DNA from: Bacteroidota bacterium | Lineage (GTDB): Bacteria > Bacteroidota > Bacteroidia > Bacteroidales > Paludibacteraceae | Assembly: GCA_030706465.1 (NCBI GenBank) | Contig: JAUZOM010000001.1 | Coordinates: forward strand, 1,288 to 65,287 | DNA: 64,000 nt | Direction: 5' to 3' | Shown here: one piece after another, positions 1 through 64,000 of the stretch | Layout: the number at the start of each line of letters is the position of its first letter | Numbering within the stretch: position 1 is the stretch's first letter | The notes under the pieces: model-generated | Database searches by the model: none | What the model saw: only the letters and a program-made list of their open reading frames with translations | Told to the model about the DNA's origin: nothing | Translations under genes and position numbers: made by a program

Positions 1-1486
1 GGTCACCATCATTATCCACTATTTGGTTGCCATCTATATAGAGCTTACTGCCATCATCCGACCGTGTAAAGAAAGTATAAGTTCCCGCCTTATCAATATT
101 TATAAAACCCTGAAAAACAAGGGCAGTATTCTCACCTATTTTGTTTTCCATCTCATCGGTATTTATTTCCAATGTCTTCCCCTGCAAAATTGGTTTTAAT
201 AAGGAGAAATCAGGTACTTTGGTCAAATTGATGCCCTTATAAAGTTTATATGCCACACCTGTATTTTTTGTAACCAGCTTAACCACCCTGAAATACCCTT
301 TTGAGCAGTCGCTTTTTTTGCCATCGTTACCAAACCAGGTTGCTTTCACGACGCCGGAGGAAGTCATTTCGAACGGATGGATGTAAACTTCGGAATGCAC
401 CGTAGGAACACTGCCATCGGTGGTATAACGGATTTTACCATCGGTACCGGCGCACTCGATGGTTACCAGGGCTTTTTTATGAACGAACAATCCTCCCACT
501 TCGCCATTGGGTTTATGAGGAGATATAAGCGGGATAAGCGTTGAAGGTGCCATACAGGTGCCGATCAGGTGTTGAGGTTCTGCGGAACCTTCGAAAGCAC
601 ATTCCACCGGACGGCCTTCCCAGGCCTGAGGCATTTCGGCCTGAAAAACAAAAGCTGCAGTTGCACCCACATCATAAAGCCTTACCAAAGCAGGTATTTC
701 GTAGCCTTTTTTTACGCTTTTTCCATAAAGAATAAAAGGGACTTCGTTGCCCTGGAGCGTTTCATGCCCGTGGTCTTTCCCCTTTCCACCATGATCGGCA
801 ACAATTATAAAGAGAGTTTCGTCAAAGATTCCGGCTTCCTTAGTCGAGTTAACAATCTCACTGGCCAATTGGTCTGCCGATTCCACGGCCCGGATATATT
901 TTGGAGTCATATGCCCGAAAACGTGCCCTGCATGGTCGCATTGATCGAAATGAATAAATAAAAAGTTGGGTTTTTCTTTTTTAATCACCTCAATGACCTT
1001 ATCGGTTGTAGCGCGCTCGTCTTTACAAGTAGCATCGATATCCACAAAATGATGGTCGTACAAATATCCAAAACCTTCCCATTGGTGGATAGATGCCGTT
1101 TTTAACGTGGGGTCGGATCTTTTCAGGACATAAAAAATGTCTGGATAACGGGAATTTTCGGTAGTTACTGCCGGTGGAAGACTGTAGTTGTCGTTCCGCC
1201 AATCGTTGCTTGTAACCCCGGTCAATGCCACTCCGGAACTTGTCAACATGGCTTCCCAGTTAGGCGCACTAATGGTAGGCAATACATTACGTGTGCGTAA
1301 CGAATAAGCACCGTTTCTCATGTATTCGTGGAAATGAGGGGTATTGGCTTGCTTGATCCCACCTACCGACATGGCATCGACACCAATCACGATCACATGT
1401 TTTATATTGCCGGTTGCCAGGGTGGCGTTCGGAAACAAACAACTAAGAAAGAATAGGAGCAAGAAAGATATAAGCTTATTTTTCAT
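1..1486 (-). CDS. Secreted alkaline-phosphatase-superfamily phosphodiesterase (type I phosphodiesterase / nucleotide pyrophosphatase-like) with chitobiase/Fn3-like and PA14-like C-terminal domains. The 3' end runs off the window.
   Basis: Absent from the supplied ORF track because the frame is open to the window edge. My translation from the ATG at complement 1486-1484 gives MKNKLISFLLLFFLSCLFPNATLATGNIKHVIVIGVDAMSVGG. It also contains PTISAPNW (nucleophile-Thr region), FIHFDQCDHAGHVFG and IIVADHGGKGKDHG (metal-ligand motifs). Downstream come VTIECAGTDGKIRYTTDGSVP (CHB_HEX_C-like) and FTRSDDGSKLYIDGNQIVDNDGD (PA14-like). Confidence 0.8.
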   Translation of the reverse strand, partial: MKNKLISFLLLFFLSCLFPNATLATGNIKHVIVIGVDAMSVGGIKQANTPHFHEYMRNGAYSLRTRNVLPTISAPNWEAMLTSSGVALTGVTSNDWRNDNYSLPPAVTTENSRYPDIFYVLKRSDPTLKTASIHQWEGFGYLYDHHFVDIDATCKDERATTDKVIEVIKKEKPNFLFIHFDQCDHAGHVFGHMTPKYIRAVESADQLASEIVNSTKEAGIFDETLFIIVADHGGKGKDHGHETLQGNEVPFILYGKSVKKGYEIPALVRLYDVGATAAFVFQAEMPQAWEGRPVECAFEGSAEPQHLIGTCMAPSTLIPLISPHKPNGEVGGLFVHKKALVTIECAGTDGKIRYTTDGSVPTVHSEVYIHPFEMTSSGVVKATWFGNDGKKSDCSKGYFRVVKLVTKNTGVAYKLYKGINLTKVPDFSLLKPILQGKTLEINTDEMENKIGENTALVFQGFINIDKAGTYTFFTRSDDGSKLYIDGNQIVDNDGD

Positions 1487-1597
1487 ACATTTAAATTTTA
1501 GAGACAAGAACAGAGACATTCTTAACTATGCCGTTATGTATCCTAAATCTTGTACAGGGAGGGGGACAATTTATTTTTCAAAATTCATTTACTATGT

Positions 1598-2923
1598 TTA
1601 CTTATCAGACTTCATCTTTGCCAGTGTATCTTCATACACTTTTGAGTCTGCTTTCACGTCTTTAGCGATTCTTATAGCCTCGGTCTCGTTGGTTATAGCT
1701 TCTTCTTTGTGACCCAATTTATAAAGTAAATTAGCATAAGTGTCTATAAACATGTGATTATCCGGATATATCTCTAACGAGCGTTTTGACCAATATAATG
1801 CGTCTTCGAGTACTTTTACATCGGTTACTTTCTCAAAAAATTCCCATGCTATATTATTTAAAGCTTCACTGTATTTATTACGTGAGGCATGTGTAAGGTA
1901 GTCTTTGAGTTGCGCCAACTGAGTTGAATCTACTTTTCCAACAAGTTGAGATTTTATTAATTCAAATTGTTCTAAAGCTTTCTTATCAATTTTTGCAACA
2001 GAATCGGGTGAAATTGTCATCAACGAAGTATTGCTATAAATTGTAGCATAATTTACATATTTAGCAAAATCGTTCGTTTGCTTGTAATAATTCATGTAAA
2101 GCTCTTCTTTTGTTTTAGACTGTGGAGTTTTGGGCAATCTCTCGTTGGCAGCTACCACCTGTTGGAGCAATTGTTCATCCTTAGTTTCGGAAGCTAATTT
2201 AAATGAGTTAGAAATAGCGCTAGCTAGATATGTATAAACGAATCCTCCCAATTTTGGAAAAAACAGGATAGCATTGTCTTGTAGATTTTTGTAAGCCAAA
2301 GAGTTTATTTTTATATTTGAGCTTCCTCTCTGGTAAAATTGAATGATTTTGTCAGATGCACGTTGATCATTAGGCAGCAATGCCAGATATTCATCAAAAA
2401 GTGAGGTAACCGATTTCCCTAATCTTAACCGTTTATCGATATAATCCGACATAAATGCCGGATCGTTTTTTTTCTGTGGATATTCTTTTTCCCATTCCGA
2501 AAGTGGTTTCGGATCATTTAAATCAATAAAGGCATTTTTTGATATGTCAATAAATTTTTCCGCCTCCATGTATCCTCCAGATCTTGAAAAGAGTGTTCCA
2601 TCGGCAGCAATGAAGAGATAGGTTGGATAAGAAGTAACATTGTATTTTTTTGCAATTTCAATACCTTCCCCCTTTTCCGCATCAATCTGATAACACACAA
2701 AGCCTGTATTATACGCTTTTCCTACTTCAGCAAGAGAAAAAATGTCTTTACTCATTTTTTTGCAGGGTCCACACCAAGAGGTATATACATCCACAAAAAT
2801 AGGTTTTTGGGTCTGTTTTGCCTTTTCGAGTACTTTTTCCCAGGTGCCGTGTTCAAATTCAATTCCTTGGGAAAATCCCATTAGTGAAAGGAATAATGCA
2901 AAAATAATAACTAGTGGTTTCAT
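1598..2923 (-). CDS. Secreted thioredoxin-fold protein with a C-terminal TPR-like helical region
   Basis: 441-aa ORF. Signal peptide MKPLVIIFALFLSLMGFSQ. Thioredoxin active site VDVYTSWCGPCKKM. C-terminal helical repeats (ALYWSKRSLEIYPDNHMFIDTYANLLYKLGHKEEA). Confidence 0.8.
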   Translation of the reverse strand: MKPLVIIFALFLSLMGFSQGIEFEHGTWEKVLEKAKQTQKPIFVDVYTSWCGPCKKMSKDIFSLAEVGKAYNTGFVCYQIDAEKGEGIEIAKKYNVTSYPTYLFIAADGTLFSRSGGYMEAEKFIDISKNAFIDLNDPKPLSEWEKEYPQKKNDPAFMSDYIDKRLRLGKSVTSLFDEYLALLPNDQRASDKIIQFYQRGSSNIKINSLAYKNLQDNAILFFPKLGGFVYTYLASAISNSFKLASETKDEQLLQQVVAANERLPKTPQSKTKEELYMNYYKQTNDFAKYVNYATIYSNTSLMTISPDSVAKIDKKALEQFELIKSQLVGKVDSTQLAQLKDYLTHASRNKYSEALNNIAWEFFEKVTDVKVLEDALYWSKRSLEIYPDNHMFIDTYANLLYKLGHKEEAITNETEAIRIAKDVKADSKVYEDTLAKMKSDK

Positions 2924-2938
2924 GTGATTTCTTTTTAT

Positions 2939-3961
2939 TTAAAATGTCGGTGCACTCAACATGGGGATGGCATCGGGGTACGTAAATTCATGCAATAAAG
3001 CCCCGCCTTTTAATCGAACCCAAGACTTGAATTTTCGTTGCCCTTGTTGCAGTACAATTACCCTGGCTCCGTTTTCGTAATGCGTGTACGTGTTATTGCT
3101 TCCGGTAAAGCGGCCATAGCCCAGGTAAATTCCAAATTTATTGAAAACAAAATCATTATCATGATCGTGTCCGGCAAAACAGCCCATCACATCACCACAT
3201 TTTACCATGGCAGCAAACATGCCTGTGTTTACCACCGGAGGACAGGGTTTTTCTTTATACATGCCTATATAGGAAGTTGATTTATCGCTCAGATCAGCGT
3301 ATTCAAGCAATGGAATGTGAAAGAATGCCAGGGATGGAATGGGATGCTGTTGGTTATTGTTCGTTTGTTCTTTACTGTTCTTCCTGTACCATTCAACCTG
3401 ATCGGAACTAAATCCGGCATAAGCCTTTTTGCCTGCAATGGAATCATAATCATTGCTATCCATGCAGTACAACAAAGCTTCTGTTTTTTGAGAATTGGCA
3501 TTCTTCACTTCTACTAGATAGTTATTTACGCCTTTAATGTGTTTTGCCGGCTTGATATTGTAATAACCGGGAAGTTCTCTTGTCATTTTCCCCAACTCTT
3601 CCCGGCTGATTTTCATATTCGGTTCGGTATCATGATTTCCAAAAAGCATGATGTAAGGAATATGCCGCGTTACGACGGGTTCAACTAAAAGTTGTAATCC
3701 TTCCTTCAAAGGCAAATCGGTGATATTGTCCCCGGTAAAGATTACGAAGTCCGGTTTTTCCAAATCCAATACGGCACGCATTGCTTCAATGGTTTTCATG
3801 GAATTATCGAGCCTTGAGTAACATATATGGGTATCGGTGAATTGAACAATTTTAAATGTTCCTGCCGAATTAAATTTCAGAGGATTTGGATTAGAAGCAA
3901 TACCCAACTGAATAAATACACTGAAAGTAAGAAAAACGATGATTGTACTAAATTTTGCCAT
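2939..3961 (-). CDS. Secreted calcineurin-like metallophosphoesterase
   Basis: 340-aa ORF with a signal peptide. All canonical metallophosphoesterase motifs are present: VQFTDTHI (DxH), FTGDNI (GD), LFGNHD (GNHD), FFHIPL (H), AGHDHDND (GHxH). Confidence 0.85.
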   Translation of the reverse strand: MAKFSTIIVFLTFSVFIQLGIASNPNPLKFNSAGTFKIVQFTDTHICYSRLDNSMKTIEAMRAVLDLEKPDFVIFTGDNITDLPLKEGLQLLVEPVVTRHIPYIMLFGNHDTEPNMKISREELGKMTRELPGYYNIKPAKHIKGVNNYLVEVKNANSQKTEALLYCMDSNDYDSIAGKKAYAGFSSDQVEWYRKNSKEQTNNNQQHPIPSLAFFHIPLLEYADLSDKSTSYIGMYKEKPCPPVVNTGMFAAMVKCGDVMGCFAGHDHDNDFVFNKFGIYLGYGRFTGSNNTYTHYENGARVIVLQQGQRKFKSWVRLKGGALLHEFTYPDAIPMLSAPTF

Positions 3962-4137
3962 TATCTAACTATCTGTTTAATTTTGAATTATTATTTGATT
4001 TTGGGGAACTATTCAGCACTTAACTTACTTTGTTGCAAATCAAATACAGGAACAGTATTTTAATTAAAAATAAGCTGCTGAGTAGTAACGATTTTTGAGA
4101 AAGCGATCAATCCTTAAAAAATACAATTATCATCTCC

Positions 4138-4812
4138 TTAAAAGATCTTACTCAGAATTTTCTGAATAACCAGTTCCATTATCTTATATCCTTGCAAGTT
4201 AGGATGCACTTCATCTCGTTGATATTTAGAGTTCAAGCCTTGCCTATCGTCAACCATTGCCGTATAATAATCAGCATACGCAATTTTATTCTCATAAGCA
4301 TAGTTTTTAATCTTTTCGTTTAATTCCTTGATCTGATTAATGGATTCAACTTCGGCACGCCAGGGAAAGTGATGAGCAGGCAACACGGAGCACAAAACTA
4401 CCTTAATTTTATGTTGCTTTGCCAATTCAGCCATAGATACAATATTCTCGAATATATGTTCGACTGAAATATAGCCATTATTTAATGCAATGTCATTTAC
4501 TCCGGCTAGAATAACAGCTGCTTTGGGTTTTAAACTAATGACATCGGACTGAAACCGAACCAGCATTTGAGAACTAACTTGTCCACTAATACCTCTTCCC
4601 ACATAATTATTATTTGTAAAAAAATCAGGATCGGTACTTACCCAACCCTCTGTAATGGAGTTACCCATAAAAACAACCTTAATCGGTTGTTTTAGCGTTT
4701 TATTTGCTTCGGTATATCTGCCAAAATTGGCCCAGTCTTGTGTGCCTTGTGCATTAATAAGAACACTACAGAAAAGCATTGAAAGAAAAAAAATGATTTT
4801 TGAAAATTTCAT
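4138..4812 (-). CDS. SGNH/GDSL-family esterase (candidate glycan O-acetylesterase)
   Basis: The ORF spans 4138..4854. I place the start at the internal MKFSKIIFFLSMLFCSVLINAQ signal peptide (ATG at complement 4812). Block motifs are FMGNSITEGW (GDS-like block I), GVNDI (block III) and DEVHP (block V). Confidence 0.8.
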   Translation of the reverse strand: MKFSKIIFFLSMLFCSVLINAQGTQDWANFGRYTEANKTLKQPIKVVFMGNSITEGWVSTDPDFFTNNNYVGRGISGQVSSQMLVRFQSDVISLKPKAAVILAGVNDIALNNGYISVEHIFENIVSMAELAKQHKIKVVLCSVLPAHHFPWRAEVESINQIKELNEKIKNYAYENKIAYADYYTAMVDDRQGLNSKYQRDEVHPNLQGYKIMELVIQKILSKIF

Positions 4813-5246
4813 GGATTTAATTTTTAGAACCAAGAACCAAGACATTAGAACCAAGACACAGTCGACAACTATCGGGGCTATTAATCATTGCTTTGTGTGC
4901 TTTGTTTTTATTCTTAGTAATAGGTGAATTAACATGGGAGTTACCCATTAAAATAATGATAAATGATAAAAAAAATGATTAGCAAAAATTTATATCAACT
5001 CAATAGCAATAGCCAAATTACCTTCAACAGATGAACTTAGAAACGCCGGTCCTGCACAAGAAGCTCCGTACACATTAGTAGCCGTAAAAGCTACGGCTAA
5101 TAGAAGAAATGGAATAATTTGTTTTTCATGGAATTAAAAACCTCCCCAAGGCCAAACTTTCCCCTAATCCCCCCTCTCCGATAGCTATCGGGAGAGGAAA
5201 GAAGAAAGGAGAAAATGTGAAGTTAGTTTTAATTATCTTATCTTGT

Positions 5247-8200
5247 TTATTGTAATGTCGACGTTAAAGAAGAAGCTGCCTTCACATCATCGGCATAATT
5301 GTCGGAAAACGTGATGGCGAACATAGCCACCCGGTTATCATCCGGAAGTTGTAGTTGCGTAGCTCCTTGAGGAATATCAAGGCAGATACGGTACATGTAT
5401 GTGAACGTATAAGCTTCATTCCCGTACTTTGAACTATGTCGATGGCTTCCAACATATGCTAATGGAACATCCTTAACAAATGACTTAGTGAAGTCTGTCT
5501 GTCCCCATTGACCATAAAAGCCACTGTAATAAGGGATGTCGCATTTGAATACTTTATTTCCGAATGTAAAATCAGCCTTTATATCCCCAACGGTAGAGGC
5601 TGCCAAAAGGTATACTTTCGTATATTTTCGGTCTTTTGGAATTCCAATCAGGTTATTCTTACATTTCAGCACATTATTTGTTTCCATATCTGCTATTTTG
5701 AAAGGAATTCCCTGGCTAACTAGTTCCCGGCTAATCAACTCTGCGGCATACGAACATCCATCTTTATCAAACTCTCCTGCTTCATTGAAAGCATCATAGG
5801 TAAACGCATTATCGGTATAAGGCAATTCAACAGGAGTATTGTGAATTGGCTGAGAGGTAACGATGTTTTCTTTTAACTGTACCGCAAATGTTTTGGGAGA
5901 AAAAGCGGTTGTTGAAAAAGTCAGCTTGTTTCCTTTAAAAGTTGCTTTTCCAATCTCGTCTTCAACACCATTTGTTTCTGCTGCCGAAACAATTTCAGTT
6001 GGGAATTCAACCGTAACATCTTTTGCCTCTTTTCCTTGTGTTTCGTAGAATCGAAGAATGTATTTATCACCATTTTCAGCCTTCTTCAATGCCTTCAATT
6101 CTATTTGAGGAGTGCTAAGTTTTACAAACGAGAACTCACTACCCAACGAACCTTTATGACGAGGAGTTTCAAACGCTATCAACGGATTATTCAATTCTTC
6201 CGATTTAGAAGGAATAGAAGCAAATTGAGGTTGATTTTCATGTCCTACGATAGAATACGTGAAGGTATGATGCCCGAAATCCTGATGATCCTGATAAGAA
6301 TATCTTCCATCCGTTTTAGGGGTATGCAATAAAGTGAGTCGCAAGGTATTGTCACTTGGTTTATCCCATCCATATTTGCAATCATTCATAACAGATATTC
6401 CATATCCTTCGTCACCTGTAATATCTGCCCATTGTTGAGCATACGTTTCATAAGAGGTTGTTGTGTTATTTCCTCTTTTTATAAAACCTAAACCCAAATC
6501 ATAAGTAGCTTTCGGATTACTAACGGACATTGGAAATTCAGCTTTCAAAAGGGTATTAGTACTTCTCCAGTCAATTTCATTCACAATATCAACCCGATCA
6601 TCGGTAGCTCCATCGGTTAAACGAATATACTGAGTGAACCTGGAATTGCCATACCTGCGTTTAACACACAAAGAAGCACAAGCAGGGCCTTTTTCAGCAA
6701 TAGAAATCGAAACACTATCGGTAATTGGAATAGGGGTCACATCTATGGTTTTTTTATCTATCTCCCAAGCTGGCCATTCATAGGATTCGTTTTTAGTGAA
6801 AAGAGCTAATCGGAAAGCTTGCCCTTTTTTAACCAATTCTTTATTGTTTCGTTTATCCATCAGCGAGGCAATGTCTCCGTTGCTGTTTAATACAATCTTA
6901 TAAATACGGTTTTCCAACGTATTTGCCGTAACTTTCAGTTGACCAGCTTTTTCGCTTTTGCTTGTACGCACATCGTAAACGGCATAGCCAATTGGCGCAA
7001 CTTCGGCACAAAATACAATCTCTGCTTTTCCGTTTTTCTTTCCGATAAGTTGAGCATTTACTTCCTTTCCTTTTGGGTCGAATACATGAATAGCCTGATG
7101 AAGACCAGGAAGAGCAATCTCTGCTTTCACTAATCCTTTGTGGGTGGTGGAAAGCGGATTATATATAACCAAAGGAGTTCCTGTTGTGTTTGTATTCAGT
7201 TCTTTGGCTACCCGTCCGACAGAGGACGTAATCACATCGGCAAAACAAGATTGAGAAATCAGTTCGTCGTTCCAAGAGAAAGTATATGCTTTAGGAATAC
7301 TGGTTCCGGTTAAATCATCATGAAATTGGTGCCAGATAAAGCGCTTCCATGATTCATCAATTTCATCGGAAGGATAAACACTTCCTACAAGACAGTTGGC
7401 TACCACGGCTGCTTTCTCCGATGCAACGGCCAACTGTTCATTTCTACGGTTGAAACGTTTCATGGCAGCTTGAGATGTATAGCAACCTGTACCGTGAATA
7501 TCCATCAACAATTCACCATCAAATACGGGTAATTCAGGGTGATTTTTAAATGGAAGATAATCTTTAAACAACTGATCGGACGTTGCATTAATAATCTCGA
7601 TATTGCCACTGCCTTTAAGTCCTTTTTCTACTGACATTACCGATTTAAGAGTTGGAGACCCACCTTGATCGCCGGTGCCATAGTATTTATAAGCAGTTTT
7701 ATTGGCACTACCATTAGCTAAATCCCTTATCTCATTATCATTGCTAATATCTTCGCCCTCAAATGTGTGAACATAATTTTGTGAATTTAATGATGCCATT
7801 ATCTCCGAGCCATCTAATCCTTTCCATAAACCTATATTGAAAGGGAATTTTGAATTACCATAAAAAGAATTGTGCCTCCATTGTAGCTTTTGAGTAGAAA
7901 ATCCAATGAGTCCGCAATGTGAAGCAATAGTTGGGATGGTGTACCCGAATCCGAAACAATCGGGCAAAAAGATATCTTTTGATTGAACTCCAAATTCTTT
8001 TTTATAAAACTCTTGTCCTAACAGGATATTCCGAAAAAACGATTCCGGGGAAGGCATATTGGCATCGTTTGCATCCCAAGAGCTTCCGCTTACGTGCCAG
8101 CGTCCCTGACGAACATATTCTTTTACTTTTTTAAATTTATCGGGATAATACTCTTTCATCCATTTGTATTTTATACCGCCTTCGAAATTAAATACATAGT

Positions 8201-8405
8201 CTGGATATTTTTCGAATAACAAGAAATTTCGATCCATTGTACGACGTACGAATTGGTTAATGGATGTTTGTACATCCCAGTTCCACTGAGTATCGAAGTG
8301 AGCATTGGATACAAGGTAGGCTTTGTATGGCTTCTGTGCAAAAACCGATAACCCACTTAATGCAAAGGACAGGAAAACTACTTTAATTAATTTATTGCTT
8401 CTCAT
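5247..8405 (-). CDS. GH38 alpha-mannosidase
   Basis: 1052-aa ORF with signal peptide MRSNKLIKVVFLSFALSGLSVFAQ. SNAHFDTQWNWDV (HxD..W metal-site motif of Ams1/MngB-type GH38) and QFHDDLTGTSI are present. Size is typical for the family. Confidence 0.9.
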   Translation of the reverse strand: MRSNKLIKVVFLSFALSGLSVFAQKPYKAYLVSNAHFDTQWNWDVQTSINQFVRRTMDRNFLLFEKYPDYVFNFEGGIKYKWMKEYYPDKFKKVKEYVRQGRWHVSGSSWDANDANMPSPESFFRNILLGQEFYKKEFGVQSKDIFLPDCFGFGYTIPTIASHCGLIGFSTQKLQWRHNSFYGNSKFPFNIGLWKGLDGSEIMASLNSQNYVHTFEGEDISNDNEIRDLANGSANKTAYKYYGTGDQGGSPTLKSVMSVEKGLKGSGNIEIINATSDQLFKDYLPFKNHPELPVFDGELLMDIHGTGCYTSQAAMKRFNRRNEQLAVASEKAAVVANCLVGSVYPSDEIDESWKRFIWHQFHDDLTGTSIPKAYTFSWNDELISQSCFADVITSSVGRVAKELNTNTTGTPLVIYNPLSTTHKGLVKAEIALPGLHQAIHVFDPKGKEVNAQLIGKKNGKAEIVFCAEVAPIGYAVYDVRTSKSEKAGQLKVTANTLENRIYKIVLNSNGDIASLMDKRNNKELVKKGQAFRLALFTKNESYEWPAWEIDKKTIDVTPIPITDSVSISIAEKGPACASLCVKRRYGNSRFTQYIRLTDGATDDRVDIVNEIDWRSTNTLLKAEFPMSVSNPKATYDLGLGFIKRGNNTTTSYETYAQQWADITGDEGYGISVMNDCKYGWDKPSDNTLRLTLLHTPKTDGRYSYQDHQDFGHHTFTYSIVGHENQPQFASIPSKSEELNNPLIAFETPRHKGSLGSEFSFVKLSTPQIELKALKKAENGDKYILRFYETQGKEAKDVTVEFPTEIVSAAETNGVEDEIGKATFKGNKLTFSTTAFSPKTFAVQLKENIVTSQPIHNTPVELPYTDNAFTYDAFNEAGEFDKDGCSYAAELISRELVSQGIPFKIADMETNNVLKCKNNLIGIPKDRKYTKVYLLAASTVGDIKADFTFGNKVFKCDIPYYSGFYGQWGQTDFTKSFVKDVPLAYVGSHRHSSKYGNEAYTFTYMYRICLDIPQGATQLQLPDDNRVAMFAITFSDNYADDVKAASSLTSTLQ

Positions 8406-8539
8406 TTTGTGAAAATATATTTTTATCTTTTTTATTTTGTATTATACCTTATTTCGAAGATTTTTATTGTTTTCTAGACTACACTGTGTTTATTTTTTCC
8501 TTGCTTCGGCACATAAAAAGGGGAGTATAATAACCAACA

Positions 8540-8593
8540 TTCATTGCTGCTCCATTCCAATAATTGGAACTACGGATGGAGATCAGCAATGAA
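8540..8593 (-). terminator. Nested hairpin downstream of the 794-aa gene (candidate intrinsic terminator)
   Basis: ttcattgctg/ctccat (8540-8555) pairs with atggag(at)cagcaatgaa (8576-8593). The loop contains its own palindrome, ttccaataattggaa. Confidence 0.45.
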
Positions 8594-8652
8594 GTCGGCT
8601 AAATATAAGTAATACGATATTACCTATTTGGATTTATTATAATATGAAATAA

Positions 8653-11037
8653 TTATCGCAGAATAATTGTTTTAACAAAATCTTTTTGTCCTGCATTTAA
8701 TTTTACCAAGTACTCGCCTTTGGCTAAACCTGACAGATCTATATTAGAATTGGCTAATACATTCTGTTTGTTGAAAACTTTTATACCTTTTAAATTAAAT
8801 ACTGTAACATCAACATTTTCAGTAGCATTTATTTTGATCAGTCCTTTCGTAGGATTCGGAGAAATTGAGAATCCTAATTCTGATGGTGAGTTAACGGCAC
8901 CCGGACCTTCAGGATCACGTGGAGCCATCTCTACAGATTCAATTACACCTATGTAATTTCCGGAAGCATCAAAATAATGTAAATTTGCAGTAGCAAACTC
9001 AGGATTTATATCCAAAGTTATCAGGTGATTAGTCATACCATTGTTGAAATTAACCGGATTGGTTGTTTTATCGGTTCCAACAACAATCTGAGGATAAATG
9101 GTCGGTCCAACAATGCTATCAACATCCAAATAACTGCAACCACCTTGTGTGATATACTGTACGCCATCAACTACACCTCTTTCATAACCATTCATATGGC
9201 TACCAAATACTGCCGTAACTCCGTATTTCTTACTCAACAAAGGGATATTTGTTTTTACAACTGCCTGTTCAGCTTTTTGACAACGTTCATGGAATGGAGC
9301 ATTATTAATAAAGATAAAACGGAACTTAGCTTGTTTTGAGACATCAGACTTCAAGAAATTTTCAAGCCATCCGTCCGGAACTAAATCTGTGTTGTAACGA
9401 GTCGGATCAATAGAAATAAACACCGAATTACCATATGTATAAGCATAGCTGCCACTAACTGCAGAAGCATCCGAATTATACATGGTAGGCTGCTTTACAA
9501 AGTTGCGGATAATATCGCTTCCATTTAACTGTGTATTAACATCGCGACTTCCAAAACATTCGTAAAAAGGGACCGTTGCTCCTACAATTCCCAACGTAGC
9601 AGGCATAAATACTTTCCTTAATTCAACGCTATCATTTCCGTTATTAGTAACATCACCGGTAGAGAAGCAGAAATCAGGCTTCAATGTATTTAGTAGATAA
9701 GAAGCCATATTAGAGAATGGATTCAAGTTATAGCTATTGCCCCAAATACCAACTGTAAATGCACCATCCGTTGCTTTCGTAGCAGTTTTAAAGCCTTGCA
9801 CAGTATAAGGACAACTGTTATCAACAGCACGGAAATAGTATTGAGTACCATCTGTCAGAGGTTTAAGTACCGCCTTTTCAATATAGGTATTTGCTCCAGA
9901 TGGAGTAATGGTTGTTGTTACAGTATTGCCGGAAGCATCTTGAGATGTACCGTAGTTTACAGTACCAGGTTTTGCAGGATAATCGCTCTCCCACATTATA
10001 GTTGCAGAATCAGGTGTTACATTTTGAATGTAAGGAGCAGTAAGGTACGAAGAATGTGTCCGGGAATCTTGAACATAGCCTCCTAAGCTCTGGGCTTCAT
10101 CTTTAGTCAAAGCTTTGTTATAGAGCATTACGCGAGCTATATCTATTAAATTATCTTCGCCATCATTGTCGGCTGCTATCAAGAATGTAGATTTTAAGGC
10201 ATATTTACCGTCAACCGGCTGCACATAACCATCCAAGCCCTTAACGCCATTCACATAAATAGAGTATTCAGCACCATTATTCACCACCACTACTGCACGA
10301 TTCCAGGTACTATCTTTAGTGGTTATAGAGGTATATCCGGTTGCACCAATACCCACATTTCTCATTTTACCAAGAAATACGCTTGCATCAGAATTGTTGT
10401 CAGGATTTAATTGCAAAAGTGAATGATAATTTTGGGTACTAACTACTCTAAAGTCAAAAACAAAAGAATATGTATTTACAAAGCCATTAGCATTCGGAGC
10501 TATCGAATTAACACCCATAAAATTGCTGCCGGCCCCTTTACGTACAGCTCCATCAGTAGCCGTAGGACCGGTGACAGCAGATATCAGGGTTCCATTTTGC
10601 ACCAAATCGCTACCGACTGTGGCTTTAACCAAATTATTGGGGTCATCAAACTTCCAATCGCCCACAAGACCTGAAATCGCAGGAACCACCGTAAATTCCG
10701 TAGTTGCAACGGGTGTGTAACCATCGTTCGCCAATAAACAAACTTTGTAAATACCCGGGTCTGTAACACCTGAGCTAAAAATAACAGCCCCCGATTCAAT
10801 GACTGAACTGTTGGCATCCTGCGTACCACTGGTGTAGACCCACCCTTCGTTGTTCTGGTTACCAGGTGTTGTAGATTGGTGAAATATTGCCAACCAATCT
10901 TTTGTGGACGTAGAACCTGTAAATTTAACTGATACAGGTTCACCTACAATGTAGGTACTTCTAACCATTGTTAGTTTTTGTGCTTGAATACTTCCAAACA
11001 TCAAAAACAAAAAAGAAAAAAATAAAAGCTTCTTCAT
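8653..11037 (-). CDS. T9SS-secreted multidomain protein: N-terminal beta-sandwich module, LamG-like domain, purple-acid-phosphatase-like metallophosphoesterase domain, Por C-terminal sorting tail
   Basis: 794-aa ORF with signal peptide MKKLLFFSFLFLMFGSIQAQ. LamG-like stretch: LVGDWKFDD...RVMLYNKALTKDEAQSLG. PAP N-terminal Fn3-like stretch: YLTAPYIQNVTPDSATIMWES...GTQYYFRA. Phosphoesterase blocks: STGDVTNNG, FGSRD, APFHE, FGSHMNGYER. Tail: FSISPNPTKGLIKIN...GEYLVKLNAGQKDFVKTIILR. Confidence 0.75.
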   Translation of the reverse strand: MKKLLFFSFLFLMFGSIQAQKLTMVRSTYIVGEPVSVKFTGSTSTKDWLAIFHQSTTPGNQNNEGWVYTSGTQDANSSVIESGAVIFSSGVTDPGIYKVCLLANDGYTPVATTEFTVVPAISGLVGDWKFDDPNNLVKATVGSDLVQNGTLISAVTGPTATDGAVRKGAGSNFMGVNSIAPNANGFVNTYSFVFDFRVVSTQNYHSLLQLNPDNNSDASVFLGKMRNVGIGATGYTSITTKDSTWNRAVVVVNNGAEYSIYVNGVKGLDGYVQPVDGKYALKSTFLIAADNDGEDNLIDIARVMLYNKALTKDEAQSLGGYVQDSRTHSSYLTAPYIQNVTPDSATIMWESDYPAKPGTVNYGTSQDASGNTVTTTITPSGANTYIEKAVLKPLTDGTQYYFRAVDNSCPYTVQGFKTATKATDGAFTVGIWGNSYNLNPFSNMASYLLNTLKPDFCFSTGDVTNNGNDSVELRKVFMPATLGIVGATVPFYECFGSRDVNTQLNGSDIIRNFVKQPTMYNSDASAVSGSYAYTYGNSVFISIDPTRYNTDLVPDGWLENFLKSDVSKQAKFRFIFINNAPFHERCQKAEQAVVKTNIPLLSKKYGVTAVFGSHMNGYERGVVDGVQYITQGGCSYLDVDSIVGPTIYPQIVVGTDKTTNPVNFNNGMTNHLITLDINPEFATANLHYFDASGNYIGVIESVEMAPRDPEGPGAVNSPSELGFSISPNPTKGLIKINATENVDVTVFNLKGIKVFNKQNVLANSNIDLSGLAKGEYLVKLNAGQKDFVKTIILR

Positions 11038-11106
11038 AATAATTAATGTATTAAATTTAAACTAGAGATCTCAATTTTTAAGAGTTAATAATAGAAAATA
11101 GATATG

Positions 11107-12969
11107 CTATTGTTTAATCAGTTTTATTACTTGTGATTGACCTTGCGAAACAAGATTTAATATATAAATCCCTATTGGAACATTCGAAATATCGAATAAC
11201 GAAGATTGATTGGCCAACAAATCCATTTTTTTATTTAAAATTTCTCCACCATAGGTAGTTAAAATTGAAACTGAAACTTTCTCATTTACTGAAGAAATTA
11301 GAGTAAATTGTCCTTTAGTTGGATTGGGAAAAACACGAATATTAGAGTACGAATCATTTATGGAGTTAATTCCGCTAGGAACTAATAAAAAGTTAATTGT
11401 AGCTGTTACTGCTTTATGATCCGAAGGCCAAGGCATAGTAGACGCTTCAAAGACATCCTCTCCATTTCCATCTGTAGTTGCCACATTCTTCACATAACAG
11501 CCTTTGGGCCCTACAAGTGAAGCTGCGCTAGCTGTTACATTTGTGCCTTTGTAAAAAATATAGTCAATCCGGTCTCTTTCATCGCTTAAAGGCGCCCAGG
11601 AGGTACTTCCCACTCCTGTTGCAACAGCAGGCCAGGTTATTCCGGGGTTCAATACTTCATCGGGGTAAACTTGACGATATGCATCAACAAATCCGTTGCT
11701 TTTTAATGCAAGTGTAGTTGGCCACTCGAAAACTACTCCATTATGATCGTAGAGATTGGCTTGCTTGGTAGTCCAATCCAAGCACGATGGTTCGTTAAAG
11801 TCCCCAATTAAAAGAATGGGGCGTTTCTCATTTTGCATATAGTTGATAAAAGCTGCAATTTGTTCGTCCCGTTTTGAGGAGAGATTTTGAGCTGAGATGG
11901 CGGACACATTGGTTTCCGGAACAAAAGGAGAGAAAGCATTCCAACCTGCATATTTACCGGAACCTCCACAAGCATATCCTCGCGGCAAATAAGTTGCGTA
12001 ATAAGTGTAGTCAAGATGTGAGGGACAAACAACAATAGTTGCGCCGTTAATATCTACAGTATAAGGTACTGTTCTTTCTCCGACCAACGGACCAGATGAA
12101 GTGATTGGATATTTACTAATAAGCGATACATCAGACCCCGATACATAGCCTCCGTAATATGTCTTTCCTAAACTGGCAAGTGCATTAACTATTTTTGTAG
12201 TCCAATCGCCGGACTTATTAGTTACTTCAGAAAAACAGACCAAATCAGGATTCACTTCATTGATAACATCCCGTATACGTGTTAACCCATCAGGAACCGA
12301 AGTACCTTCCATCCATATATTAAACTGCATTACTTTCAGACTCACTGATAGCGGTTGATTAGAAACCCTGATGAATCCTGTTTTCTGCAATTGCAAAGTT
12401 CCCGAAGTCCCGGTAGCATTAAGCGTAACATCGTAAACACCTTCCGAACTATAAGTTACAGATGGATTTTTCTCGATGCTACTCGAGGGGGTCCCTCCGG
12501 GAAACGACCACAGCCACGATGTTGGCGAATTCGTTGACTGATCAGAGAAATCGACTGATCCACCCGGAGCAATAAAAGTAGTATTTGAACTAAAAGCTGC
12601 AAGAGTTTCAACATTCGATACTGTAAAATCTGCTGCTTTTATTATTGTATAACCATCGTTGGCTAAAAAACAAACTTTGTAGTTTCCTCCGGTATTTAGC
12701 CCACTCTGAAACACGATCGATCCATTGGTCACTAAATTTGACCCAGATCTGGTTCCATCCACATAATTCCAGTCAATCGATGGAGAAGCCGAACCGGGGG
12801 TTGATGTTGCAGCATACAAACCGACCCAATCCTTTGCGCTTGTCGCGCCCGTAAAATTAGTCGTTATGGATTCTCCCACCTTGTAAGTGGGTTTATCTGT
12901 AGCAACTGTTTGAGCCAAAAGATTCCCAAACATGAATAGCATTAAAAAAAAACAAGTTGTGTGTTTCAT
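11107..12969 (-). CDS. T9SS-secreted endonuclease/exonuclease/phosphatase (EEP) family phosphoesterase with an N-terminal beta-sandwich module and a PKD domain
   Basis: The ORF spans 11107..12993. The likely start is MKHTTCFFLMLFMFGNLLAQ (ATG at complement 12969). PKD-like stretch: GGSVDFSDQSTNSPTSWLWSFPGGTPSSS...GVYDVTLNATG. EEP motifs: MQFNIWMEG, CFSEV, IGDFNEPS, DRIDYIF, PSDHKAV. Por tail: IRVFPNPTKGQFTL...GIYILNLVSQGQSQVIKLIKQ. Confidence 0.8.
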   Translation of the reverse strand: MKHTTCFFLMLFMFGNLLAQTVATDKPTYKVGESITTNFTGATSAKDWVGLYAATSTPGSASPSIDWNYVDGTRSGSNLVTNGSIVFQSGLNTGGNYKVCFLANDGYTIIKAADFTVSNVETLAAFSSNTTFIAPGGSVDFSDQSTNSPTSWLWSFPGGTPSSSIEKNPSVTYSSEGVYDVTLNATGTSGTLQLQKTGFIRVSNQPLSVSLKVMQFNIWMEGTSVPDGLTRIRDVINEVNPDLVCFSEVTNKSGDWTTKIVNALASLGKTYYGGYVSGSDVSLISKYPITSSGPLVGERTVPYTVDINGATIVVCPSHLDYTYYATYLPRGYACGGSGKYAGWNAFSPFVPETNVSAISAQNLSSKRDEQIAAFINYMQNEKRPILLIGDFNEPSCLDWTTKQANLYDHNGVVFEWPTTLALKSNGFVDAYRQVYPDEVLNPGITWPAVATGVGSTSWAPLSDERDRIDYIFYKGTNVTASAASLVGPKGCYVKNVATTDGNGEDVFEASTMPWPSDHKAVTATINFLLVPSGINSINDSYSNIRVFPNPTKGQFTLISSVNEKVSVSILTTYGGEILNKKMDLLANQSSLFDISNVPIGIYILNLVSQGQSQVIKLIKQ

Positions 12970-13149
12970 CCGTTTAAAATTCAGCCTTCCCAAACTCCTC
13001 TAAAGAAGGGAATGTGAAGCAGGTTTTGTGTTTCAATTATACTCTTATATAACCAATCCCTATATAGCTATCAGGATTATTTAATCATAGATGTTTCATT
13101 TATCATTAATACACTTTATATCAGAAAAAATATGCACAAACTGAGGCCG

Positions 13150-15285
13150 TTAGTTTACTGCCACATCATTAGCTTTACTTTCGGTTGTGTATTCAATTCT
13201 TCCTCCCTGACGAATTGTTTCCCAGTCAATCCAAAAAGAGGTGAATTTATGATCGTTTATTTTTACCGATTTAATATAAGCGACTGTCGATGAGCCTCCT
13301 TTAATCTCCAATACTTTGCCCGAAAAATCTATTTTAATATTTTCAAATTGAGGAGTATTGATACTAAATCCAGCCACACCGGGTATCATTGGATAAAGCC
13401 CTACTGATGCAAAAACATACCAGGCACCCATTGATCCACCGTCATCATTTCCGGGTAATCCGGTTGGTTTGCTGGTGTACGCCTGATCTAAAATACGATA
13501 AATTACTTCAGAAGTTTTGAGGGGTTTATCCGTCCAGTTGTAAATCCAAGGCACCTGAAAGTCCGGTTCATTACCAGCCGCAAAATAATGGTCATCATAC
13601 CCGGCGTCCAACTTAACGAACAAGCTGTCAAGACGCTTAGATGCGGCTACTTTTCCACCCATAGTGTCAATTAATGTTTTCAGATCAAAAGGTACCATCC
13701 AGAAATAGTTTTCTTTAGTGGCTTCGCGCCAGTCATGATTTGGATCTTTCCACTTCATATCATACGTATTTCTTGAGCGAAGCCAATTAGTAGATGGATC
13801 ATACAGATTTTTCCAGTTACCAGCACGCTTTATAAAATAATTGGCATCTTTTTTATTGTTCATAGCTTGCAACGCAAACTGACCAATTGCATAATCCGAC
13901 GAGGCGTATTCCAAACACAAAGACGCATTTTCAATTCCTTTATCCATGTAATTTTCTAAACCCGAACGAACTGCTACATCTTGAGAATAAGTTCCTACTA
14001 CCGTAGCTCCATGTTTCATGTGTTTATAAGCCGTTTGAATATCAAAATCCCGTCCTCCAAAAGCATAAGTATTCGAAATAATAATTGGGATTGGATCTCC
14101 TTGCATTACGCCAGTTTCAATATTAGCCAAAACCCAACGTCCGTATCCTCCACCTTGATTGGCAAAATCCACAACAGATTGCATCATATCCGAGCTTTCT
14201 TTTGGAAAGAGCATTGCCAATAATTGGCACTGTGTACGATAAGTATCCCAACCACTATAAGTTGTATAGTAATCACGTCCTGCTTTCGTTTTATGAATAT
14301 TAAAATCAGAGCCAATATATTCTCCGTTTATATCGCTAAAGATATTGGGATGAATCATGGCATGATACAAATGGGTATAGAATTGTTTGATACGATCGAT
14401 ATTGACCGATTCAACCTGAATTTTACTTAGACATCGATTCCATTCATTTTCTGTATTATCTTTTACGGTTTGAAAATCGCGCCCTTTGTTATCTAATCGG
14501 AGGTTTTCACGTGCATTTTCAACAGATACATAAGAAATTGCAATCTTGTATTCTATATTTTTATTATGCTGCGTATTAAACGTAAAATAAGCACCTGAGT
14601 TTTTTCCACTCATTTTTAGTCGACCATTTCTCATGTCTGAGTTAATCCAAGTTCCACAGACCTGAGCTTCGCAACTAAATTCGGCAGCGAAATAAACCTT
14701 ATAATCTGTTTGATAGCCACAAAACTCACCTCCTTTGGCATAACCTTCACAAGAGTTTGGAGATGTGATCTTTATTTGAGCATTGGATATAAATGTTGAA
14801 CTTATGCCTGAGCCAATAATAACAGTGCCGCTAGTCTTATTTTCAGGAAACCTAAACTTCACAATACCACTCCGTTTCGATACAGTCGATTCGCACATTA
14901 CTCCATCTTTCATAGTCATTGAAAGATAACCTGCAGTCGAATTATTAACAGTTTCATAACGTGCATAACCGTTCATATCATTCGGTGACGTTTCGAGAGA
15001 GCCAGCAAGTGGCAAAACCGGGAAATTACCCATATTCGGACATCCGGCACCGGATATTTGGTTTACAACCAGTCCCTTTTGTGGAGAAAAAAATGACGGA
15101 GTAAGCTGCATCATTCCAAATGGATAGGTTGCTCCCACAAACGTGAAACCACATGCAAGACCACTACCCTCTGTACCGATTCGAGTATCAACAAGCTGAG
15201 CATAGTTTACACCATCTTTCGCTTTTAGCTGAGAATTGAGTGTAAAAACACAAACAAATATTATTAAATATGGGAAAAACCTCAT
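13150..15285 (-). CDS. GH92 alpha-mannosidase
   Basis: 711-aa ORF with a signal peptide. GH92 hallmarks are LVDTRIGTEG, GNEPDFQVPWIYNW and PGNDDGGSMGAWYVFASVGLYP. Confidence 0.9.
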   Translation of the reverse strand: MRFFPYLIIFVCVFTLNSQLKAKDGVNYAQLVDTRIGTEGSGLACGFTFVGATYPFGMMQLTPSFFSPQKGLVVNQISGAGCPNMGNFPVLPLAGSLETSPNDMNGYARYETVNNSTAGYLSMTMKDGVMCESTVSKRSGIVKFRFPENKTSGTVIIGSGISSTFISNAQIKITSPNSCEGYAKGGEFCGYQTDYKVYFAAEFSCEAQVCGTWINSDMRNGRLKMSGKNSGAYFTFNTQHNKNIEYKIAISYVSVENARENLRLDNKGRDFQTVKDNTENEWNRCLSKIQVESVNIDRIKQFYTHLYHAMIHPNIFSDINGEYIGSDFNIHKTKAGRDYYTTYSGWDTYRTQCQLLAMLFPKESSDMMQSVVDFANQGGGYGRWVLANIETGVMQGDPIPIIISNTYAFGGRDFDIQTAYKHMKHGATVVGTYSQDVAVRSGLENYMDKGIENASLCLEYASSDYAIGQFALQAMNNKKDANYFIKRAGNWKNLYDPSTNWLRSRNTYDMKWKDPNHDWREATKENYFWMVPFDLKTLIDTMGGKVAASKRLDSLFVKLDAGYDDHYFAAGNEPDFQVPWIYNWTDKPLKTSEVIYRILDQAYTSKPTGLPGNDDGGSMGAWYVFASVGLYPMIPGVAGFSINTPQFENIKIDFSGKVLEIKGGSSTVAYIKSVKINDHKFTSFWIDWETIRQGGRIEYTTESKANDVAVN

Positions 15286-15308
15286 CTTCTTTTAATTAAA
15301 TAGCCTTA

Positions 15309-15353
15309 TCATAGGAGAATAACAATTCTTTAATTATTGAAATTCTCCTATGA
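15309..15353 (-). terminator. Perfect 12-bp hairpin between the DUF4998-type gene and GH92
   Basis: tcataggagaat (15309-15320) is the exact reverse complement of attctcctatga (15342-15353). The loop is 21 nt. Confidence 0.5.
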
Positions 15354-15366
15354 AGATTTGTAGCTT

Positions 15367-16707
15367 TTATTGGATAATATAAGAGACACCTAATGCTTTA
15401 AAATTCAACTCTCTAATACAGAATGAACGATTGCCTGTATTTACGCCATCACCATAATAGAAACCGCCTTCATTACCGAAGTATTGAGTGTCAGGAACCG
15501 GCACTACATTCGGAGTTAACACACTCATTACCCTGAACAGAATATAACGAGGTTTGAAGGAATGATCTACTTCTGTGAAAACACACTTACTGGTTTGAGG
15601 ATTTGAACGTGGACTGGTATATTTAAACCATCCATTACCCACCTTTTTCCATTTACGCGTAGAGGCTTCTGTTTCAAAGCTTGGAGACTGGCTTGATGCC
15701 ATAATATAATATCCGGTAGATCCGTACTTTCCATCATCAAGAGATTCACGCCCCCAAACTTGGAATTTCACGACATCCCATCCGGGATAATCTAATCTAC
15801 CAACGATAGAGGCCGCCGATAAGTAGGCTTTAACACCCAAATCAAAGCAGAAATGTCCGGGAGCACTTACATTCAGACCCCAACATTCAGTGTCGGCATC
15901 ATCAAATAGAGCTGCCACTCCTTTTGCACCAAAGGCGGTACCAGGATCATCATTCTTGGTTAATTGCATTGGAACAATTCTTGCTTTATCTACATCATTA
16001 TCTACAATGGTTTGCTTGGCTGTTTGTGTTACTTCTGGCAACACGAGGGTATCTACGCCCAACTTATCCGAAGGCAAAATATACGTCGTCACCTTCATCT
16101 GAAGATTATTAAAATCTCCCCAGTTTGGAATTGTTAACTTTCCCCCTGTACCATTTACCTCAATCGTTTTCTCTTCACTGTTATCCCCTTGATAAGTCAA
16201 TCGAAATTTCACTGCCATTTTAGAGTTTGACATAGTAATGTGTGCGGCATTGTCATCATCTACAGTTATTGACGAAACAGCTATCTTGGGTTGAATTCTT
16301 GCATAACTATCTCCATAAGAAGACCCATGACAATCAACGATTAATGATTTGTCTCCCCACTGGTCGACGTTATAAATATAAAAATCATAGTCACCTTCGG
16401 GCAATCCTTCAATAGGCATACGAGTATAGTCTCCTACGATATAATCTTTAATATTAAAAGCTTTTTCGTTTGAAGCGCCTTGATAATCAACCCATTTAAT
16501 TACACATTGAGTAGCTGTACGCAAATAAGTGTTTTTTGCCACAATTATAGCTCTACCGTGACCCCCAAGTGCTACCACAGAATCCATCCTGCCAACATAA
16601 GTTATTTCACCCATATCCAAAAATTTTCGTTGCGTATCGGTGATATCGGAACATGCGGCAACTATCAATAAAACAGCTATTAGACCAAGCCATTTTTTAT
16701 TCTTCAT
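15367..16707 (-). CDS. DUF4998-type surface lipoprotein with an F5/8-type-C-like C-terminus (candidate surface glycan-binding protein)
   Basis: The ORF spans 15367..16725. The likely start is MKNKKWLGLIAVLLIVAACSD (lipobox Cys). It sits fourth in a SusC/SusD/DUF4959/DUF4998 block. The N-terminal stretch FLDMGEITYVGRMDSVVALGGHGRAII..IKW matches my memory of the DUF4998 pattern. Confidence 0.6.
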   Translation of the reverse strand: MKNKKWLGLIAVLLIVAACSDITDTQRKFLDMGEITYVGRMDSVVALGGHGRAIIVAKNTYLRTATQCVIKWVDYQGASNEKAFNIKDYIVGDYTRMPIEGLPEGDYDFYIYNVDQWGDKSLIVDCHGSSYGDSYARIQPKIAVSSITVDDDNAAHITMSNSKMAVKFRLTYQGDNSEEKTIEVNGTGGKLTIPNWGDFNNLQMKVTTYILPSDKLGVDTLVLPEVTQTAKQTIVDNDVDKARIVPMQLTKNDDPGTAFGAKGVAALFDDADTECWGLNVSAPGHFCFDLGVKAYLSAASIVGRLDYPGWDVVKFQVWGRESLDDGKYGSTGYYIMASSQSPSFETEASTRKWKKVGNGWFKYTSPRSNPQTSKCVFTEVDHSFKPRYILFRVMSVLTPNVVPVPDTQYFGNEGGFYYGDGVNTGNRSFCIRELNFKALGVSYIIQ

Positions 16708-16746
16708 ATTATTATATTTTATCATAATCTTGTCTGTTTTTTTGAA

Positions 16747-17943
16747 TTATTTCCATTGTGCCCAAAATGTAAATTCTGAGGCATAAACTGAGACTTGTCC
16801 ATCAAAAGCATCTATGAATTTGAAACGAAGATATCGGATTGCAGGACGTGGAAACGGAGTATCAATTGTAAACATAATTCCTTTCTGTGCTGCTTCCGTA
16901 TCTTCAGAAGTAGCCGGTTCACCCACCTTACGTCCCGATGGGCGGATTACCTCAAATGTTTGGTTATTTAATTTGATCCAACCTTCCAAAGGACTTGCAT
17001 AATTAACGGCCGGCAATGTGGCAGCCCCATACACATCAAAATGTTTAGGGCAAGCACCTTCAAATACGCCACGTTGTTGTAACAAAATACGCCCGAGAGA
17101 CACAGTATCACCTAAGTCAATACAGAGATAGTGCGGAAATTTTCCTTCGGGTCCTGTGGACGCAAAGTTCCAAACACCAACGATATCATCCCACAAAGTT
17201 TGCGGTCTTCCGCTCCAAGAGTACCAGTCATCATTATCAACTACTTGAGGTTTTCCAACATATTTGAATTTACTCTTATCCACATACTCTTCTCTCCAGG
17301 GCTTGTCTTTAAACTCCAACGTGCTGGATGTATTCCCAAATCGATCCCGAACAAACACCCCAAAATCATTGGTTTTATTTGGAAGACCTACTACCTGATA
17401 TGTTCCCTCTGCCTGAGAGAACACTCTGGCTTGATAAAAAGCTAATTTGCCGCTAAGACTATCTTTTAGTAAAAAATAGATAGACAATTCCGCTTTAGAT
17501 GGATTCTTATAATCAATTCTAAAGCCTCCAAAATCGACATTGACCTTTAGACTTTCACGCATTATTTTCACCGGAGACTCTTCGGGGAGGATTGTTACAT
17601 GTACAGGTTGAGATTGATTATTGCTTTTGTCAATACAATATAGATCCACCTCATATTCTTTCTTATCGGGAAGTCCTTCCACCGTAAGTTCTGTATTATA
17701 TTGCGAAGAAACTGTACTTTTCTTTACACCATCAACATAGTATTCTGCTTTTACATAAGATAAGTCTTGATCAAGCGGCAATACATAGTTAAACTTTGCT
17801 CCACCGGGTAAAGCTACATACGTAACATTCGTCAAGACTCCGGGAGCTGTAGTATCTTTTGGACCGAATGGTTTTAATAGGTTTTCTTCCGAGCAGGCAA
17901 AAAGAAATGCCACGACACCAAGTATTAAAATTATTTTTTTCAT
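16747..17943 (-). CDS. DUF4959/DUF5126/DUF5000-type surface lipoprotein (candidate surface glycan-binding protein)
   Basis: 398-aa ORF with lipoprotein signal MKKIILILGVVAFLFACSE. Fn3-like N-terminus: TTAPGVLTNVTYVALPGGAKFNYVLPLDQDLSYVKAEYY. The C-terminus is discoidin-like. It lies immediately downstream of SusD. Confidence 0.65.
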   Translation of the reverse strand: MKKIILILGVVAFLFACSEENLLKPFGPKDTTAPGVLTNVTYVALPGGAKFNYVLPLDQDLSYVKAEYYVDGVKKSTVSSQYNTELTVEGLPDKKEYEVDLYCIDKSNNQSQPVHVTILPEESPVKIMRESLKVNVDFGGFRIDYKNPSKAELSIYFLLKDSLSGKLAFYQARVFSQAEGTYQVVGLPNKTNDFGVFVRDRFGNTSSTLEFKDKPWREEYVDKSKFKYVGKPQVVDNDDWYSWSGRPQTLWDDIVGVWNFASTGPEGKFPHYLCIDLGDTVSLGRILLQQRGVFEGACPKHFDVYGAATLPAVNYASPLEGWIKLNNQTFEVIRPSGRKVGEPATSEDTEAAQKGIMFTIDTPFPRPAIRYLRFKFIDAFDGQVSVYASEFTFWAQWK

Positions 17944-17971
17944 ATTTTCTATAAATTTACAGGATTAATTA

Positions 17972-19975
17972 CTACCAACCCATATTTTGCACCAATTTGG
18001 GATTCGAATCTATACTTTTTTGACGAATAGGCCAGAAATAATCTTTGGTAGCAAATTTTCTTTGATAAATATAAGTTTCTAAATAATAATCACTTTCTGT
18101 AGTACCATCCGCATTCCAACCACGGATAGGTCTATTCAGGTAATCTTCAGCAAGCAGCCAGCGTTTTAAATCCCAATAACGTTGTCCTTCAAATGCCAAC
18201 TCAACCATTCTTTCCTGACGAATAATGTCTCTCATACCCTCTTTGGTAGTCGGCTTAGTTGGGTTGGAACTATACTGCGCCCAGGTTTGAACCAAGCTGC
18301 CCGTTTCTTTATCCAATCCTGCCTTCGTGCGTATGGGTTGAATATATTGATATACTTCATCATCGGGGCGCGATTTTGATTCGTTAAGTGCCTCGGCACA
18401 CATCAAATAAAGATCCGATAAACGAATGATTGGGAAGAAATAGATAGTTTCACCGATATTATCAGTTGAGTTTAAAATCCATTCTCTGTTCCAAGGGATT
18501 AATTTCTTGCATGTATATCCTGTAACACTATACATGGTATTTTTAGCCCCGGCAAAATCATTGGCTTTTGAGTGAATCACATAACTATTGTGATCATCTG
18601 TTATTTCCTTCGAAAAATACCGTCCCTGATCGAAACCTAAGTAAGCATAGAAACGAGGCTCTCTGGCTGTATTATAATAAGGAACTCTGATGATTGTATC
18701 GGAATTAAAATAAAGATGATCCTTTGCCGGTACGCGAATTAAACTAAATCTGTTCGAGTAATCATAGGTTTTATCTTCCTCAATGGGAACTCCATTTTCG
18801 GTATAGAACTGATCCACAACATTCATGGTAGCTCCATGAAGATTATTGAATCCTAAAGGACGAGCACTTATTTGCATAGCATACAACGGACAAGACGCAT
18901 AGTATATTAATCGTTGAACATCCTGGCGTCCTACACCCCACACCAACTCGGTATTGTTTAAGTTTTCGGTAAACTGTCCGCGCAAATTTAATTCAAGTTG
19001 CGTTGTGTCGGTTACCGTTAAGCTATTCAATTTTTGATTAAACTTATAGAAATCTAAGGATGCGTTATGAGCGGCTGCGATAGCTGCTTTACATGCATCT
19101 GCGGCAAGTTTCCATTTTTCAACAGACAGAACAGGATTCATAAAGGGTACGCCTGCCGAATTTTTAAAGCTGCTAAATTTTGTATTTCCATTAAAAATCG
19201 GGCTTGCGCCTAACACCAACACCTTTGCTTTAATTGCTAATGCAATCGGAAGATTGATACGTCCTAATTCATTACGACGAGCGGCGTATGTAGGGAGCAA
19301 ACTATTGCTCTTAATGGCTTCATCAAGTACACTTACTATTTCGCTTACCACCTGATCAACCGGTTCTCTTTCTCTTTGCACCTGTTCGGGAGTTAACGAA
19401 ATATCAAGGTTCTTACCCATAAATGGGATAGGGCCGTACATCTGAAGCAAATAGAAATGATAATAGGCTTTCAGCACCTGAGCTTCAGCTTTCCACTGAG
19501 CTCTCTCTTCCTTTGTCATATCGGGCACCTTGTCAACATTATCAATAAATGTATTACAATCCCTGATTCCCGCCCAAAGACTTTTGATTTTAGTACTTTC
19601 ATTGCCATCACCAAATTTTTGATCTAGATTCGAATAGTCTCCTCCATCCCAGTAATTTAGTAAAGGATCAGTCTTATTTAGTTGCCCTTTTGCAATATAT
19701 TCGGTACTCCTATTCCTGTAATAATAGAAGTTCGGATCAACAAATTCTGGGTTCCAGTTTTCATCCCCACACAATAGTGCCGGATTTTGGAACACATTTG
19801 CAGTTTTTGGAAGATAATCGTAACAGGTATATAACATTTTGAACGCATCGTCGCGGGTATCAAACACTTGCTGAAGGCTGGGAATATTATCAGGAACAAT
19901 ATCCAAATAATCTGAGCAAGAAGTGCAGACAAAAATAGAAGCTGCACATATAGCAGAATATAAAATTCTTTTCAT
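17972..19975 (-). CDS. SusD/RagB-family outer-membrane glycan-binding lipoprotein
   Basis: 667-aa ORF. It contains CSDYLDIVPDN after the signal peptide, KAYYHFYLLQMYGPIPF, and ERMVELAFEGQRYWDLKRW near the C-terminus. Confidence 0.9.
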   Translation of the reverse strand: MKRILYSAICAASIFVCTSCSDYLDIVPDNIPSLQQVFDTRDDAFKMLYTCYDYLPKTANVFQNPALLCGDENWNPEFVDPNFYYYRNRSTEYIAKGQLNKTDPLLNYWDGGDYSNLDQKFGDGNESTKIKSLWAGIRDCNTFIDNVDKVPDMTKEERAQWKAEAQVLKAYYHFYLLQMYGPIPFMGKNLDISLTPEQVQREREPVDQVVSEIVSVLDEAIKSNSLLPTYAARRNELGRINLPIALAIKAKVLVLGASPIFNGNTKFSSFKNSAGVPFMNPVLSVEKWKLAADACKAAIAAAHNASLDFYKFNQKLNSLTVTDTTQLELNLRGQFTENLNNTELVWGVGRQDVQRLIYYASCPLYAMQISARPLGFNNLHGATMNVVDQFYTENGVPIEEDKTYDYSNRFSLIRVPAKDHLYFNSDTIIRVPYYNTAREPRFYAYLGFDQGRYFSKEITDDHNSYVIHSKANDFAGAKNTMYSVTGYTCKKLIPWNREWILNSTDNIGETIYFFPIIRLSDLYLMCAEALNESKSRPDDEVYQYIQPIRTKAGLDKETGSLVQTWAQYSSNPTKPTTKEGMRDIIRQERMVELAFEGQRYWDLKRWLLAEDYLNRPIRGWNADGTTESDYYLETYIYQRKFATKDYFWPIRQKSIDSNPKLVQNMGW

Positions 19976-19986
19976 AATAGTAAATA

Positions 19987-22900
19987 TTAAAAGTTAATGC
20001 TTAGTCCGACATTAATTATTCGTTGGATAGGATAATTCAATCCACTTCCTCCCATTTCAACATCCCATAATTTAAAGCTATTAAAACTAAGTAAGTTCAT
20101 ACCACTACCATAGAGACGCAGTTGTTCAATCCCTACTTTTTTTGTCAACTTCTCTGGGACAGTGTATCCTACTTCCACAGATTTTAAACGGAGATAACTT
20201 CCATCGCGCAACCACCAGGTACTTGCCTGTTCATTATTTGGTCTTGATGTATCGGATAGACGGGGCCACACAGCATAGCAATTCCGATTCGTTTCCGACC
20301 AGTGATCGTCAGCCCAGGCTTTCAAAAGAGCGTGATTGCCAACAAACGGAGCCGTACCAACAGAGCCACTATTCCAATCAACATTTGACGTTGGATCTAT
20401 CATAAAGGATGTTCTTGCAGCACCTTGCATAAAAACGTTAAAATCAAACCCATGATAGCCAAATGAGACTCCAAATCCACCTTCAAGCTGAGGAACACTT
20501 GAATAACCGATAGGGACAACATCATGTGAATCAATAATGCCATCTCTGTTAATGTCCTTATATTTAATATCACCTGGCATTACAGGTGTATCATTTACTT
20601 TGTCAAATGTTTGCTTTGGCGAATTGGCAATATCCGTTTCGTCAATAAACAAGCGTTCTGCAATAAGTCCCCGTTGTTGCCCTATATAAGTACCTTCGGT
20701 TTTCAACCAATCCATTCCTGCCGGAACCATCTCTTCATACTTGTCATACTTGCTTACTGCGTACGAAAAAGTAAAATTGGCTCTTATCCACACGTTTTTG
20801 TTGAAACTATGATTTTCAGTTGCAGTTATTTCAAACCCATACGATTTGGCTTCACCCACATTTGCACGAACGTCTGCAGGAGCAGATCCATCTGCGGGAG
20901 GATAGTCCGACAAACCCATAGTAGTAGGAATAGCCGTACGGTTTATCAGAATATTGGTTCGTTTTTCATGAAACCAATCGAACTGAAGTTCTAATTCTCT
21001 AAACAAAGTCGTTTCAACCCCGAGATTCAACTTTGCCGCTTTTTCCCATGTTATGCTCGTATTAGCAAAACGGTTGAAATTAATACCAGTTGAATTAGCA
21101 ACTGGACTTCCTCCTGATTCTCCAAAATCGTTACTAAGTCCCTTACTCATATCTACCCGATCTAAGTAGAAGAAGCGATCATTAGCATCACCAATCGCAT
21201 CATTACCCACTAAACCATAAGTCGATTTCAATTTCAAATTAGTAACTATTTCATTACTGGTCCAAAATTTTTCATTTGAAACAATCCACCCACCACCAAA
21301 CGATGGGAAAAATCCAAATTGATGGTTCTTGGCAAAACGTTCGGCACCGTTATACCCAAAGTTGGTCTCTAAAAAGTATTTATGATTATATCCATAAGTA
21401 AAACGACCGGAGAGTCCGATATTTCGTGTAGGAAGAGAAAGTTGTAAATCATTATTAAAATCGGAAGTGGTAACTTCTCTTAAGGTACCTACAACCATGG
21501 CAGAGAAATTATGCAGTTCATTGAATATTTTCTCATAATTGCCTGAAAATTCTCCATATATCGTTGAATTGACGTTTTTATCACCCCCAGAGAAACCCAA
21601 AGACTCATTCCCTTGAGAAAAATTATTCAACTTAAAATATCCGGTGATTGGATTGTAGGTACTCATTGTATAGTAGTAAGGGGTATAAGATCGGTTTATT
21701 GAATAAACCGACTGACGGGTGGTACTTGCCATAAACCGGGTAGACAATCCAGGGGTAATGAAGTCAAGTTTTTGCCTTAACTCTATCTGAGCAATCAAAT
21801 TGGTTTGGGTGGATTGTTGATAACCCTTAACCATATCCGCATAAGGGTTTATAAAACTATACAAAGGAGTACCTCCAAATAAAACATGTTTGGTGTTTAG
21901 GTTAATTTCGTCTGGTTCATAATATGCAGGGAAATCAACCGGATTTGACAACATAACACGTTGATACATTTGATTCCCGGTATACATGGGTCCGCTGGCT
22001 TCCCGGAAATTTGCATTAAATTTAATGGAACCTGTGGTAGTAGATGTAAATTCGATATCTGTATTTGAACGAAGATTCACGTTATTAATGCTGATATTGT
22101 TGTTAAAGTTATTACGTTTATCCACCTTCAAGACCCCATTATCATTGGTAAAGGAACCAGCAATATAATACTTAACTCGTTTACCTCCACCACTTAAATT
22201 CATATTAAAACGATTATTTTCTGCCACATCCTTAAACAGCAACTTCAACCAATCATTGGCTGGATAGTAATAAGGATTTATTCCGGATTCAACACCTGCA
22301 ATTTGCTCATCGCTATACCTACGAGTATAATCAGGGTGACGTGTAACAATGGCTTCATTGTTTAACTTCATATAAGTTAACGGATCGGCAAACTCGACAG
22401 TACGTGTTGGCTGACTATATGACTGTTCAAACCTAAAGTTCAACTTTGTCTTTCCTTCCACACCCATTTTGGTGCTAACTAAGATTACTCCATTTGCCCC
22501 GCGTGATCCATAAAGCGAAGTCGCAGTAGCATCTTTCATAATCGAAAAGCTCTGAATATCATCTACCGATAATCGGGCTAAATCACTGGAAGACACTTCC
22601 ATATTATCGATCAGAATAAGTGGACCTCTGGAATAATTGTTGAATGTAGCTACACCACGCACGAAGAATTGCGCATTATCAGCACCAGGTTCTCCTGAAG
22701 TTTGCATGGTGATTAAGCCGGCAATACGTCCACCTAAAGCTGTTGTTAAGTTACTGGTTGGCACCCTCAAATCCGAAGGTCTTACTGTAGATATCGAGGC
22801 TACAACACTTTCTTTTTTCTGTTTCCCGAAAGCTACAACAGTAACTTCATCCAGCTTTTTCTCAGACTCTTCTAATGTTACACGAAGTTCTTTATCATTT

Positions 22901-23178
22901 TTTACCGTTACAGTTTGAGTTTCATAACCAATATAACTGAAAACGAGTACATCTCCAATTTTTGCATTGATGGAAAATGCGCCATCAAGATCGGTTGTCG
23001 TTGCTGCTTTTTTATTAGATTGAACATAAACTGTTGCTCCAACAATAAAGCCGGACTTATCCGAAACAACACCTTTTACTTTAGTATTTTGAGCCGATAC
23101 CTCACCTACACAAAAGGTAAAAAAAATCATAAGTAAAATGGCTATACCATATCGCCTCTTTTGTTTTATTTTTTTCAT
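19987..23178 (-). CDS. SusC/RagA-family TonB-dependent outer-membrane transporter
   Basis: 1063-aa ORF. Carboxypeptidase-regulatory-like N-domain (VKGVVSDKSGFIVGATVYV), plug region (VTVVAFGKQKKESVVASIS, GPLILIDNMEV) and a C-terminal aromatic residue (LSINF). It is followed 12 nt later by SusD. Confidence 0.92.
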   Translation of the reverse strand: MKKIKQKRRYGIAILLMIFFTFCVGEVSAQNTKVKGVVSDKSGFIVGATVYVQSNKKAATTTDLDGAFSINAKIGDVLVFSYIGYETQTVTVKNDKELRVTLEESEKKLDEVTVVAFGKQKKESVVASISTVRPSDLRVPTSNLTTALGGRIAGLITMQTSGEPGADNAQFFVRGVATFNNYSRGPLILIDNMEVSSSDLARLSVDDIQSFSIMKDATATSLYGSRGANGVILVSTKMGVEGKTKLNFRFEQSYSQPTRTVEFADPLTYMKLNNEAIVTRHPDYTRRYSDEQIAGVESGINPYYYPANDWLKLLFKDVAENNRFNMNLSGGGKRVKYYIAGSFTNDNGVLKVDKRNNFNNNISINNVNLRSNTDIEFTSTTTGSIKFNANFREASGPMYTGNQMYQRVMLSNPVDFPAYYEPDEINLNTKHVLFGGTPLYSFINPYADMVKGYQQSTQTNLIAQIELRQKLDFITPGLSTRFMASTTRQSVYSINRSYTPYYYTMSTYNPITGYFKLNNFSQGNESLGFSGGDKNVNSTIYGEFSGNYEKIFNELHNFSAMVVGTLREVTTSDFNNDLQLSLPTRNIGLSGRFTYGYNHKYFLETNFGYNGAERFAKNHQFGFFPSFGGGWIVSNEKFWTSNEIVTNLKLKSTYGLVGNDAIGDANDRFFYLDRVDMSKGLSNDFGESGGSPVANSTGINFNRFANTSITWEKAAKLNLGVETTLFRELELQFDWFHEKRTNILINRTAIPTTMGLSDYPPADGSAPADVRANVGEAKSYGFEITATENHSFNKNVWIRANFTFSYAVSKYDKYEEMVPAGMDWLKTEGTYIGQQRGLIAERLFIDETDIANSPKQTFDKVNDTPVMPGDIKYKDINRDGIIDSHDVVPIGYSSVPQLEGGFGVSFGYHGFDFNVFMQGAARTSFMIDPTSNVDWNSGSVGTAPFVGNHALLKAWADDHWSETNRNCYAVWPRLSDTSRPNNEQASTWWLRDGSYLRLKSVEVGYTVPEKLTKKVGIEQLRLYGSGMNLLSFNSFKLWDVEMGGSGLNYPIQRIINVGLSINF

Positions 23179-23509
23179 TAAATATTAGATTGAAGTAACT
23201 AAAAAATTAATTTATATTTCTACTTAAACAATATAGATTATATACTTACATTCATTGTACGCTGACGAAAAGTTCTATGTTGGCTTGTTTTTCATAAAAT
23301 TTGATATTTTTAAAATTGAACTAAAATATTTATCTTGATGATTAGATTAGCACCCTCATAAAAAAACGCATCACCACAATTACTTTACTGAACAATTGCA
23401 GTCTTTTTTAAAATCATGTTTTTATAATTTCCGTGTAAACTTCATACAAAGTAAGCATCTAAAAATTAAAAATGGGATTAAAAAGAGATTAATTAATTCC
23501 TCAATCTTA

Positions 23510-25225
23510 TTAATCAACAGACTTTTTAATCATTTTCTTTGTTTGACCTGGTCGATATTTCATTCTTACACGCCAGAGCAATTCATTCACCGAAACAGTC
23601 TTAATTCCTTCGGATAATAAACTCTCTGTTGCTTTGACTGGGTTAAAACCGGTTGCCGGCAAGTTCGTCACTTTACTGGAATTTGTAAAATCAGACCAAG
23701 CATGAGCAATTGTCCACGACAAAACACTTTTCTGTTTTCTTGCAATAACATCTCGATTTATAAGAGAAGATATATATTCAGGAGTTCCACAATTGGGGCG
23801 TTGGGGGTTTACCTCGTTCCACAACGAATAAGTAGCAGTAGAAACAGGGATGTCAATGCCCTGTGAATTCTCGAACCACATAATATCGCCGCCAAGTTCG
23901 TACGGAAAATACTGAACGGCAAGCATTCCGGTTATTCCTTTTAACTCTTCAGCATAAATTTGAAAAGCCTCCTTCGAGGTTTCACTCTTAACGTCGTGAC
24001 AAATGAATCCGAATACTTTAATGCCCATCAGTTGCAAATGGTAGTTTATCCGTTGAGCAAATTTTCTTAAAAGTTCTTTTCGGTTAGGCCTTTTTATAGC
24101 AAACAAGTCTGGATACTGATAACCTCCTCCATATTCGATGTAAGAGTTTCGGGGATGCTGTTTCTCAGCCAGTTCATTCCATGTAAAAGGGGAAATTATC
24201 GATAGATTTATAGGGCAAAGTGTCCAACTAATTCCGGTACCTGATATTCCATTATTACCAGCATAGCATCCACTATCTGCAAATTCCCCCATAATCCATT
24301 GCATATTATCGCCGTCGCTCATCACAAAAGAGTGAAATGAAGCTGTATCTCGGAAATCAATTTCTTCCAATGGCTTTTCATTGGCTTTCTTTAAAGCCAC
24401 TTTGCCTGAGACGGAAGAAATAAGTGGCAGATTGAGGCACCAATCTGTAGCTGTACTATAATGTCCCCATTCAGAGATAAGACTCGTGAAATCATATTCA
24501 TCACCACACCCCCAGCCCAAAATAGGTGATAACGGACATACCCATTGCAAAACTTTCTCTATTAACTCTTTTTTGTCCGCATAAAGCATTAGTTTGTGGG
24601 CAATGGCATAGTCCCTCATATTCGTAACTGATGGATGAATACTTAAAGCCGAACAATTGTTTAGTTGATTTTTTGTATTTTCAAAGCAACTTTCCAAAGA
24701 CTCTTCGCGAACATCTTTCAATAGTTTCAAACTATGTAAATTCGCTTGTTTGACAAGGCTTTCGTCTATCATAGCTCCCGATAATAAGGAAGCGTAAACT
24801 GTCGCTACATTGCTGGAATAATCTGTTATTTTTCTCCGATCAATATTCTTGTCCAATGTATATAAAATATAACCTGCAACCACTTTTCGTTGAACAAGGT
24901 AATCAACTAACGACCACAAATCCATCTCCTTCACTTCAGAAATATTCAGGGCACTAAGAGTTGATTGAAAGATTTTCTGATAGGCTTTATTTTCAGTATC
25001 AATCCAAATCATTTCATCGAATCGTTCCTCATTCACTGCTTTAGCTGCCAAACCAGATAACGATTCTAAAAGCATTGCTTCGGCCGTATTTCTTGATGAC
25101 TTACAAACAATAATGCTCTTCGGTTGTTTCTGAACTGGCCATCCATACCTCCCGTCATATTCTGAACTCCACAAATACATGGAAAGAAAAATAAAAATCA
25201 GCAAAAAGTAATTCCGTTTAATCAT
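23510..25225 (-). CDS. GxGYxYP-family protein (uncharacterised putative glycoside hydrolase)
   Basis: 571-aa ORF with an N-terminal signal/anchor sequence. The family-defining motif is present as EYGGGYQYPDLF. Confidence 0.7.
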   Translation of the reverse strand: MIKRNYFLLIFIFLSMYLWSSEYDGRYGWPVQKQPKSIIVCKSSRNTAEAMLLESLSGLAAKAVNEERFDEMIWIDTENKAYQKIFQSTLSALNISEVKEMDLWSLVDYLVQRKVVAGYILYTLDKNIDRRKITDYSSNVATVYASLLSGAMIDESLVKQANLHSLKLLKDVREESLESCFENTKNQLNNCSALSIHPSVTNMRDYAIAHKLMLYADKKELIEKVLQWVCPLSPILGWGCGDEYDFTSLISEWGHYSTATDWCLNLPLISSVSGKVALKKANEKPLEEIDFRDTASFHSFVMSDGDNMQWIMGEFADSGCYAGNNGISGTGISWTLCPINLSIISPFTWNELAEKQHPRNSYIEYGGGYQYPDLFAIKRPNRKELLRKFAQRINYHLQLMGIKVFGFICHDVKSETSKEAFQIYAEELKGITGMLAVQYFPYELGGDIMWFENSQGIDIPVSTATYSLWNEVNPQRPNCGTPEYISSLINRDVIARKQKSVLSWTIAHAWSDFTNSSKVTNLPATGFNPVKATESLLSEGIKTVSVNELLWRVRMKYRPGQTKKMIKKSVD

Positions 25226-25243
25226 TTTATGTTATTTAATTTA

Positions 25244-25282
25244 GTTGAAATAGATAGAGGAACAGCCGTCTGCTATTTCAAC
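25244..25282 (-). terminator. 10-bp hairpin downstream of GH3
   Basis: gttgaaatag (25244-25253) pairs with ctatttcaac (25273-25282). The loop is 19 nt. Confidence 0.4.
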
Positions 25283-25300
25283 TCTAAACCATTAATTATA

Positions 25301-27640
25301 TTAATGCTCCTTCACTTCGAATGAGCCAGTTAGTCGAATATCTTCCGAGGAGCTTCCGATCATCACAGAAAAGGTACCTGGTTCAACCATAAAGTGATTA
25401 TCCTTATTCCACAATCCGAGTTCCTGGGAAGTTAACACAAAGTTCACTTCCTTTTCTTCCCCCGGTAATAAATGCAAGCGTTCGAATCCACGTAAGGTTT
25501 TTACATAAGTGGTTACCGAACTATAGTCATCTCTGACATAGAGTTGTACTACTTCATCACCCGGGAGTTTTCCGGTGTTTTTAATGGTACAGCTAATCTT
25601 ATTATTGGCTAATGATTCGATAACAGGATGCTTAATCTGCAAATTTTTGTATTCGAAAGTGGTGTAACTCAAGCCAAATCCAAAGGGGAAAAGAGCTCCA
25701 TCGACCCGTACATTCCCTTTGGAATCAGAACCGGGTTTAAATGGAAAAGCAAAAGGAATTTGTCCTACCGTCTTGGGGATGGTTATCGGTAACTTTCCTC
25801 CTGGATTATAATCGCCAAATAATACCTGAGCTACTGCGTCGCCCATAAATTCTCCGGGAAAACCGCTATACAGAATAGCCGACACATTCTTTTTAGCCCA
25901 ATTTATAGTAACTGCACGTCCATCGATAACAAGGAGAACAATGGGAACTCCCGTAGCATAAACTGCTTTCAACAATTGTTCTTGTCGTCCACAGAGATTT
26001 AAGTTGGAACGAGAATATTCTTCGCGTACCGTTTTTTCATTTCCTCCCAACACTAAAATGGCTACTTCCGATTTTCTGGCTTGTTCTACAGCCTCATTTA
26101 TCATTTCTTTCTCTACAGAATCTAACGGAACATCATACAATTCACTCTCCAGAAAATGCCGATCAATAATATCGCATCCTTTAGCATATAAAACCTGTGC
26201 TTCAGGTAAATACGACTTGATACCTTGATATACTGTTTTGATAGAAGCATTAGCTGGTCCATACCTGCAAATCAAATACTTAGCCTCGTTTGCATTCGGT
26301 CCGATAACCGCTATTCTTCGAATATTCTTATTCAATGGCAGCATATTTTTATCGTTTTTAAGCAATACCATTGATTCTAAAGCGGCTTTCAAAGAAACGG
26401 CCTGACTGGCTTTTGTGTGTACCATTTTCTCCGATAGTTCTCCATCTCCTTTATACGGATTATCGAAAAGCTTTTCTTTAAATTTCACCTTCAGCACATC
26501 CAACACCCGACTATCAATCGTTTTTAAAGAGACCTTACCATCACTAATTGCCTGTCTTAGAGGTAGAACAAAATTATGTGGACCTGAAAAGTTGGTTCGG
26601 ATATTCAACCCCGCATTAATCACCGAAGCTACTGCATCTTCCATTGTTGAAGCAACTTTGTGTTTTGTATTTAAAAATTCGACAGCTTCACTATCGGAAA
26701 CAACATATCCTTTAAATCCCCATTCGTTCCGAAGTATTTGTGTAAGAAAATAATAACTACCTGTAATGGGTTCGCCATCATAATCGTTGTAGGAACTCAT
26801 CACCCCTAACGCTCCGGCTTCTTGTATTGCCTTACGAAAAGGCTCCAGATATAATGTACGCATTTCACGGGGAGCCACATGCGGGTCGGTACGTGTGCCT
26901 TCGTCACGTCCACCAACCGGTATGCTGTATACAGCAAAATGCTTAGGCGTTGACACTAATCCATTACTTTGTAATCCTAACACCATTTGTTTGCCTAATT
27001 CGCCCACTAAATAAGGATCTTCACCATAGCATTCCACTACTCTTCCCCAACGCGGATCCTGAGCCAGATCCAAAATTGGCGAATAAATATTGGTATAACC
27101 TAAGGCATTTGCCTCCTGTGCTGTTACTCCAGCTATCTCTTTTATCAATGCTCTATCCCAACTGGCACCCTGTCCACACTGGGCAGGAAATAAAGTAGCT
27201 CTATCAGAGCATAAACCTCGAATCCCTTCGTTTGTGAAGTCTACCGGAATACCTAAACGAGTCTCTTCCACAAACCACCGTTGAATTGTTTGTCGGTTCT
27301 GCACCCCAGTTGCATAGGGGAACGAAAGCGTTGAACCAAACTTTCCCAATCCATTAGCCTGCTCATCGATATTTCCAATTCCATCCTTCCATATTTCGGT
27401 CCGCCACTTGGAGGTTGGGGCAACATCTTCTAACACCCGGCCAGAACCATAAAGAGTGGCAAGCTGGCACGTCTTTTCTTCCAAGGTCATTTTCCGAAGA
27501 AGGTCTTCAGCTCTTGCATCAATGGATAAAGACGGATTTTCAAAAACATCCATAACTCCATTTTTATTAAAATCGATCCACCCTTTTCTGTAGATATTTC
27601 TTGTCTGTGCAAAAGCTAACTGACTAAAAAAAAAACACAA
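25301..27640 (-). CDS. GH3 beta-glucosidase-type glycoside hydrolase. The true start is probably at 27668, disrupted by a homopolymer frameshift.
   Basis: 779-aa ORF beginning at a TTG. GH3 motifs: KHFAVYS and GYVVSDSEAV (nucleophile Asp region). C-terminal Fn3-like domain. See the finding on the 10-nt homopolymer at 27626-27635. Confidence 0.85.
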   Translation of the reverse strand: MCFFFSQLAFAQTRNIYRKGWIDFNKNGVMDVFENPSLSIDARAEDLLRKMTLEEKTCQLATLYGSGRVLEDVAPTSKWRTEIWKDGIGNIDEQANGLGKFGSTLSFPYATGVQNRQTIQRWFVEETRLGIPVDFTNEGIRGLCSDRATLFPAQCGQGASWDRALIKEIAGVTAQEANALGYTNIYSPILDLAQDPRWGRVVECYGEDPYLVGELGKQMVLGLQSNGLVSTPKHFAVYSIPVGGRDEGTRTDPHVAPREMRTLYLEPFRKAIQEAGALGVMSSYNDYDGEPITGSYYFLTQILRNEWGFKGYVVSDSEAVEFLNTKHKVASTMEDAVASVINAGLNIRTNFSGPHNFVLPLRQAISDGKVSLKTIDSRVLDVLKVKFKEKLFDNPYKGDGELSEKMVHTKASQAVSLKAALESMVLLKNDKNMLPLNKNIRRIAVIGPNANEAKYLICRYGPANASIKTVYQGIKSYLPEAQVLYAKGCDIIDRHFLESELYDVPLDSVEKEMINEAVEQARKSEVAILVLGGNEKTVREEYSRSNLNLCGRQEQLLKAVYATGVPIVLLVIDGRAVTINWAKKNVSAILYSGFPGEFMGDAVAQVLFGDYNPGGKLPITIPKTVGQIPFAFPFKPGSDSKGNVRVDGALFPFGFGLSYTTFEYKNLQIKHPVIESLANNKISCTIKNTGKLPGDEVVQLYVRDDYSSVTTYVKTLRGFERLHLLPGEEKEVNFVLTSQELGLWNKDNHFMVEPGTFSVMIGSSSEDIRLTGSFEVKEH

Positions 27641-27825
27641 TACAAATCAGACCTATTTTACTCTTCATCAGTTTAGAAGCCGCCCCAAATCCATTCCAAG
27701 AAGGGAATGCAAAGCAAGTTCTGTTTTTAATCAGTTCCTTATGTATCCAAACTTGTTTTTGAAATGGGAATTTCATATATTATTAAATGCTTGGTGAATA
27801 AATAATTGGATATCAAAATCGTTTT

Positions 27826-29238
27826 TTAATACTGACGTTGCTGTAGAGTTGGATGCTCTTCTTTTATTTTAATCAATAGCTCACCAAAAAGTGTATTAGA
27901 CCATGCAAACCAGTAACGGGTGTAGTATTCTGGCTTATCTTTATTGAACGATTCATGCATAAAACCAGTCGATGAATGTGTCTGCTTAAGCATTCGGAGA
28001 CAATCTGCTATTTCAGCTTCGTTGTTCGAAGTAAGGGCTCTCATAATAATCGACATAGGCCAAATCATGTTATCCCCTATGTGCGGTCCGCCAATACCCT
28101 CGGCAGCTTTCCCTTTATAAAAATATGGATTATCCAGACTCCACACAAACCGGCGTGTATTTTGATAAATTTTATCGGTTGCCGGCAAATAGCCCAAATA
28201 AGGTAATGAAAGCAAAGAAGGTACGTTAGCATCATCCATCATTAGATAATTGCCATAACCATCTACTTCGTAAGCGAATATTTTGCCATATGTAGGATGG
28301 TTTACAATAGCATATCTCTTAATTCCATGATCCACTTCATTTGCCAGGGTGTTGCACTCAATAGCAAAAGCATTGTCGTGACGGATAGCGGTTTCCATCT
28401 CGGCAAGTTGGCGTAATGAAATTACGGCAAAACAGTTGGACGGAACAAGATAAGCATAGGTGGTTGCATCGTCAGACGGTCGGAACATGGAACAAATCAT
28501 GCCCGTTGGTCGCACCGGGTTACCATAGCCATCGCCAAACAAAGTATCTGAAGCTTTGTTGGTTTTTCGGGTAAATCGATACGGTCCTTTTGAATTTTTA
28601 CGTTGTTGTTCCTTAAAGGTGTTGACAATCGTTTGCATGGCTTTGTGCCATTGATTGTCGAAACAACTGTAATCGCCAGTCATCTTCCAGTAATGATACC
28701 CCAAACGAATGACATAACAAAGCCCATCAACTTCCCATTTACGTTCGTGTAACTCTGGCCGCATATTGGTGTTATCGCTTGCCCATCCACTACCTTCAGT
28801 CCCATAATTAAAAGCATTGGCATACGGATCAATCAGCACGCATTTTACTTGGCGGTTAATAACTCCCTGAATTAGGTTTTGTAACTCTTTATCTTCTCTC
28901 ATAAAAGGCAAATACGGCCAAACCTGTGCCGAACAATCGCGCAACCACATGGCATAAATATCACCAGTTATCACAAATGTGTCGTTTTTGCCTTCTCTTT
29001 TTCCAAATTTTACTGTCCGATCGAGTGTGTTCGGGAAACAATTTCCAAACATCCAGGCCAATTCTTTATCCTGAATGCTTTGCTGCATTTGCTGAATTTC
29101 TTTTTCAATAGCCGGGCTACTGAAATTCCGTTGAGATTTACCGACTCTAACTTCGGAGAAGCTCTGAGATAGGACTGTTTGAACAATCAATGCTGAAAAT
29201 AGAAAAGTTATTTTCAAAACTTTTAGAAAATGTTTCAT
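27826..29238 (-). CDS. GH125 exo-alpha-1,6-mannosidase
   Basis: The ORF spans 27826..29289. The likely start is MKHFLKVLKITFLFSALIVQTVLSQ (ATG at complement 29238). It carries FVITGDIYAMWLRDCSAQVWPYLPF, the GH125 (DUF1237) signature. Confidence 0.85.
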   Translation of the reverse strand: MKHFLKVLKITFLFSALIVQTVLSQSFSEVRVGKSQRNFSSPAIEKEIQQMQQSIQDKELAWMFGNCFPNTLDRTVKFGKREGKNDTFVITGDIYAMWLRDCSAQVWPYLPFMREDKELQNLIQGVINRQVKCVLIDPYANAFNYGTEGSGWASDNTNMRPELHERKWEVDGLCYVIRLGYHYWKMTGDYSCFDNQWHKAMQTIVNTFKEQQRKNSKGPYRFTRKTNKASDTLFGDGYGNPVRPTGMICSMFRPSDDATTYAYLVPSNCFAVISLRQLAEMETAIRHDNAFAIECNTLANEVDHGIKRYAIVNHPTYGKIFAYEVDGYGNYLMMDDANVPSLLSLPYLGYLPATDKIYQNTRRFVWSLDNPYFYKGKAAEGIGGPHIGDNMIWPMSIIMRALTSNNEAEIADCLRMLKQTHSSTGFMHESFNKDKPEYYTRYWFAWSNTLFGELLIKIKEEHPTLQQRQY

Positions 29239-29428
29239 CGTGTATTCCTGCTTGTTTGCATCAAATATTCTTGTCTCAAATTTAACCAATTAAACAGCCA
29301 CCCCCAAAGGAGGTGGATTTTTAAGCTATATTAAAATTAATTCTAACACAATTTTTCCATTTTCAATCCAAAGAAAGAATTGATTTTTGATGTGTAAACA
29401 AATTCAAAAACAATATATCCAATTCGGG

Positions 29429-31729
29429 TTATTTATCTGAAAATGAATAGGGGAAAGTATCCTTTTTAGTACCACGCCGATAATTGGGTTTAGGAATCAT
29501 CTGGAAGAGGATGTTCCCGCCTTTTTGTAATTGAGAATGTGTAAAGAAATTCTTAGTATATTCTTTTTTATCCCAATCAATATTATCAATATAAACATTC
29601 TCATCGCTATTATTCAGTGCTTTAAGTGTAAGTTTCCGACCATTTTCCATCGTTAAGACAAGTTCGGGAAAGAGAGGTGAACCGATGGCATAGTCACCCG
29701 AAACAGGTGAAACCGGATAGAATCCCAAGGCCGAGAAAACATACCAGGCAGAAGTTTGGCCGTTATCTTCATCGCCACAATATCCATCAGGTGTTGGTTT
29801 ATAGAGACGGTCCATAATTTGCCGTGTCCAATACTGCGTTTTCCAGGGCTGGCCCGCCCAATCGTATAAATAGGTCATGTGCTGAATTGGCTGATTACCA
29901 TGTGCATACTGTCCAAAATTCATAATTTGCATTTCGCGAATTTCGTGAATTACCTGACCATAATAAGATTCATCAAAAACCGGTGGAAGAATAAACACCG
30001 AATCGAGCATGGCTACAAACTTCTTTTGTCCTCCCATAAGTTCCGAGAGACCTGCCGGATCATGAAAAACGCACCACGAATAATGCCAGCTATTGCCTTC
30101 TGTAAAATCGCCACCCCACGAAAACGGATTAAAATTCTCACGGAAGTCACCTTTTGAATTCCGGCCAGCCATTAAGTTATATTTCGGGTAAAAAAGTTTC
30201 TTGTAGTTGAAGGATCGTTCCGCAAAGGTTTCGATCGTTTTATTATCTTTCTTTAATTCCTTTGCTAACTTATAAATACAGTAGTCGGCATAAGCATACT
30301 CCAACGTACGAGCAGCACTCTCCTTTACACCGATATCATTCGGTACATATCCAAGTGCATCATATTCTTTGGCTCCGGCTCGTCCAACCGATGTAATAGT
30401 TGGGTGAGCATTGTAAGCATTTTTTATAATTCCTTCCCATAATGTTTTTATATCAACATCTTTCACTCCGTTCAGATAGGCGGAAGCAATTACTGAAGTA
30501 GAATTAGAGCCCACCATAATGTCAATGTGTCCCGGAGCTGCCCATTCAGGCAACCAACCGCTTTCTTTATAGGTATTGGCTAAACCTTCTAATATGTATT
30601 TGCTTTGTGTGGGGTAAAACAGATTAAAGAATGGATGAACCGCCCGGAAAGTATCCCAAAAACCGTTATCTGTGTACATACGTCCGGGGCAAACCTTGCC
30701 ATTATACGGACTATAATGAATGATATTTCCTTTTGCATCCAACTCGTGAAACTCTCGGGGAAAAAGTAAAAGCCGATACAGACAGGTGTAGAAGGTTCGA
30801 ACTTTATCTAAATCATTTAGCGTGGCATTTTCTACAGAAAAACGGGACAACTGCTTATTCCAAATTTCTTTGCTCTCAGAACAAACTTCATCGAAATTTC
30901 GACCGGCAACTTCAGTTTTTAGATTCTGATCGGCTTGTTCCCAACTTATAAAGGAGGATGAAATCCGAGCCTGTACAGCTTCGCCTCTTTTGGTCGAGAA
31001 CGAAACAATAGCTCCAGTTCGCTTGCCCTGAGTTTCTTTTTCATTTTTTATTAACGCATCTTCTTTCCAAATAGAATAATTCTGAATTGGCTTATCGAAA
31101 TAAATCACGAAATAGTTCTTGAAATTAGAGGGGACGCGCTGATTTTCATATCCGAAGCGATCGGTCGAATAGCCGATCACTTTATTTTCCTCTGGAATCA
31201 CCTTTATATATGATGCCCTGGCAAAAGCATCAATGACAACATTAGCCTGATTTGTTTCTGGAAAAGTAAAGCGCATCATACAGGATCGTTCGGTAGGAGT
31301 AACTTCTGCTGTTACATTATAATCGGCTAAGTATACTTTATAATAGTGAGGTAAGGATGTTTCTGCTTTATGTGAGAACCAGCTTTTACGATCCTCTTCA
31401 AGAAAATTCTTTTTACCTACAGTTGGCATTAAGGAAAAAACACCATAGTCTCCGGTCCAGGGACTGGGTTGATGAGTCTGCCGGATTCCTGTTAAGTAAT
31501 ACCTGTTATAAGAATAAAACCAACGATCATCATTTTTGGTTGCAGTTTGAGGTGACCAATAATTCATTCCCCATGGAAGAGCTGTCGCGGGATAAAGATT
31601 CCCATTCGACAACGAGAATTCACTCTGGCTTCCCATAATTGGCATTACATATTTAGTGTAATCCTTCTGTGCATTGGCGGGTAGAAAAAATAAAACTAAA
31701 AAAAACAATTGATTTATTCGTGTCTTCAT
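29429..31729 (-). CDS. GH92 alpha-mannosidase
   Basis: 766-aa ORF with signal peptide MKTRINQLFFLVLFFLPANAQ. It contains GNQPIQHMTYLYDW and GDEDNGQTSAWYVFSALGFYP. Confidence 0.9.
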   Translation of the reverse strand: MKTRINQLFFLVLFFLPANAQKDYTKYVMPIMGSQSEFSLSNGNLYPATALPWGMNYWSPQTATKNDDRWFYSYNRYYLTGIRQTHQPSPWTGDYGVFSLMPTVGKKNFLEEDRKSWFSHKAETSLPHYYKVYLADYNVTAEVTPTERSCMMRFTFPETNQANVVIDAFARASYIKVIPEENKVIGYSTDRFGYENQRVPSNFKNYFVIYFDKPIQNYSIWKEDALIKNEKETQGKRTGAIVSFSTKRGEAVQARISSSFISWEQADQNLKTEVAGRNFDEVCSESKEIWNKQLSRFSVENATLNDLDKVRTFYTCLYRLLLFPREFHELDAKGNIIHYSPYNGKVCPGRMYTDNGFWDTFRAVHPFFNLFYPTQSKYILEGLANTYKESGWLPEWAAPGHIDIMVGSNSTSVIASAYLNGVKDVDIKTLWEGIIKNAYNAHPTITSVGRAGAKEYDALGYVPNDIGVKESAARTLEYAYADYCIYKLAKELKKDNKTIETFAERSFNYKKLFYPKYNLMAGRNSKGDFRENFNPFSWGGDFTEGNSWHYSWCVFHDPAGLSELMGGQKKFVAMLDSVFILPPVFDESYYGQVIHEIREMQIMNFGQYAHGNQPIQHMTYLYDWAGQPWKTQYWTRQIMDRLYKPTPDGYCGDEDNGQTSAWYVFSALGFYPVSPVSGDYAIGSPLFPELVLTMENGRKLTLKALNNSDENVYIDNIDWDKKEYTKNFFTHSQLQKGGNILFQMIPKPNYRRGTKKDTFPYSFSDK

Positions 31730-32374
31730 TATTTATTATTAAGAATATTCATCGTATGAAATTTATGCTACAAATAAAGCATAACAGGATAAAAAAACGG
31801 ATTAAAAAGGGTTTAAATACTCAAATTAAAAAATTAATCGCCATAAAAAAATAGAATATACGCGTAAAATCCATTATTCAGTAGGATTTGCCATACTATA
31901 ACATGGAAGACAGGGAATCTATATCAACTCACATTATAAAAAAAAGCAGGTCTACTCAAATTGGCTTCCAATCGTCGAATACACCGCGGAACAGTTAAAG
32001 ACAACAAATATCCGATGATAATACCATCTGTGATCAGATAGCAACAACACATATAAATACTCACGCCGGACTCACGATAAATAATTACAGCATGCCATTG
32101 AGCAAGTCTTGTGAATACGACTCCTTAAAGTTTCGTTTGGTTCTGAATGGATTCTATTTGGAGTGATAGATGATATGCTCTCTCCGGATCTGGGTATAAT
32201 TAAAAAAGGGAATGAGCACATTTTTTGAGTGGGCCGGCAATCAGGCTTTTTGAAATATAAATATCGATTGCACACAAGAGACTGCTATATTTAGTCAAAA
32301 ACTATGCCTGTTAAAGGTCAAACAACTAGCCTCAAGCAGGAAGTCGGGAGTCTTTTATTTTGGATTATGCTGCT

Positions 32375-32460
32375 TAATTATGTCTTGACTCTCAGAAAAC
32401 AAAATTATTCGTTTCTTTTCAAAAACATAACTTTCCCAATAAAGCCTTAATTTTACTCTA
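32375..32460 (+). repeat. Partial, diverged copy (C) of the intergenic element family also seen at 41261-41489 and 47855-48097
   Basis: It shares an exact 17-mer, aaaacataactttccca, with copy B (about 47986-48010). It also shares the block tgcttaat..tca(g/a)aaaacaaaa(t)ta. Confidence 0.6.
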
Positions 32461-32614
32461 GAATAAAAAGACAAACATTGGAAAATAAATACTTACCTGT
32501 TGCTAAATTGACCATTTACTGTTATCATTCAGCCTACAGTTGTTATGCAAACTGAAATGAAAACTATATACAAAAATATTTTATTCCAACTATATTAAGA
32601 CATGAATCCACATA

Positions 32615-35209
32615 CTATACTTCATCTTGAAGCAAAGATTCCAAGCTCTTAGGATAGGCCTTACCCATTGTATTGCGATATTCAGAGGCGAATAAAGCGT
32701 ATATTTTAAAGAGCTTCTCAAACTCATTAAGGCGGTTATAAGAATGTATACTGTAGAATAATGCCGGTTCATACAGTGGATCTAATTTCAAAAGGATTGT
32801 ACTGATAATCAGCACTTGCTTAAACTCATTTTTATTATAGCGTAGGGATAACTCTTGTGGAAGAATAGAGAAGATGATGTCTTCAGAATTCCGCTTGTAT
32901 TTATCGAAAAACTCTTGTGTCGTACATTCCAGCAGTTGCCCTCTTTCACTGATGGAGAGCAATTCATCGCAGGATAGAGACTGTAAGGCCAAAGATTTGA
33001 TTAGTGTGAAATAATCGCAATAGCAAGGTTCGCTTATTATAATCTTGAAAAAACCTTTATCATAAACCAGTTCTACACCTTCAATTTCTGTCAATACTTT
33101 TCGAAGATTACTAATGGTGACACCCTTAAGGTTTTTTACTTTTTCTTCTGTCTTGTCGGGCCAAAAAAGATTGTTGAGCATTGCAGAACTTACACCTTCC
33201 TTATCGCTATTCAATAGTGTATATAGAAAGATTTGCTTAAGCTTACTGCTAAAGAGGTGTGTAATGTCTCTTCCGGATTTTCCATATACGGTAAAGATAC
33301 CAAATAAATAGATCTTATTAAACTCCGATCTGGAACCCCGTTTTTGCTCCGTCGCCGACACTGAAGGCTTGGCAGACGAAGAAAAAGGAATTGTTGTTGG
33401 CATTTCCTGAACAGGAAGAGTTATTGATCCGCTCTTAGAAACCATTTTCCCCCTTTTCTTTTTTCTGTGTAAATAGAAATAGAGTAAAAAAGCCGCCAGA
33501 CATAAAGTTGTTATTGCAATAATTGAAAAGACTCTTGAAGAGTTTATTCTTTTCTTGTTTAAATAGAATTCAACAGCGGCCTTGTCCACGGGTGGTGCTG
33601 ACAGGGAAAAGATCTGGGCTTTTACACTCCGTGTAGTCTCATCGAATTCTTGAGTAACGCAGTAAAATTCCTGTAAAGCATCGTTATAATAAAGTGCGAT
33701 ATTTGATGCGATGGATTTGGATATAAAAGGAATAGAATCGCCTAACTTCCGCATTCTTCCATTGGCTATGGAAATACAGTAAAGCTGTATGTGAGTGCTT
33801 TCATTATATTCAGCATAACGTAGTACGTATAAATACTTTTCATCTTTCGAAAGTATCATTCGTCCACCCGAGACCAGCTTCACACCCGAATGATTATCCC
33901 AACATTTTTTTATCGTTTGCTGTGTTAAGTCTATCCGATAAAGGTCATCATAATAATTGTGCCCTACACTCTGGTCGCCCGATTCATTACCGACACCTCC
34001 ATAAATAAATAAAAAATCGCCTTGTCTGGAAGAGGCCATTGAGGTATAGAACCGGGGGGAAATGTTATCTCCTTTAAAATGCAAGGTATCCCATCGGTTG
34101 GACACAAAGTTATAGGATAAAAAACTATTGCTATATCGTCTGTTGCCAAAGCCACCAAACACGAGATATCGGCCTCTCTTATTATCTAAAAAGCCGTTGT
34201 GATGATGCAATTGTACGGGTGTATAGGCAGTCCCCAGTGCTTGCCAGGTCAGTGTTGGAACATCTAATGCTGCAATGGTGGTACTTCCACTCGGAAGGCT
34301 GTTTATTTCGTATGCGTAGATTTTATTCGTTGTCTCGTTCACAAAACTTGTACCCAACAGCATCTGTACAGGCATTTTATTTGCGTATCTATTTCTGATT
34401 AGCTGTTTATTATCAACCTGATAAGTATAGAGTGAATCTTTACTGATAAACAATATATTTTGTTGTTTATCAGTAAATTTAGATCCAAGAATTGACTTTG
34501 GCGCGAGTGTAAGAACTTTCTTCCAATGATAGTGTTCGTTAATCAACCAACAGGGGTTAATTACCTTCCCTTGTACTTTCCCGTCTGTATCATGAATCTC
34601 ATTTCCACTACTTTCGTTAAGAAGAAAGTGGAATGATAGCTTATTACCAGAAATATTTAAATTGCGAATAGCAAAAGAAGGAACATCAACTAAATTCTCT
34701 CTTCGCCCAAAAACGAGTAAGGGTTGTATTTTTTTACATATTTTTAGTTTGTTGATGCTATGCTTTATTCTTCCTGCAATGGCCAACGTGCTTTGCCCTG
34801 TAGACAAATCAATATGGAGCCGAACTGAAATCCATTTCGATTTTATTGAATCATTAATGAAATTCATCGATATATAATTGGTCTTACCTTCAGCGTTGAA
34901 TTTGAAAGCACTCGACCTTTTGTCTATGTAAGTATATGTAAAACTATAGGCTACATTATTCTGAGGATCAACGATATGAAGCAGATATCCAAACGTGTCG
35001 AAGTCTTGAATCTTCAATTCAAAGTTAATGTCAAAATACTTGTTAAATACGGGTAACGATTCTTTGTTAAAAATAAGAAAAGAAGTACGTTGTTCTATAG
35101 ACTCTTTGTTCCCGGAAAATCTCAATCCTTGTGCTTGAAGGGATGGCATAGAAACAATCCAAATAAAGACGGAAAAAAAGAGTTTATTTAACCTTATCTT
35201 ATTTGCCAT
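32615..35209 (-). CDS. Single-pass transmembrane transcriptional regulator: extracytoplasmic LamG-like + Kelch-type beta-propeller sensor, TM helix, cytoplasmic SARP-like winged-helix + BTAD-like domain
   Basis: The ORF spans 32615..35248. The likely start is MANKIRLNKLFFSVFIWIVSMPSLQAQ (ATG at complement 35209). Kelch-like repeats: YLVFGGFGNRRYSNSFLSYNFVSNRWDTL, FLFIYGGVGNESGD...YDDLYRIDL. TM helix: VFSIIAITTLCLAAFLLYFYL, followed by HRKKKRGK. wHTH-like stretch: IYLFGIFTVYGKSGRDITHLFSSKLKQIFLYTLLNSDKEGVSSAMLNNLFWPD..VKNLKGVTISNLRKVL. The C-terminal tail is helical. Confidence 0.6.
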   Translation of the reverse strand: MANKIRLNKLFFSVFIWIVSMPSLQAQGLRFSGNKESIEQRTSFLIFNKESLPVFNKYFDINFELKIQDFDTFGYLLHIVDPQNNVAYSFTYTYIDKRSSAFKFNAEGKTNYISMNFINDSIKSKWISVRLHIDLSTGQSTLAIAGRIKHSINKLKICKKIQPLLVFGRRENLVDVPSFAIRNLNISGNKLSFHFLLNESSGNEIHDTDGKVQGKVINPCWLINEHYHWKKVLTLAPKSILGSKFTDKQQNILFISKDSLYTYQVDNKQLIRNRYANKMPVQMLLGTSFVNETTNKIYAYEINSLPSGSTTIAALDVPTLTWQALGTAYTPVQLHHHNGFLDNKRGRYLVFGGFGNRRYSNSFLSYNFVSNRWDTLHFKGDNISPRFYTSMASSRQGDFLFIYGGVGNESGDQSVGHNYYDDLYRIDLTQQTIKKCWDNHSGVKLVSGGRMILSKDEKYLYVLRYAEYNESTHIQLYCISIANGRMRKLGDSIPFISKSIASNIALYYNDALQEFYCVTQEFDETTRSVKAQIFSLSAPPVDKAAVEFYLNKKRINSSRVFSIIAITTLCLAAFLLYFYLHRKKKRGKMVSKSGSITLPVQEMPTTIPFSSSAKPSVSATEQKRGSRSEFNKIYLFGIFTVYGKSGRDITHLFSSKLKQIFLYTLLNSDKEGVSSAMLNNLFWPDKTEEKVKNLKGVTISNLRKVLTEIEGVELVYDKGFFKIIISEPCYCDYFTLIKSLALQSLSCDELLSISERGQLLECTTQEFFDKYKRNSEDIIFSILPQELSLRYNKNEFKQVLIISTILLKLDPLYEPALFYSIHSYNRLNEFEKLFKIYALFASEYRNTMGKAYPKSLESLLQDEV

Positions 35210-35447
35210 AATATGAAATTTATAGTTATACAATGCAAAGATAAGCAAAAGAAAAACGATTTACCTAATGGAAGCAGAAAGAATATCCATATAACATTGA
35301 CAGACAACAGGAAAAATCAGAATAAAATCTAATTATAAAGCCATGTGTTTTTAGGTTGAAAATAAAACACTGTTAAATAAAGCTTACGTTATAAAAGCAG
35401 GATGCCTTTGAGGTTCTCAAAATTATAAGCAGAAAGAGATAAATCAT

Positions 35448-35661
35448 GCCGTATAATTTCAATGAGAATAACATGAAAATCAGAACGCGGATTTTCGCAG
35501 ACATCGCGGATTTGAAACGGATTTACAGCTTACATTCAGCAAGCTGACCTTCAAACACTTTACTATCTTATCAGTCCTGCAGGTATGACTAAAATCAGTT
35601 ATAAATCAGTTTAATTATTATCCGTGAATATCCGCGTTCTATTCTTTTTCTAAAATACGGC
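35448..35661. repeat. MITE-like / REP-like element bounded by inverted repeats
   Basis: Outer inverted repeat: gccgtat (35448-35454) against atacggc (35655-35661). Inner perfect 11-bp inverted repeat: agaacgcggat (35482-35492) against atccgcgttct (35630-35640). Internal direct repeats are cgcggattt, cgcggattt and acggattt. Confidence 0.4.
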
Positions 35662-36195
35662 AATCTGTAATACGACAGCCTGTTCGAGCCATTACTTAAC
35701 AAGCTTTTGTCGTATGCAATTTCTATTGCATATTAATTCTCTTTACAAACGGGAAGACTATTTATTAATGTACGTGAGTTCACTATAAGTAGACTCACCA
35801 TTTGTTACAAAACAATTACTTAAATAATACAATAAGGCTTTGTGTGGTGTGGTTTTATCAGGCTACGATGGTTTTGACCTTGATTTTCATAAACATTCAG
35901 CTAAGAAGAAATTTAAGATCAGGTTTTAAAACATTATTCCCTTATTTTTTAAGCAATATAGCTACAAAACATATAAATGTTTATGTCGAACTCACGTTAA
36001 CGAAGTAATCTCACCCTATTTTTTTAAATAGACATAAGAAATCATTTATCCCCAAATACTTATTGGCATAAAAAGCGTTATTAAACTGTTATATCCATTG
36101 CTTTTGGATGCCTGTATAGAAGCCTAAAACGCATTATTTATCCGAATAGTACAAAAAACATATTGTCTATCTGACACTTTGTCGAGAATTATCTT

Positions 36196-36203
36196 TATAT
36201 TTG
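36196..36203 (+). promoter_or_regulatory. Candidate Bacteroidota -7 promoter box (TAnnTTTG) upstream of GH30
   Basis: tatatttg sits within tatatttgca, 160 nt upstream of the ATG at 36363. The same 10-mer, tatatttgca, precedes the other GH30 gene at 48332. Confidence 0.35.
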
Positions 36204-36362
36204 CACAAAACTTCCAAAACACGATACCATCCTGATTTGGGATCTATTGTTCTGTTTCATCGCAAGCACAAACAGATAAGTTCTCATTTCAGGAGAAAAA
36301 ATTAAAGGATATAGCATTTATAAAACAGAACCTAAACAATTAATTTAAAACAAAACTACGAA

Positions 36363-37802
36363 ATGAAAACTACAAGCATTGCAATTCTATTGTCATTCTT
36401 ATCTGTTTCTGTTTTTTCTCAAAACACCGGAACGCGGTTTGATCAGAAGATAACAGTGTATTCTACATCGTACAGGACAAATGAAAGATTAACCGAAACG
36501 GATAAAATCGATTTTACAAGAGCCAAACAGCCGATAGAAAAAGAAATCTCTGTCTTTGTAAATCCGGCTAAAACATTTCAGGCCATTATAGGCATTGGAG
36601 GGGCCATAACAGATGCAAGCGCCGAAACGTTTGCCAAGTTACCGGCCGACAAAAAGCAGGAACTTCTTAATTCTTATTATGATAAAACGAATGGAATCGG
36701 TTATACGCTGATCCGTACAAATATAGGCAGTTGCGATTTCAGCAGTGGAAGTTATGCTTATATTGCCGATGGAGATAAAGAATTGAAAACGTTTAGTATC
36801 GATCACGATAAGGTATTTCGTATCCCGTTAATCAAACAAGCCATAAAGGCTACCGGAAATCAAGTTATAACTTATGCCAGCCCCTGGAGTCCACCTGCAT
36901 TTATGAAGGACAACAACGACATGTCCCATGGCGGAAAATTATTGCCGGAATATTATGAGGCATGGGCCACTTATTATACGAAATTTATTAAAGCTTACGA
37001 GAAAGAAGGCATTCCTGTTTGGGGCATTTCCTTGCAAAACGAAGCTATGGCTATTCAAACCTGGGAATCATGTATCTATACCGCCGAAGAAGAACGCGAT
37101 TTTCTAAAGAATCACCTGGGACCTGTTATGAGCAAACAAGGCTTAGGGGATAGAAAAATAATCGTTTGGGATCATAACCGGGATTTAATAAATCAACGGG
37201 CCAGCATAATTTTTGACGATTCTGTTGCTTCGAAATATGCCTGGGGTATTGGGTTCCATTGGTATGAAACCTGGTCCGGCAGTGAACCCATGTTTGATAA
37301 TGTTGCAAAGGTGCATGAAGCCTATCCATTGAAGAACATGCTGTTTTCCGAAGGCTGTGTTGAAAAGTTTAAGCCCGGAAAGATTAATCACTGGGCAAAT
37401 GGGGAGAGATATGGCCGTTCAATGATAAATGACTTTAATGCGGGAGCGGTGGGTTGGACCGACTGGAACATTCTGTTGGACGAAAACGGTGGTCCGAACC
37501 ATGCCGGAAACTTCTGCTTTGCCCCGGTACATGCTAATACCAAAACCGGCCAATTAATGTACACCCCCTCCTTTTATTACATTGGCCATTTTTCCAAATT
37601 TGTTCGTCCCAATGCAAAAAGAGTCAGTACAGCCTCCAGCAGGAGCCAACTACTGAGCGTTTCATTTATGAATGAAGATGGTAAAATGGCAACTATTGTG
37701 ATGAACGAAAGCAATAAACCGGTAACTTATAATTTAATCGTCGGCTCTTCGGAAGCAACAATTAATATTTTACCTCATGCCATTCAAACGCTGGTCTATT
37801 AA
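36363..37802 (+). CDS. GH30 glycoside hydrolase (glucosylceramidase / beta-glucanase-like)
   Basis: 479-aa ORF with signal peptide MKTTSIAILLSFLSVSVFSQ. It contains ASPWSPPAFMK, ISLQNEAMA (acid/base Glu region) and LFSEGC (nucleophile Glu region). The pattern parallels human GBA by eye. Confidence 0.85.
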   Translation: MKTTSIAILLSFLSVSVFSQNTGTRFDQKITVYSTSYRTNERLTETDKIDFTRAKQPIEKEISVFVNPAKTFQAIIGIGGAITDASAETFAKLPADKKQELLNSYYDKTNGIGYTLIRTNIGSCDFSSGSYAYIADGDKELKTFSIDHDKVFRIPLIKQAIKATGNQVITYASPWSPPAFMKDNNDMSHGGKLLPEYYEAWATYYTKFIKAYEKEGIPVWGISLQNEAMAIQTWESCIYTAEEERDFLKNHLGPVMSKQGLGDRKIIVWDHNRDLINQRASIIFDDSVASKYAWGIGFHWYETWSGSEPMFDNVAKVHEAYPLKNMLFSEGCVEKFKPGKINHWANGERYGRSMINDFNAGAVGWTDWNILLDENGGPNHAGNFCFAPVHANTKTGQLMYTPSFYYIGHFSKFVRPNAKRVSTASSRSQLLSVSFMNEDGKMATIVMNESNKPVTYNLIVGSSEATINILPHAIQTLVY

Positions 37803-37922
37803 TCTAAGAAAAATAAACATCGTTAAACCCGGTCTCCTAATTTCGCAATTAACATCTGTTTTGAAACAATATAGTTAACTTATCGCACGTTTATAGAATA
37901 GTTAAACCCTTAAAATAATTAA

Positions 37923-39065
37923 ATGGATTCAACACACGCTCAACTCTTACCCTATCCCGATTCAAAAAACCATTACGAGATACTCGACGGATTACGTGGA
38001 GTAGCAGCAATCATGGTGGTTATCTTTCATTTCTTTGAACCTCTTTCCACAAGTCATCTGGACCAGATTGTAAATCACGGTTACCTGGCAGTGGACTTTT
38101 TCTTTGTTCTCTCCGGTTTTGTCATTGGTTACGCCTACGACGACCGGTGGGGTAAAATGACGCTGAAAGGTTTCTTTAAGCGGCGTCTCATTCGGCTTCA
38201 TCCAATGATTATCATGGGAATGATAATCGGTGCTATCGGGTTCTATTTCGGTACCTCTGAACTGTGGCCATCCATCGGCCAGACACCTGTTTGGAAGATG
38301 TTGCTCGTTATGCTGGTTGGTTTTACTTTACTTCCGGTTCCACTATCCATGGATATCAGGGGTTGGGGTGAAATGCATCCGCTCAATGGCCCGGCCTGGT
38401 CGCTTTTCTTCGAGTACCTGGCCAACATGCTCTATGCTCTCTTTATCCGGAAATTTTCGAACAAGGCCCTCGCGGTATTGGTTTTTATAGCCGGCTGTGC
38501 ACTGATACACCTGGCCGTAACAAGTCCTAACGGTGACGTCATTGGAGGTTGGTCCGTTGAGCCGTCACAACTTCGCATTGGCTTTACCCGTTTAATGTAT
38601 CCGTTTTTTGCCGGACTTTTACTCTCTCGTATGGGAAAACTGGCGCATGTTAAGCACGCATTTCTGCTGTGCAGTTTGCTGATCGTGCTGATTCTTTCGA
38701 TTCCAAGAATCGGCGGAAGCGGGCATCTGTGGATGAACGGCCTCTATGACTCCCTATGTATCCTGTTTCTCTTTCCGTTAATCGTTTACCTGGGGGCAAG
38801 TGGCGAAGTGAAAGGAAAATACGCTTCAAAGATAAACAAGTTCTTAGGCGATATCTCTTATCCGATATACATTATACACTATCCACTGATATATATTTAC
38901 ACCGCCTGGGTTGCTGACAATAAAATTCCATTGCGGGAAGCTCTCCCGGTCGGTTTGCTCGTTCTCTTATCGAGTATCGCGATCGCCTATGCCTGTTTGA
39001 AGCTCTATGACAGGCCGGTGCGGGAATGGTTGACCAGGCGTTTTTTGACAAGCGTGATTAAGTAA
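37923..39065 (+). CDS. Acyltransferase family 3 integral membrane O-acyltransferase
   Basis: 380-aa ORF. It has the LDGLRGVAAIMVVIFHF signature and about 10 hydrophobic helices. Confidence 0.85.
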   Translation: MDSTHAQLLPYPDSKNHYEILDGLRGVAAIMVVIFHFFEPLSTSHLDQIVNHGYLAVDFFFVLSGFVIGYAYDDRWGKMTLKGFFKRRLIRLHPMIIMGMIIGAIGFYFGTSELWPSIGQTPVWKMLLVMLVGFTLLPVPLSMDIRGWGEMHPLNGPAWSLFFEYLANMLYALFIRKFSNKALAVLVFIAGCALIHLAVTSPNGDVIGGWSVEPSQLRIGFTRLMYPFFAGLLLSRMGKLAHVKHAFLLCSLLIVLILSIPRIGGSGHLWMNGLYDSLCILFLFPLIVYLGASGEVKGKYASKINKFLGDISYPIYIIHYPLIYIYTAWVADNKIPLREALPVGLLVLLSSIAIAYACLKLYDRPVREWLTRRFLTSVIK

Positions 39066-39171
39066 ATCATCATCGATAAGGCCTCTCCCGATCTATAAAA
39101 CAGAATTTCCTTTTAAGGTTGAAATACTGGAAGAGTTGTCCGGTACATTCCGGCAAATGAATTAACCGGAG

Positions 39172-39233
39172 GTTTAGTAGTAAAAAGAAAAGGATCTGAC
39201 AGTTGTCAAATCCTTTTCTTTTTACTACTAAAC
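39172..39233. terminator. Perfect 24-bp inverted repeat between convergent genes (bidirectional terminator candidate)
   Basis: gtttagtagtaaaaagaaaaggat (39172-39195) is the exact reverse complement of atccttttctttttactactaaac (39210-39233). The 14-nt loop is ctgacagttgtcaa. Confidence 0.7.
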
Positions 39234-39241
39234 TTCATTAC

Positions 39242-40186
39242 TCAGAGCTTTTTAAGTTCGGCTGTTACATTGTTATGATCAATCACTTTCACATCATACA
39301 GGATCTCTATTTTATACGTTTTCCCTTTAATTGCATTATACAGGTTTGTGACACCGTCACGACCCATGGCACTAAAATCCTGTTTCATAGTGGCGCAATT
39401 GGGATGATCCTTAATATAGTTCAGTAGTGGAATGGAGACATCAAAAAACACCGAAATGCCTCCCCCTTTCATAAACTTCGACATAGCAGGGAAACTGTCC
39501 ACTCCATTTAGTACCGGGACACCCCAAAACATCTGAACCCCGTTGATCTTATGATTACGAGCCAAATTATATGTCAATAATTCCTTCCCGTAATCGGGGA
39601 TTTCATAGGAATACAGGACTTCAGCTATTTTCCCGTCACTAATGACTGAGCGAAAGCCGGATAATCTTTCCGCCATATTCAAAGCGCTCACCCCCCCGCA
39701 TAAAACCAGGATCTGGCCTTGATTCTTATTGGCTTTCCGATATAGGTTCATCATCGTCTCGGCACAAACCTTTCCTGCCTTTTTATTATCTGTCCCGACA
39801 TAGAAAATCCGATCACTCTTGGGACAGTCAGAATCAAAAGTAGCCACCTTGATTCCGGCCTTCATAGCCTTGTTGATCGGATCCTTTAACAGTTCGGCAT
39901 CATTACAACTGATTAAAATTCCGTCAACCTTATATTGAATCAGGTTTTCAATCAACTCTTTCTGCTTTTTTCCGTCAATGGAAGTGGGAGCTTCCCAGGT
40001 TAACACAATTCCCAACCCTTTAGCCGCCTTAATCGCGCTTTCCTTTACCTGGTCAAAGATTGCATTATCGACTTTCGGAATAATTGCGATAACAATTTCC
40101 TTCTTTTCATGCTTGCCCTGGTTGCATGTAACAAAAACACCCACTAAAATGCATAGCACCGTGAGTAAAATCCAGCTCTTTTTCAT
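39242..40186 (-). CDS. Periplasmic sugar-binding protein (PBP type I, RbsB/LsrB-like), lipoprotein, with no adjacent ABC permease or ATPase
   Basis: 314-aa ORF. Signal and lipobox-like sequence: MKKSWILLTVLCILVGVFVTCNQ. Peripla_BP_4-like pattern: IVIAIIPKVDNAIFDQVKESA...VDGILIS...ATFDSD...YVGTDNKKAG. Confidence 0.8.
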   Translation of the reverse strand: MKKSWILLTVLCILVGVFVTCNQGKHEKKEIVIAIIPKVDNAIFDQVKESAIKAAKGLGIVLTWEAPTSIDGKKQKELIENLIQYKVDGILISCNDAELLKDPINKAMKAGIKVATFDSDCPKSDRIFYVGTDNKKAGKVCAETMMNLYRKANKNQGQILVLCGGVSALNMAERLSGFRSVISDGKIAEVLYSYEIPDYGKELLTYNLARNHKINGVQMFWGVPVLNGVDSFPAMSKFMKGGGISVFFDVSIPLLNYIKDHPNCATMKQDFSAMGRDGVTNLYNAIKGKTYKIEILYDVKVIDHNNVTAELKKL

Positions 40187-41050
40187 ACTCTTAGTATCGT
40201 TTAATGTTATTAAAAATCGATAATTTATATTCGAACACTTAGTTTCAACTATTTAAATTGAAATTAAGGCAAATCGCATTTCCCGTACTTTTGTATAAGG
40301 AATAAACAATCCCGAACAAGACTTTGTTTTTGGTGGAGTCCTATAATAATTGCTAAAGTTGAGTTTCCACTGATTTTATTCCGTCACGAAGACCGGTTGC
40401 TATGGACCGGCCGCTATTTTCCGGAAGCAACCGGTACCTGGGCAGGTCCGAAAACCGCCTGATTCTTCTGCTCAATAGAATGGCGGACCAACAGGTTTCC
40501 GGATTGTCCCGGTCGCTCCTACCCTTCAGGCAGGTACTATATCTTAGAAATCCATTTGTATCCAGGATAGCCGCCATGGGGCTTTTGAATGTCGGCAGCT
40601 ATTTTTGAGACCTTTCCACCGACGCTGTCGAAAACCTCCGGCGGAAAGGGCAATTCCCGTTTCTTTCCCCCACTCCCTGTTCGCTTTTAGCTTTCGGTTT
40701 ATTCATAGTTGTAACTTCTTCCTTAGACATCCCCTGGATGTTATAGATCATTAATCGGTTATGATAGCTATCAGCAGGTGGAATAACTGAATGTCCAGTT
40801 TATACATTCGGACAATCACTGTTGACTATTGATCCGGCACCCGGCCATCGGACGAAGTTGGAGGAGTGTTGGAGTCGATCCTTCACCGGACTCCAACTCG
40901 TTGACGGATGTTGTTTCATTTCCGGTCCTTCATTCCCGGATAGTATCTTCTTCCTTCAGTCTTACTTCCGCCGGGGTTCTTGCTCTGTACAGAGACAGTT
41001 CAGAGGGAGTATAGAGAGGGTTTCGAGGGGGTTCAGTTAGGTCTACCTAT

Positions 41051-41149
41051 CCGAACCCTATCCGAGCCCTAACCGAACCCTAACTGAACCCTATCTGAAC
41101 CCTATCTGAACCCCCTCTATACCTAAACTAAAATAAGACTAAAATAAGA
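41051..41149 (+). repeat. Tandem 11-bp repeat array
   Basis: Units in strict 11-nt register are ccgaaccctat, ccgagccctaa, ccgaaccctaa, ctgaaccctat, ctgaaccctat, ctgaaccccct, ctatacctaaa, ctaaaataaga, ctaaaataaga. An inverted partial copy (gggggttcagttagg, tatagagaggg) lies just upstream at 41009-41040. Confidence 0.85.
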
Positions 41150-41260
41150 CCGCGTAGACAAATTAACATTCTACGAATTCCCCTTTAGTTCCTTCCAGTA
41201 AGAAGATTAAGAAATGAAAATAACAGAGAGCAATATATTTCCAATTAAGTAAAGGAAAAT

Positions 41261-41489
41261 AAATAATGTCGTATAATTTAAAGAAGGAAATAAGGGGTAG
41301 TCTTTTTTCTTAATTTTTCCACTGAGGGTTAAAAACAGAAATAAGGTTTTCAATTTAATACCCTTCCAGTTGGATATTAAACCTAAGTAGAAAAGCCGAA
41401 TACACGAGATCAAAAACCTTATTACGTTGTTTTAAATATCGTATTTTAATAAGAAATAAAATAGGACAATAAATTGTTCCAACTACTTA
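41261..41489 (+). repeat. Intergenic element copy A (family with 47855-48097 and 32375-32460)
   Basis: A 5' block of about 100 nt and a 3' block of about 52 nt align with copy B at roughly 80-85% identity by eye. The 5' block runs aaataatgtcgtat...ggaataagg..cttaat..actnagggnt.aaaaacanaaataaggttttt. The 3' block runs tcgtatttt.aagaaataaaa.aggacaata.attgttcc.actactta. Confidence 0.8.
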
Positions 41490-41886
41490 TTTCTGATAAG
41501 ATTGAGTGAAGCAACTAAAAATCGTATAGATTCCTAAAACCGATAGCGAAGCAACGGTGAAGCCAACCGGAAAAACAAAAGGGTTAAACGGAACTAAAAA
41601 ATGTCGTACTGATAACTTCACAGATCGGTTTCCAGGAATACGACATTGGAGAGTTTGCATACTGCGGATTACATATCGATTTCCCAACCTCATCGATTAT
41701 TCCGGAAGAATCATTTTCCCAGTAACAAACAGTTCGTTCAGTTGTTACAATAATTAAAGCATTTGGTAAAAAAACAAACACCGTAGCAAAGCCAAAATAA
41801 TACATTTGTTGCGATAAATTGAGTAAAAAAAGCGCTCTTCCTATTGTCTTTAAAATCAGAAAGAGTATTGCAATAAATATCTCCAA
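41487..41886 (-). pseudogene. Possible small (about 133 aa) multi-pass membrane protein, split by a frameshift at a 6-nt homopolymer
   Basis: The ORFs at 41584..41886 and 41487..41693 overlap in adjacent frames. Removing one base of the A6 run (41596-41601) fuses them to ...KPICEVISTTFLVPFNPFVFPVGFTVASLSVLGIYTIFSCFTQSYQK. The only start is a TTG, and I recognise no family motif. Confidence 0.25.
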
Positions 41887-41964
41887 AATCTAACCCATAG
41901 ATGATTTTGGCATTCGTTTATGTCTAAATTAAAATCAAACAATAATTAACCGGCTAACAGAACA

Positions 41965-44763
41965 ATGAATAATCATCATTTAGAACCCATCACCAGGAAA
42001 AACAGAATGCGTACAGTTTTGACTTTATTTTTCCTATCCCTGACTGTTTTTTCAGGGTTTGCTACAGAGAGTAAAATTAATTTAAGCGGTATCTGGACAG
42101 TAAAACTGGATTCTAATGACATAGGAATTTCCAAAAAATGGTTTTCAACATCATTTCAGGAGAAAATCAGTCTTCCAGGAACAACTGATGATGCCAAAAT
42201 GGGAAATCCCAATATCCTGTTGCCCGAATTAAGACGTCCCCAGGTATCCCATCTTACGCGTAAAAACAGTTATGTCGGAGTGGCTTGGTACAGCAAAGAG
42301 ATTAATGTGCCTGCCAACTGGAAAAACAAACAGATCACGTTAAAACTGGAACGGGTCATCTGGCAAACGCGCGTCTGGGTGGACGGAAAAGCAGTAGCGG
42401 GAAAACAGGAAAGCCTGACCACACCTCATTATATTGACCTGACAAATCAGTTGCCGGCAGGAAAACATCGTATCACCATCCGGGTGGACAACCGGAAAAA
42501 ATACGATATCACGGTAAATGACATGGCCCATGCCTATACCAATGAGACTCAGATCATGTGGAACGGGATCATCGGCGAAATAAGTTGCACGGCCGAAGAT
42601 AAAATCCATATCAATCAGATTCAAATTTATCCGGATATTGAGAAAAAGCTTGCCAAAATTAAAGTCTGCATTTCAAATTCAACGGGTGCACCTGCAGAAG
42701 GGGTTCTCCGGATATTCGCTACCTCGTTAAAGACAACTGAAAAGTTGGAGACACATTCCCTGCCTATTCATATTGACCCGTCAAATTCAACGATTGAAAT
42801 TAGCTACCCCATGGGACAGCATCCCCTGTTGTGGGACGAATTCAACCCGAACCTGTATACACTATCGGCAGAAATAAAAGGAAACGGATTTCAATCTTCC
42901 GGAACGGAAACATTTGGAATGCGAAGCTTAACCAACAAAAACACTGCGATACAGGTAAATGGGCACCCGGTTTTTTTACGGGGCACACTCGAATGCTGTA
43001 TCTTTCCGCTGAGAGGTTACCCACCCATGGATAAAAAAGGGTGGCAAAAGGTATTTGGGACCGCGCGGGAAATGGGGTTGAATCACTTGCGTTTTCATTC
43101 GTGGTGTCCCCCGAAATATGCGTTTGAAGTAGCCGACGAAATGGGGTTTTATTTGCAGATAGAGTTACCCCTTTGGTCGCTGACGGTGAATAAAGACCAG
43201 GCAACTGATGATTTCTTAAGCGATGAAGCCGATAGGATCATCAAAGAATATGGCAATCATCCTTCCTTTTGTTTCTGGAGTATCGGCAACGAACTGCAAC
43301 CTGATTTTCATTTCCTGAACGCGTTCGTGGACCGGCTAAAAGCAAAAGACTTCAGGCACCTGTATACAAATTCATCGTATTCATTTGAGAAAGGGCATGG
43401 TGATTGGCCGGAGCGCAACGATGATTATTTTATCACCCAACGAACCAAAAAAGGCTGGGTACGCGGACAAGGCGTATTTGACAGTGAATCGCCATCCTTT
43501 AATAAAGATTATTCGGCGTCGCTGGATAGTATGCCGGTACCAACCCTGATCCATGAAGTGGGACAATATGCCGTTTATCCGGCTATCAATGAAATTGAAA
43601 AATACACCGGGGTACTCGATCCGTTGAACTTCAAAGCAGTAAAAGCCGATTTAATCAAAAAGGGCCTGATTGGCAGGGCCAACGATTATTTAATGGCATC
43701 CGGAAAACTGGCTGCCATACTTTACAAGGAAGAGATTGAACGTGCTATGAAAACAAACGGAATCAGCGGATTTCAGTTATTGGATCTGCACGACTTTCCG
43801 GGACAAGGCACTGCGTTGGTCGGATTGCTCGATGCTTTCTGGGACAGCAAAGGCCTGATTACGGCAGCTGATTTCAGGCAGTATTGTTCACCGGTGGTTC
43901 CCTTAATCCGTTACGAAAAAGCAACCTTCACCAATGATGAAACCTTTAAAGCGGATGTTGAAATTATTAATTACGGAAATACAAACCTCACCGGCAAAAA
44001 ACTGAGCTGGCAACTGGTTGACAAAACAGGAGCCCTGATCGGGACCGGGAGTCTTAACCTATCCGATGTCTCTATCGGAAAAAGAGTAGTGGTAGGAGCT
44101 ATTACGAAAGACCTCTCGGGAATTTCCGAAGCCACCTGTTTGAAGGTGAATGTTGAAATTGAAGGGACACCTTACCGGAATTACTGGCAGGTCTGGGTTT
44201 ATCCTGCGAAGACAAGCGTAATGCCCGGTGATATTGTCATTACTTCCAACCGGGACGAGGCGATGACTGCATTATCAGCCGGTAAGAAAGTATTATTCAG
44301 TCCCAAAACGGAAGAAATAAACGGCCTGGAAGGAAAATTCGTACAGGTATTCTGGAGCCCGGTACATTTTCCCGATCAACCCGGAACAATGGGATTACTG
44401 ATGAATCCGGCTCATGCGGCCTTCAACTATTTCCCAACCGAAATGCATACCAACTGGCAATGGTGGGATTTATGTAAGAAATCGAAGACCATCTGTATTG
44501 ATAGCATCGCCGGGGCAACTCCTATTGTCGAAAATGTGGATAATTTTATGAAGAACAGGCGTCTGTGTTCCGTTTTCGAAGCAAAAGCCGGTAACGGACA
44601 ACTTATCTTTTCCTCAATGGATTTACTGACCGATACAAACCACCGGCCAGTAGCCCGGCAACTTCTCTATAGCTTAGTCGAATACATGAAAACAGCAAAA
44701 TTCAAACCGGAGAATTCAATCAAGGAATCGGAATTACTGAAACTTTTGTTCGTAAAAAAATAA
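41965..44763 (+). CDS. GH2-like glycoside hydrolase (sugar-binding jelly-roll + TIM barrel; specificity unknown)
   Basis: 932-aa ORF. It contains LSGIWTVKLDSNDIG...VAWYSKEINVPANWKNKQITLKLERVIWQTRVWVDGKAV (GH2 N-terminal sugar-binding pattern), RFHSWCPPKYAFEVADEMGFYLQIELPLW, NHPSFCFWSIGNEL (acid/base) and LIHEVGQY (candidate nucleophile). Confidence 0.7.
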   Translation: MNNHHLEPITRKNRMRTVLTLFFLSLTVFSGFATESKINLSGIWTVKLDSNDIGISKKWFSTSFQEKISLPGTTDDAKMGNPNILLPELRRPQVSHLTRKNSYVGVAWYSKEINVPANWKNKQITLKLERVIWQTRVWVDGKAVAGKQESLTTPHYIDLTNQLPAGKHRITIRVDNRKKYDITVNDMAHAYTNETQIMWNGIIGEISCTAEDKIHINQIQIYPDIEKKLAKIKVCISNSTGAPAEGVLRIFATSLKTTEKLETHSLPIHIDPSNSTIEISYPMGQHPLLWDEFNPNLYTLSAEIKGNGFQSSGTETFGMRSLTNKNTAIQVNGHPVFLRGTLECCIFPLRGYPPMDKKGWQKVFGTAREMGLNHLRFHSWCPPKYAFEVADEMGFYLQIELPLWSLTVNKDQATDDFLSDEADRIIKEYGNHPSFCFWSIGNELQPDFHFLNAFVDRLKAKDFRHLYTNSSYSFEKGHGDWPERNDDYFITQRTKKGWVRGQGVFDSESPSFNKDYSASLDSMPVPTLIHEVGQYAVYPAINEIEKYTGVLDPLNFKAVKADLIKKGLIGRANDYLMASGKLAAILYKEEIERAMKTNGISGFQLLDLHDFPGQGTALVGLLDAFWDSKGLITAADFRQYCSPVVPLIRYEKATFTNDETFKADVEIINYGNTNLTGKKLSWQLVDKTGALIGTGSLNLSDVSIGKRVVVGAITKDLSGISEATCLKVNVEIEGTPYRNYWQVWVYPAKTSVMPGDIVITSNRDEAMTALSAGKKVLFSPKTEEINGLEGKFVQVFWSPVHFPDQPGTMGLLMNPAHAAFNYFPTEMHTNWQWWDLCKKSKTICIDSIAGATPIVENVDNFMKNRRLCSVFEAKAGNGQLIFSSMDLLTDTNHRPVARQLLYSLVEYMKTAKFKPENSIKESELLKLLFVKK

Positions 44764-44932
44764 GAATGTCCATTATTATTTCCATAAACATCCAACAAAG
44801 CAATCACTACCCGGCTATTAAAACCTATAAAATACCAGGAGTTTTCGCATCGGAGAATCCAACCTATTGGCATGCCGGCTTGCCTGTTATTTTGAGGACT
44901 ATCTAGTACTTAACGGGTGATTCGTTGGTTAG

Positions 44933-45367
44933 TTGTTGAAAACGAAGGAACAACGAGATGTGGTTGTCGACCTGAAATGGTTTATGGATAATAATGAACC
45001 ACTCTCATTGATTACTGTTTTAATGGACATTAACTGGAACAGTCATGCAGAATTTGTAACCGACTATTACTTTGATGATATGGTCCTGAACGATAGCAAT
45101 ATGCCACGAGGCATTAAAATCTTACCCGATAAGGAAATGTCCTTTTTCTATGGGAATCCTGCTTCGTCTGCCAAATGGATACAAACATTAGATGTACAAA
45201 ACGCAGAAAATAAAAGCGCAGTTGTTTCAAATCCATTTCCTGCTCAAACTGCTGTTTTAAATTCTTCTAAGGTATTGGAATTTGACAAGAGAGCAAGTGT
45301 TGCCTGGAGACAGGATGTGCGTACTTTATTACCCGGTGTATTTCAGGTTAACAAGTCAGTGTATTAG
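44933..45367 (+). pseudogene. Internal fragment of a paralog of the 50729..52168 CBM/T9SS gene
   Basis: VVVDLKWFMDNNEPLSLITVLMDINW...YYFDDMVLNDSNMPRGIKILPD...NPFPAQTAVLNSSKVLEFDK...LLPGVFQVN aligns with residues ~158-295 of the 479-aa protein at roughly 65-70% identity by eye. It has no signal peptide and no Por tail. Homology starts near 44955. Confidence 0.75.
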
Positions 45368-45523
45368 AAATGATCATTATTCCAGCATTAAAAAGCAGCA
45401 TGTTGGACCAGAAGAATTTAACCTAATCACATTTTATAGAATTATAAAGAGAAAATCCGACACCTCTAATTTTTCAAAAAACATTTTATTAACACTCTCT
45501 ATTTTATATTTAAACAAGACAAC

Positions 45524-47830
45524 ATGAAGGTCAACCTTATATTACTAATTTTATTAATGAATTCGTTATTCACGAATCTGCTGTTCTGTTCGAAAAAAGA
45601 GCCTGTTGATTACGTTGATTGTTTTATCGGAACATCCAATTCCCGTTGGATGTTAGGTCCGTATGCTCAAATGCCTTTTGGTATGGTTCAGATCGGACCG
45701 GATAATCAGGGCAACAACTGGATGGGAGGTTACGAGTATTCAAACAACAGCGTATCGGGATTCAGTCATATTCATGCCTGGACCATGGGAGGGCTTATGA
45801 TGATGCCAACCACTGCGGATTTAGCATTATCCAATCCCAGCCCGGATTCGCCATTCAGGGGAGCAAATTCAGGGTATCATTCACGCATTCTTAAAGAGAC
45901 TGAAAAAGCCTCACCCGGATATTACGAAGTCGAATTATATGATCATAACGTAAAAGTTGCTTTAACAGCCACCACCCGTTGCAGCTTTCAAAAATATATA
46001 TTCCCGGAATGTAATGAATCCCGGGTTTTAATTGACTTACAATTCCCAACCGAATGGGATTACGGATTCACAGTTCAGGATGCTAAGATTACAAAAATCA
46101 GCAATACGGAAATAGAAGGGTATGCCGATTGTAAGTCCGGTGCATGGAGTGGTTGGAACGACTGGAAACTGTTTTTCGTTATCAGATTCAGTAAACCGTT
46201 CGAACACTTTAATGGATGGAATAATGATGTCATTAAAAAGGATGTTGATGCAATTGGCGGGAAAGGCCATGTTGGAGCTTATGTAACCTATAAAACAAAT
46301 GAAGGCGATGAAGTGAAGGTCCAATCGGCCATCTCATTGGTCAGTATCGATGGAGCACGAAAAAACATGCAAGAAGAACTGATTGCTCCATTTGACTGGG
46401 ATTTCAATGCCTGTGTAAAGCACTCACGACAGGTATGGAATGATTTATTGAGCAAAGTGAAAATTGAAGGAGGAAGTGAAAAAGATAAAAGGAAGTTTTA
46501 TACCAATATGTATCGCGCCTATGCCGGCAAACAAACCTGGAATGATGTGGATGGGAAGTACAGGGATGCCTGTGAAAACATCCAACAATTGAAGCCCGGT
46601 CAGTCGATGTATGGTGGTGATGCTTTCTGGAATTCTTATTGGAATTTAAATGGATTATGGTCGATTGTTACCCCCAAAATTATTGATAACTGGGTGACTA
46701 CCCAGTTAGAGATGTTTGAACATACCGGTTGGACCAGTAAAGGCCCAACCGGTATTGAATATTCCGGCATTATGGAAGGCTCGCACGAAATAGCCCTGAT
46801 GGTTGCAGCTTATCAAAAAGGAATCCGAAAAGATGGTGAAAGCATTTATAAAGCTGTACATAAAATGGTAACCGAAAATGGCGGTACCCATCCTTGTGGT
46901 GGAACCTACGGACAAAAAAACCTCAACTGGTATGTTAAATATGGTTACATGCCCTCGGAAGTCGATGTTATTTCTAAAACGCAGGATTATGCCTACGATG
47001 ATTATTGTGTAGCACAAATGGCCAAAGCTTTAAAACACAATGATGTTGCTGCAGCCTTGGAGAAAAGGTCGATGAATTATAAAAACATCTATAATCCTGT
47101 CACAAAATACGTTTGCCGCCGGGACAGTACAGGTAAATGGGATCCTGATTTTGATGTATTTTCCAACAAAGGTTTTATTGAAGGTAATTCGTGGCAATAT
47201 TCCTGGTATGTACCGCATGATATAACCGGGTTGCTGTCCTTGATAGGCAAAGACACCGCTTATAACCGGTTGGTTGAAGGTTTTGAAAAGTCGCGGAAAC
47301 ATAATTTTGCTGCTTATGCTTTTGATTGTACAATGGGGCAATCGGCTGAATTCTATGTGAACCAGGGGAATGAGGTAAATATGAGTTCTGCTTTTATCTT
47401 CAACTATTTAAATAAACCGACGTTGTGCGAGAAATACACACGCGAGATATTAAACTCGTATTATGGTGATACCCCCTATCATGGTTGGGATGGTGATGAA
47501 GATGAAGGACAAATGAGCTCCTGGTATGTCATGTCGGCTATGGGATTATTCGAAATGAACGGTGGAGTAACCGCAAATTCAGAATTGGAGCTTACCAGTC
47601 CTATTTTTGATCGAATTACTATTTCATTAGATGCTGATTATTACGCAGGAAAAAAGTTTGTCATTGAAGCTGTTAACAACTCTCCTAAGAATTGTTACAT
47701 TAAATCAGCAAGCTTAAACGGTGTAAAATTAAAAGAGCCAAGGATTCCATTTGAAGCAATTAAAAATGGAGGAAAACTTATTTTAACTATGGATAGTGAT
47801 CCCAAAAAATGCACCTGGGAATTGCCCTAA
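45524..47830 (+). CDS. GH92 alpha-mannosidase
   Basis: 768-aa ORF. It contains DYVDCFIGTSNSRWMLGPYAQMPFGMVQIGPDN, GNSWQYSWYVPHD and GDEDEGQMSSWYVMSAMGLFEM. Confidence 0.9.
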   Translation: MKVNLILLILLMNSLFTNLLFCSKKEPVDYVDCFIGTSNSRWMLGPYAQMPFGMVQIGPDNQGNNWMGGYEYSNNSVSGFSHIHAWTMGGLMMMPTTADLALSNPSPDSPFRGANSGYHSRILKETEKASPGYYEVELYDHNVKVALTATTRCSFQKYIFPECNESRVLIDLQFPTEWDYGFTVQDAKITKISNTEIEGYADCKSGAWSGWNDWKLFFVIRFSKPFEHFNGWNNDVIKKDVDAIGGKGHVGAYVTYKTNEGDEVKVQSAISLVSIDGARKNMQEELIAPFDWDFNACVKHSRQVWNDLLSKVKIEGGSEKDKRKFYTNMYRAYAGKQTWNDVDGKYRDACENIQQLKPGQSMYGGDAFWNSYWNLNGLWSIVTPKIIDNWVTTQLEMFEHTGWTSKGPTGIEYSGIMEGSHEIALMVAAYQKGIRKDGESIYKAVHKMVTENGGTHPCGGTYGQKNLNWYVKYGYMPSEVDVISKTQDYAYDDYCVAQMAKALKHNDVAAALEKRSMNYKNIYNPVTKYVCRRDSTGKWDPDFDVFSNKGFIEGNSWQYSWYVPHDITGLLSLIGKDTAYNRLVEGFEKSRKHNFAAYAFDCTMGQSAEFYVNQGNEVNMSSAFIFNYLNKPTLCEKYTREILNSYYGDTPYHGWDGDEDEGQMSSWYVMSAMGLFEMNGGVTANSELELTSPIFDRITISLDADYYAGKKFVIEAVNNSPKNCYIKSASLNGVKLKEPRIPFEAIKNGGKLILTMDSDPKKCTWELP

Positions 47831-47854
47831 AAAAACATGTAAGTAACAGAAACT

Positions 47855-48097
47855 AAATAATGTCGTATTATTTTAATTTAAAGGGAATAAGGGTTAGACC
47901 TTTTTGCTTAATATTTCTACTAAGGGGTCAAAAACAAAAATAAGGTTTTTGATTTAAAGCCTTTATTTTTAGATAGTAACACTCCGTGGAAAACATAACT
48001 TTCCCATACTAAAACCCTTATTTTCTTATTTATAAAAGCTGTTTTAGTCGTATTTTTCAAGAAATAAAACAGGACAATATATTGTTCCTACTACTTA
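47855..48097 (+). repeat. Intergenic element copy B
   Basis: See copy A. Copy B also shares a central block with copy C. Internal inverted pair: aaaataaggtttttga ... ctaaaacccttatttt. Near-palindrome: aggacaatatattgttcc. Confidence 0.8.
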
Positions 48098-48331
48098 TAT
48101 TAGAATGATCAAGCACAAATATCCGCAATTAGCAATAAAAATATCAGTTGCGGATTTAAGGCAAACTTTATTTACTGCCAAGTTGTTACGTCTGAACCTA
48201 ATATTCCTAGCAAAAAACAATACTTATAAATAACGCAGATGAATTAAATATCTATTAGTTTCTATTCGGATTCTGTTACAATATTGACAGCATTTGGTAA
48301 TATACTAAATACTCAACGAGAGGCAATGCAA

Positions 48332-48339
48332 TATATTTG
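48332..48339 (+). promoter_or_regulatory. Candidate -7 promoter box (TAnnTTTG) upstream of the CBM-GH30 gene
   Basis: tatatttg sits within tatatttgca, 76 nt upstream of the ATG at 48415. Confidence 0.35.
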
Positions 48340-48414
48340 CAACCACTAACCGCAGCTCAAAAGGGGACTCAATTCTACACTTTTGAAATGAAATTTAATA
48401 CTAATATAAAGTTA

Positions 48415-50586
48415 ATGAAAAAAATTACTTTCGCTTTACTTTCTCTTTTATTCTCGACGAGCCTATTTGCCGTGGATAATATCCTTCTGGATTTTGAGTT
48501 GGGCACAGTTCCATCAACGGTGTCTTCCTGGCTGAATTATTCGAATGCCGGAACATCTGCCAGCACCTGGTCGATCGCAAATCCTCAAACCGATGCAGTT
48601 AACAGTACATTGAATTGTTATAAAATTACGAAGCAATCCGGCGACCCTTACTGGACCGGATTGGAAGTAAACCTGGTCTCCCCGATAATAATTACTTCTA
48701 CAAACCAATATCTTCATGTGTTGGTTTACAAAAACACCACTTCGAGAATCGCACTCACGTATACCCCCGCAGGCGGAACACAAAGTCCGGATGCCTGGCT
48801 TTCGAACAGTACTACCGGTGCCTGGATTGATTATGTATTAAATATTCCTACCGGAACCAGTTTAAAAACTTTTGCCATTAAAATAGCTGATGATCCGGGA
48901 AATTATTATTTCGATCAAATTATGCTTTCAGACAATCCTGCTTCTATTTCCAGGACTCCGGTAACAATCGATCCCGCCATACAAAGCCAGATAATTGAAG
49001 GTTGGGGTGCATCACTCTGTTGGTGGGCCAATATTATGGGTGGATTTTCCGATTCAAAAATTAAAACTATTTGCGACTGGATTACTGATCCGGTCAATGG
49101 TTTAAATATGAATATCTTTCGATTTAACATTGGTGGCGGTGATGACCCGACTCATAACCATATGCGGACTGATGGTGGTGCCATGCCCGGGTATAAGGCT
49201 TCGCTTGCTGCACCCTACGACTGGACGCAGGATGCCAATCAGCGTAAGATTTTGCAACAATTAATCGCATCGCGTGTTGCCAAAACAGGAGTCAATGACA
49301 TACAGCTTGTCGGATTCTCAAATTCCCCCCCTTACTGGATGACGCGCAGCGGTTGTTCCGCAGGAAGTGTAGAGGGAAATGTAACTAATTTAAGATCGGA
49401 TATGTTTGATGAATTTGCCGATTACCTGACAGAAGTCGCAAAATACTATCACGATAATTTAGGAATAAGCTTTAATTACCTGGAACCATTTAACGAGCCG
49501 GATGGTGCGTGGTGGAAAGCCTACGGGAATCAGGAAGGATGCTATTTTTCGGATAATGACCAGATGGTCATGATCCGGGCGCTTTATACGAAACTTTCGG
49601 CTAAAAACATGTTGTCGTACTGTCAGATTACAGCGAATGATGCCAATCAAATAGACAATGGTTATAATAGCGTGATGGCGTATAAAAATGCTGGTGATAT
49701 TTTAGCAAAAATGGCACTTATCAGTGTTCATACCTACGGGGGCAGCAAAAGAGCCGAACTGGCATTATTTGCCAAAGGAAATGGAAAAAAACTCTGGCAA
49801 TCGGAGTCAGGACCAATCGGCATCAGCGGAACGAACGAACATAATATAATGGTTATGTCCGATCGTATTATTACCGATATGCGCGATTTGAAATGTTCAG
49901 CCTGGAACGATTGGCAAATAGGTGGAGATGGAGGTGCCACAAACAATCCATGGGCATTAATTGTTAGTACATATAGCAACAATCTAAATCCAATTAGTAA
50001 AGGTATAGCCTTTTATATTCGTGCACAGTACAGCCGGTATTTGAAAGCAGGTTACACTTTAATTAATAACTCTGCGGATAATGTTTTAACGGCAATCAGT
50101 CCTGATGCGACTGAACTTGTGATTGTAATCAGCAATCAGGCTACTTATACTCAGAAATACTCATTTGATCTTTCAAAATTCTCTAACCTTGGGAAAGTGC
50201 AACAAATACGGACCCGTGTACAGGAATCATTAGGAATTAAAAATTCAGTAACTCTTTTCAATATTACAGGGAATTCATTTACTTACGATGCTTTATCTGA
50301 ATCGGTAACAACCTTTGTGGTCCCAATTAACCAAGCTCCGGCTGCCGTGAACGAAGTAGAAAAGAACCTGGGAGATATGTACTATTCGAACGGGGTAATA
50401 CATACAAATTTTACGAATGACCAGCCTATCAATATCTCAATTTATAACACAATCGGACAACTGATAAAGAATTACGGCAAAGTATCTTTCTGTGGAATTC
50501 AACCGGTCTATTTAAAAAGTGGTTTTTATATTGTTAGCACAAAAATAGGAAACAAAACAATTTCAAGGAAAATAGAGGTTTATTAA
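48415..50586 (+). CDS. T9SS-secreted GH30-family glycoside hydrolase with an N-terminal CBM-like module
   Basis: The ORF spans 48337..50586. The likely start is MKKITFALLSLLFSTSLFA (ATG at 48415). GH30 pattern: IEGWGASLCWWANIMGG, NYLEPFNEPDG (acid/base) and LWQSESGP (nucleophile). Por tail: INISIYNTIGQLIKNYG...GFYIVSTKIGNKTISRKIEVY. Confidence 0.8.
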   Translation: MKKITFALLSLLFSTSLFAVDNILLDFELGTVPSTVSSWLNYSNAGTSASTWSIANPQTDAVNSTLNCYKITKQSGDPYWTGLEVNLVSPIIITSTNQYLHVLVYKNTTSRIALTYTPAGGTQSPDAWLSNSTTGAWIDYVLNIPTGTSLKTFAIKIADDPGNYYFDQIMLSDNPASISRTPVTIDPAIQSQIIEGWGASLCWWANIMGGFSDSKIKTICDWITDPVNGLNMNIFRFNIGGGDDPTHNHMRTDGGAMPGYKASLAAPYDWTQDANQRKILQQLIASRVAKTGVNDIQLVGFSNSPPYWMTRSGCSAGSVEGNVTNLRSDMFDEFADYLTEVAKYYHDNLGISFNYLEPFNEPDGAWWKAYGNQEGCYFSDNDQMVMIRALYTKLSAKNMLSYCQITANDANQIDNGYNSVMAYKNAGDILAKMALISVHTYGGSKRAELALFAKGNGKKLWQSESGPIGISGTNEHNIMVMSDRIITDMRDLKCSAWNDWQIGGDGGATNNPWALIVSTYSNNLNPISKGIAFYIRAQYSRYLKAGYTLINNSADNVLTAISPDATELVIVISNQATYTQKYSFDLSKFSNLGKVQQIRTRVQESLGIKNSVTLFNITGNSFTYDALSESVTTFVVPINQAPAAVNEVEKNLGDMYYSNGVIHTNFTNDQPINISIYNTIGQLIKNYGKVSFCGIQPVYLKSGFYIVSTKIGNKTISRKIEVY

Positions 50587-50668
50587 AGTTTTATCTTAAA
50601 AAGCAGCCTTTGATACAACTCGGATAGCTTCTGATACAATAATTAAAGTTTCAAAAATGCAATATAAG

Positions 50669-50676
50669 TAGTTTTG
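50669..50676 (+). promoter_or_regulatory. Candidate -7 promoter box (TAnnTTTG)
   Basis: tagttttg lies 52 nt upstream of the ATG at 50729. Confidence 0.35.
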
Positions 50677-50728
50677 CATGACTATTCAATTAATATTTAT
50701 TTACTAATTACTAATTAAAAACACTCTT

Positions 50729-52168
50729 ATGAAAAAACTAATTTTACTCGCAATGGCAATTTATTGCTTTGGTTTCATCTCAGCACAAACTGAGACAAAA
50801 CTTTTTACCGGGGATACTACTCCCAGTCTATTTTCCCGCATTGATTTTGTCTCTTGGGGTATGGGCGATGCGGCAAATAATTATGTGAATTATGGAACAG
50901 CCGATGCACCTGCATTTACCGAAGTTGCAACAAACCCGGATAAAACAGGGTTGAATGCAACAGATAAAGCATTACATCTGACTTCGCTTAAAGGTCATAG
51001 CTGGTGGCCGGATTTTTTAGATTTCACCTTAACAGCACCTATTACCATTACTGCAGATAATCGCTACTTGCATATCTATCATTTTCGCGAAAATCTGAAT
51101 AAAGGTTTCAGTGTAAACATCAATAATGAAAAAACTTGGGATGATCCTGATAAAGGAACAAAAAGGTTTGATTCGAATCTAACCACAGCCGGAAAATGGG
51201 AAGATGTTGTTGTTGACCTGAAATGGTTTATGGATAATAATGAGCCACTTTCCATGTTTTGTGTTTTAATGGATACAAACTGGGGCGCAGATGCAGAACC
51301 TACAACCAACTATTATTTTGATGAAATAGTGTTAAACAACAGTAATCTGCCACGCGGTCTTAATATTTTGCCGGATACTGAAATGTCCTTGTTCTATGGA
51401 AACACTGCTTCTTACAACAAGTGGGTAAAATCAATAGATACACAAAACACAGAAAATGCTTATTCTATCGTAGCTAACCCTTTCACTACTCAAACTGCCG
51501 TACTGAACTCGGCACAAGTTGTTAAATTTGACAAGAGTGCCAATGCTGCATGGTGGCAAGGATTTCGCACTTTATTACCTGGTGTATTTAAGGTTAACGA
51601 CGGAAAACAATACTATCTGCACGTGATGGTCAATATTCCAACCATGGATCCAGCACAAGATCCTTATATTATTCAACTGAATGCAAAAGATTTTGCAGGC
51701 AATCAATTAGATAGTGGCGATTTTCAAAAATACTTTAATTCAGATGCCGGTAACTGGATGGATATGGTATTGGATGTAACTTCATTAGGTTATATACAGG
51801 AATTTACAGTACGTTGTGATGTTCGAAAGGATGCAAATGATGCTTATATAAATTCACCTGCCGGCACATTCTATATTGATGCTGTATCAATTGACACGAA
51901 TCCGGATCCACGGACCACAGTTACTGCTCCGAATGCAGTTAACAATCCTAACCAAAATAACCTCAAAGTTTATTCTGCAAATCACAACGTGGTTGTGGAA
52001 GGGAATGCAGCTTCTGTTGAAGTTTACAATATGTTAGGCAAGTCTTTAAACAAAGCTACAGCAACCGGATCAAAGACAGTATTACCTGTTAGCCAAGGTG
52101 GTGTATATTTAGTTAAGACGACTACAGCTGATGGTAATGTTTCAAATTCTAAGGTTTTAGTAAAATAA
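50729..52168 (+). CDS. T9SS-secreted protein with two CBM-like beta-sandwich modules (non-catalytic glycan-binding candidate)
   Basis: 479-aa ORF with signal peptide MKKLILLAMAIYCFGFISAQ. It has two internal repeats: ATNPDKTGLNATDKALHL..NRYLHIYHF..YYFDEIVL and ANPFTTQTAVLNSAQVVKF..KQYYLHVMV..FYIDAVSI. Por tail: LKVYSANHNVVVEG..VEVYNMLGKSL...GGVYLVKTTTADGNVSNSKVLVK. Confidence 0.6.
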   Translation: MKKLILLAMAIYCFGFISAQTETKLFTGDTTPSLFSRIDFVSWGMGDAANNYVNYGTADAPAFTEVATNPDKTGLNATDKALHLTSLKGHSWWPDFLDFTLTAPITITADNRYLHIYHFRENLNKGFSVNINNEKTWDDPDKGTKRFDSNLTTAGKWEDVVVDLKWFMDNNEPLSMFCVLMDTNWGADAEPTTNYYFDEIVLNNSNLPRGLNILPDTEMSLFYGNTASYNKWVKSIDTQNTENAYSIVANPFTTQTAVLNSAQVVKFDKSANAAWWQGFRTLLPGVFKVNDGKQYYLHVMVNIPTMDPAQDPYIIQLNAKDFAGNQLDSGDFQKYFNSDAGNWMDMVLDVTSLGYIQEFTVRCDVRKDANDAYINSPAGTFYIDAVSIDTNPDPRTTVTAPNAVNNPNQNNLKVYSANHNVVVEGNAASVEVYNMLGKSLNKATATGSKTVLPVSQGGVYLVKTTTADGNVSNSKVLVK

Positions 52169-52190
52169 AAATAGATTGTTGATTTTATAA

Positions 52191-52225
52191 TAAGGGGGAG
52201 AATAGCTCTCCTCCTTATTTTAAAA
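52191..52225 (+). terminator. Intrinsic terminator after the 479-aa gene
   Basis: Stem taagggggaga / tctcctcctta (including G-U pairs), loop atagc, followed by ttttaaaattt. Confidence 0.65.
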
Positions 52226-52321
52226 TTTGTTGTATTTCTAATAGTAGGATTTAGATCCTGTTTTAAATTCTACATATCAAGATAGTAATCACCTTATTTC
52301 TTGTCTTAATAATCAATAATT

Positions 52322-52774
52322 ATGAAAAGAATACACGAAAGAAACTTCTTTCATGGCATTTTCTTAGCCTGCTTCACTTTCCTTTTCCTATTTTTAGGAA
52401 CCTCGTGTCAAAAAGATGCCGCGGATGACCTGTCTACAAAGCTTGTAGGAACCTGGCATCAGACGTCCCAAACAATAAATGGCATTCCTGCCGCAAAAGA
52501 TAGTACCCGCCTTTTAATGCAAATCAATGCAAATCAGATCTGCATCCTTTGCGATTCTTCAGCTGCTGCTATCAAAGCTAAAAAAATCATCAACAGATCC
52601 GGTTGGAGTTATACCGGCGGATCGTTCAATATTGCCATTGATTTACCGGCCTCCTGGAGTCCTGTTGCTGAGGTGAACCAGCTTACACTTCAACGTCTTG
52701 ACTTTAACCAGACCGGTGGAATCAGCAAAACTACACTCCAATTTGAACGTGTAACCAACATCGACATCAAATAA
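52322..52774 (+). CDS. Small lipocalin-like lipoprotein
   Basis: 150-aa ORF with lipobox LGTSCQKD. It has an LVGTWHQTSQTINGIP start typical of lipocalin-like (Lipocalin_4-type) domains. Confidence 0.5.
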   Translation: MKRIHERNFFHGIFLACFTFLFLFLGTSCQKDAADDLSTKLVGTWHQTSQTINGIPAAKDSTRLLMQINANQICILCDSSAAAIKAKKIINRSGWSYTGGSFNIAIDLPASWSPVAEVNQLTLQRLDFNQTGGISKTTLQFERVTNIDIK

Positions 52775-52789
52775 TCAAAAAATACATAC

Positions 52790-53488
52790 ATGAAAACAGT
52801 ATATAAGCTTTTGATCCTGCTTTTACCATTATATATTCTCTCATCTTGCCAAAAAGACACTTACGAACCCAGTTTGGCGGTTGGATTATGGAAACAGGTT
52901 TCAGTTACAGAAGATGGTGTCCCGATGACTTTGACCCCGGAACAAGGCACCTGCAAATTGTTGATTGATGGAAACGGTGCTTATCGTTGCTATCATCAAT
53001 CATTCAAATCATACAATAGCGGAAATGGTCCAACTTCCTTCTATGGCACCTGGAGTATGCTGGATGGCAAATGGATTAACTTTACTACCGATAAATGGGA
53101 ATTAATAGCGACTCTAACAACTGATAGTGACAAGGTGGTATTGGCTCATAAAAGGGTTGCTATTGCTCCTAAAGACACAATTACAGTAATTGACACACTC
53201 AAGAGTGTACAAAAACAGTGGGCTCAATATCATATACAATCCCGTTTCACCATTTTGCAATTATCAAAAACTGAAATGGAAATAAGGCTCAAAACATTTG
53301 TAGGTGAAAAAAAATATGCTCTTCTTTTTGCTCCAGCACCAGTTGATTTTATAGAATTAATACCGGCACCTGCCGGGAAGCCTATTTATATTCCCAAGTT
53401 GGTTACCGACGATAATTATTGGATTATCCGAAATGAATTGCAGACTTTGAAAACGTACGTTTTCAAGTTTAAGAAAGAATCCTATTGA
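52790..53488 (+). CDS. Lipocalin-like lipoprotein
   Basis: 232-aa ORF with lipobox LSSCQKD. It contains VGLWKQVSVTEDGVPMT and FYGTWSMLDGKW. Confidence 0.5.
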   Translation: MKTVYKLLILLLPLYILSSCQKDTYEPSLAVGLWKQVSVTEDGVPMTLTPEQGTCKLLIDGNGAYRCYHQSFKSYNSGNGPTSFYGTWSMLDGKWINFTTDKWELIATLTTDSDKVVLAHKRVAIAPKDTITVIDTLKSVQKQWAQYHIQSRFTILQLSKTEMEIRLKTFVGEKKYALLFAPAPVDFIELIPAPAGKPIYIPKLVTDDNYWIIRNELQTLKTYVFKFKKESY

Positions 53489-53496
53489 TAACTCAA

Positions 53497-56400
53497 ATGA
53501 AGATATTTATGAAGAAAATAATATTTCTGGCTTTCATGGCCCTACTTGTAATGGTGCCAATACAAGCACAACAGACTCATAAGGTAACAGGGAAAGTCAC
53601 AGATTTAAAGACCGGAGAAGAGTTGATTGGTGTAAATGTGAAGATTAAAGGGAGTACTAAAGGAACTATTACCGATTTCAATGGTAATTATTCATTGGAC
53701 GGAGTTAATCTAGCATCGGATGTTATCCTGTTTACTTATGTCGGATATGGTGAATTGCAAGAACCGGTTAAAAATCGTTCAGTTGTAAATGTTCAGTTAA
53801 GCGATTCGGAGAAACAATTAAATGAAGTTGTAGTGGTGGGATATGGTTCTCAGAAGAAAGAATCAGTTGTTGGATCTATATCGTCCATTAATAATAAAAC
53901 ACTTGTAAGCTCACCGGCTTCCAATATCTCTCAGTCATTAGCCGGAAAATTAGCCGGTGTTCAGGTTGTCCAATCTTCCGGTGAAATTGGCAGTGATGTG
54001 GCCAATATATATATTCGAGGTATGGCAACCTGGAATGATGCCTCTCCACTGATTGTTGTAGATGGTATTGTGCGGGCAGAATTTGCAAAAATAGATCCGA
54101 ATGAAATAGAATCCATCAATATCCTGAAAGATGCATCCGCAACAGCCGTTTTTGGAGTAAAGGGGGCAAATGGCGTTATTATAATAACAACAAAGAGAGG
54201 TGAGTTGGGAAAACCAAAAATTTCTATAACTTTTCAGGATGCCATTACCCAACCAATCAATATACCTCAACCTCTTGGAGCGTATGATGCAACCAGTCTT
54301 CAATACTTAGCTAACTGGGGCGGCTATAAGACCCAGACGCCACTGACAAAAGGCGGAACGCTGGCATACGATTTATTATTATATCGCACCGGTGCTTCAC
54401 CATGGACGCATCCCGATGTAAATTGGGTCAATACCATTATGAAACCTGCCTCGTCGCAACAACAATACAATGTTAATATCTCCGGGGGAACTAAGACGGT
54501 AAGATATTTTGTATCCGGTGGATTTATTAATCAAAACGGTTTTTACAAAAATGATAACACGACAGACTATTCACGATTTAATTTTCGTAGTAACCTGGAT
54601 GTCGATGTTTCAAAAGATTTAACGGCCTCATTAAATTTAGGTTCACGCGTTGAAGACCTAAATTCGCCAACCAGCACCATCTGGAGTAGTTGGAATATTT
54701 ATCGGGGTGCGTTTGCCACATCAGGTAGAAATTATCCAGTTTATAACCCGGACGGATCCTATGCCGCCGGAAGCAATCTTGTTGCAAATCTGTTAGGAGC
54801 GGGCATTTACAAAGATGTAAAAAGCACACTTGAGTCCAGTTTAAGTTTAAATTATAAACTTGATTTTATAACGAAAGGGCTTTCAGTCAAAGCACAAACA
54901 TCCTTCGATACGCAAGGTGAAAATGGACGCTCGTGGTCAAGATCTACCGCACAATATTTATATGATCAAAGTACAGATACTTATCAGCCATTTGGTACTA
55001 CTCAGGATAGGCCCCTGTCGTATAGTGGAGTTCAAAAGAATTATAGCTGGTACAAGTTCTATATGGAAGCTGGGCTGAATTATAACCGCACATTCGGTAA
55101 AAGTTCTGTTACAGGGTTACTTTTAGCAGACAGAAATGAATTAGTCAATAACGATGAAGTTCCTTATCGTGACCAGGGATTAGTCGGCCGTGTTACATAT
55201 GATTATGACAAACGATACTTTGGAGAATTTAACGTAGGCTATAATGGATCTGAGAATTTTCCAAAACAAAACCGGTATGGACTTTTCCCTGCTTTTTCAG
55301 CCGGCTGGTTGGTCAGCAATGAAGATTTTATTGCTAACACTTCCCTTTCAAGGATTATTACAAATTTAAAAATCAGAGGATCCCTGGGTTGGGTTGGTAA
55401 TGATAAATTAAACATAAACAATGTACCTCAACGGTTTATAAATTTGCAACAGTTCACAAATACAGGTGGATACACGTTTGGTACCGGCGACAATGGCTAT
55501 TCCGGAATTCAACAAGGAATTATTGCCAATCCAAAGGTACAGTGGGAAGTATCGCGAAAAGAAAATATTGGTTTTGATTCTGAATTTTTTAAAGGCTTAT
55601 TTGGAATTACTTTCGATTACTTCTACGAGTACAGAAATAATATATTAACTGATATTTCTGCGGTAATGCCTCAATATGTTGGTGCAAGTTTCGCTGTGGC
55701 TAATATCGGAGAAACTGAGAATCAGGGATTCGAAATTGAGTTAAAACATAATTTAAAAGTGAACAAAGACTTTAGTTATTATGTAAAAGGGAATTTCACC
55801 TACAATGTAAACAAAGTGTTGAAAAAAGCAGATCCGCTGGGTTTATTACCCTATCAAAAGGAAGAAGGATATCCTATCGGAACGCCTAAAATGTGGACCA
55901 ATACCGGCTATTTCAGCAGTTATCAGGAAATTAAAAACAGCCCGACACAATTAGGAGTTAATAATGGAATATCCGGAAATATAGAAATTATACCCGGTGA
56001 TTTAAAGTTCCTCGATTTTAACCATGATGGGGTCATCAATCAAGCAGATGCCTATCGTCAGGGCTATGGTACTGTTCCTCAAATTCAATATGGTGTTACC
56101 TTAGGTGGTACCTGGAAGTCATTCGATTTTTCCATTTTGTTCCAAGGCTCAGCCAATGCGCTATTTATGAAGCAGTGGGAAATCATGTGGGCTTTTTCCA
56201 ACAATGACAATGTGTTCCAAAAACATGATTATTATTGGGCTCCCGAAATTGCAAATAGCGCCCAATTTACTCGTTTTTATGGAAAATCATGGGTCAATAA
56301 TGAACGCTACTACTCGACATACGAAGCCGGGTCGGGTGATTATCTCCGCATTAAAAATGTTGAAATAGGATACAGTTTACCAACTTCATTAATTCACAAA

Positions 56401-56553
56401 ATAAAAATGTCAAGTGTAAGGGTTTATCTGTCATCAATTAATACCTTTATGTGGGCGAAAGAGCCCTACCTTGATCCGGATAACCGGGATATACGCGGCG
56501 GATTAATGCCACCAACCCGGGCTTTCAATGTTGGATTGAATGTTAACTTTTAA
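53497..56553 (+). CDS. SusC/RagA-family TonB-dependent transporter (pair 1)
   Basis: The ORF is open from 53485 (TTG). The first ATG is at 53497 (MKIFMKKIIFLAFMALLVMVPIQAQ). It contains VTGKVTDLKTGEELIGVNVKIKG and VVVVGYGSQKKESVVGSIS, and ends LNVNF. Confidence 0.92.
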   Translation: MKIFMKKIIFLAFMALLVMVPIQAQQTHKVTGKVTDLKTGEELIGVNVKIKGSTKGTITDFNGNYSLDGVNLASDVILFTYVGYGELQEPVKNRSVVNVQLSDSEKQLNEVVVVGYGSQKKESVVGSISSINNKTLVSSPASNISQSLAGKLAGVQVVQSSGEIGSDVANIYIRGMATWNDASPLIVVDGIVRAEFAKIDPNEIESINILKDASATAVFGVKGANGVIIITTKRGELGKPKISITFQDAITQPINIPQPLGAYDATSLQYLANWGGYKTQTPLTKGGTLAYDLLLYRTGASPWTHPDVNWVNTIMKPASSQQQYNVNISGGTKTVRYFVSGGFINQNGFYKNDNTTDYSRFNFRSNLDVDVSKDLTASLNLGSRVEDLNSPTSTIWSSWNIYRGAFATSGRNYPVYNPDGSYAAGSNLVANLLGAGIYKDVKSTLESSLSLNYKLDFITKGLSVKAQTSFDTQGENGRSWSRSTAQYLYDQSTDTYQPFGTTQDRPLSYSGVQKNYSWYKFYMEAGLNYNRTFGKSSVTGLLLADRNELVNNDEVPYRDQGLVGRVTYDYDKRYFGEFNVGYNGSENFPKQNRYGLFPAFSAGWLVSNEDFIANTSLSRIITNLKIRGSLGWVGNDKLNINNVPQRFINLQQFTNTGGYTFGTGDNGYSGIQQGIIANPKVQWEVSRKENIGFDSEFFKGLFGITFDYFYEYRNNILTDISAVMPQYVGASFAVANIGETENQGFEIELKHNLKVNKDFSYYVKGNFTYNVNKVLKKADPLGLLPYQKEEGYPIGTPKMWTNTGYFSSYQEIKNSPTQLGVNNGISGNIEIIPGDLKFLDFNHDGVINQADAYRQGYGTVPQIQYGVTLGGTWKSFDFSILFQGSANALFMKQWEIMWAFSNNDNVFQKHDYYWAPEIANSAQFTRFYGKSWVNNERYYSTYEAGSGDYLRIKNVEIGYSLPTSLIHKIKMSSVRVYLSSINTFMWAKEPYLDPDNRDIRGGLMPPTRAFNVGLNVNF

Positions 56554-58287
56554 ATGAAACATGTTATGAAGAAAATTAAATATATTTTCCTATTCCTGGT
56601 GTTGGGATTAACGGCCTGTGATAAATTCCTGGATGTTGCACCGGATGTAAACCTCAATGAAGATAAAGTATTCACCAATTTTGTCAATGCCCAGGCATTC
56701 CAGGCCGACATTTACAGTGGATTGACACAGCGATTTAACGCAATAGGATCTTATTTGCCGGTTCCTATGTCATCGGCTTCCGATGAATCAGAATCCAATG
56801 CCGGATATTTTGGAACCAAACCATTCAATATGGGTAATTATGATGATGTTGATGCGAATATCAGTTTTTATTATACAGCTATACGAAAAGCCAATTTGTT
56901 TTTGAAAAATGCAAACAGAATACCGTTCCCAGATGGCTTAACAAAACAAAAGATGTTAGGTGAGGTCTATTTCTTACGCGCATTTTATTTTAATGAAATG
57001 TTGAAACGTTTTGGAGGGATGCCTATTTTAACTGAGAAAAACGGTTTATTTGCCCCTGGAGATAACTTGATGCTTCCCAGGAACACCTACCGTGAATGTT
57101 TCGCTTTCATAATGGATGATTTAAGTAATGCCATAAATTCTTTGCCGGTTACATTGAATACAAATGAATATGGACGGGCTACTAAAGGAGCGGCAATGGC
57201 TTTGAAAGCACGCGTTTTGTTATATGCAGCCAGTCCGCTTTTTAGTAAGGCAACCGGTATCTGGGGAATAGGTGGAACAACCGACGATTGGTATGATAAA
57301 GATGGAAAAACATGGTGGCTGAAAGCCGCAGAAGCAGCTCAAGCAGTCATTGATCTGAAAGATGCAGATGGAAATCCTGTTTATGCGCTTTACCAGACCG
57401 GTGCGGCCAATAAAGCAGATGATTATCAAAATTTATTTTTTAAACGTAGAGAGCAAGGCAATAACGAAATAATATTCTATAAACACGAAGCTCCGGTTGG
57501 ATTTGGGGATGCACAAATAAGTGTTTGGGCACCAAGTGGTACAACTTTCGGAGGTTCAGGTGCAGTACAGCCAACCAACAATTTTGTTAAACTTTTCGAA
57601 ATGTCGAATGGGAAATACATTGATGAGCCCGGTTCAGGATACGATCCGACAAACCCTTACATAAACCGTGATCCCCGGTTTTATAAAACTATTATTTATC
57701 AGGGAAGCACTTGGCAGGGGACAACAGTTGATATGTCAACAACTACAGCTCAATTTGATCCAGGAGCATTCTTAACCGGTTATTTTGTACGGAAGTATCT
57801 GCCGGAAGAAATAAAAAAGAACACTACAACAACATCTTATCATAACTGGATATTTTTCCGTTTAGCCGAAATGTATTTGAATTATGCCGAGGCAATGAAT
57901 GAAGTGGAAGGACCCACACAACGCGTTCGTGATGCTGTTAATGCAGTTAGAAGTCGTTCCGGAGTTATCGACATTCCTGTTAGCCTTACTCCAGACAAAT
58001 CGTCCATGCGAAAACGCCTCCAACGTGAACGGGCTATTGAACTAAGCTTTGAAGAACACCGCTGGTGGGATGCCCGCCGATGGAGTACGGGTGAAGATGG
58101 TGAATTAGCCGCGAAATGGTTTGGTGGCCCGATGTACCGTGTTACCATTACGAAATCCGGAAGTAGTGTTACTTATAACGAAGATACTTACTTTACACGT
58201 ATTTATCAACCTCATAACAATTTGTACGAAATTCCGATAGCAGAAATGTACAAAAATCCATTATTCGTACAAAACCCTGGTTATTAA
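56554..58287 (+). CDS. SusD/RagB-family lipoprotein (pair 1)
   Basis: 577-aa ORF. It contains LTACDKFLDVAPD, RAFYFNEMLKRFGGMPI and ERAIELSFEEHRWWDARRW. The start codon directly abuts the SusC stop codon. Confidence 0.9.
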   Translation: MKHVMKKIKYIFLFLVLGLTACDKFLDVAPDVNLNEDKVFTNFVNAQAFQADIYSGLTQRFNAIGSYLPVPMSSASDESESNAGYFGTKPFNMGNYDDVDANISFYYTAIRKANLFLKNANRIPFPDGLTKQKMLGEVYFLRAFYFNEMLKRFGGMPILTEKNGLFAPGDNLMLPRNTYRECFAFIMDDLSNAINSLPVTLNTNEYGRATKGAAMALKARVLLYAASPLFSKATGIWGIGGTTDDWYDKDGKTWWLKAAEAAQAVIDLKDADGNPVYALYQTGAANKADDYQNLFFKRREQGNNEIIFYKHEAPVGFGDAQISVWAPSGTTFGGSGAVQPTNNFVKLFEMSNGKYIDEPGSGYDPTNPYINRDPRFYKTIIYQGSTWQGTTVDMSTTTAQFDPGAFLTGYFVRKYLPEEIKKNTTTTSYHNWIFFRLAEMYLNYAEAMNEVEGPTQRVRDAVNAVRSRSGVIDIPVSLTPDKSSMRKRLQRERAIELSFEEHRWWDARRWSTGEDGELAAKWFGGPMYRVTITKSGSSVTYNEDTYFTRIYQPHNNLYEIPIAEMYKNPLFVQNPGY

Positions 58288-58319
58288 ATGTATTAAGTCA
58301 CATCGAAAATAAATCTATT

Positions 58320-61300
58320 ATGATGACAACAAAGAAAAAACCGGAAATAATACTCTTATCGTTATTTTTCCTGTTCTCAATTTTTACTTATGCTCAAGAT
58401 AATACTATCATCAAGGGTAGAATTACCGATAAATCAGGTAACCCAATTGGTAACGTTGTAGTATCCGTCTTGGATGAATTTACACAGGTATCTTCGGAGC
58501 AAACGGGCGATTTTTCTATTTCTTCTTTGCCTGGAAAAGTTCTGTTATTTAGCAAAATAGGATATAAATCTTTACGCTATGAAATTAAAAATCGGACCGA
58601 CGTTAAGATTCAGCTTGAAAAACAGATCCCAGAACAAGAATATCAGGTTGCTTACGGAGTTCGGACAAAATCAACACTCACCTCTGCTATTTCTACAATT
58701 TCTGCAGAGGATTTATCAAAGGCACCCGTTTCAACCTTGGGAAATGCTATTCAAGGACTCGGATCGGGACTCACCGTCTTACGTACAGTTGGTGCTGAAC
58801 CGGGTTGGGATCAACCTAGTATTTATATCCGTGGCATTCAATCGTTTGGTAGTGGTGTGGCACCACTGGTATTAGTGGACAATGTGGAACGTGATTTTTC
58901 CCAGTTAGATCCACAGGAAATTGAGTCGTTCACTGTTCTAAAAGATGCTGCAGCAACAGCCATGTATGGTATGCGTGGAGCAAATGGTGTCATTTTAGTT
59001 ACAACTAAGAAAGGTTTTGTGGGAAAATCGGTGATTTCATTAACGGCTCAATACGGAATGCAATCACCTACACGTTTACCACAATATCTCGGTTCCCAGG
59101 ACTACGTGAAATATCGTAATTTAGCTTTGAGGAATGATTACAACAAGTTATCTGACTCCGAATTTAGTTCATTGTTCCTGAATAACCCGCAAAATAATCC
59201 GGCCAATTACAATGGAAGTAATCCTTATTTATATCCCAATACAAATTGGTACGACTCATTTTTAAACAGCACGGCACCTCAGCAGTCCTACAATTTATCA
59301 TTTCGGGGAGGTACAGAAATTGCTCAATACTTTGTGATGTTAGGAATAGTAGATCAAAAAGGATTGTATAATTTCACGGATGTGAACCCCGGATATTCGA
59401 CACAAAATGATTTCTCGCGCTATAATTTCAGATCAGCGGTAGATGTAAATTTATCTAAGGATTTGAAAATTGGTGTAAATCTGGGTGGACGGGTCGAGAA
59501 CCGCCACACCCCAACTTCAGGAGCAGGTTCTATTATATCTGCACTCTCCAAATTGCCGCCAACTATGCCAATTTTCAATGAAGATAATTCAATTGCTGGT
59601 TCGTCTGTATATAAATATAATCCATATGGAATGATTGCAAAATCGGGCTTTCAGGATAGGTTCGCACGGTATGTACAAGGAACTGTTACAGCGGATTTAA
59701 AGTTAGATGATATACTTAAAGGACTTTCTGCCAATGCCTTGTTTGGGTTTGATGCTTCAAAACTATATGGCAGATCCAAAAGTCAAAATTACGCTGTGTT
59801 TCAACAAAATGTGGATAATACTTATACACAGTTTGGACAAAATTCAAGCATTGATTTGAAGTATTCGGGTTGGGATAGCAGTTTTGGCTTGATGATGAAT
59901 TATATGGGCGGATTATCATACGATCGGATTTTAGGCGAAAATCACTTTGCTGCCGATCTAAAATATATGCAATCAAGTATGTCGACAGATGGCGACAATC
60001 CTGATTATCGTAATCAAGGTGCATTTGGAAGGGCAACTTATACTTTTGATAACAGGTACACCGGTGAATTTGGTTTTGCTTATAATGGTTCTGAAGATTT
60101 TGCAAAAGGAAAGCGGTTTGGTTTCTTCCCTACTATTTCGGGCGCCTGGGTCATTTCGAATGAGGATTTCCTAAAAAGCAACGAAACGTTAAACTTTCTG
60201 AAATTGAGAGGATCGTATGGGAAAGTAGGCAATTCGAACATTGGAGTTGGATACCGTTTTCCATTTGAAGAAAAGTTTTACGGTGGCAGCGGCTATTCTT
60301 TTAATAAAGCATCGACCGATGGATCTTATGAAGGTCGGATTGCCAATCCGGCTATCACCTGGGAAGAATCCCTGAATGGTAATATCGGATTAGAAATAGG
60401 GCTATTGAAAAAATTGGACGTAGATATTGACTTTTTTAACAACAATCGCACTCAAATTATTACTGATCCTTCGAACGTTCTTCCAAGTTTTATTGGCCAG
60501 GATTTACCTTACGTAAATGATGGTTCGGTACGCAGCCAGGGTTTTGAGATTACCTTGAAACACAATAACAGGATTGGCGATTTCTCTTATACAATTCAGG
60601 GAAATGTGTCATTTGCTAAAAATAAAATTACAGCAAAACAGGAAGTTGCCGGATTGAACTCGTGGGAATATAGGACCGGACAAGCCGTAATGCAACAATG
60701 GGGTTTGCAGGTAGCTCCCGGTAGTTTTTTTAAAGACCAGGCGGATATTGATGGTTGGGCAAAGTCCTCTTATGGAACCGTACATCCGGGTGATGTGAAA
60801 TATGTTGATCAAAACCATGATGGTATTATTGATAGTCAGGATTATGTGCCGTTAGGCAAGCCATCGGTTCCTGAATGGAATTTCGGGCTCACATTAGGTT
60901 GCGGCTACAAAGGATTCGATTTCAATGTGTTATTTACAGGTATTGCTAACCGTAGCTTGTTTATGAATAACAATGTTTTTTGGGGAATGCAGGATAACAA
61001 TAATATAACAGCCGAAGTTGCCGAAAATTCCTGGGGAGTTAGCTCAAATCCAACCTATCCACGACTGACCACTCTATTAAATCCTAACAATTACCAACCT
61101 TCGTCACTTTGGTTGAAGAACGTAGATTTCTTGAGAATTCAAACCTTGGAAGTAGGATATAGTTTACCGAAAAAAATGCTTAGTAAGGCTAATATCAGTG
61201 AAGTAAGGTTTTTTGTAAATGCATACAATCTTTTTTCCTTTGATAGTTTGGGAAAATATAATCTGAGTGCTGAAATACCCAATGCAGGCGTAACACTTTA

Positions 61301-61346
61301 TCCTGAGACCAGAGTAATCAATATTGGTACAAGCCTGAAATTTTAA
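58320..61346 (+). CDS. SusC/RagA-family TonB-dependent transporter (pair 2)
   Basis: 1008-aa ORF. It contains IKGRITDKSGNPIGNVVVSV, AYGVRTKSTLTSAISTIS and PLVLVDNVE, and ends TSLKF. Confidence 0.9.
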   Translation: MMTTKKKPEIILLSLFFLFSIFTYAQDNTIIKGRITDKSGNPIGNVVVSVLDEFTQVSSEQTGDFSISSLPGKVLLFSKIGYKSLRYEIKNRTDVKIQLEKQIPEQEYQVAYGVRTKSTLTSAISTISAEDLSKAPVSTLGNAIQGLGSGLTVLRTVGAEPGWDQPSIYIRGIQSFGSGVAPLVLVDNVERDFSQLDPQEIESFTVLKDAAATAMYGMRGANGVILVTTKKGFVGKSVISLTAQYGMQSPTRLPQYLGSQDYVKYRNLALRNDYNKLSDSEFSSLFLNNPQNNPANYNGSNPYLYPNTNWYDSFLNSTAPQQSYNLSFRGGTEIAQYFVMLGIVDQKGLYNFTDVNPGYSTQNDFSRYNFRSAVDVNLSKDLKIGVNLGGRVENRHTPTSGAGSIISALSKLPPTMPIFNEDNSIAGSSVYKYNPYGMIAKSGFQDRFARYVQGTVTADLKLDDILKGLSANALFGFDASKLYGRSKSQNYAVFQQNVDNTYTQFGQNSSIDLKYSGWDSSFGLMMNYMGGLSYDRILGENHFAADLKYMQSSMSTDGDNPDYRNQGAFGRATYTFDNRYTGEFGFAYNGSEDFAKGKRFGFFPTISGAWVISNEDFLKSNETLNFLKLRGSYGKVGNSNIGVGYRFPFEEKFYGGSGYSFNKASTDGSYEGRIANPAITWEESLNGNIGLEIGLLKKLDVDIDFFNNNRTQIITDPSNVLPSFIGQDLPYVNDGSVRSQGFEITLKHNNRIGDFSYTIQGNVSFAKNKITAKQEVAGLNSWEYRTGQAVMQQWGLQVAPGSFFKDQADIDGWAKSSYGTVHPGDVKYVDQNHDGIIDSQDYVPLGKPSVPEWNFGLTLGCGYKGFDFNVLFTGIANRSLFMNNNVFWGMQDNNNITAEVAENSWGVSSNPTYPRLTTLLNPNNYQPSSLWLKNVDFLRIQTLEVGYSLPKKMLSKANISEVRFFVNAYNLFSFDSLGKYNLSAEIPNAGVTLYPETRVINIGTSLKF

Positions 61347-61351
61347 ATAGA

Positions 61352-63094
61352 ATGAAAAATATGAAAAAACGTATTCTTATATTAATGACTATCGGAGCTG
61401 CTTTTATGACACAATCGTGCTCCGATTATCTTACCAAAGATGCCAATGTTGACACCACATTGAACTATCAGGAAATATTCTCAGATGTTCATTACGCCCC
61501 CGGATTTTTAAACAACATATATAATAATATTCCGGATGGATATACACGGTTTAATGGTGCCATGTTAGCTGCTGCCTGCGATGAAGCTGTATGTTCTAAT
61601 GCGGGTTCTTCAATTCAATTGTTCAATAACAATGCAATTAATTCCAGTACGAATCCCGATGATCAATGGGGTAATATGTATCGGGGGATCCGCAAATGCA
61701 ATATCTTCTTAAAAGAATTAGCATCTGACGGTATTATTACAAAAACAAATAGCATTCCTGTCGTTGAAAGTATTAGTACTCCTACGGGTCCTAAATCTGT
61801 AAATACTCGTAATTATTATAAAGGACAAGCACTGTTTTTAAGAGCCTATTTCCATTTTGAATTACTTAAGCGTTATGGAAATATATTTTATGTAAGTAAA
61901 GTTTTGGATCCGTTTAATGAGACTGAATTGTTTGCAGGAAAGCAACTTCCTTACAGCCAAGTCGTCGATTCTATCGCAAACGACTGTGATTCTGCAGCCA
62001 GCTATATGCCGGCAACCTATCCGGATGTAAGTTACAGCGGTCGTCCAATAAGTTGGACCGCCTTAGCTCTAAAATCAAGGTTGTTCCTATATGCTGCCAG
62101 TCCGCTTAATAACCCGACCAATGATTTAGCAAAATGGAAACGAGCTGTTGATGCATCAAAAGTAATAATTGACTCAAAAAAATACAGCTTGAATTCATTG
62201 AGCTCAATTTTTACATCGCTTTATAATAATGAGATTATATTTGCAAATCAAGCGATTAACCGCAATGATATAGAAGCCTATAATTATCCGGTTAGTTACC
62301 AGGGATCTGGTCTTATGAATCCAACCGAAGATTTGGTTGAAGCTTTTGGTATGGGAGCTACCACCTTTAAAAACCGGTATGCAAATTATAATTCCAGTGA
62401 TCCGTACAGTTTAAATAGTACGAAAAAAAGAGAAGACAGGTTTCGCTATACGGTTTTCTACAATACCAGTAGATTGATTAATTTAAGCAATCCAAAGGAT
62501 ACGATTGTGGCTACTTATGTCGGTGGTAAAGATGGTTTGTTTTCAACTCCAACTGCTACCAAAACAGGTTACTATATGAGTAAATTCATAGACCAATCAC
62601 TCAATTTAAGTAAAGGGAATACCAGTTACCGGGCTTGGGTTAACATGCGGTATGCTGAAATCTTACTGAATTATGCTGAAGCATTGAACGAATATGACAA
62701 TACCGGGGCAAATTTTACAACAATCGTTAGTACTCTTAATTTAATTAGAAACAGAGCAAACTTAAAACCGTTGGATGCTGCAGATAAGACATTGCTGCAA
62801 GACCAATCTCAAATGCGCGCCTATATCAAACTGGAACGCAGGCTTGAATTAGCTTTTGAAGAACATCGCTTTTGGGATTTACGCCGTTGGAAAGATGCTG
62901 AAACTGTATTGAATCAAACTGTAAAAGGAATGCGTATAACAAGAGATGATTCCGGAAATTACGTTTATACTGTTTTTGATGCGGATACACGTGTGTTCGA
63001 ACCCAAAATGTACTGGTATCCGATCCCTCGCACCGAGATATTGAAATATCGAAGTGCCGGAAAAACTATTGTTCAAAATCCGGGTTGGGAATAG
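61352..63094 (+). CDS. SusD/RagB-family lipoprotein (pair 2)
   Basis: 580-aa ORF. It contains QSCSDYLTKDAN, RAYFHFELLKRYGNIFY and ERRLELAFEEHRFWDLRRW. Confidence 0.9.
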   Translation: MKNMKKRILILMTIGAAFMTQSCSDYLTKDANVDTTLNYQEIFSDVHYAPGFLNNIYNNIPDGYTRFNGAMLAAACDEAVCSNAGSSIQLFNNNAINSSTNPDDQWGNMYRGIRKCNIFLKELASDGIITKTNSIPVVESISTPTGPKSVNTRNYYKGQALFLRAYFHFELLKRYGNIFYVSKVLDPFNETELFAGKQLPYSQVVDSIANDCDSAASYMPATYPDVSYSGRPISWTALALKSRLFLYAASPLNNPTNDLAKWKRAVDASKVIIDSKKYSLNSLSSIFTSLYNNEIIFANQAINRNDIEAYNYPVSYQGSGLMNPTEDLVEAFGMGATTFKNRYANYNSSDPYSLNSTKKREDRFRYTVFYNTSRLINLSNPKDTIVATYVGGKDGLFSTPTATKTGYYMSKFIDQSLNLSKGNTSYRAWVNMRYAEILLNYAEALNEYDNTGANFTTIVSTLNLIRNRANLKPLDAADKTLLQDQSQMRAYIKLERRLELAFEEHRFWDLRRWKDAETVLNQTVKGMRITRDDSGNYVYTVFDADTRVFEPKMYWYPIPRTEILKYRSAGKTIVQNPGWE

Positions 63095-63158
63095 AATTCA
63101 ATTAATAATTCATAATTTTCAATTCATAATTGATTGAAAAAAGTAATACAGAAAAAAT

Positions 63159-63722
63159 ATGAAACGAATAATAAGTATCGCCACTATTGTCATTGCACTT
63201 GGACTGGTATCGTGCCAAACGGCTGAAGATATTAGTAATGGATTAGATCATCAGGTTCCCGACTGTAAAGCTCTCACGCTAACGGCCAACGGGCAAACAA
63301 AGGTAATAAGTGATAGCATTTCCTCTCTTCTTCTCTGGGGAGTTGTGCCACAAACAAACATGGAAAAGATAACGCTCCCGACTGTGACAGCCACCAAGGG
63401 AGATACTATCACCATTAGTGTTGTGCTCAGTGATAATGTTGCCCTTAAAACGGCTGATTTGGCTTATGCGGACTGGTTGTTTGATAAGTATATAAACTTC
63501 ACAAATCCGGAAGGCAATATTCCCAAAACACCCAAGAGTTACACATTCATAGCTAAAGTTGCTGTACCAGACAATGCTGTTACAACACCGTGGCTTGAGG
63601 ACTACTATTTTAACGATGGATCTTCAATGAAAATAACACAGGCGTACCATAAATTAACGTTGACAGTCGTTGATATAAATATGAATCAGCGAATAATTCC
63701 CATCTTCGTGAAGGTAGAATAA
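63159..63722 (+). CDS. Small Ig-like surface lipoprotein of unknown function, downstream of SusD
   Basis: 187-aa ORF with lipobox LGLVSCQTAED. The stretch GDTITISVVLSDNVALKTADLAY is reminiscent of small PUL-associated beta-sandwich lipoproteins. The family assignment is not secure. Confidence 0.5.
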   Translation: MKRIISIATIVIALGLVSCQTAEDISNGLDHQVPDCKALTLTANGQTKVISDSISSLLLWGVVPQTNMEKITLPTVTATKGDTITISVVLSDNVALKTADLAYADWLFDKYINFTNPEGNIPKTPKSYTFIAKVAVPDNAVTTPWLEDYYFNDGSSMKITQAYHKLTLTVVDINMNQRIIPIFVKVE

Positions 63723-63744
63723 CAACCATTGAGGGTTATTATTT

Positions 63745-63834
63745 AAGGACGTTCGATATAAGGATTAAAAATGAGTCAGGGTAATTTAGTTGAAACCAAC
63801 CTGACTCATTTTTGATCCTATATCGAACGTCCTT
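63745..63834. repeat. Long near-perfect hairpin (about 35-bp arms)
   Basis: aaggacgttcgatataaggattaaaaatgagtcagg (63745-63780) pairs with cctgactcatttttgatcctatatcgaacgtcctt (63800-63834). The loop is 19 nt. Confidence 0.7.
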
Positions 63835-64000
63835 TGTTCTCGGTAAGACAATAAACCGTATGGCAGAAAGAATAATAAATGCCGAGCCCATACGGGAATG
63901 TACCATCGCTGAAAATTAGCAGAAAGTCTTAAAACTTTATTCCCCTGTTTATAAGCAACAAAGACATATGACAATTAGACAATTAGGTCGAACTTACGTT

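What the first reader, a model, noticed from the sequence alone, without database searches (positions are those of the whole stretch)
1..31729. Alpha-mannoside PUL with four unrelated phosphoesterase folds, two of them exported by T9SS: candidate phosphomannan or phosphoglycan degradation system
One co-directional block combines two kinds of gene.

Glycosidases: GH92 x2 (a third GH92 sits in the plus-strand cluster), GH125, GH38 and GH3.

Phosphoesterases of four different superfamilies:
- EEP (11107-12969);
- PAP-like metallophosphoesterase (8653-11037);
- calcineurin-like metallophosphoesterase (2939-3961);
- AP-superfamily phosphodiesterase with PA14 (1-1486).

In Bacteroides thetaiotaomicron yeast-mannan PULs, an EEP-fold enzyme acts as a mannose-6-phosphatase. 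Some GH92 enzymes can uncap Man-P-Man diesters. That much is established.

What seems unusual here:
- the number and diversity of phosphoesterases;
- their carbohydrate-targeting accessory domains (LamG, PKD, PA14);
- T9SS tails on two of them, which implies they act on the polymer outside the cell.

The block also carries an SGNH esterase and a secreted thioredoxin. Together with the GH30 genes on the other strand, this is consistent with attack on fungal cell-wall phosphopeptidomannan. Other mannosyl-phosphate polymers are equally possible substrates.
Basis: partly seen in the sequence, partly recalled or inferred. Interest (0 to 1): 0.7.

Follow-up and report, generated by a model that had tools for sequence, protein, structure and literature searches.

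The report
Alpha-mannoside PUL carrying a phosphoesterase cassette
A Bacteroidota sugar-harvesting gene cluster for alpha-mannose glycans has picked up several secreted phosphate-ester-cleaving enzymes, one of them catalytically dead, which suggests it targets a phosphorylated mannose polymer; this is an unusual variant of a known system, not a new kind.

Summary
Three corrections apply.

1. There are three phosphoesterase superfamilies, not four. The PAP-like and calcineurin-like proteins share the metallophosphoesterase fold.
2. The T9SS PAP-like protein (8653-11037) has lost 6 of 8 metal or catalytic motif residues. It is probably a pseudo-phosphatase.
3. The thioredoxin gene is absent from every related locus.

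EEP, the 340-aa metallophosphoesterase (MPE340) and the NPP-type enzyme keep intact active sites.

The order SusCD-SGBPs-GH92-EEP-PAP-GH38-SGNH-MPE-NPP recurs in at least 8 independent contigs of one lineage, whose nearest labelled relative is a Paludibacteraceae MAG. The phosphoesterases are therefore co-conserved with GH92 and GH38.

Outside that lineage:
- the EEP family is not detectably related to the B. thetaiotaomicron Man-6-phosphatase BT3783;
- it usually sits without mannosidases;
- it often sits in ECF-sigma/FecR-SusCD loci that carry only phosphoesterases (PUS-like);
- the EEP+NPP pair also appears in PULs with other glycosidases.

No endo-mannanase (GH76/GH99) is present in the window.

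Best reading: a PUL for a phosphate-decorated or phosphodiester-bridged alpha-mannoside glycan, built by fusing a glycan PUL with a portable phosphoesterase cassette. The substrate is unproven. It is a new variant of a known kind, of moderate interest.

The parts
1..1486 (-). NPP-type alkaline-phosphatase-superfamily phosphodiesterase with CHB_HEX_C/Fn3_assoc and PA14. Its C-terminal ~55 aa are cut off by the window start.
   Evidence: Pfam Phosphodiest 9e-26, PA14 3e-09. Best PDB relatives are ENPP5 and ENPP3. The metal and nucleophile motifs (VIGVD, ISAPN, FDQCDHAGH, ADHG) look intact by inspection. Orthologues of 550-552 aa follow MPE340 in L088 and L089.
1598..2923 (-). Secreted thioredoxin-fold protein with a TPR-like tail. 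Probably not part of the system.
   Evidence: Pfam Thioredoxin_2/_7; WCGPC motif and signal peptide. No homologue appears in any related locus. MPE and NPP are directly adjacent in L088 and L091.
2939..3961 (-). 340-aa secreted calcineurin-like metallophosphoesterase (MPE340) with an intact active site.
   Evidence: Pfam Metallophos 9e-15. D43, H45, D78, N109, H110, H215, H265 and H267 are invariant in 25 homologues. Model pLDDT 89.8. Foldseek gives mammalian PAP/TRAP5, SMPDL3B, 2NXF and Rv0805 at TM about 0.6, which is generic.
4138..4854 (-). SGNH/GDSL esterase. The likely true start is the ATG at 4812.
   Evidence: Pfam Lipase_GDSL_2 2.5e-24. Conserved after GH38 in L001, L088, L089, L091, L096 and L099.
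5247..8405 (-). GH38 alpha-mannosidase with a type-I signal peptide, so periplasmic.
   Evidence: Pfam GH38 N, middle and C domains. Closest PDB entries are Ams1-type broad-specificity mannosidases.
8653..11037 (-). T9SS-exported PAP-like pseudo-phosphatase. Domain order: SKICH-like N-domain, LamG, PAP Fn3, degenerate metallophosphoesterase domain, type-A CTD.
   Evidence: No Metallophos hit. Six of 8 motif residues are replaced. The MPE domain is nevertheless the best conserved domain, at 67-76% identity. Degenerate syntenic copies form one clade. CTD scores 41.7 bits.
11107..12969 (-). T9SS-exported EEP-fold phosphoesterase. Domain order: SKICH-like N-domain, PKD, EEP catalytic domain, type-A CTD.
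   Evidence: Pfam Exo_endo_phos 4.8e-24, PKD, Por_Secre_tail. N217, E248, D390, N392, D469, D517 and H518 are invariant in 22 homologues. Model pLDDT 85.5. Foldseek gives TDP2, nSMase2, LINE-1 EN and SHIP1.
13150..15285 (-). GH92 alpha-mannosidase (GH92a), the immediate upstream neighbour of EEP.
   Evidence: Pfam GH92 1.4e-130. Best PDB hit is 6F8Z at 1.6e-76, against CcMan5 2XSG at 4e-40.
15367..16725 (-). DUF4998 surface lipoprotein, a candidate glycan-binding protein.
   Evidence: Pfam DUF4998 3.6e-31. Lipobox ...AACSD.
16747..17943 (-). DUF4959/DUF5126/DUF5000 surface lipoprotein, a candidate glycan-binding protein.
   Evidence: Pfam. Lipobox ...FACSEE.
17972..19975 (-). SusD-family lipoprotein.
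   Evidence: Pfam SusD_RagB 1.5e-49, SusD-like_3.
19987..23178 (-). SusC-type TonB-dependent transporter.
   Evidence: Pfam CarbopepD_reg_2 and Plug.
23510..25225 (-). GxGYxYP-family putative glycoside hydrolase.
   Evidence: Pfam GxGYxYP_C 5.4e-23.
25301..27640 (-). GH3 beta-glycosidase.
   Evidence: Pfam GH3 N, C and Fn3-like domains.
27826..29289 (-). GH125 exo-alpha-1,6-mannosidase.
   Evidence: Pfam GH125 4.4e-176.
29429..31729 (-). GH92 alpha-mannosidase (GH92b), the first gene of the co-directional block.
   Evidence: Pfam GH92 2.7e-164.
32615..35248 (-). Candidate regulator. Domain order: signal peptide, unknown domain, Kelch propeller, one TM helix, cytoplasmic tail with a weak winged-helix match.
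   Evidence: Pfam Kelch families. The TM segment and tail were read from the sequence. Trans_reg_C scores only E=0.21. Orthologues (58-62%) lie next to the locus in L088 and L089 despite rearrangement.

Best explanation
This is a lineage-specific SusCD-type polysaccharide utilisation locus for an alpha-mannoside glycan that carries phosphate esters. The phosphate may be a decoration (Man-6-P, Man-1-P-6-Man) or a phosphodiester bridge between oligomannosyl units. The locus looks like a classical glycan PUL into which a portable phosphoesterase cassette (EEP + NPP + small metallophosphoesterase) has been inserted.

Proposed working:
1. The T9SS exports the EEP enzyme, which cleaves phosphoester bonds on the polymer at or beyond the cell surface.
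2. The T9SS also exports its neighbour, a PAP-like protein. That protein shares the same SKICH-like N-terminal module but has lost its metal site. It probably acts as a non-catalytic binding or targeting partner.
3. The DUF4959/DUF4998 lipoproteins and SusD capture fragments, and SusC imports them.
4. In the periplasm, GH92, GH38 and GH125 trim alpha-mannose.
5. MPE340 and the NPP/PA14 enzyme remove the residual phosphate mono- or diesters that would block the exo-mannosidases.
6. The SGNH esterase removes acyl groups.

Shown: the gene content, the state of each active site, the T9SS tails, synteny conservation and the modular distribution of the cassette.
Inferred: the substrate, every enzymatic step, the cellular locations beyond signal and tail reading, and co-transcription.
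For: - Domain content is confirmed.
- Active-site residues are intact in EEP and MPE340. The NPP motifs look intact by inspection.
- The T9SS CTDs score above the curated cut-off.
- EEP and PAP share a 41%-identical N-terminal module of about 100 aa. Its family matches Pfam SKICH and is often fused to PAP-Fn3, EEP, Metallophos and T9SS tails.
- The order SusCD-DUFs-GH92-EEP-PAP-GH38-SGNH-MPE-NPP is kept in L001, L004, L088, L090, L091/L093, L092, L094, L096, L099 and L100, at 60-85% protein identity.
- The EEP+NPP pair recurs in PULs with other glycosidases: Gelidibacter with GH109/GH95/GH92/GH3, and Hwangdonia with GLAA-B/GH95.
- EEP + NPP + an MPE340 homologue (44%) recur together behind SusCD in Parabacteroides.
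- Homologues carry discoidin and LamG/BNR_assoc_N modules.
- Biochemical precedents exist. BT3783 is a phosphatase, and the GH38s BT3774 and Bs04085 cleave Man-1-P (PMC4978465; preprint 10.1101/2022.07.15.500217).
Against: - There is no experimental evidence on substrate or expression.
- EEP shows no detectable sequence relation to BT3783/3MPR. Its structural neighbours are generic for the fold.
- Of about 77 EEP-family loci outside the lineage, only one (L019) has a GH92 homologue within 10 kb. That test detects only homologues of the window's own proteins.
- Several relatives sit in GH-free ECF/FecR-SusCD loci, which look like phosphorus-scavenging systems.
- No endo-mannanase is present in the window.
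- PAP-like is catalytically degenerate.
- Intergenic gaps of 176-434 bp lie around GH38, SGNH and MPE. Promoter and terminator scans are at chance level, so co-transcription is unproven.
- Synteny at 60-85% identity could partly reflect shared descent.
Confidence: 0.5

Rival explanations
1. The phosphoesterases are a phosphorus-scavenging (PUS-like) set. They belong to the class found in ECF-sigma/FecR-SusCD 'phosphate utilisation' loci. Their role here would be phosphorus acquisition, from whatever organophosphate is available or from the imported glycan. They would be controlled by phosphate status rather than needed for carbon use of the mannan.
For: - The EEP family sits directly behind ECF/FecR-SusC-SusD(SusD-like_2) with no glycosidase in Parabacteroides goldsteinii and P. 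segnis, Bacteroides sp. GM023 and Filimonas.
- An MPE340 homologue sits behind ECF/FecR-SusCD in L086.
- This architecture matches the F. johnsoniae PUS loci: ECF/anti-sigma, PusCD and a PF00149 phosphodiesterase, all induced by Pi depletion (PMC8115612; preprint 10.64898/2026.09.03.749221).
Against: - The window has no ECF-sigma/FecR pair.
- Its SusD is of the classical glycan type (SusD_RagB/SusD-like_3).
- The phosphoesterase genes are interleaved with GH92 and GH38 in a conserved order.
- They carry PA14, PKD and LamG modules.
- This reading is not exclusive of the best explanation. The chemistry could be the same and only the physiological purpose different.
Confidence: 0.2
2. The target is the head group of a mannosylated inositol-phospho-lipid or anchor. 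Candidates are fungal or plant glycosyl-inositol-phosphoceramides (MIPC, GIPC), actinobacterial PIM or lipomannan, and GPI remnants. EEP or MPE would act as a phospholipase-C-type enzyme releasing an inositol-phosphoglycan. The mannosidases would then trim that glycan.
For: - Foldseek places nSMase2 second for EEP and SMPDL3B second for MPE340.
- The shared N-domain is SKICH-like. From my own knowledge, SKICH is a module of eukaryotic EEP-fold inositol 5-phosphatases. The Pfam match is shown.
- GH30a on the other strand is closest to SrfJ and human glucosylceramidase.
- SusCD-like import of inositol phosphates, and a proposed GIPC-PLC in a Flavobacterium PUS locus, have been reported. A fungal GIPC-PLC is characterised (PMC11496612).
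Against: - The structural matches have TM about 0.5-0.6 at 13-17% identity. TDP2, LINE-1 EN and PAP match equally well, so they show the fold only.
- MPE340 gives no sequence hit to acid-sphingomyelinase-like proteins.
- No PI-PLC, ceramidase or lipase-type gene lies in the block.
- GH30a belongs to a different, divergently oriented cluster.
Confidence: 0.12
3. The phosphoesterases are functionally unrelated neighbours. EEP could be a T9SS-secreted nuclease and NPP a nucleotide pyrophosphatase, both for nucleic-acid or nucleotide scavenging. On this view they were carried along by descent inside an ordinary high-mannose or alpha-mannan PUL.
For: - The best sequence-level PDB hits for the EEP profile are ExoIII/APE1-type nucleases, though only at E = 0.003-0.04.
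- NPP relatives are nucleotide pyrophosphatases.
- In Snuella and many other genomes the EEP gene stands alone.
- Large intergenic gaps allow separate transcription.
Against: - The interleaved order is kept across at least 8 contigs, and through rearrangements as in L089.
- EEP and NPP are repeatedly linked to SusCD and to glycosidases in distant genera.
- The enzymes carry carbohydrate-binding-type accessory modules.
Confidence: 0.1

Closest known systems
Bacteroides thetaiotaomicron yeast alpha-mannan PULs (MAN-PUL1/2: BT2620-2632, BT3773-3792; Cuskin et al. 2015, PMC4978465)
   Same: Both have SusCD with surface binding proteins, GH92 + GH38 + GH125 exo-mannosidases, and an EEP-fold phosphoesterase encoded among the mannosidases. 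A GH38 there cleaves Man-1-P.
   Different: - No GH76 or GH99 endo-mannanase and no HTCS regulator here.
- The EEP is 620 aa, multidomain and T9SS-exported. It is not detectably related in sequence to the 314-aa periplasmic BT3783 (3MPR is absent from the PDB hits).
- Three further phosphoesterase-type genes are present: NPP, MPE and a dead PAP.
Bacteroides salyersiae PUL52, a T9SS-dependent alpha-mannan PUL (preprint 10.1101/2022.07.15.500217)
   Same: Both are alpha-mannan PULs (GH38, GH92, GH125, GH2, GH3) in which several proteins, including non-catalytic binding proteins, carry type-A T9SS tails.
   Different: There the T9SS cargo are glycosidases (GH76, GH38) and mannan-binding proteins. 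Here the cargo are an EEP phosphoesterase and a degenerate PAP-like protein. No T9SS glycosidase lies in the minus-strand block.
Flavobacterium johnsoniae PUS loci / PusCD (PMC8115612; preprint 10.64898/2026.09.03.749221)
   Same: A SusCD-like transporter is encoded with secreted phosphodiesterases, including a calcineurin-like enzyme. Relatives of the window's EEP, MPE and NPP sit in loci of this architecture.
   Different: PUS loci have an ECF-sigma/anti-sigma pair, carry no glycosidases, and are Pi-regulated for phosphorus acquisition from phospho(inositol)lipids. The window has none of the first, has many glycosidases, and its regulation is unknown.
CcGH92_5 (CcMan5) mannosyl-phosphate uncapping GH92 of Cellulosimicrobium cellulans (PMC4576951)
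   Same: It belongs to family GH92, and a phosphorylated mannan is the conceptual substrate.
   Different: GH92a matches CcMan5 (2XSG) at 4e-40. It matches ordinary Bacteroides GH92s at 1e-63 to 1.6e-76. Nothing specifically links it to the uncapping enzyme.

Membership tests
Bacteroidota polysaccharide utilisation locus (PUL) | Adjacent SusC-like TonB-dependent transporter and SusD-like lipoprotein, with co-located CAZymes | tested here: met
   SusC 19987-23178 and SusD 17972-19975 are flanked by GH92, GH125, GH3 and GH38.
B. thetaiotaomicron-type yeast alpha-mannan PUL (MAN-PUL1-3) | Surface endo-alpha-mannanase (GH76 and/or GH99) | tested here: not met
   All 30 ORFs of at least 150 aa, plus the cut ORF, were scanned against Pfam. 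No GH76 or GH99 was found.
B. thetaiotaomicron-type yeast alpha-mannan PUL (MAN-PUL1-3) | Exo-alpha-mannosidases GH92, GH38 and GH125 | tested here: met
B. thetaiotaomicron-type yeast alpha-mannan PUL (MAN-PUL1-3) | BT3783/BT2630-family mannose-6-phosphatase | tested here: not met
   The fold (EEP) is shared. However, 3MPR is not found by the family profile at E<=1, nor by the catalytic domain at E<=10. Activity was not tested.
B. thetaiotaomicron-type yeast alpha-mannan PUL (MAN-PUL1-3) | Induction by, and growth on, yeast mannan | not testable with these tools
   This needs culture or transcriptomics.
T9SS type-A cargo | C-terminal sorting domain (TIGR04183/PF18962) plus an N-terminal signal peptide | tested here: met
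   TIGR04183 scores 41.7 bits (PAP-like) and 31.3 bits (EEP) against a cut-off of 23. Both resemble F. johnsoniae CTD structures 8GLJ and 8GLK. Signal peptides were read from the sequence. T9SS machinery genes are not in the window, so their presence was not tested.
Active calcineurin-like / purple acid metallophosphoesterase (the 8653-11037 protein) | Motifs DxH, GD, GNH[DE], H and GHxH providing the seven metal or catalytic residues | tested here: not met
   The eight motif positions read N Y D S R N H N, against D H D N H H H H in canonical relatives. There is no PF00149 hit.
Active calcineurin-like metallophosphoesterase (the 2939-3961 protein) | The same five motifs | tested here: met
   The motifs DTH, GD, GNHD, FFHIP and GHDH are present, and their residues are invariant in 25 homologues. 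PF00149 scores 9e-15.
EEP (endonuclease/exonuclease/phosphatase) superfamily, active | Conserved N, E (Mg), D/N (GDFN), D and D-H (SDH) catalytic set | tested here: met
   N217, E248, D390, N392, D469, D517 and H518 are invariant across 22 homologues. The fold is confirmed by the model and Foldseek.
NPP / alkaline-phosphatase superfamily phosphodiesterase | PF01663 core with a Thr/Ser nucleophile and Asp/His metal ligands | tested here: met
   PF01663 scores 9e-26. The alignment to ENPP5 places S73 at the nucleophile and D37, the D/H of DHAGH and the D/H of ADHG at the ligands. The residues were judged by inspection only.
PUS-type (phosphate utilisation) SusCD locus | An ECF-sigma/anti-sigma pair next to PusCD, phosphoesterases without glycosidases, and Pi-depletion induction | tested here: not met
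   There is no ECF-sigma or FecR in the window, and the block holds seven glycosidase or putative glycosidase genes. Pi regulation is not testable here. Relatives of the enzymes do occur in such loci.
SKICH domain (PF17751), for the shared N-terminal module | A match to the Pfam model above the gathering score | tested here: inconclusive
   The two window copies score E=0.19 and E=0.012, below the cut-off. Of 57 homologues found with their profile, 29 match SKICH, the best at 3.5e-25.

The most novel reading that the evidence does not exclude
EEP + NPP + small MPE form a portable 'phosphodiester-polymer' cassette.
- On its own behind SusCD (Parabacteroides, Bacteroides, Filimonas), the cassette would depolymerise a phosphodiester-linked polymer without any glycosidase.
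- In this lineage it has been grafted onto an alpha-mannosidase PUL. The T9SS-exported phosphodiesterase, not an endo-glycanase, would then be the depolymerase for a phosphodiester-bridged oligomannosyl polymer.
- The duplicated PAP would have been converted into a metal-free, Arg-substituted, phosphate-recognising surface binding protein that shares the enzyme's SKICH-like targeting module.
Probability: 0.15. Interest if true: 0.75.

Novelty: new variant of a known kind. Interest (0 to 1): 0.5.

Why it matters
Phosphate esters on mannans, phosphoglycans and glycolipid head groups block exo-glycosidases. How environmental Bacteroidota deal with them is known from essentially one enzyme, BT3783.

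This locus offers three uncharacterised, active-site-intact phosphoesterase families that are genetically tied to mannosidases. It also offers a naturally inactivated paralogue that may have become a binding protein.

If the cassette idea holds, it would link carbon-oriented PULs with the recently described phosphorus-oriented PusCD systems. It would also give candidate enzymes for uncapping or dephosphorylating mannose-phosphate glycans, which is relevant to lysosomal-enzyme glyco-engineering. None of this overturns current models.

Tried and rejected
Not on record. The collection holds a 608-aa version, P0001.
- **PDB sequence searches.** The single-sequence searches for EEP and PAP-like (E<=0.01) found only the T9SS tail and PKD. 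The EEP family profile and the catalytic domain alone gave only weak ExoIII and TDP2 hits and never 3MPR. The idea that the EEP is a BT3783 orthologue was dropped.
- **Foldseek on the EEP and MPE340 models.** It returned only fold-level neighbours, so no functional assignment was possible.
- **Acid-sphingomyelinase/GIPC-PLC-like identity for MPE340.** Not supported by sequence. Only SMPDL3B appears, as one of several equal structural hits.
- **Sigma-70 promoter and terminator scans.** Both were at shuffle level.
- **The Bacteroidetes -7 motif TAnnTTTG.** Found only upstream of the Kelch gene, GH92b and GH125. The operon structure could not be resolved.
- **Rfam.** Nothing in the whole window, and nothing meaningful in the 1.8-kb gene-free stretch.
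- **NCBIfam.** No specific names for any of the phosphoesterases.
- **An intact PAP paralogue in the window.** None was found by tblastn.
- **Conservation of the upstream GH92b-GH125-GH3-GxGYxYP genes.** Not testable, because related loci reach only to SusC with the 10-kb flank limit.

Full report
**1. What is in the sequence**

The minus-strand block is read here in the direction of transcription:

| Coordinates | Gene |
|---|---|
| 29429-31729 | GH92b |
| 27826-29289 | GH125 |
| 25301-27640 | GH3 |
| 23510-25225 | GxGYxYP |
| 19987-23178 | SusC |
| 17972-19975 | SusD |
| 16747-17943 | DUF4959/5126/5000 lipoprotein |
| 15367-16725 | DUF4998 lipoprotein |
| 13150-15285 | GH92a |
| 11107-12969 | PKD-EEP with T9SS tail |
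| 8653-11037 | LamG, PAP-N, T9SS tail |
| 5247-8405 | GH38 |
| 4138-4854 | SGNH esterase |
| 2939-3961 | Metallophos (MPE340) |
| 1598-2923 | thioredoxin |
| 1-1486 | NPP-type AP-superfamily enzyme with CHB_HEX_C and PA14 |

- The window start cuts the last gene. Orthologues are 550-552 aa.
- Upstream at 32615-35248 lies an 877-aa Kelch protein.
- The plus-strand side holds GH30, an acyltransferase, GH2, a third GH92, a second GH30, a T9SS protein and two more SusCD pairs.
- Both T9SS tails exceed the curated TIGR04183 cut-off. They also resemble solved F. johnsoniae CTDs.

**2. Corrections to the observation**

*Three superfamilies, not four.* Homologues of the 'PAP-like' protein hit PF00149. 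It therefore belongs to the same calcineurin-like metallophosphoesterase superfamily as the 340-aa enzyme.

*The PAP-like protein is catalytically degenerate.* It has no Metallophos hit.
- In an alignment with 17 relatives, the eight motif positions read N434, Y436, D462, S497, R498, N578, H614, N616. Canonical members read D, H, D, N, H, H, H, H.
- Related contigs were then checked for the copy in the same position, between EEP and GH38. It is canonical in L088, L092 and L094.
- Elsewhere it is degenerate in at least three patterns: NYDNRNRN, DRNNLNRH and D[QY]NNQHHH.
- The degenerate copies form one clade.
- A canonical paralogue often lies a few kilobases away (L001, L096, L091/L095, L093/L089).
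- No canonical copy exists in the window. In L089 and L095 it lies just beyond the NPP gene, which here would be off the left edge.
- The metallophosphoesterase domain remains the best conserved domain, at 67-76% identity.
- This is the signature of a pseudoenzyme kept for a non-catalytic role. Arg replaces metal-binding His in several lineages. That is compatible with metal-free phosphate recognition, which is inference.

*The thioredoxin gene is not conserved.* It has no counterpart in any related locus. MPE340 and NPP are directly adjacent there.

**3. State of the other phosphoesterases**

- **EEP.** It keeps the full catalytic set, N217, E248, D390/N392, D469 and D517/H518, invariant in 22 homologues.
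  - The AlphaFold model (pLDDT 85.5) gives only fold-level neighbours: TDP2, neutral sphingomyelinase 2, LINE-1 endonuclease and SHIP1.
  - BT3783 (PDB 3MPR per PMC4978465) is found neither with the family profile at E<=1 nor with the catalytic domain at E<=10.
  - The B. thetaiotaomicron precedent is therefore an analogy of fold and context, not orthology.
- **MPE340.** It has all five motifs. The model is confident (pLDDT 89.8). Its neighbours are again generic: mammalian PAP, SMPDL3B, 2NXF and Rv0805.
- **NPP enzyme.** It aligns to ENPP5 and ENPP3 with nucleophile and ligand positions occupied.

**4. A shared targeting module**

- EEP and the PAP-like protein begin with a 41%-identical domain of about 100 aa.
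- An exhaustive profile search found 1613 cluster representatives, often with 2-11 tandem copies.
- Of 57 top hits, 29 match Pfam SKICH (best 3.5e-25). Partner domains include PAP-type Fn3 (8), EEP (5), T9SS tails (6) and Metallophos (2).
- The two window copies alone are sub-threshold for SKICH.
- The shared module suggests that the active EEP and the dead PAP are directed to the same target.

**5. Co-conservation**

*Within the lineage.* The order SusC-SusD-DUF4959-DUF4998-GH92a-EEP-PAP-GH38-(SGNH)-(MPE340)-(NPP) is kept. It holds in L001, L004, L088, L090, L091/L093, L092, L094, L096, L099 and L100, at 60-85% identity.
- The sub-block GH38-SGNH-MPE340-NPP and the Kelch gene persist through rearrangement in L089.
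- The nearest labelled genome is a Paludibacteraceae MAG.

*Outside the lineage.* The genome scan kept the best 80 EEP-family loci.
- Homologues of the window's mannosidases lie within 10 kb only in the close relatives and in Gelidibacter L019.
- L019 reads ECF/FecR-SusCD-EEP-GH109-GLAA-B-GH95-NPP-GH92-GH3.
- Hwangdonia L034 reads SusCD-kinase-EEP-GLAA-B-GH95-NPP.
- Flavobacterium ZB4P13 has the EEP beside GH35, GH29, GH20 and a LamG/BNR_assoc_N protein.
- Parabacteroides goldsteinii L065 reads ECF/FecR-SusCD-EEP-LamG/BNR_N/EEP-MPE-[IS110]-NPP-MPE340 homologue (44%), with no glycosidase. Parabacteroides segnis L058 shows the same tblastn pattern (SusC, EEP, NPP, MPE340 homologue) without the IS110 spacing.
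- Bacteroides sp. GM023 reads FecR-SusCD-EEP-MPE, and Filimonas reads ECF/FecR-SusCD-EEP.
- Other contexts are unrelated.

The picture is of a mobile cassette, EEP with or without NPP and MPE. It sometimes stands alone behind a SusCD pair, as in the PUS loci of Flavobacterium (PMC8115612; PusCD preprint). It is sometimes embedded among glycosidases of varying families.

**6. Interpretation**

This is an alpha-mannoside PUL that has absorbed a phosphoesterase cassette in order to handle a phosphate-bearing mannoside glycan.
- Known biochemistry makes the logic plausible. Phosphate and mannosyl-phosphate block exo-mannosidases. B. thetaiotaomicron solves this with the GH38 BT3774 and the phosphatase BT3783.
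- B. salyersiae shows that mannan PULs can use the T9SS, including for non-catalytic binding proteins.
- The lack of any GH76 or GH99 argues against classical yeast alpha-1,6-mannan as handled by MAN-PUL1-3.
- That gap leaves room for the idea that the exported phosphodiesterase itself is the depolymerising step. This is inference, and it is the novel case (about 0.15).

Rivals:
- a phosphorus-scavenging role (0.2; not exclusive of the best reading);
- mannosylated inositol-phospholipid head groups (0.12), hinted at by nSMase2, SMPDL3B and SKICH resemblances and by GH30a being closest to glucosylceramidases;
- unrelated neighbours such as a secreted nuclease (0.1).

GH92a shows no special affinity to the uncapping enzyme CcMan5 (PMC4576951).

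**7. What could not be resolved**

- Operon structure. The scans are at chance level, and the gaps around GH38, SGNH and MPE are 176-434 bp.
- The substrate, the regulation and the cellular location beyond signal and tail reading.
- Whether the upstream GH92b-GH125-GH3-GxGYxYP genes are co-conserved.
- The organism's exact taxonomy.

**8. Verdict**

- It is a new variant of a known kind, an alpha-mannan PUL with phosphatase, of moderate interest (0.5).
- Two side results are worth a specialist's look. One is a decaying PAP paralogue retained as a probable binding protein. The other is a bacterial SKICH-like module recurrently fused to phosphoesterases.

Noticed in passing
window 32615-35248 (-): An 877-aa protein with a signal peptide, an unassigned domain of about 250 aa, a Kelch propeller, one TM helix and a cytoplasmic tail. 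The tail matches Trans_reg_C only weakly (E=0.21). It looks like a ToxR-like one-component membrane regulator. Orthologues stay next to the locus in L088 and L089 despite rearrangement.
   Followed up: partly
window 40187-41964: A 1.8-kb stretch between the divergent PBP and GH2 genes has no ORF over 100 aa and no Rfam match. It contains an 11-nt tandem repeat (CCCTAWCYGAA, about 8 copies) at 41035-41130. An inverted arm at 41002-41041 flanks the repeat.
   Followed up: partly
window 44933-45367 (+) and 50729-52168 (+): The 144-aa ORF between GH2 and GH92c is 63% identical to residues 151-290 of the T9SS-tailed protein of unknown function at 50729-52168. It appears to be a duplicated fragment. 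The N-terminal part of that T9SS protein also resembles the N-terminus of GH30b (27%).
   Followed up: no
window 36363-37802 (+): GH30a is closest to Salmonella SrfJ (7e-88) and human glucosylceramidase (3.5e-71). The B. thetaiotaomicron beta-1,6-glucanase 5NGK scores 9e-54. The 'fungal beta-1,6-glucan' reading of this gene is therefore not the obvious one.
   Followed up: partly
window 10678-10980 (-) and 12610-12915 (-): The shared N-terminal module of the two T9SS proteins belongs to a large bacterial family (1613 cluster representatives) that matches Pfam SKICH. It often occurs in tandem arrays, and is often fused to PAP-Fn3, EEP, Metallophos, subtilase and T9SS domains.
   Followed up: yes
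L065 4818-17276 (Parabacteroides goldsteinii DSM 19448); same tblastn pattern (SusC, EEP, NPP, MPE340 homologue) in L058 (P. segnis): A SusCD locus with an ECF-sigma/FecR pair encodes only phosphoesterases: EEP, LamG-BNR_assoc_N-EEP, two Metallophos and one NPP. It has no glycosidase. In L065 an IS110 transposase interrupts it. The L058 (P. segnis) pattern lacks the IS110 spacing; that locus was seen by tblastn only, not Pfam-annotated.
   Followed up: partly
window 39242-40186 (-): A stand-alone lipoprotein-type periplasmic sugar-binding protein (Peripla_BP_4). No adjacent ABC transporter or sensor-kinase domains are present.
   Followed up: no
window 29298-29316 (-): A GC-rich 8-bp hairpin followed by a T-rich tail lies between the GH92b stop and the GH125 start. 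A TAAATTTG motif sits 46 nt upstream of GH125. Together they may mark a transcription boundary inside the block.
   Followed up: no
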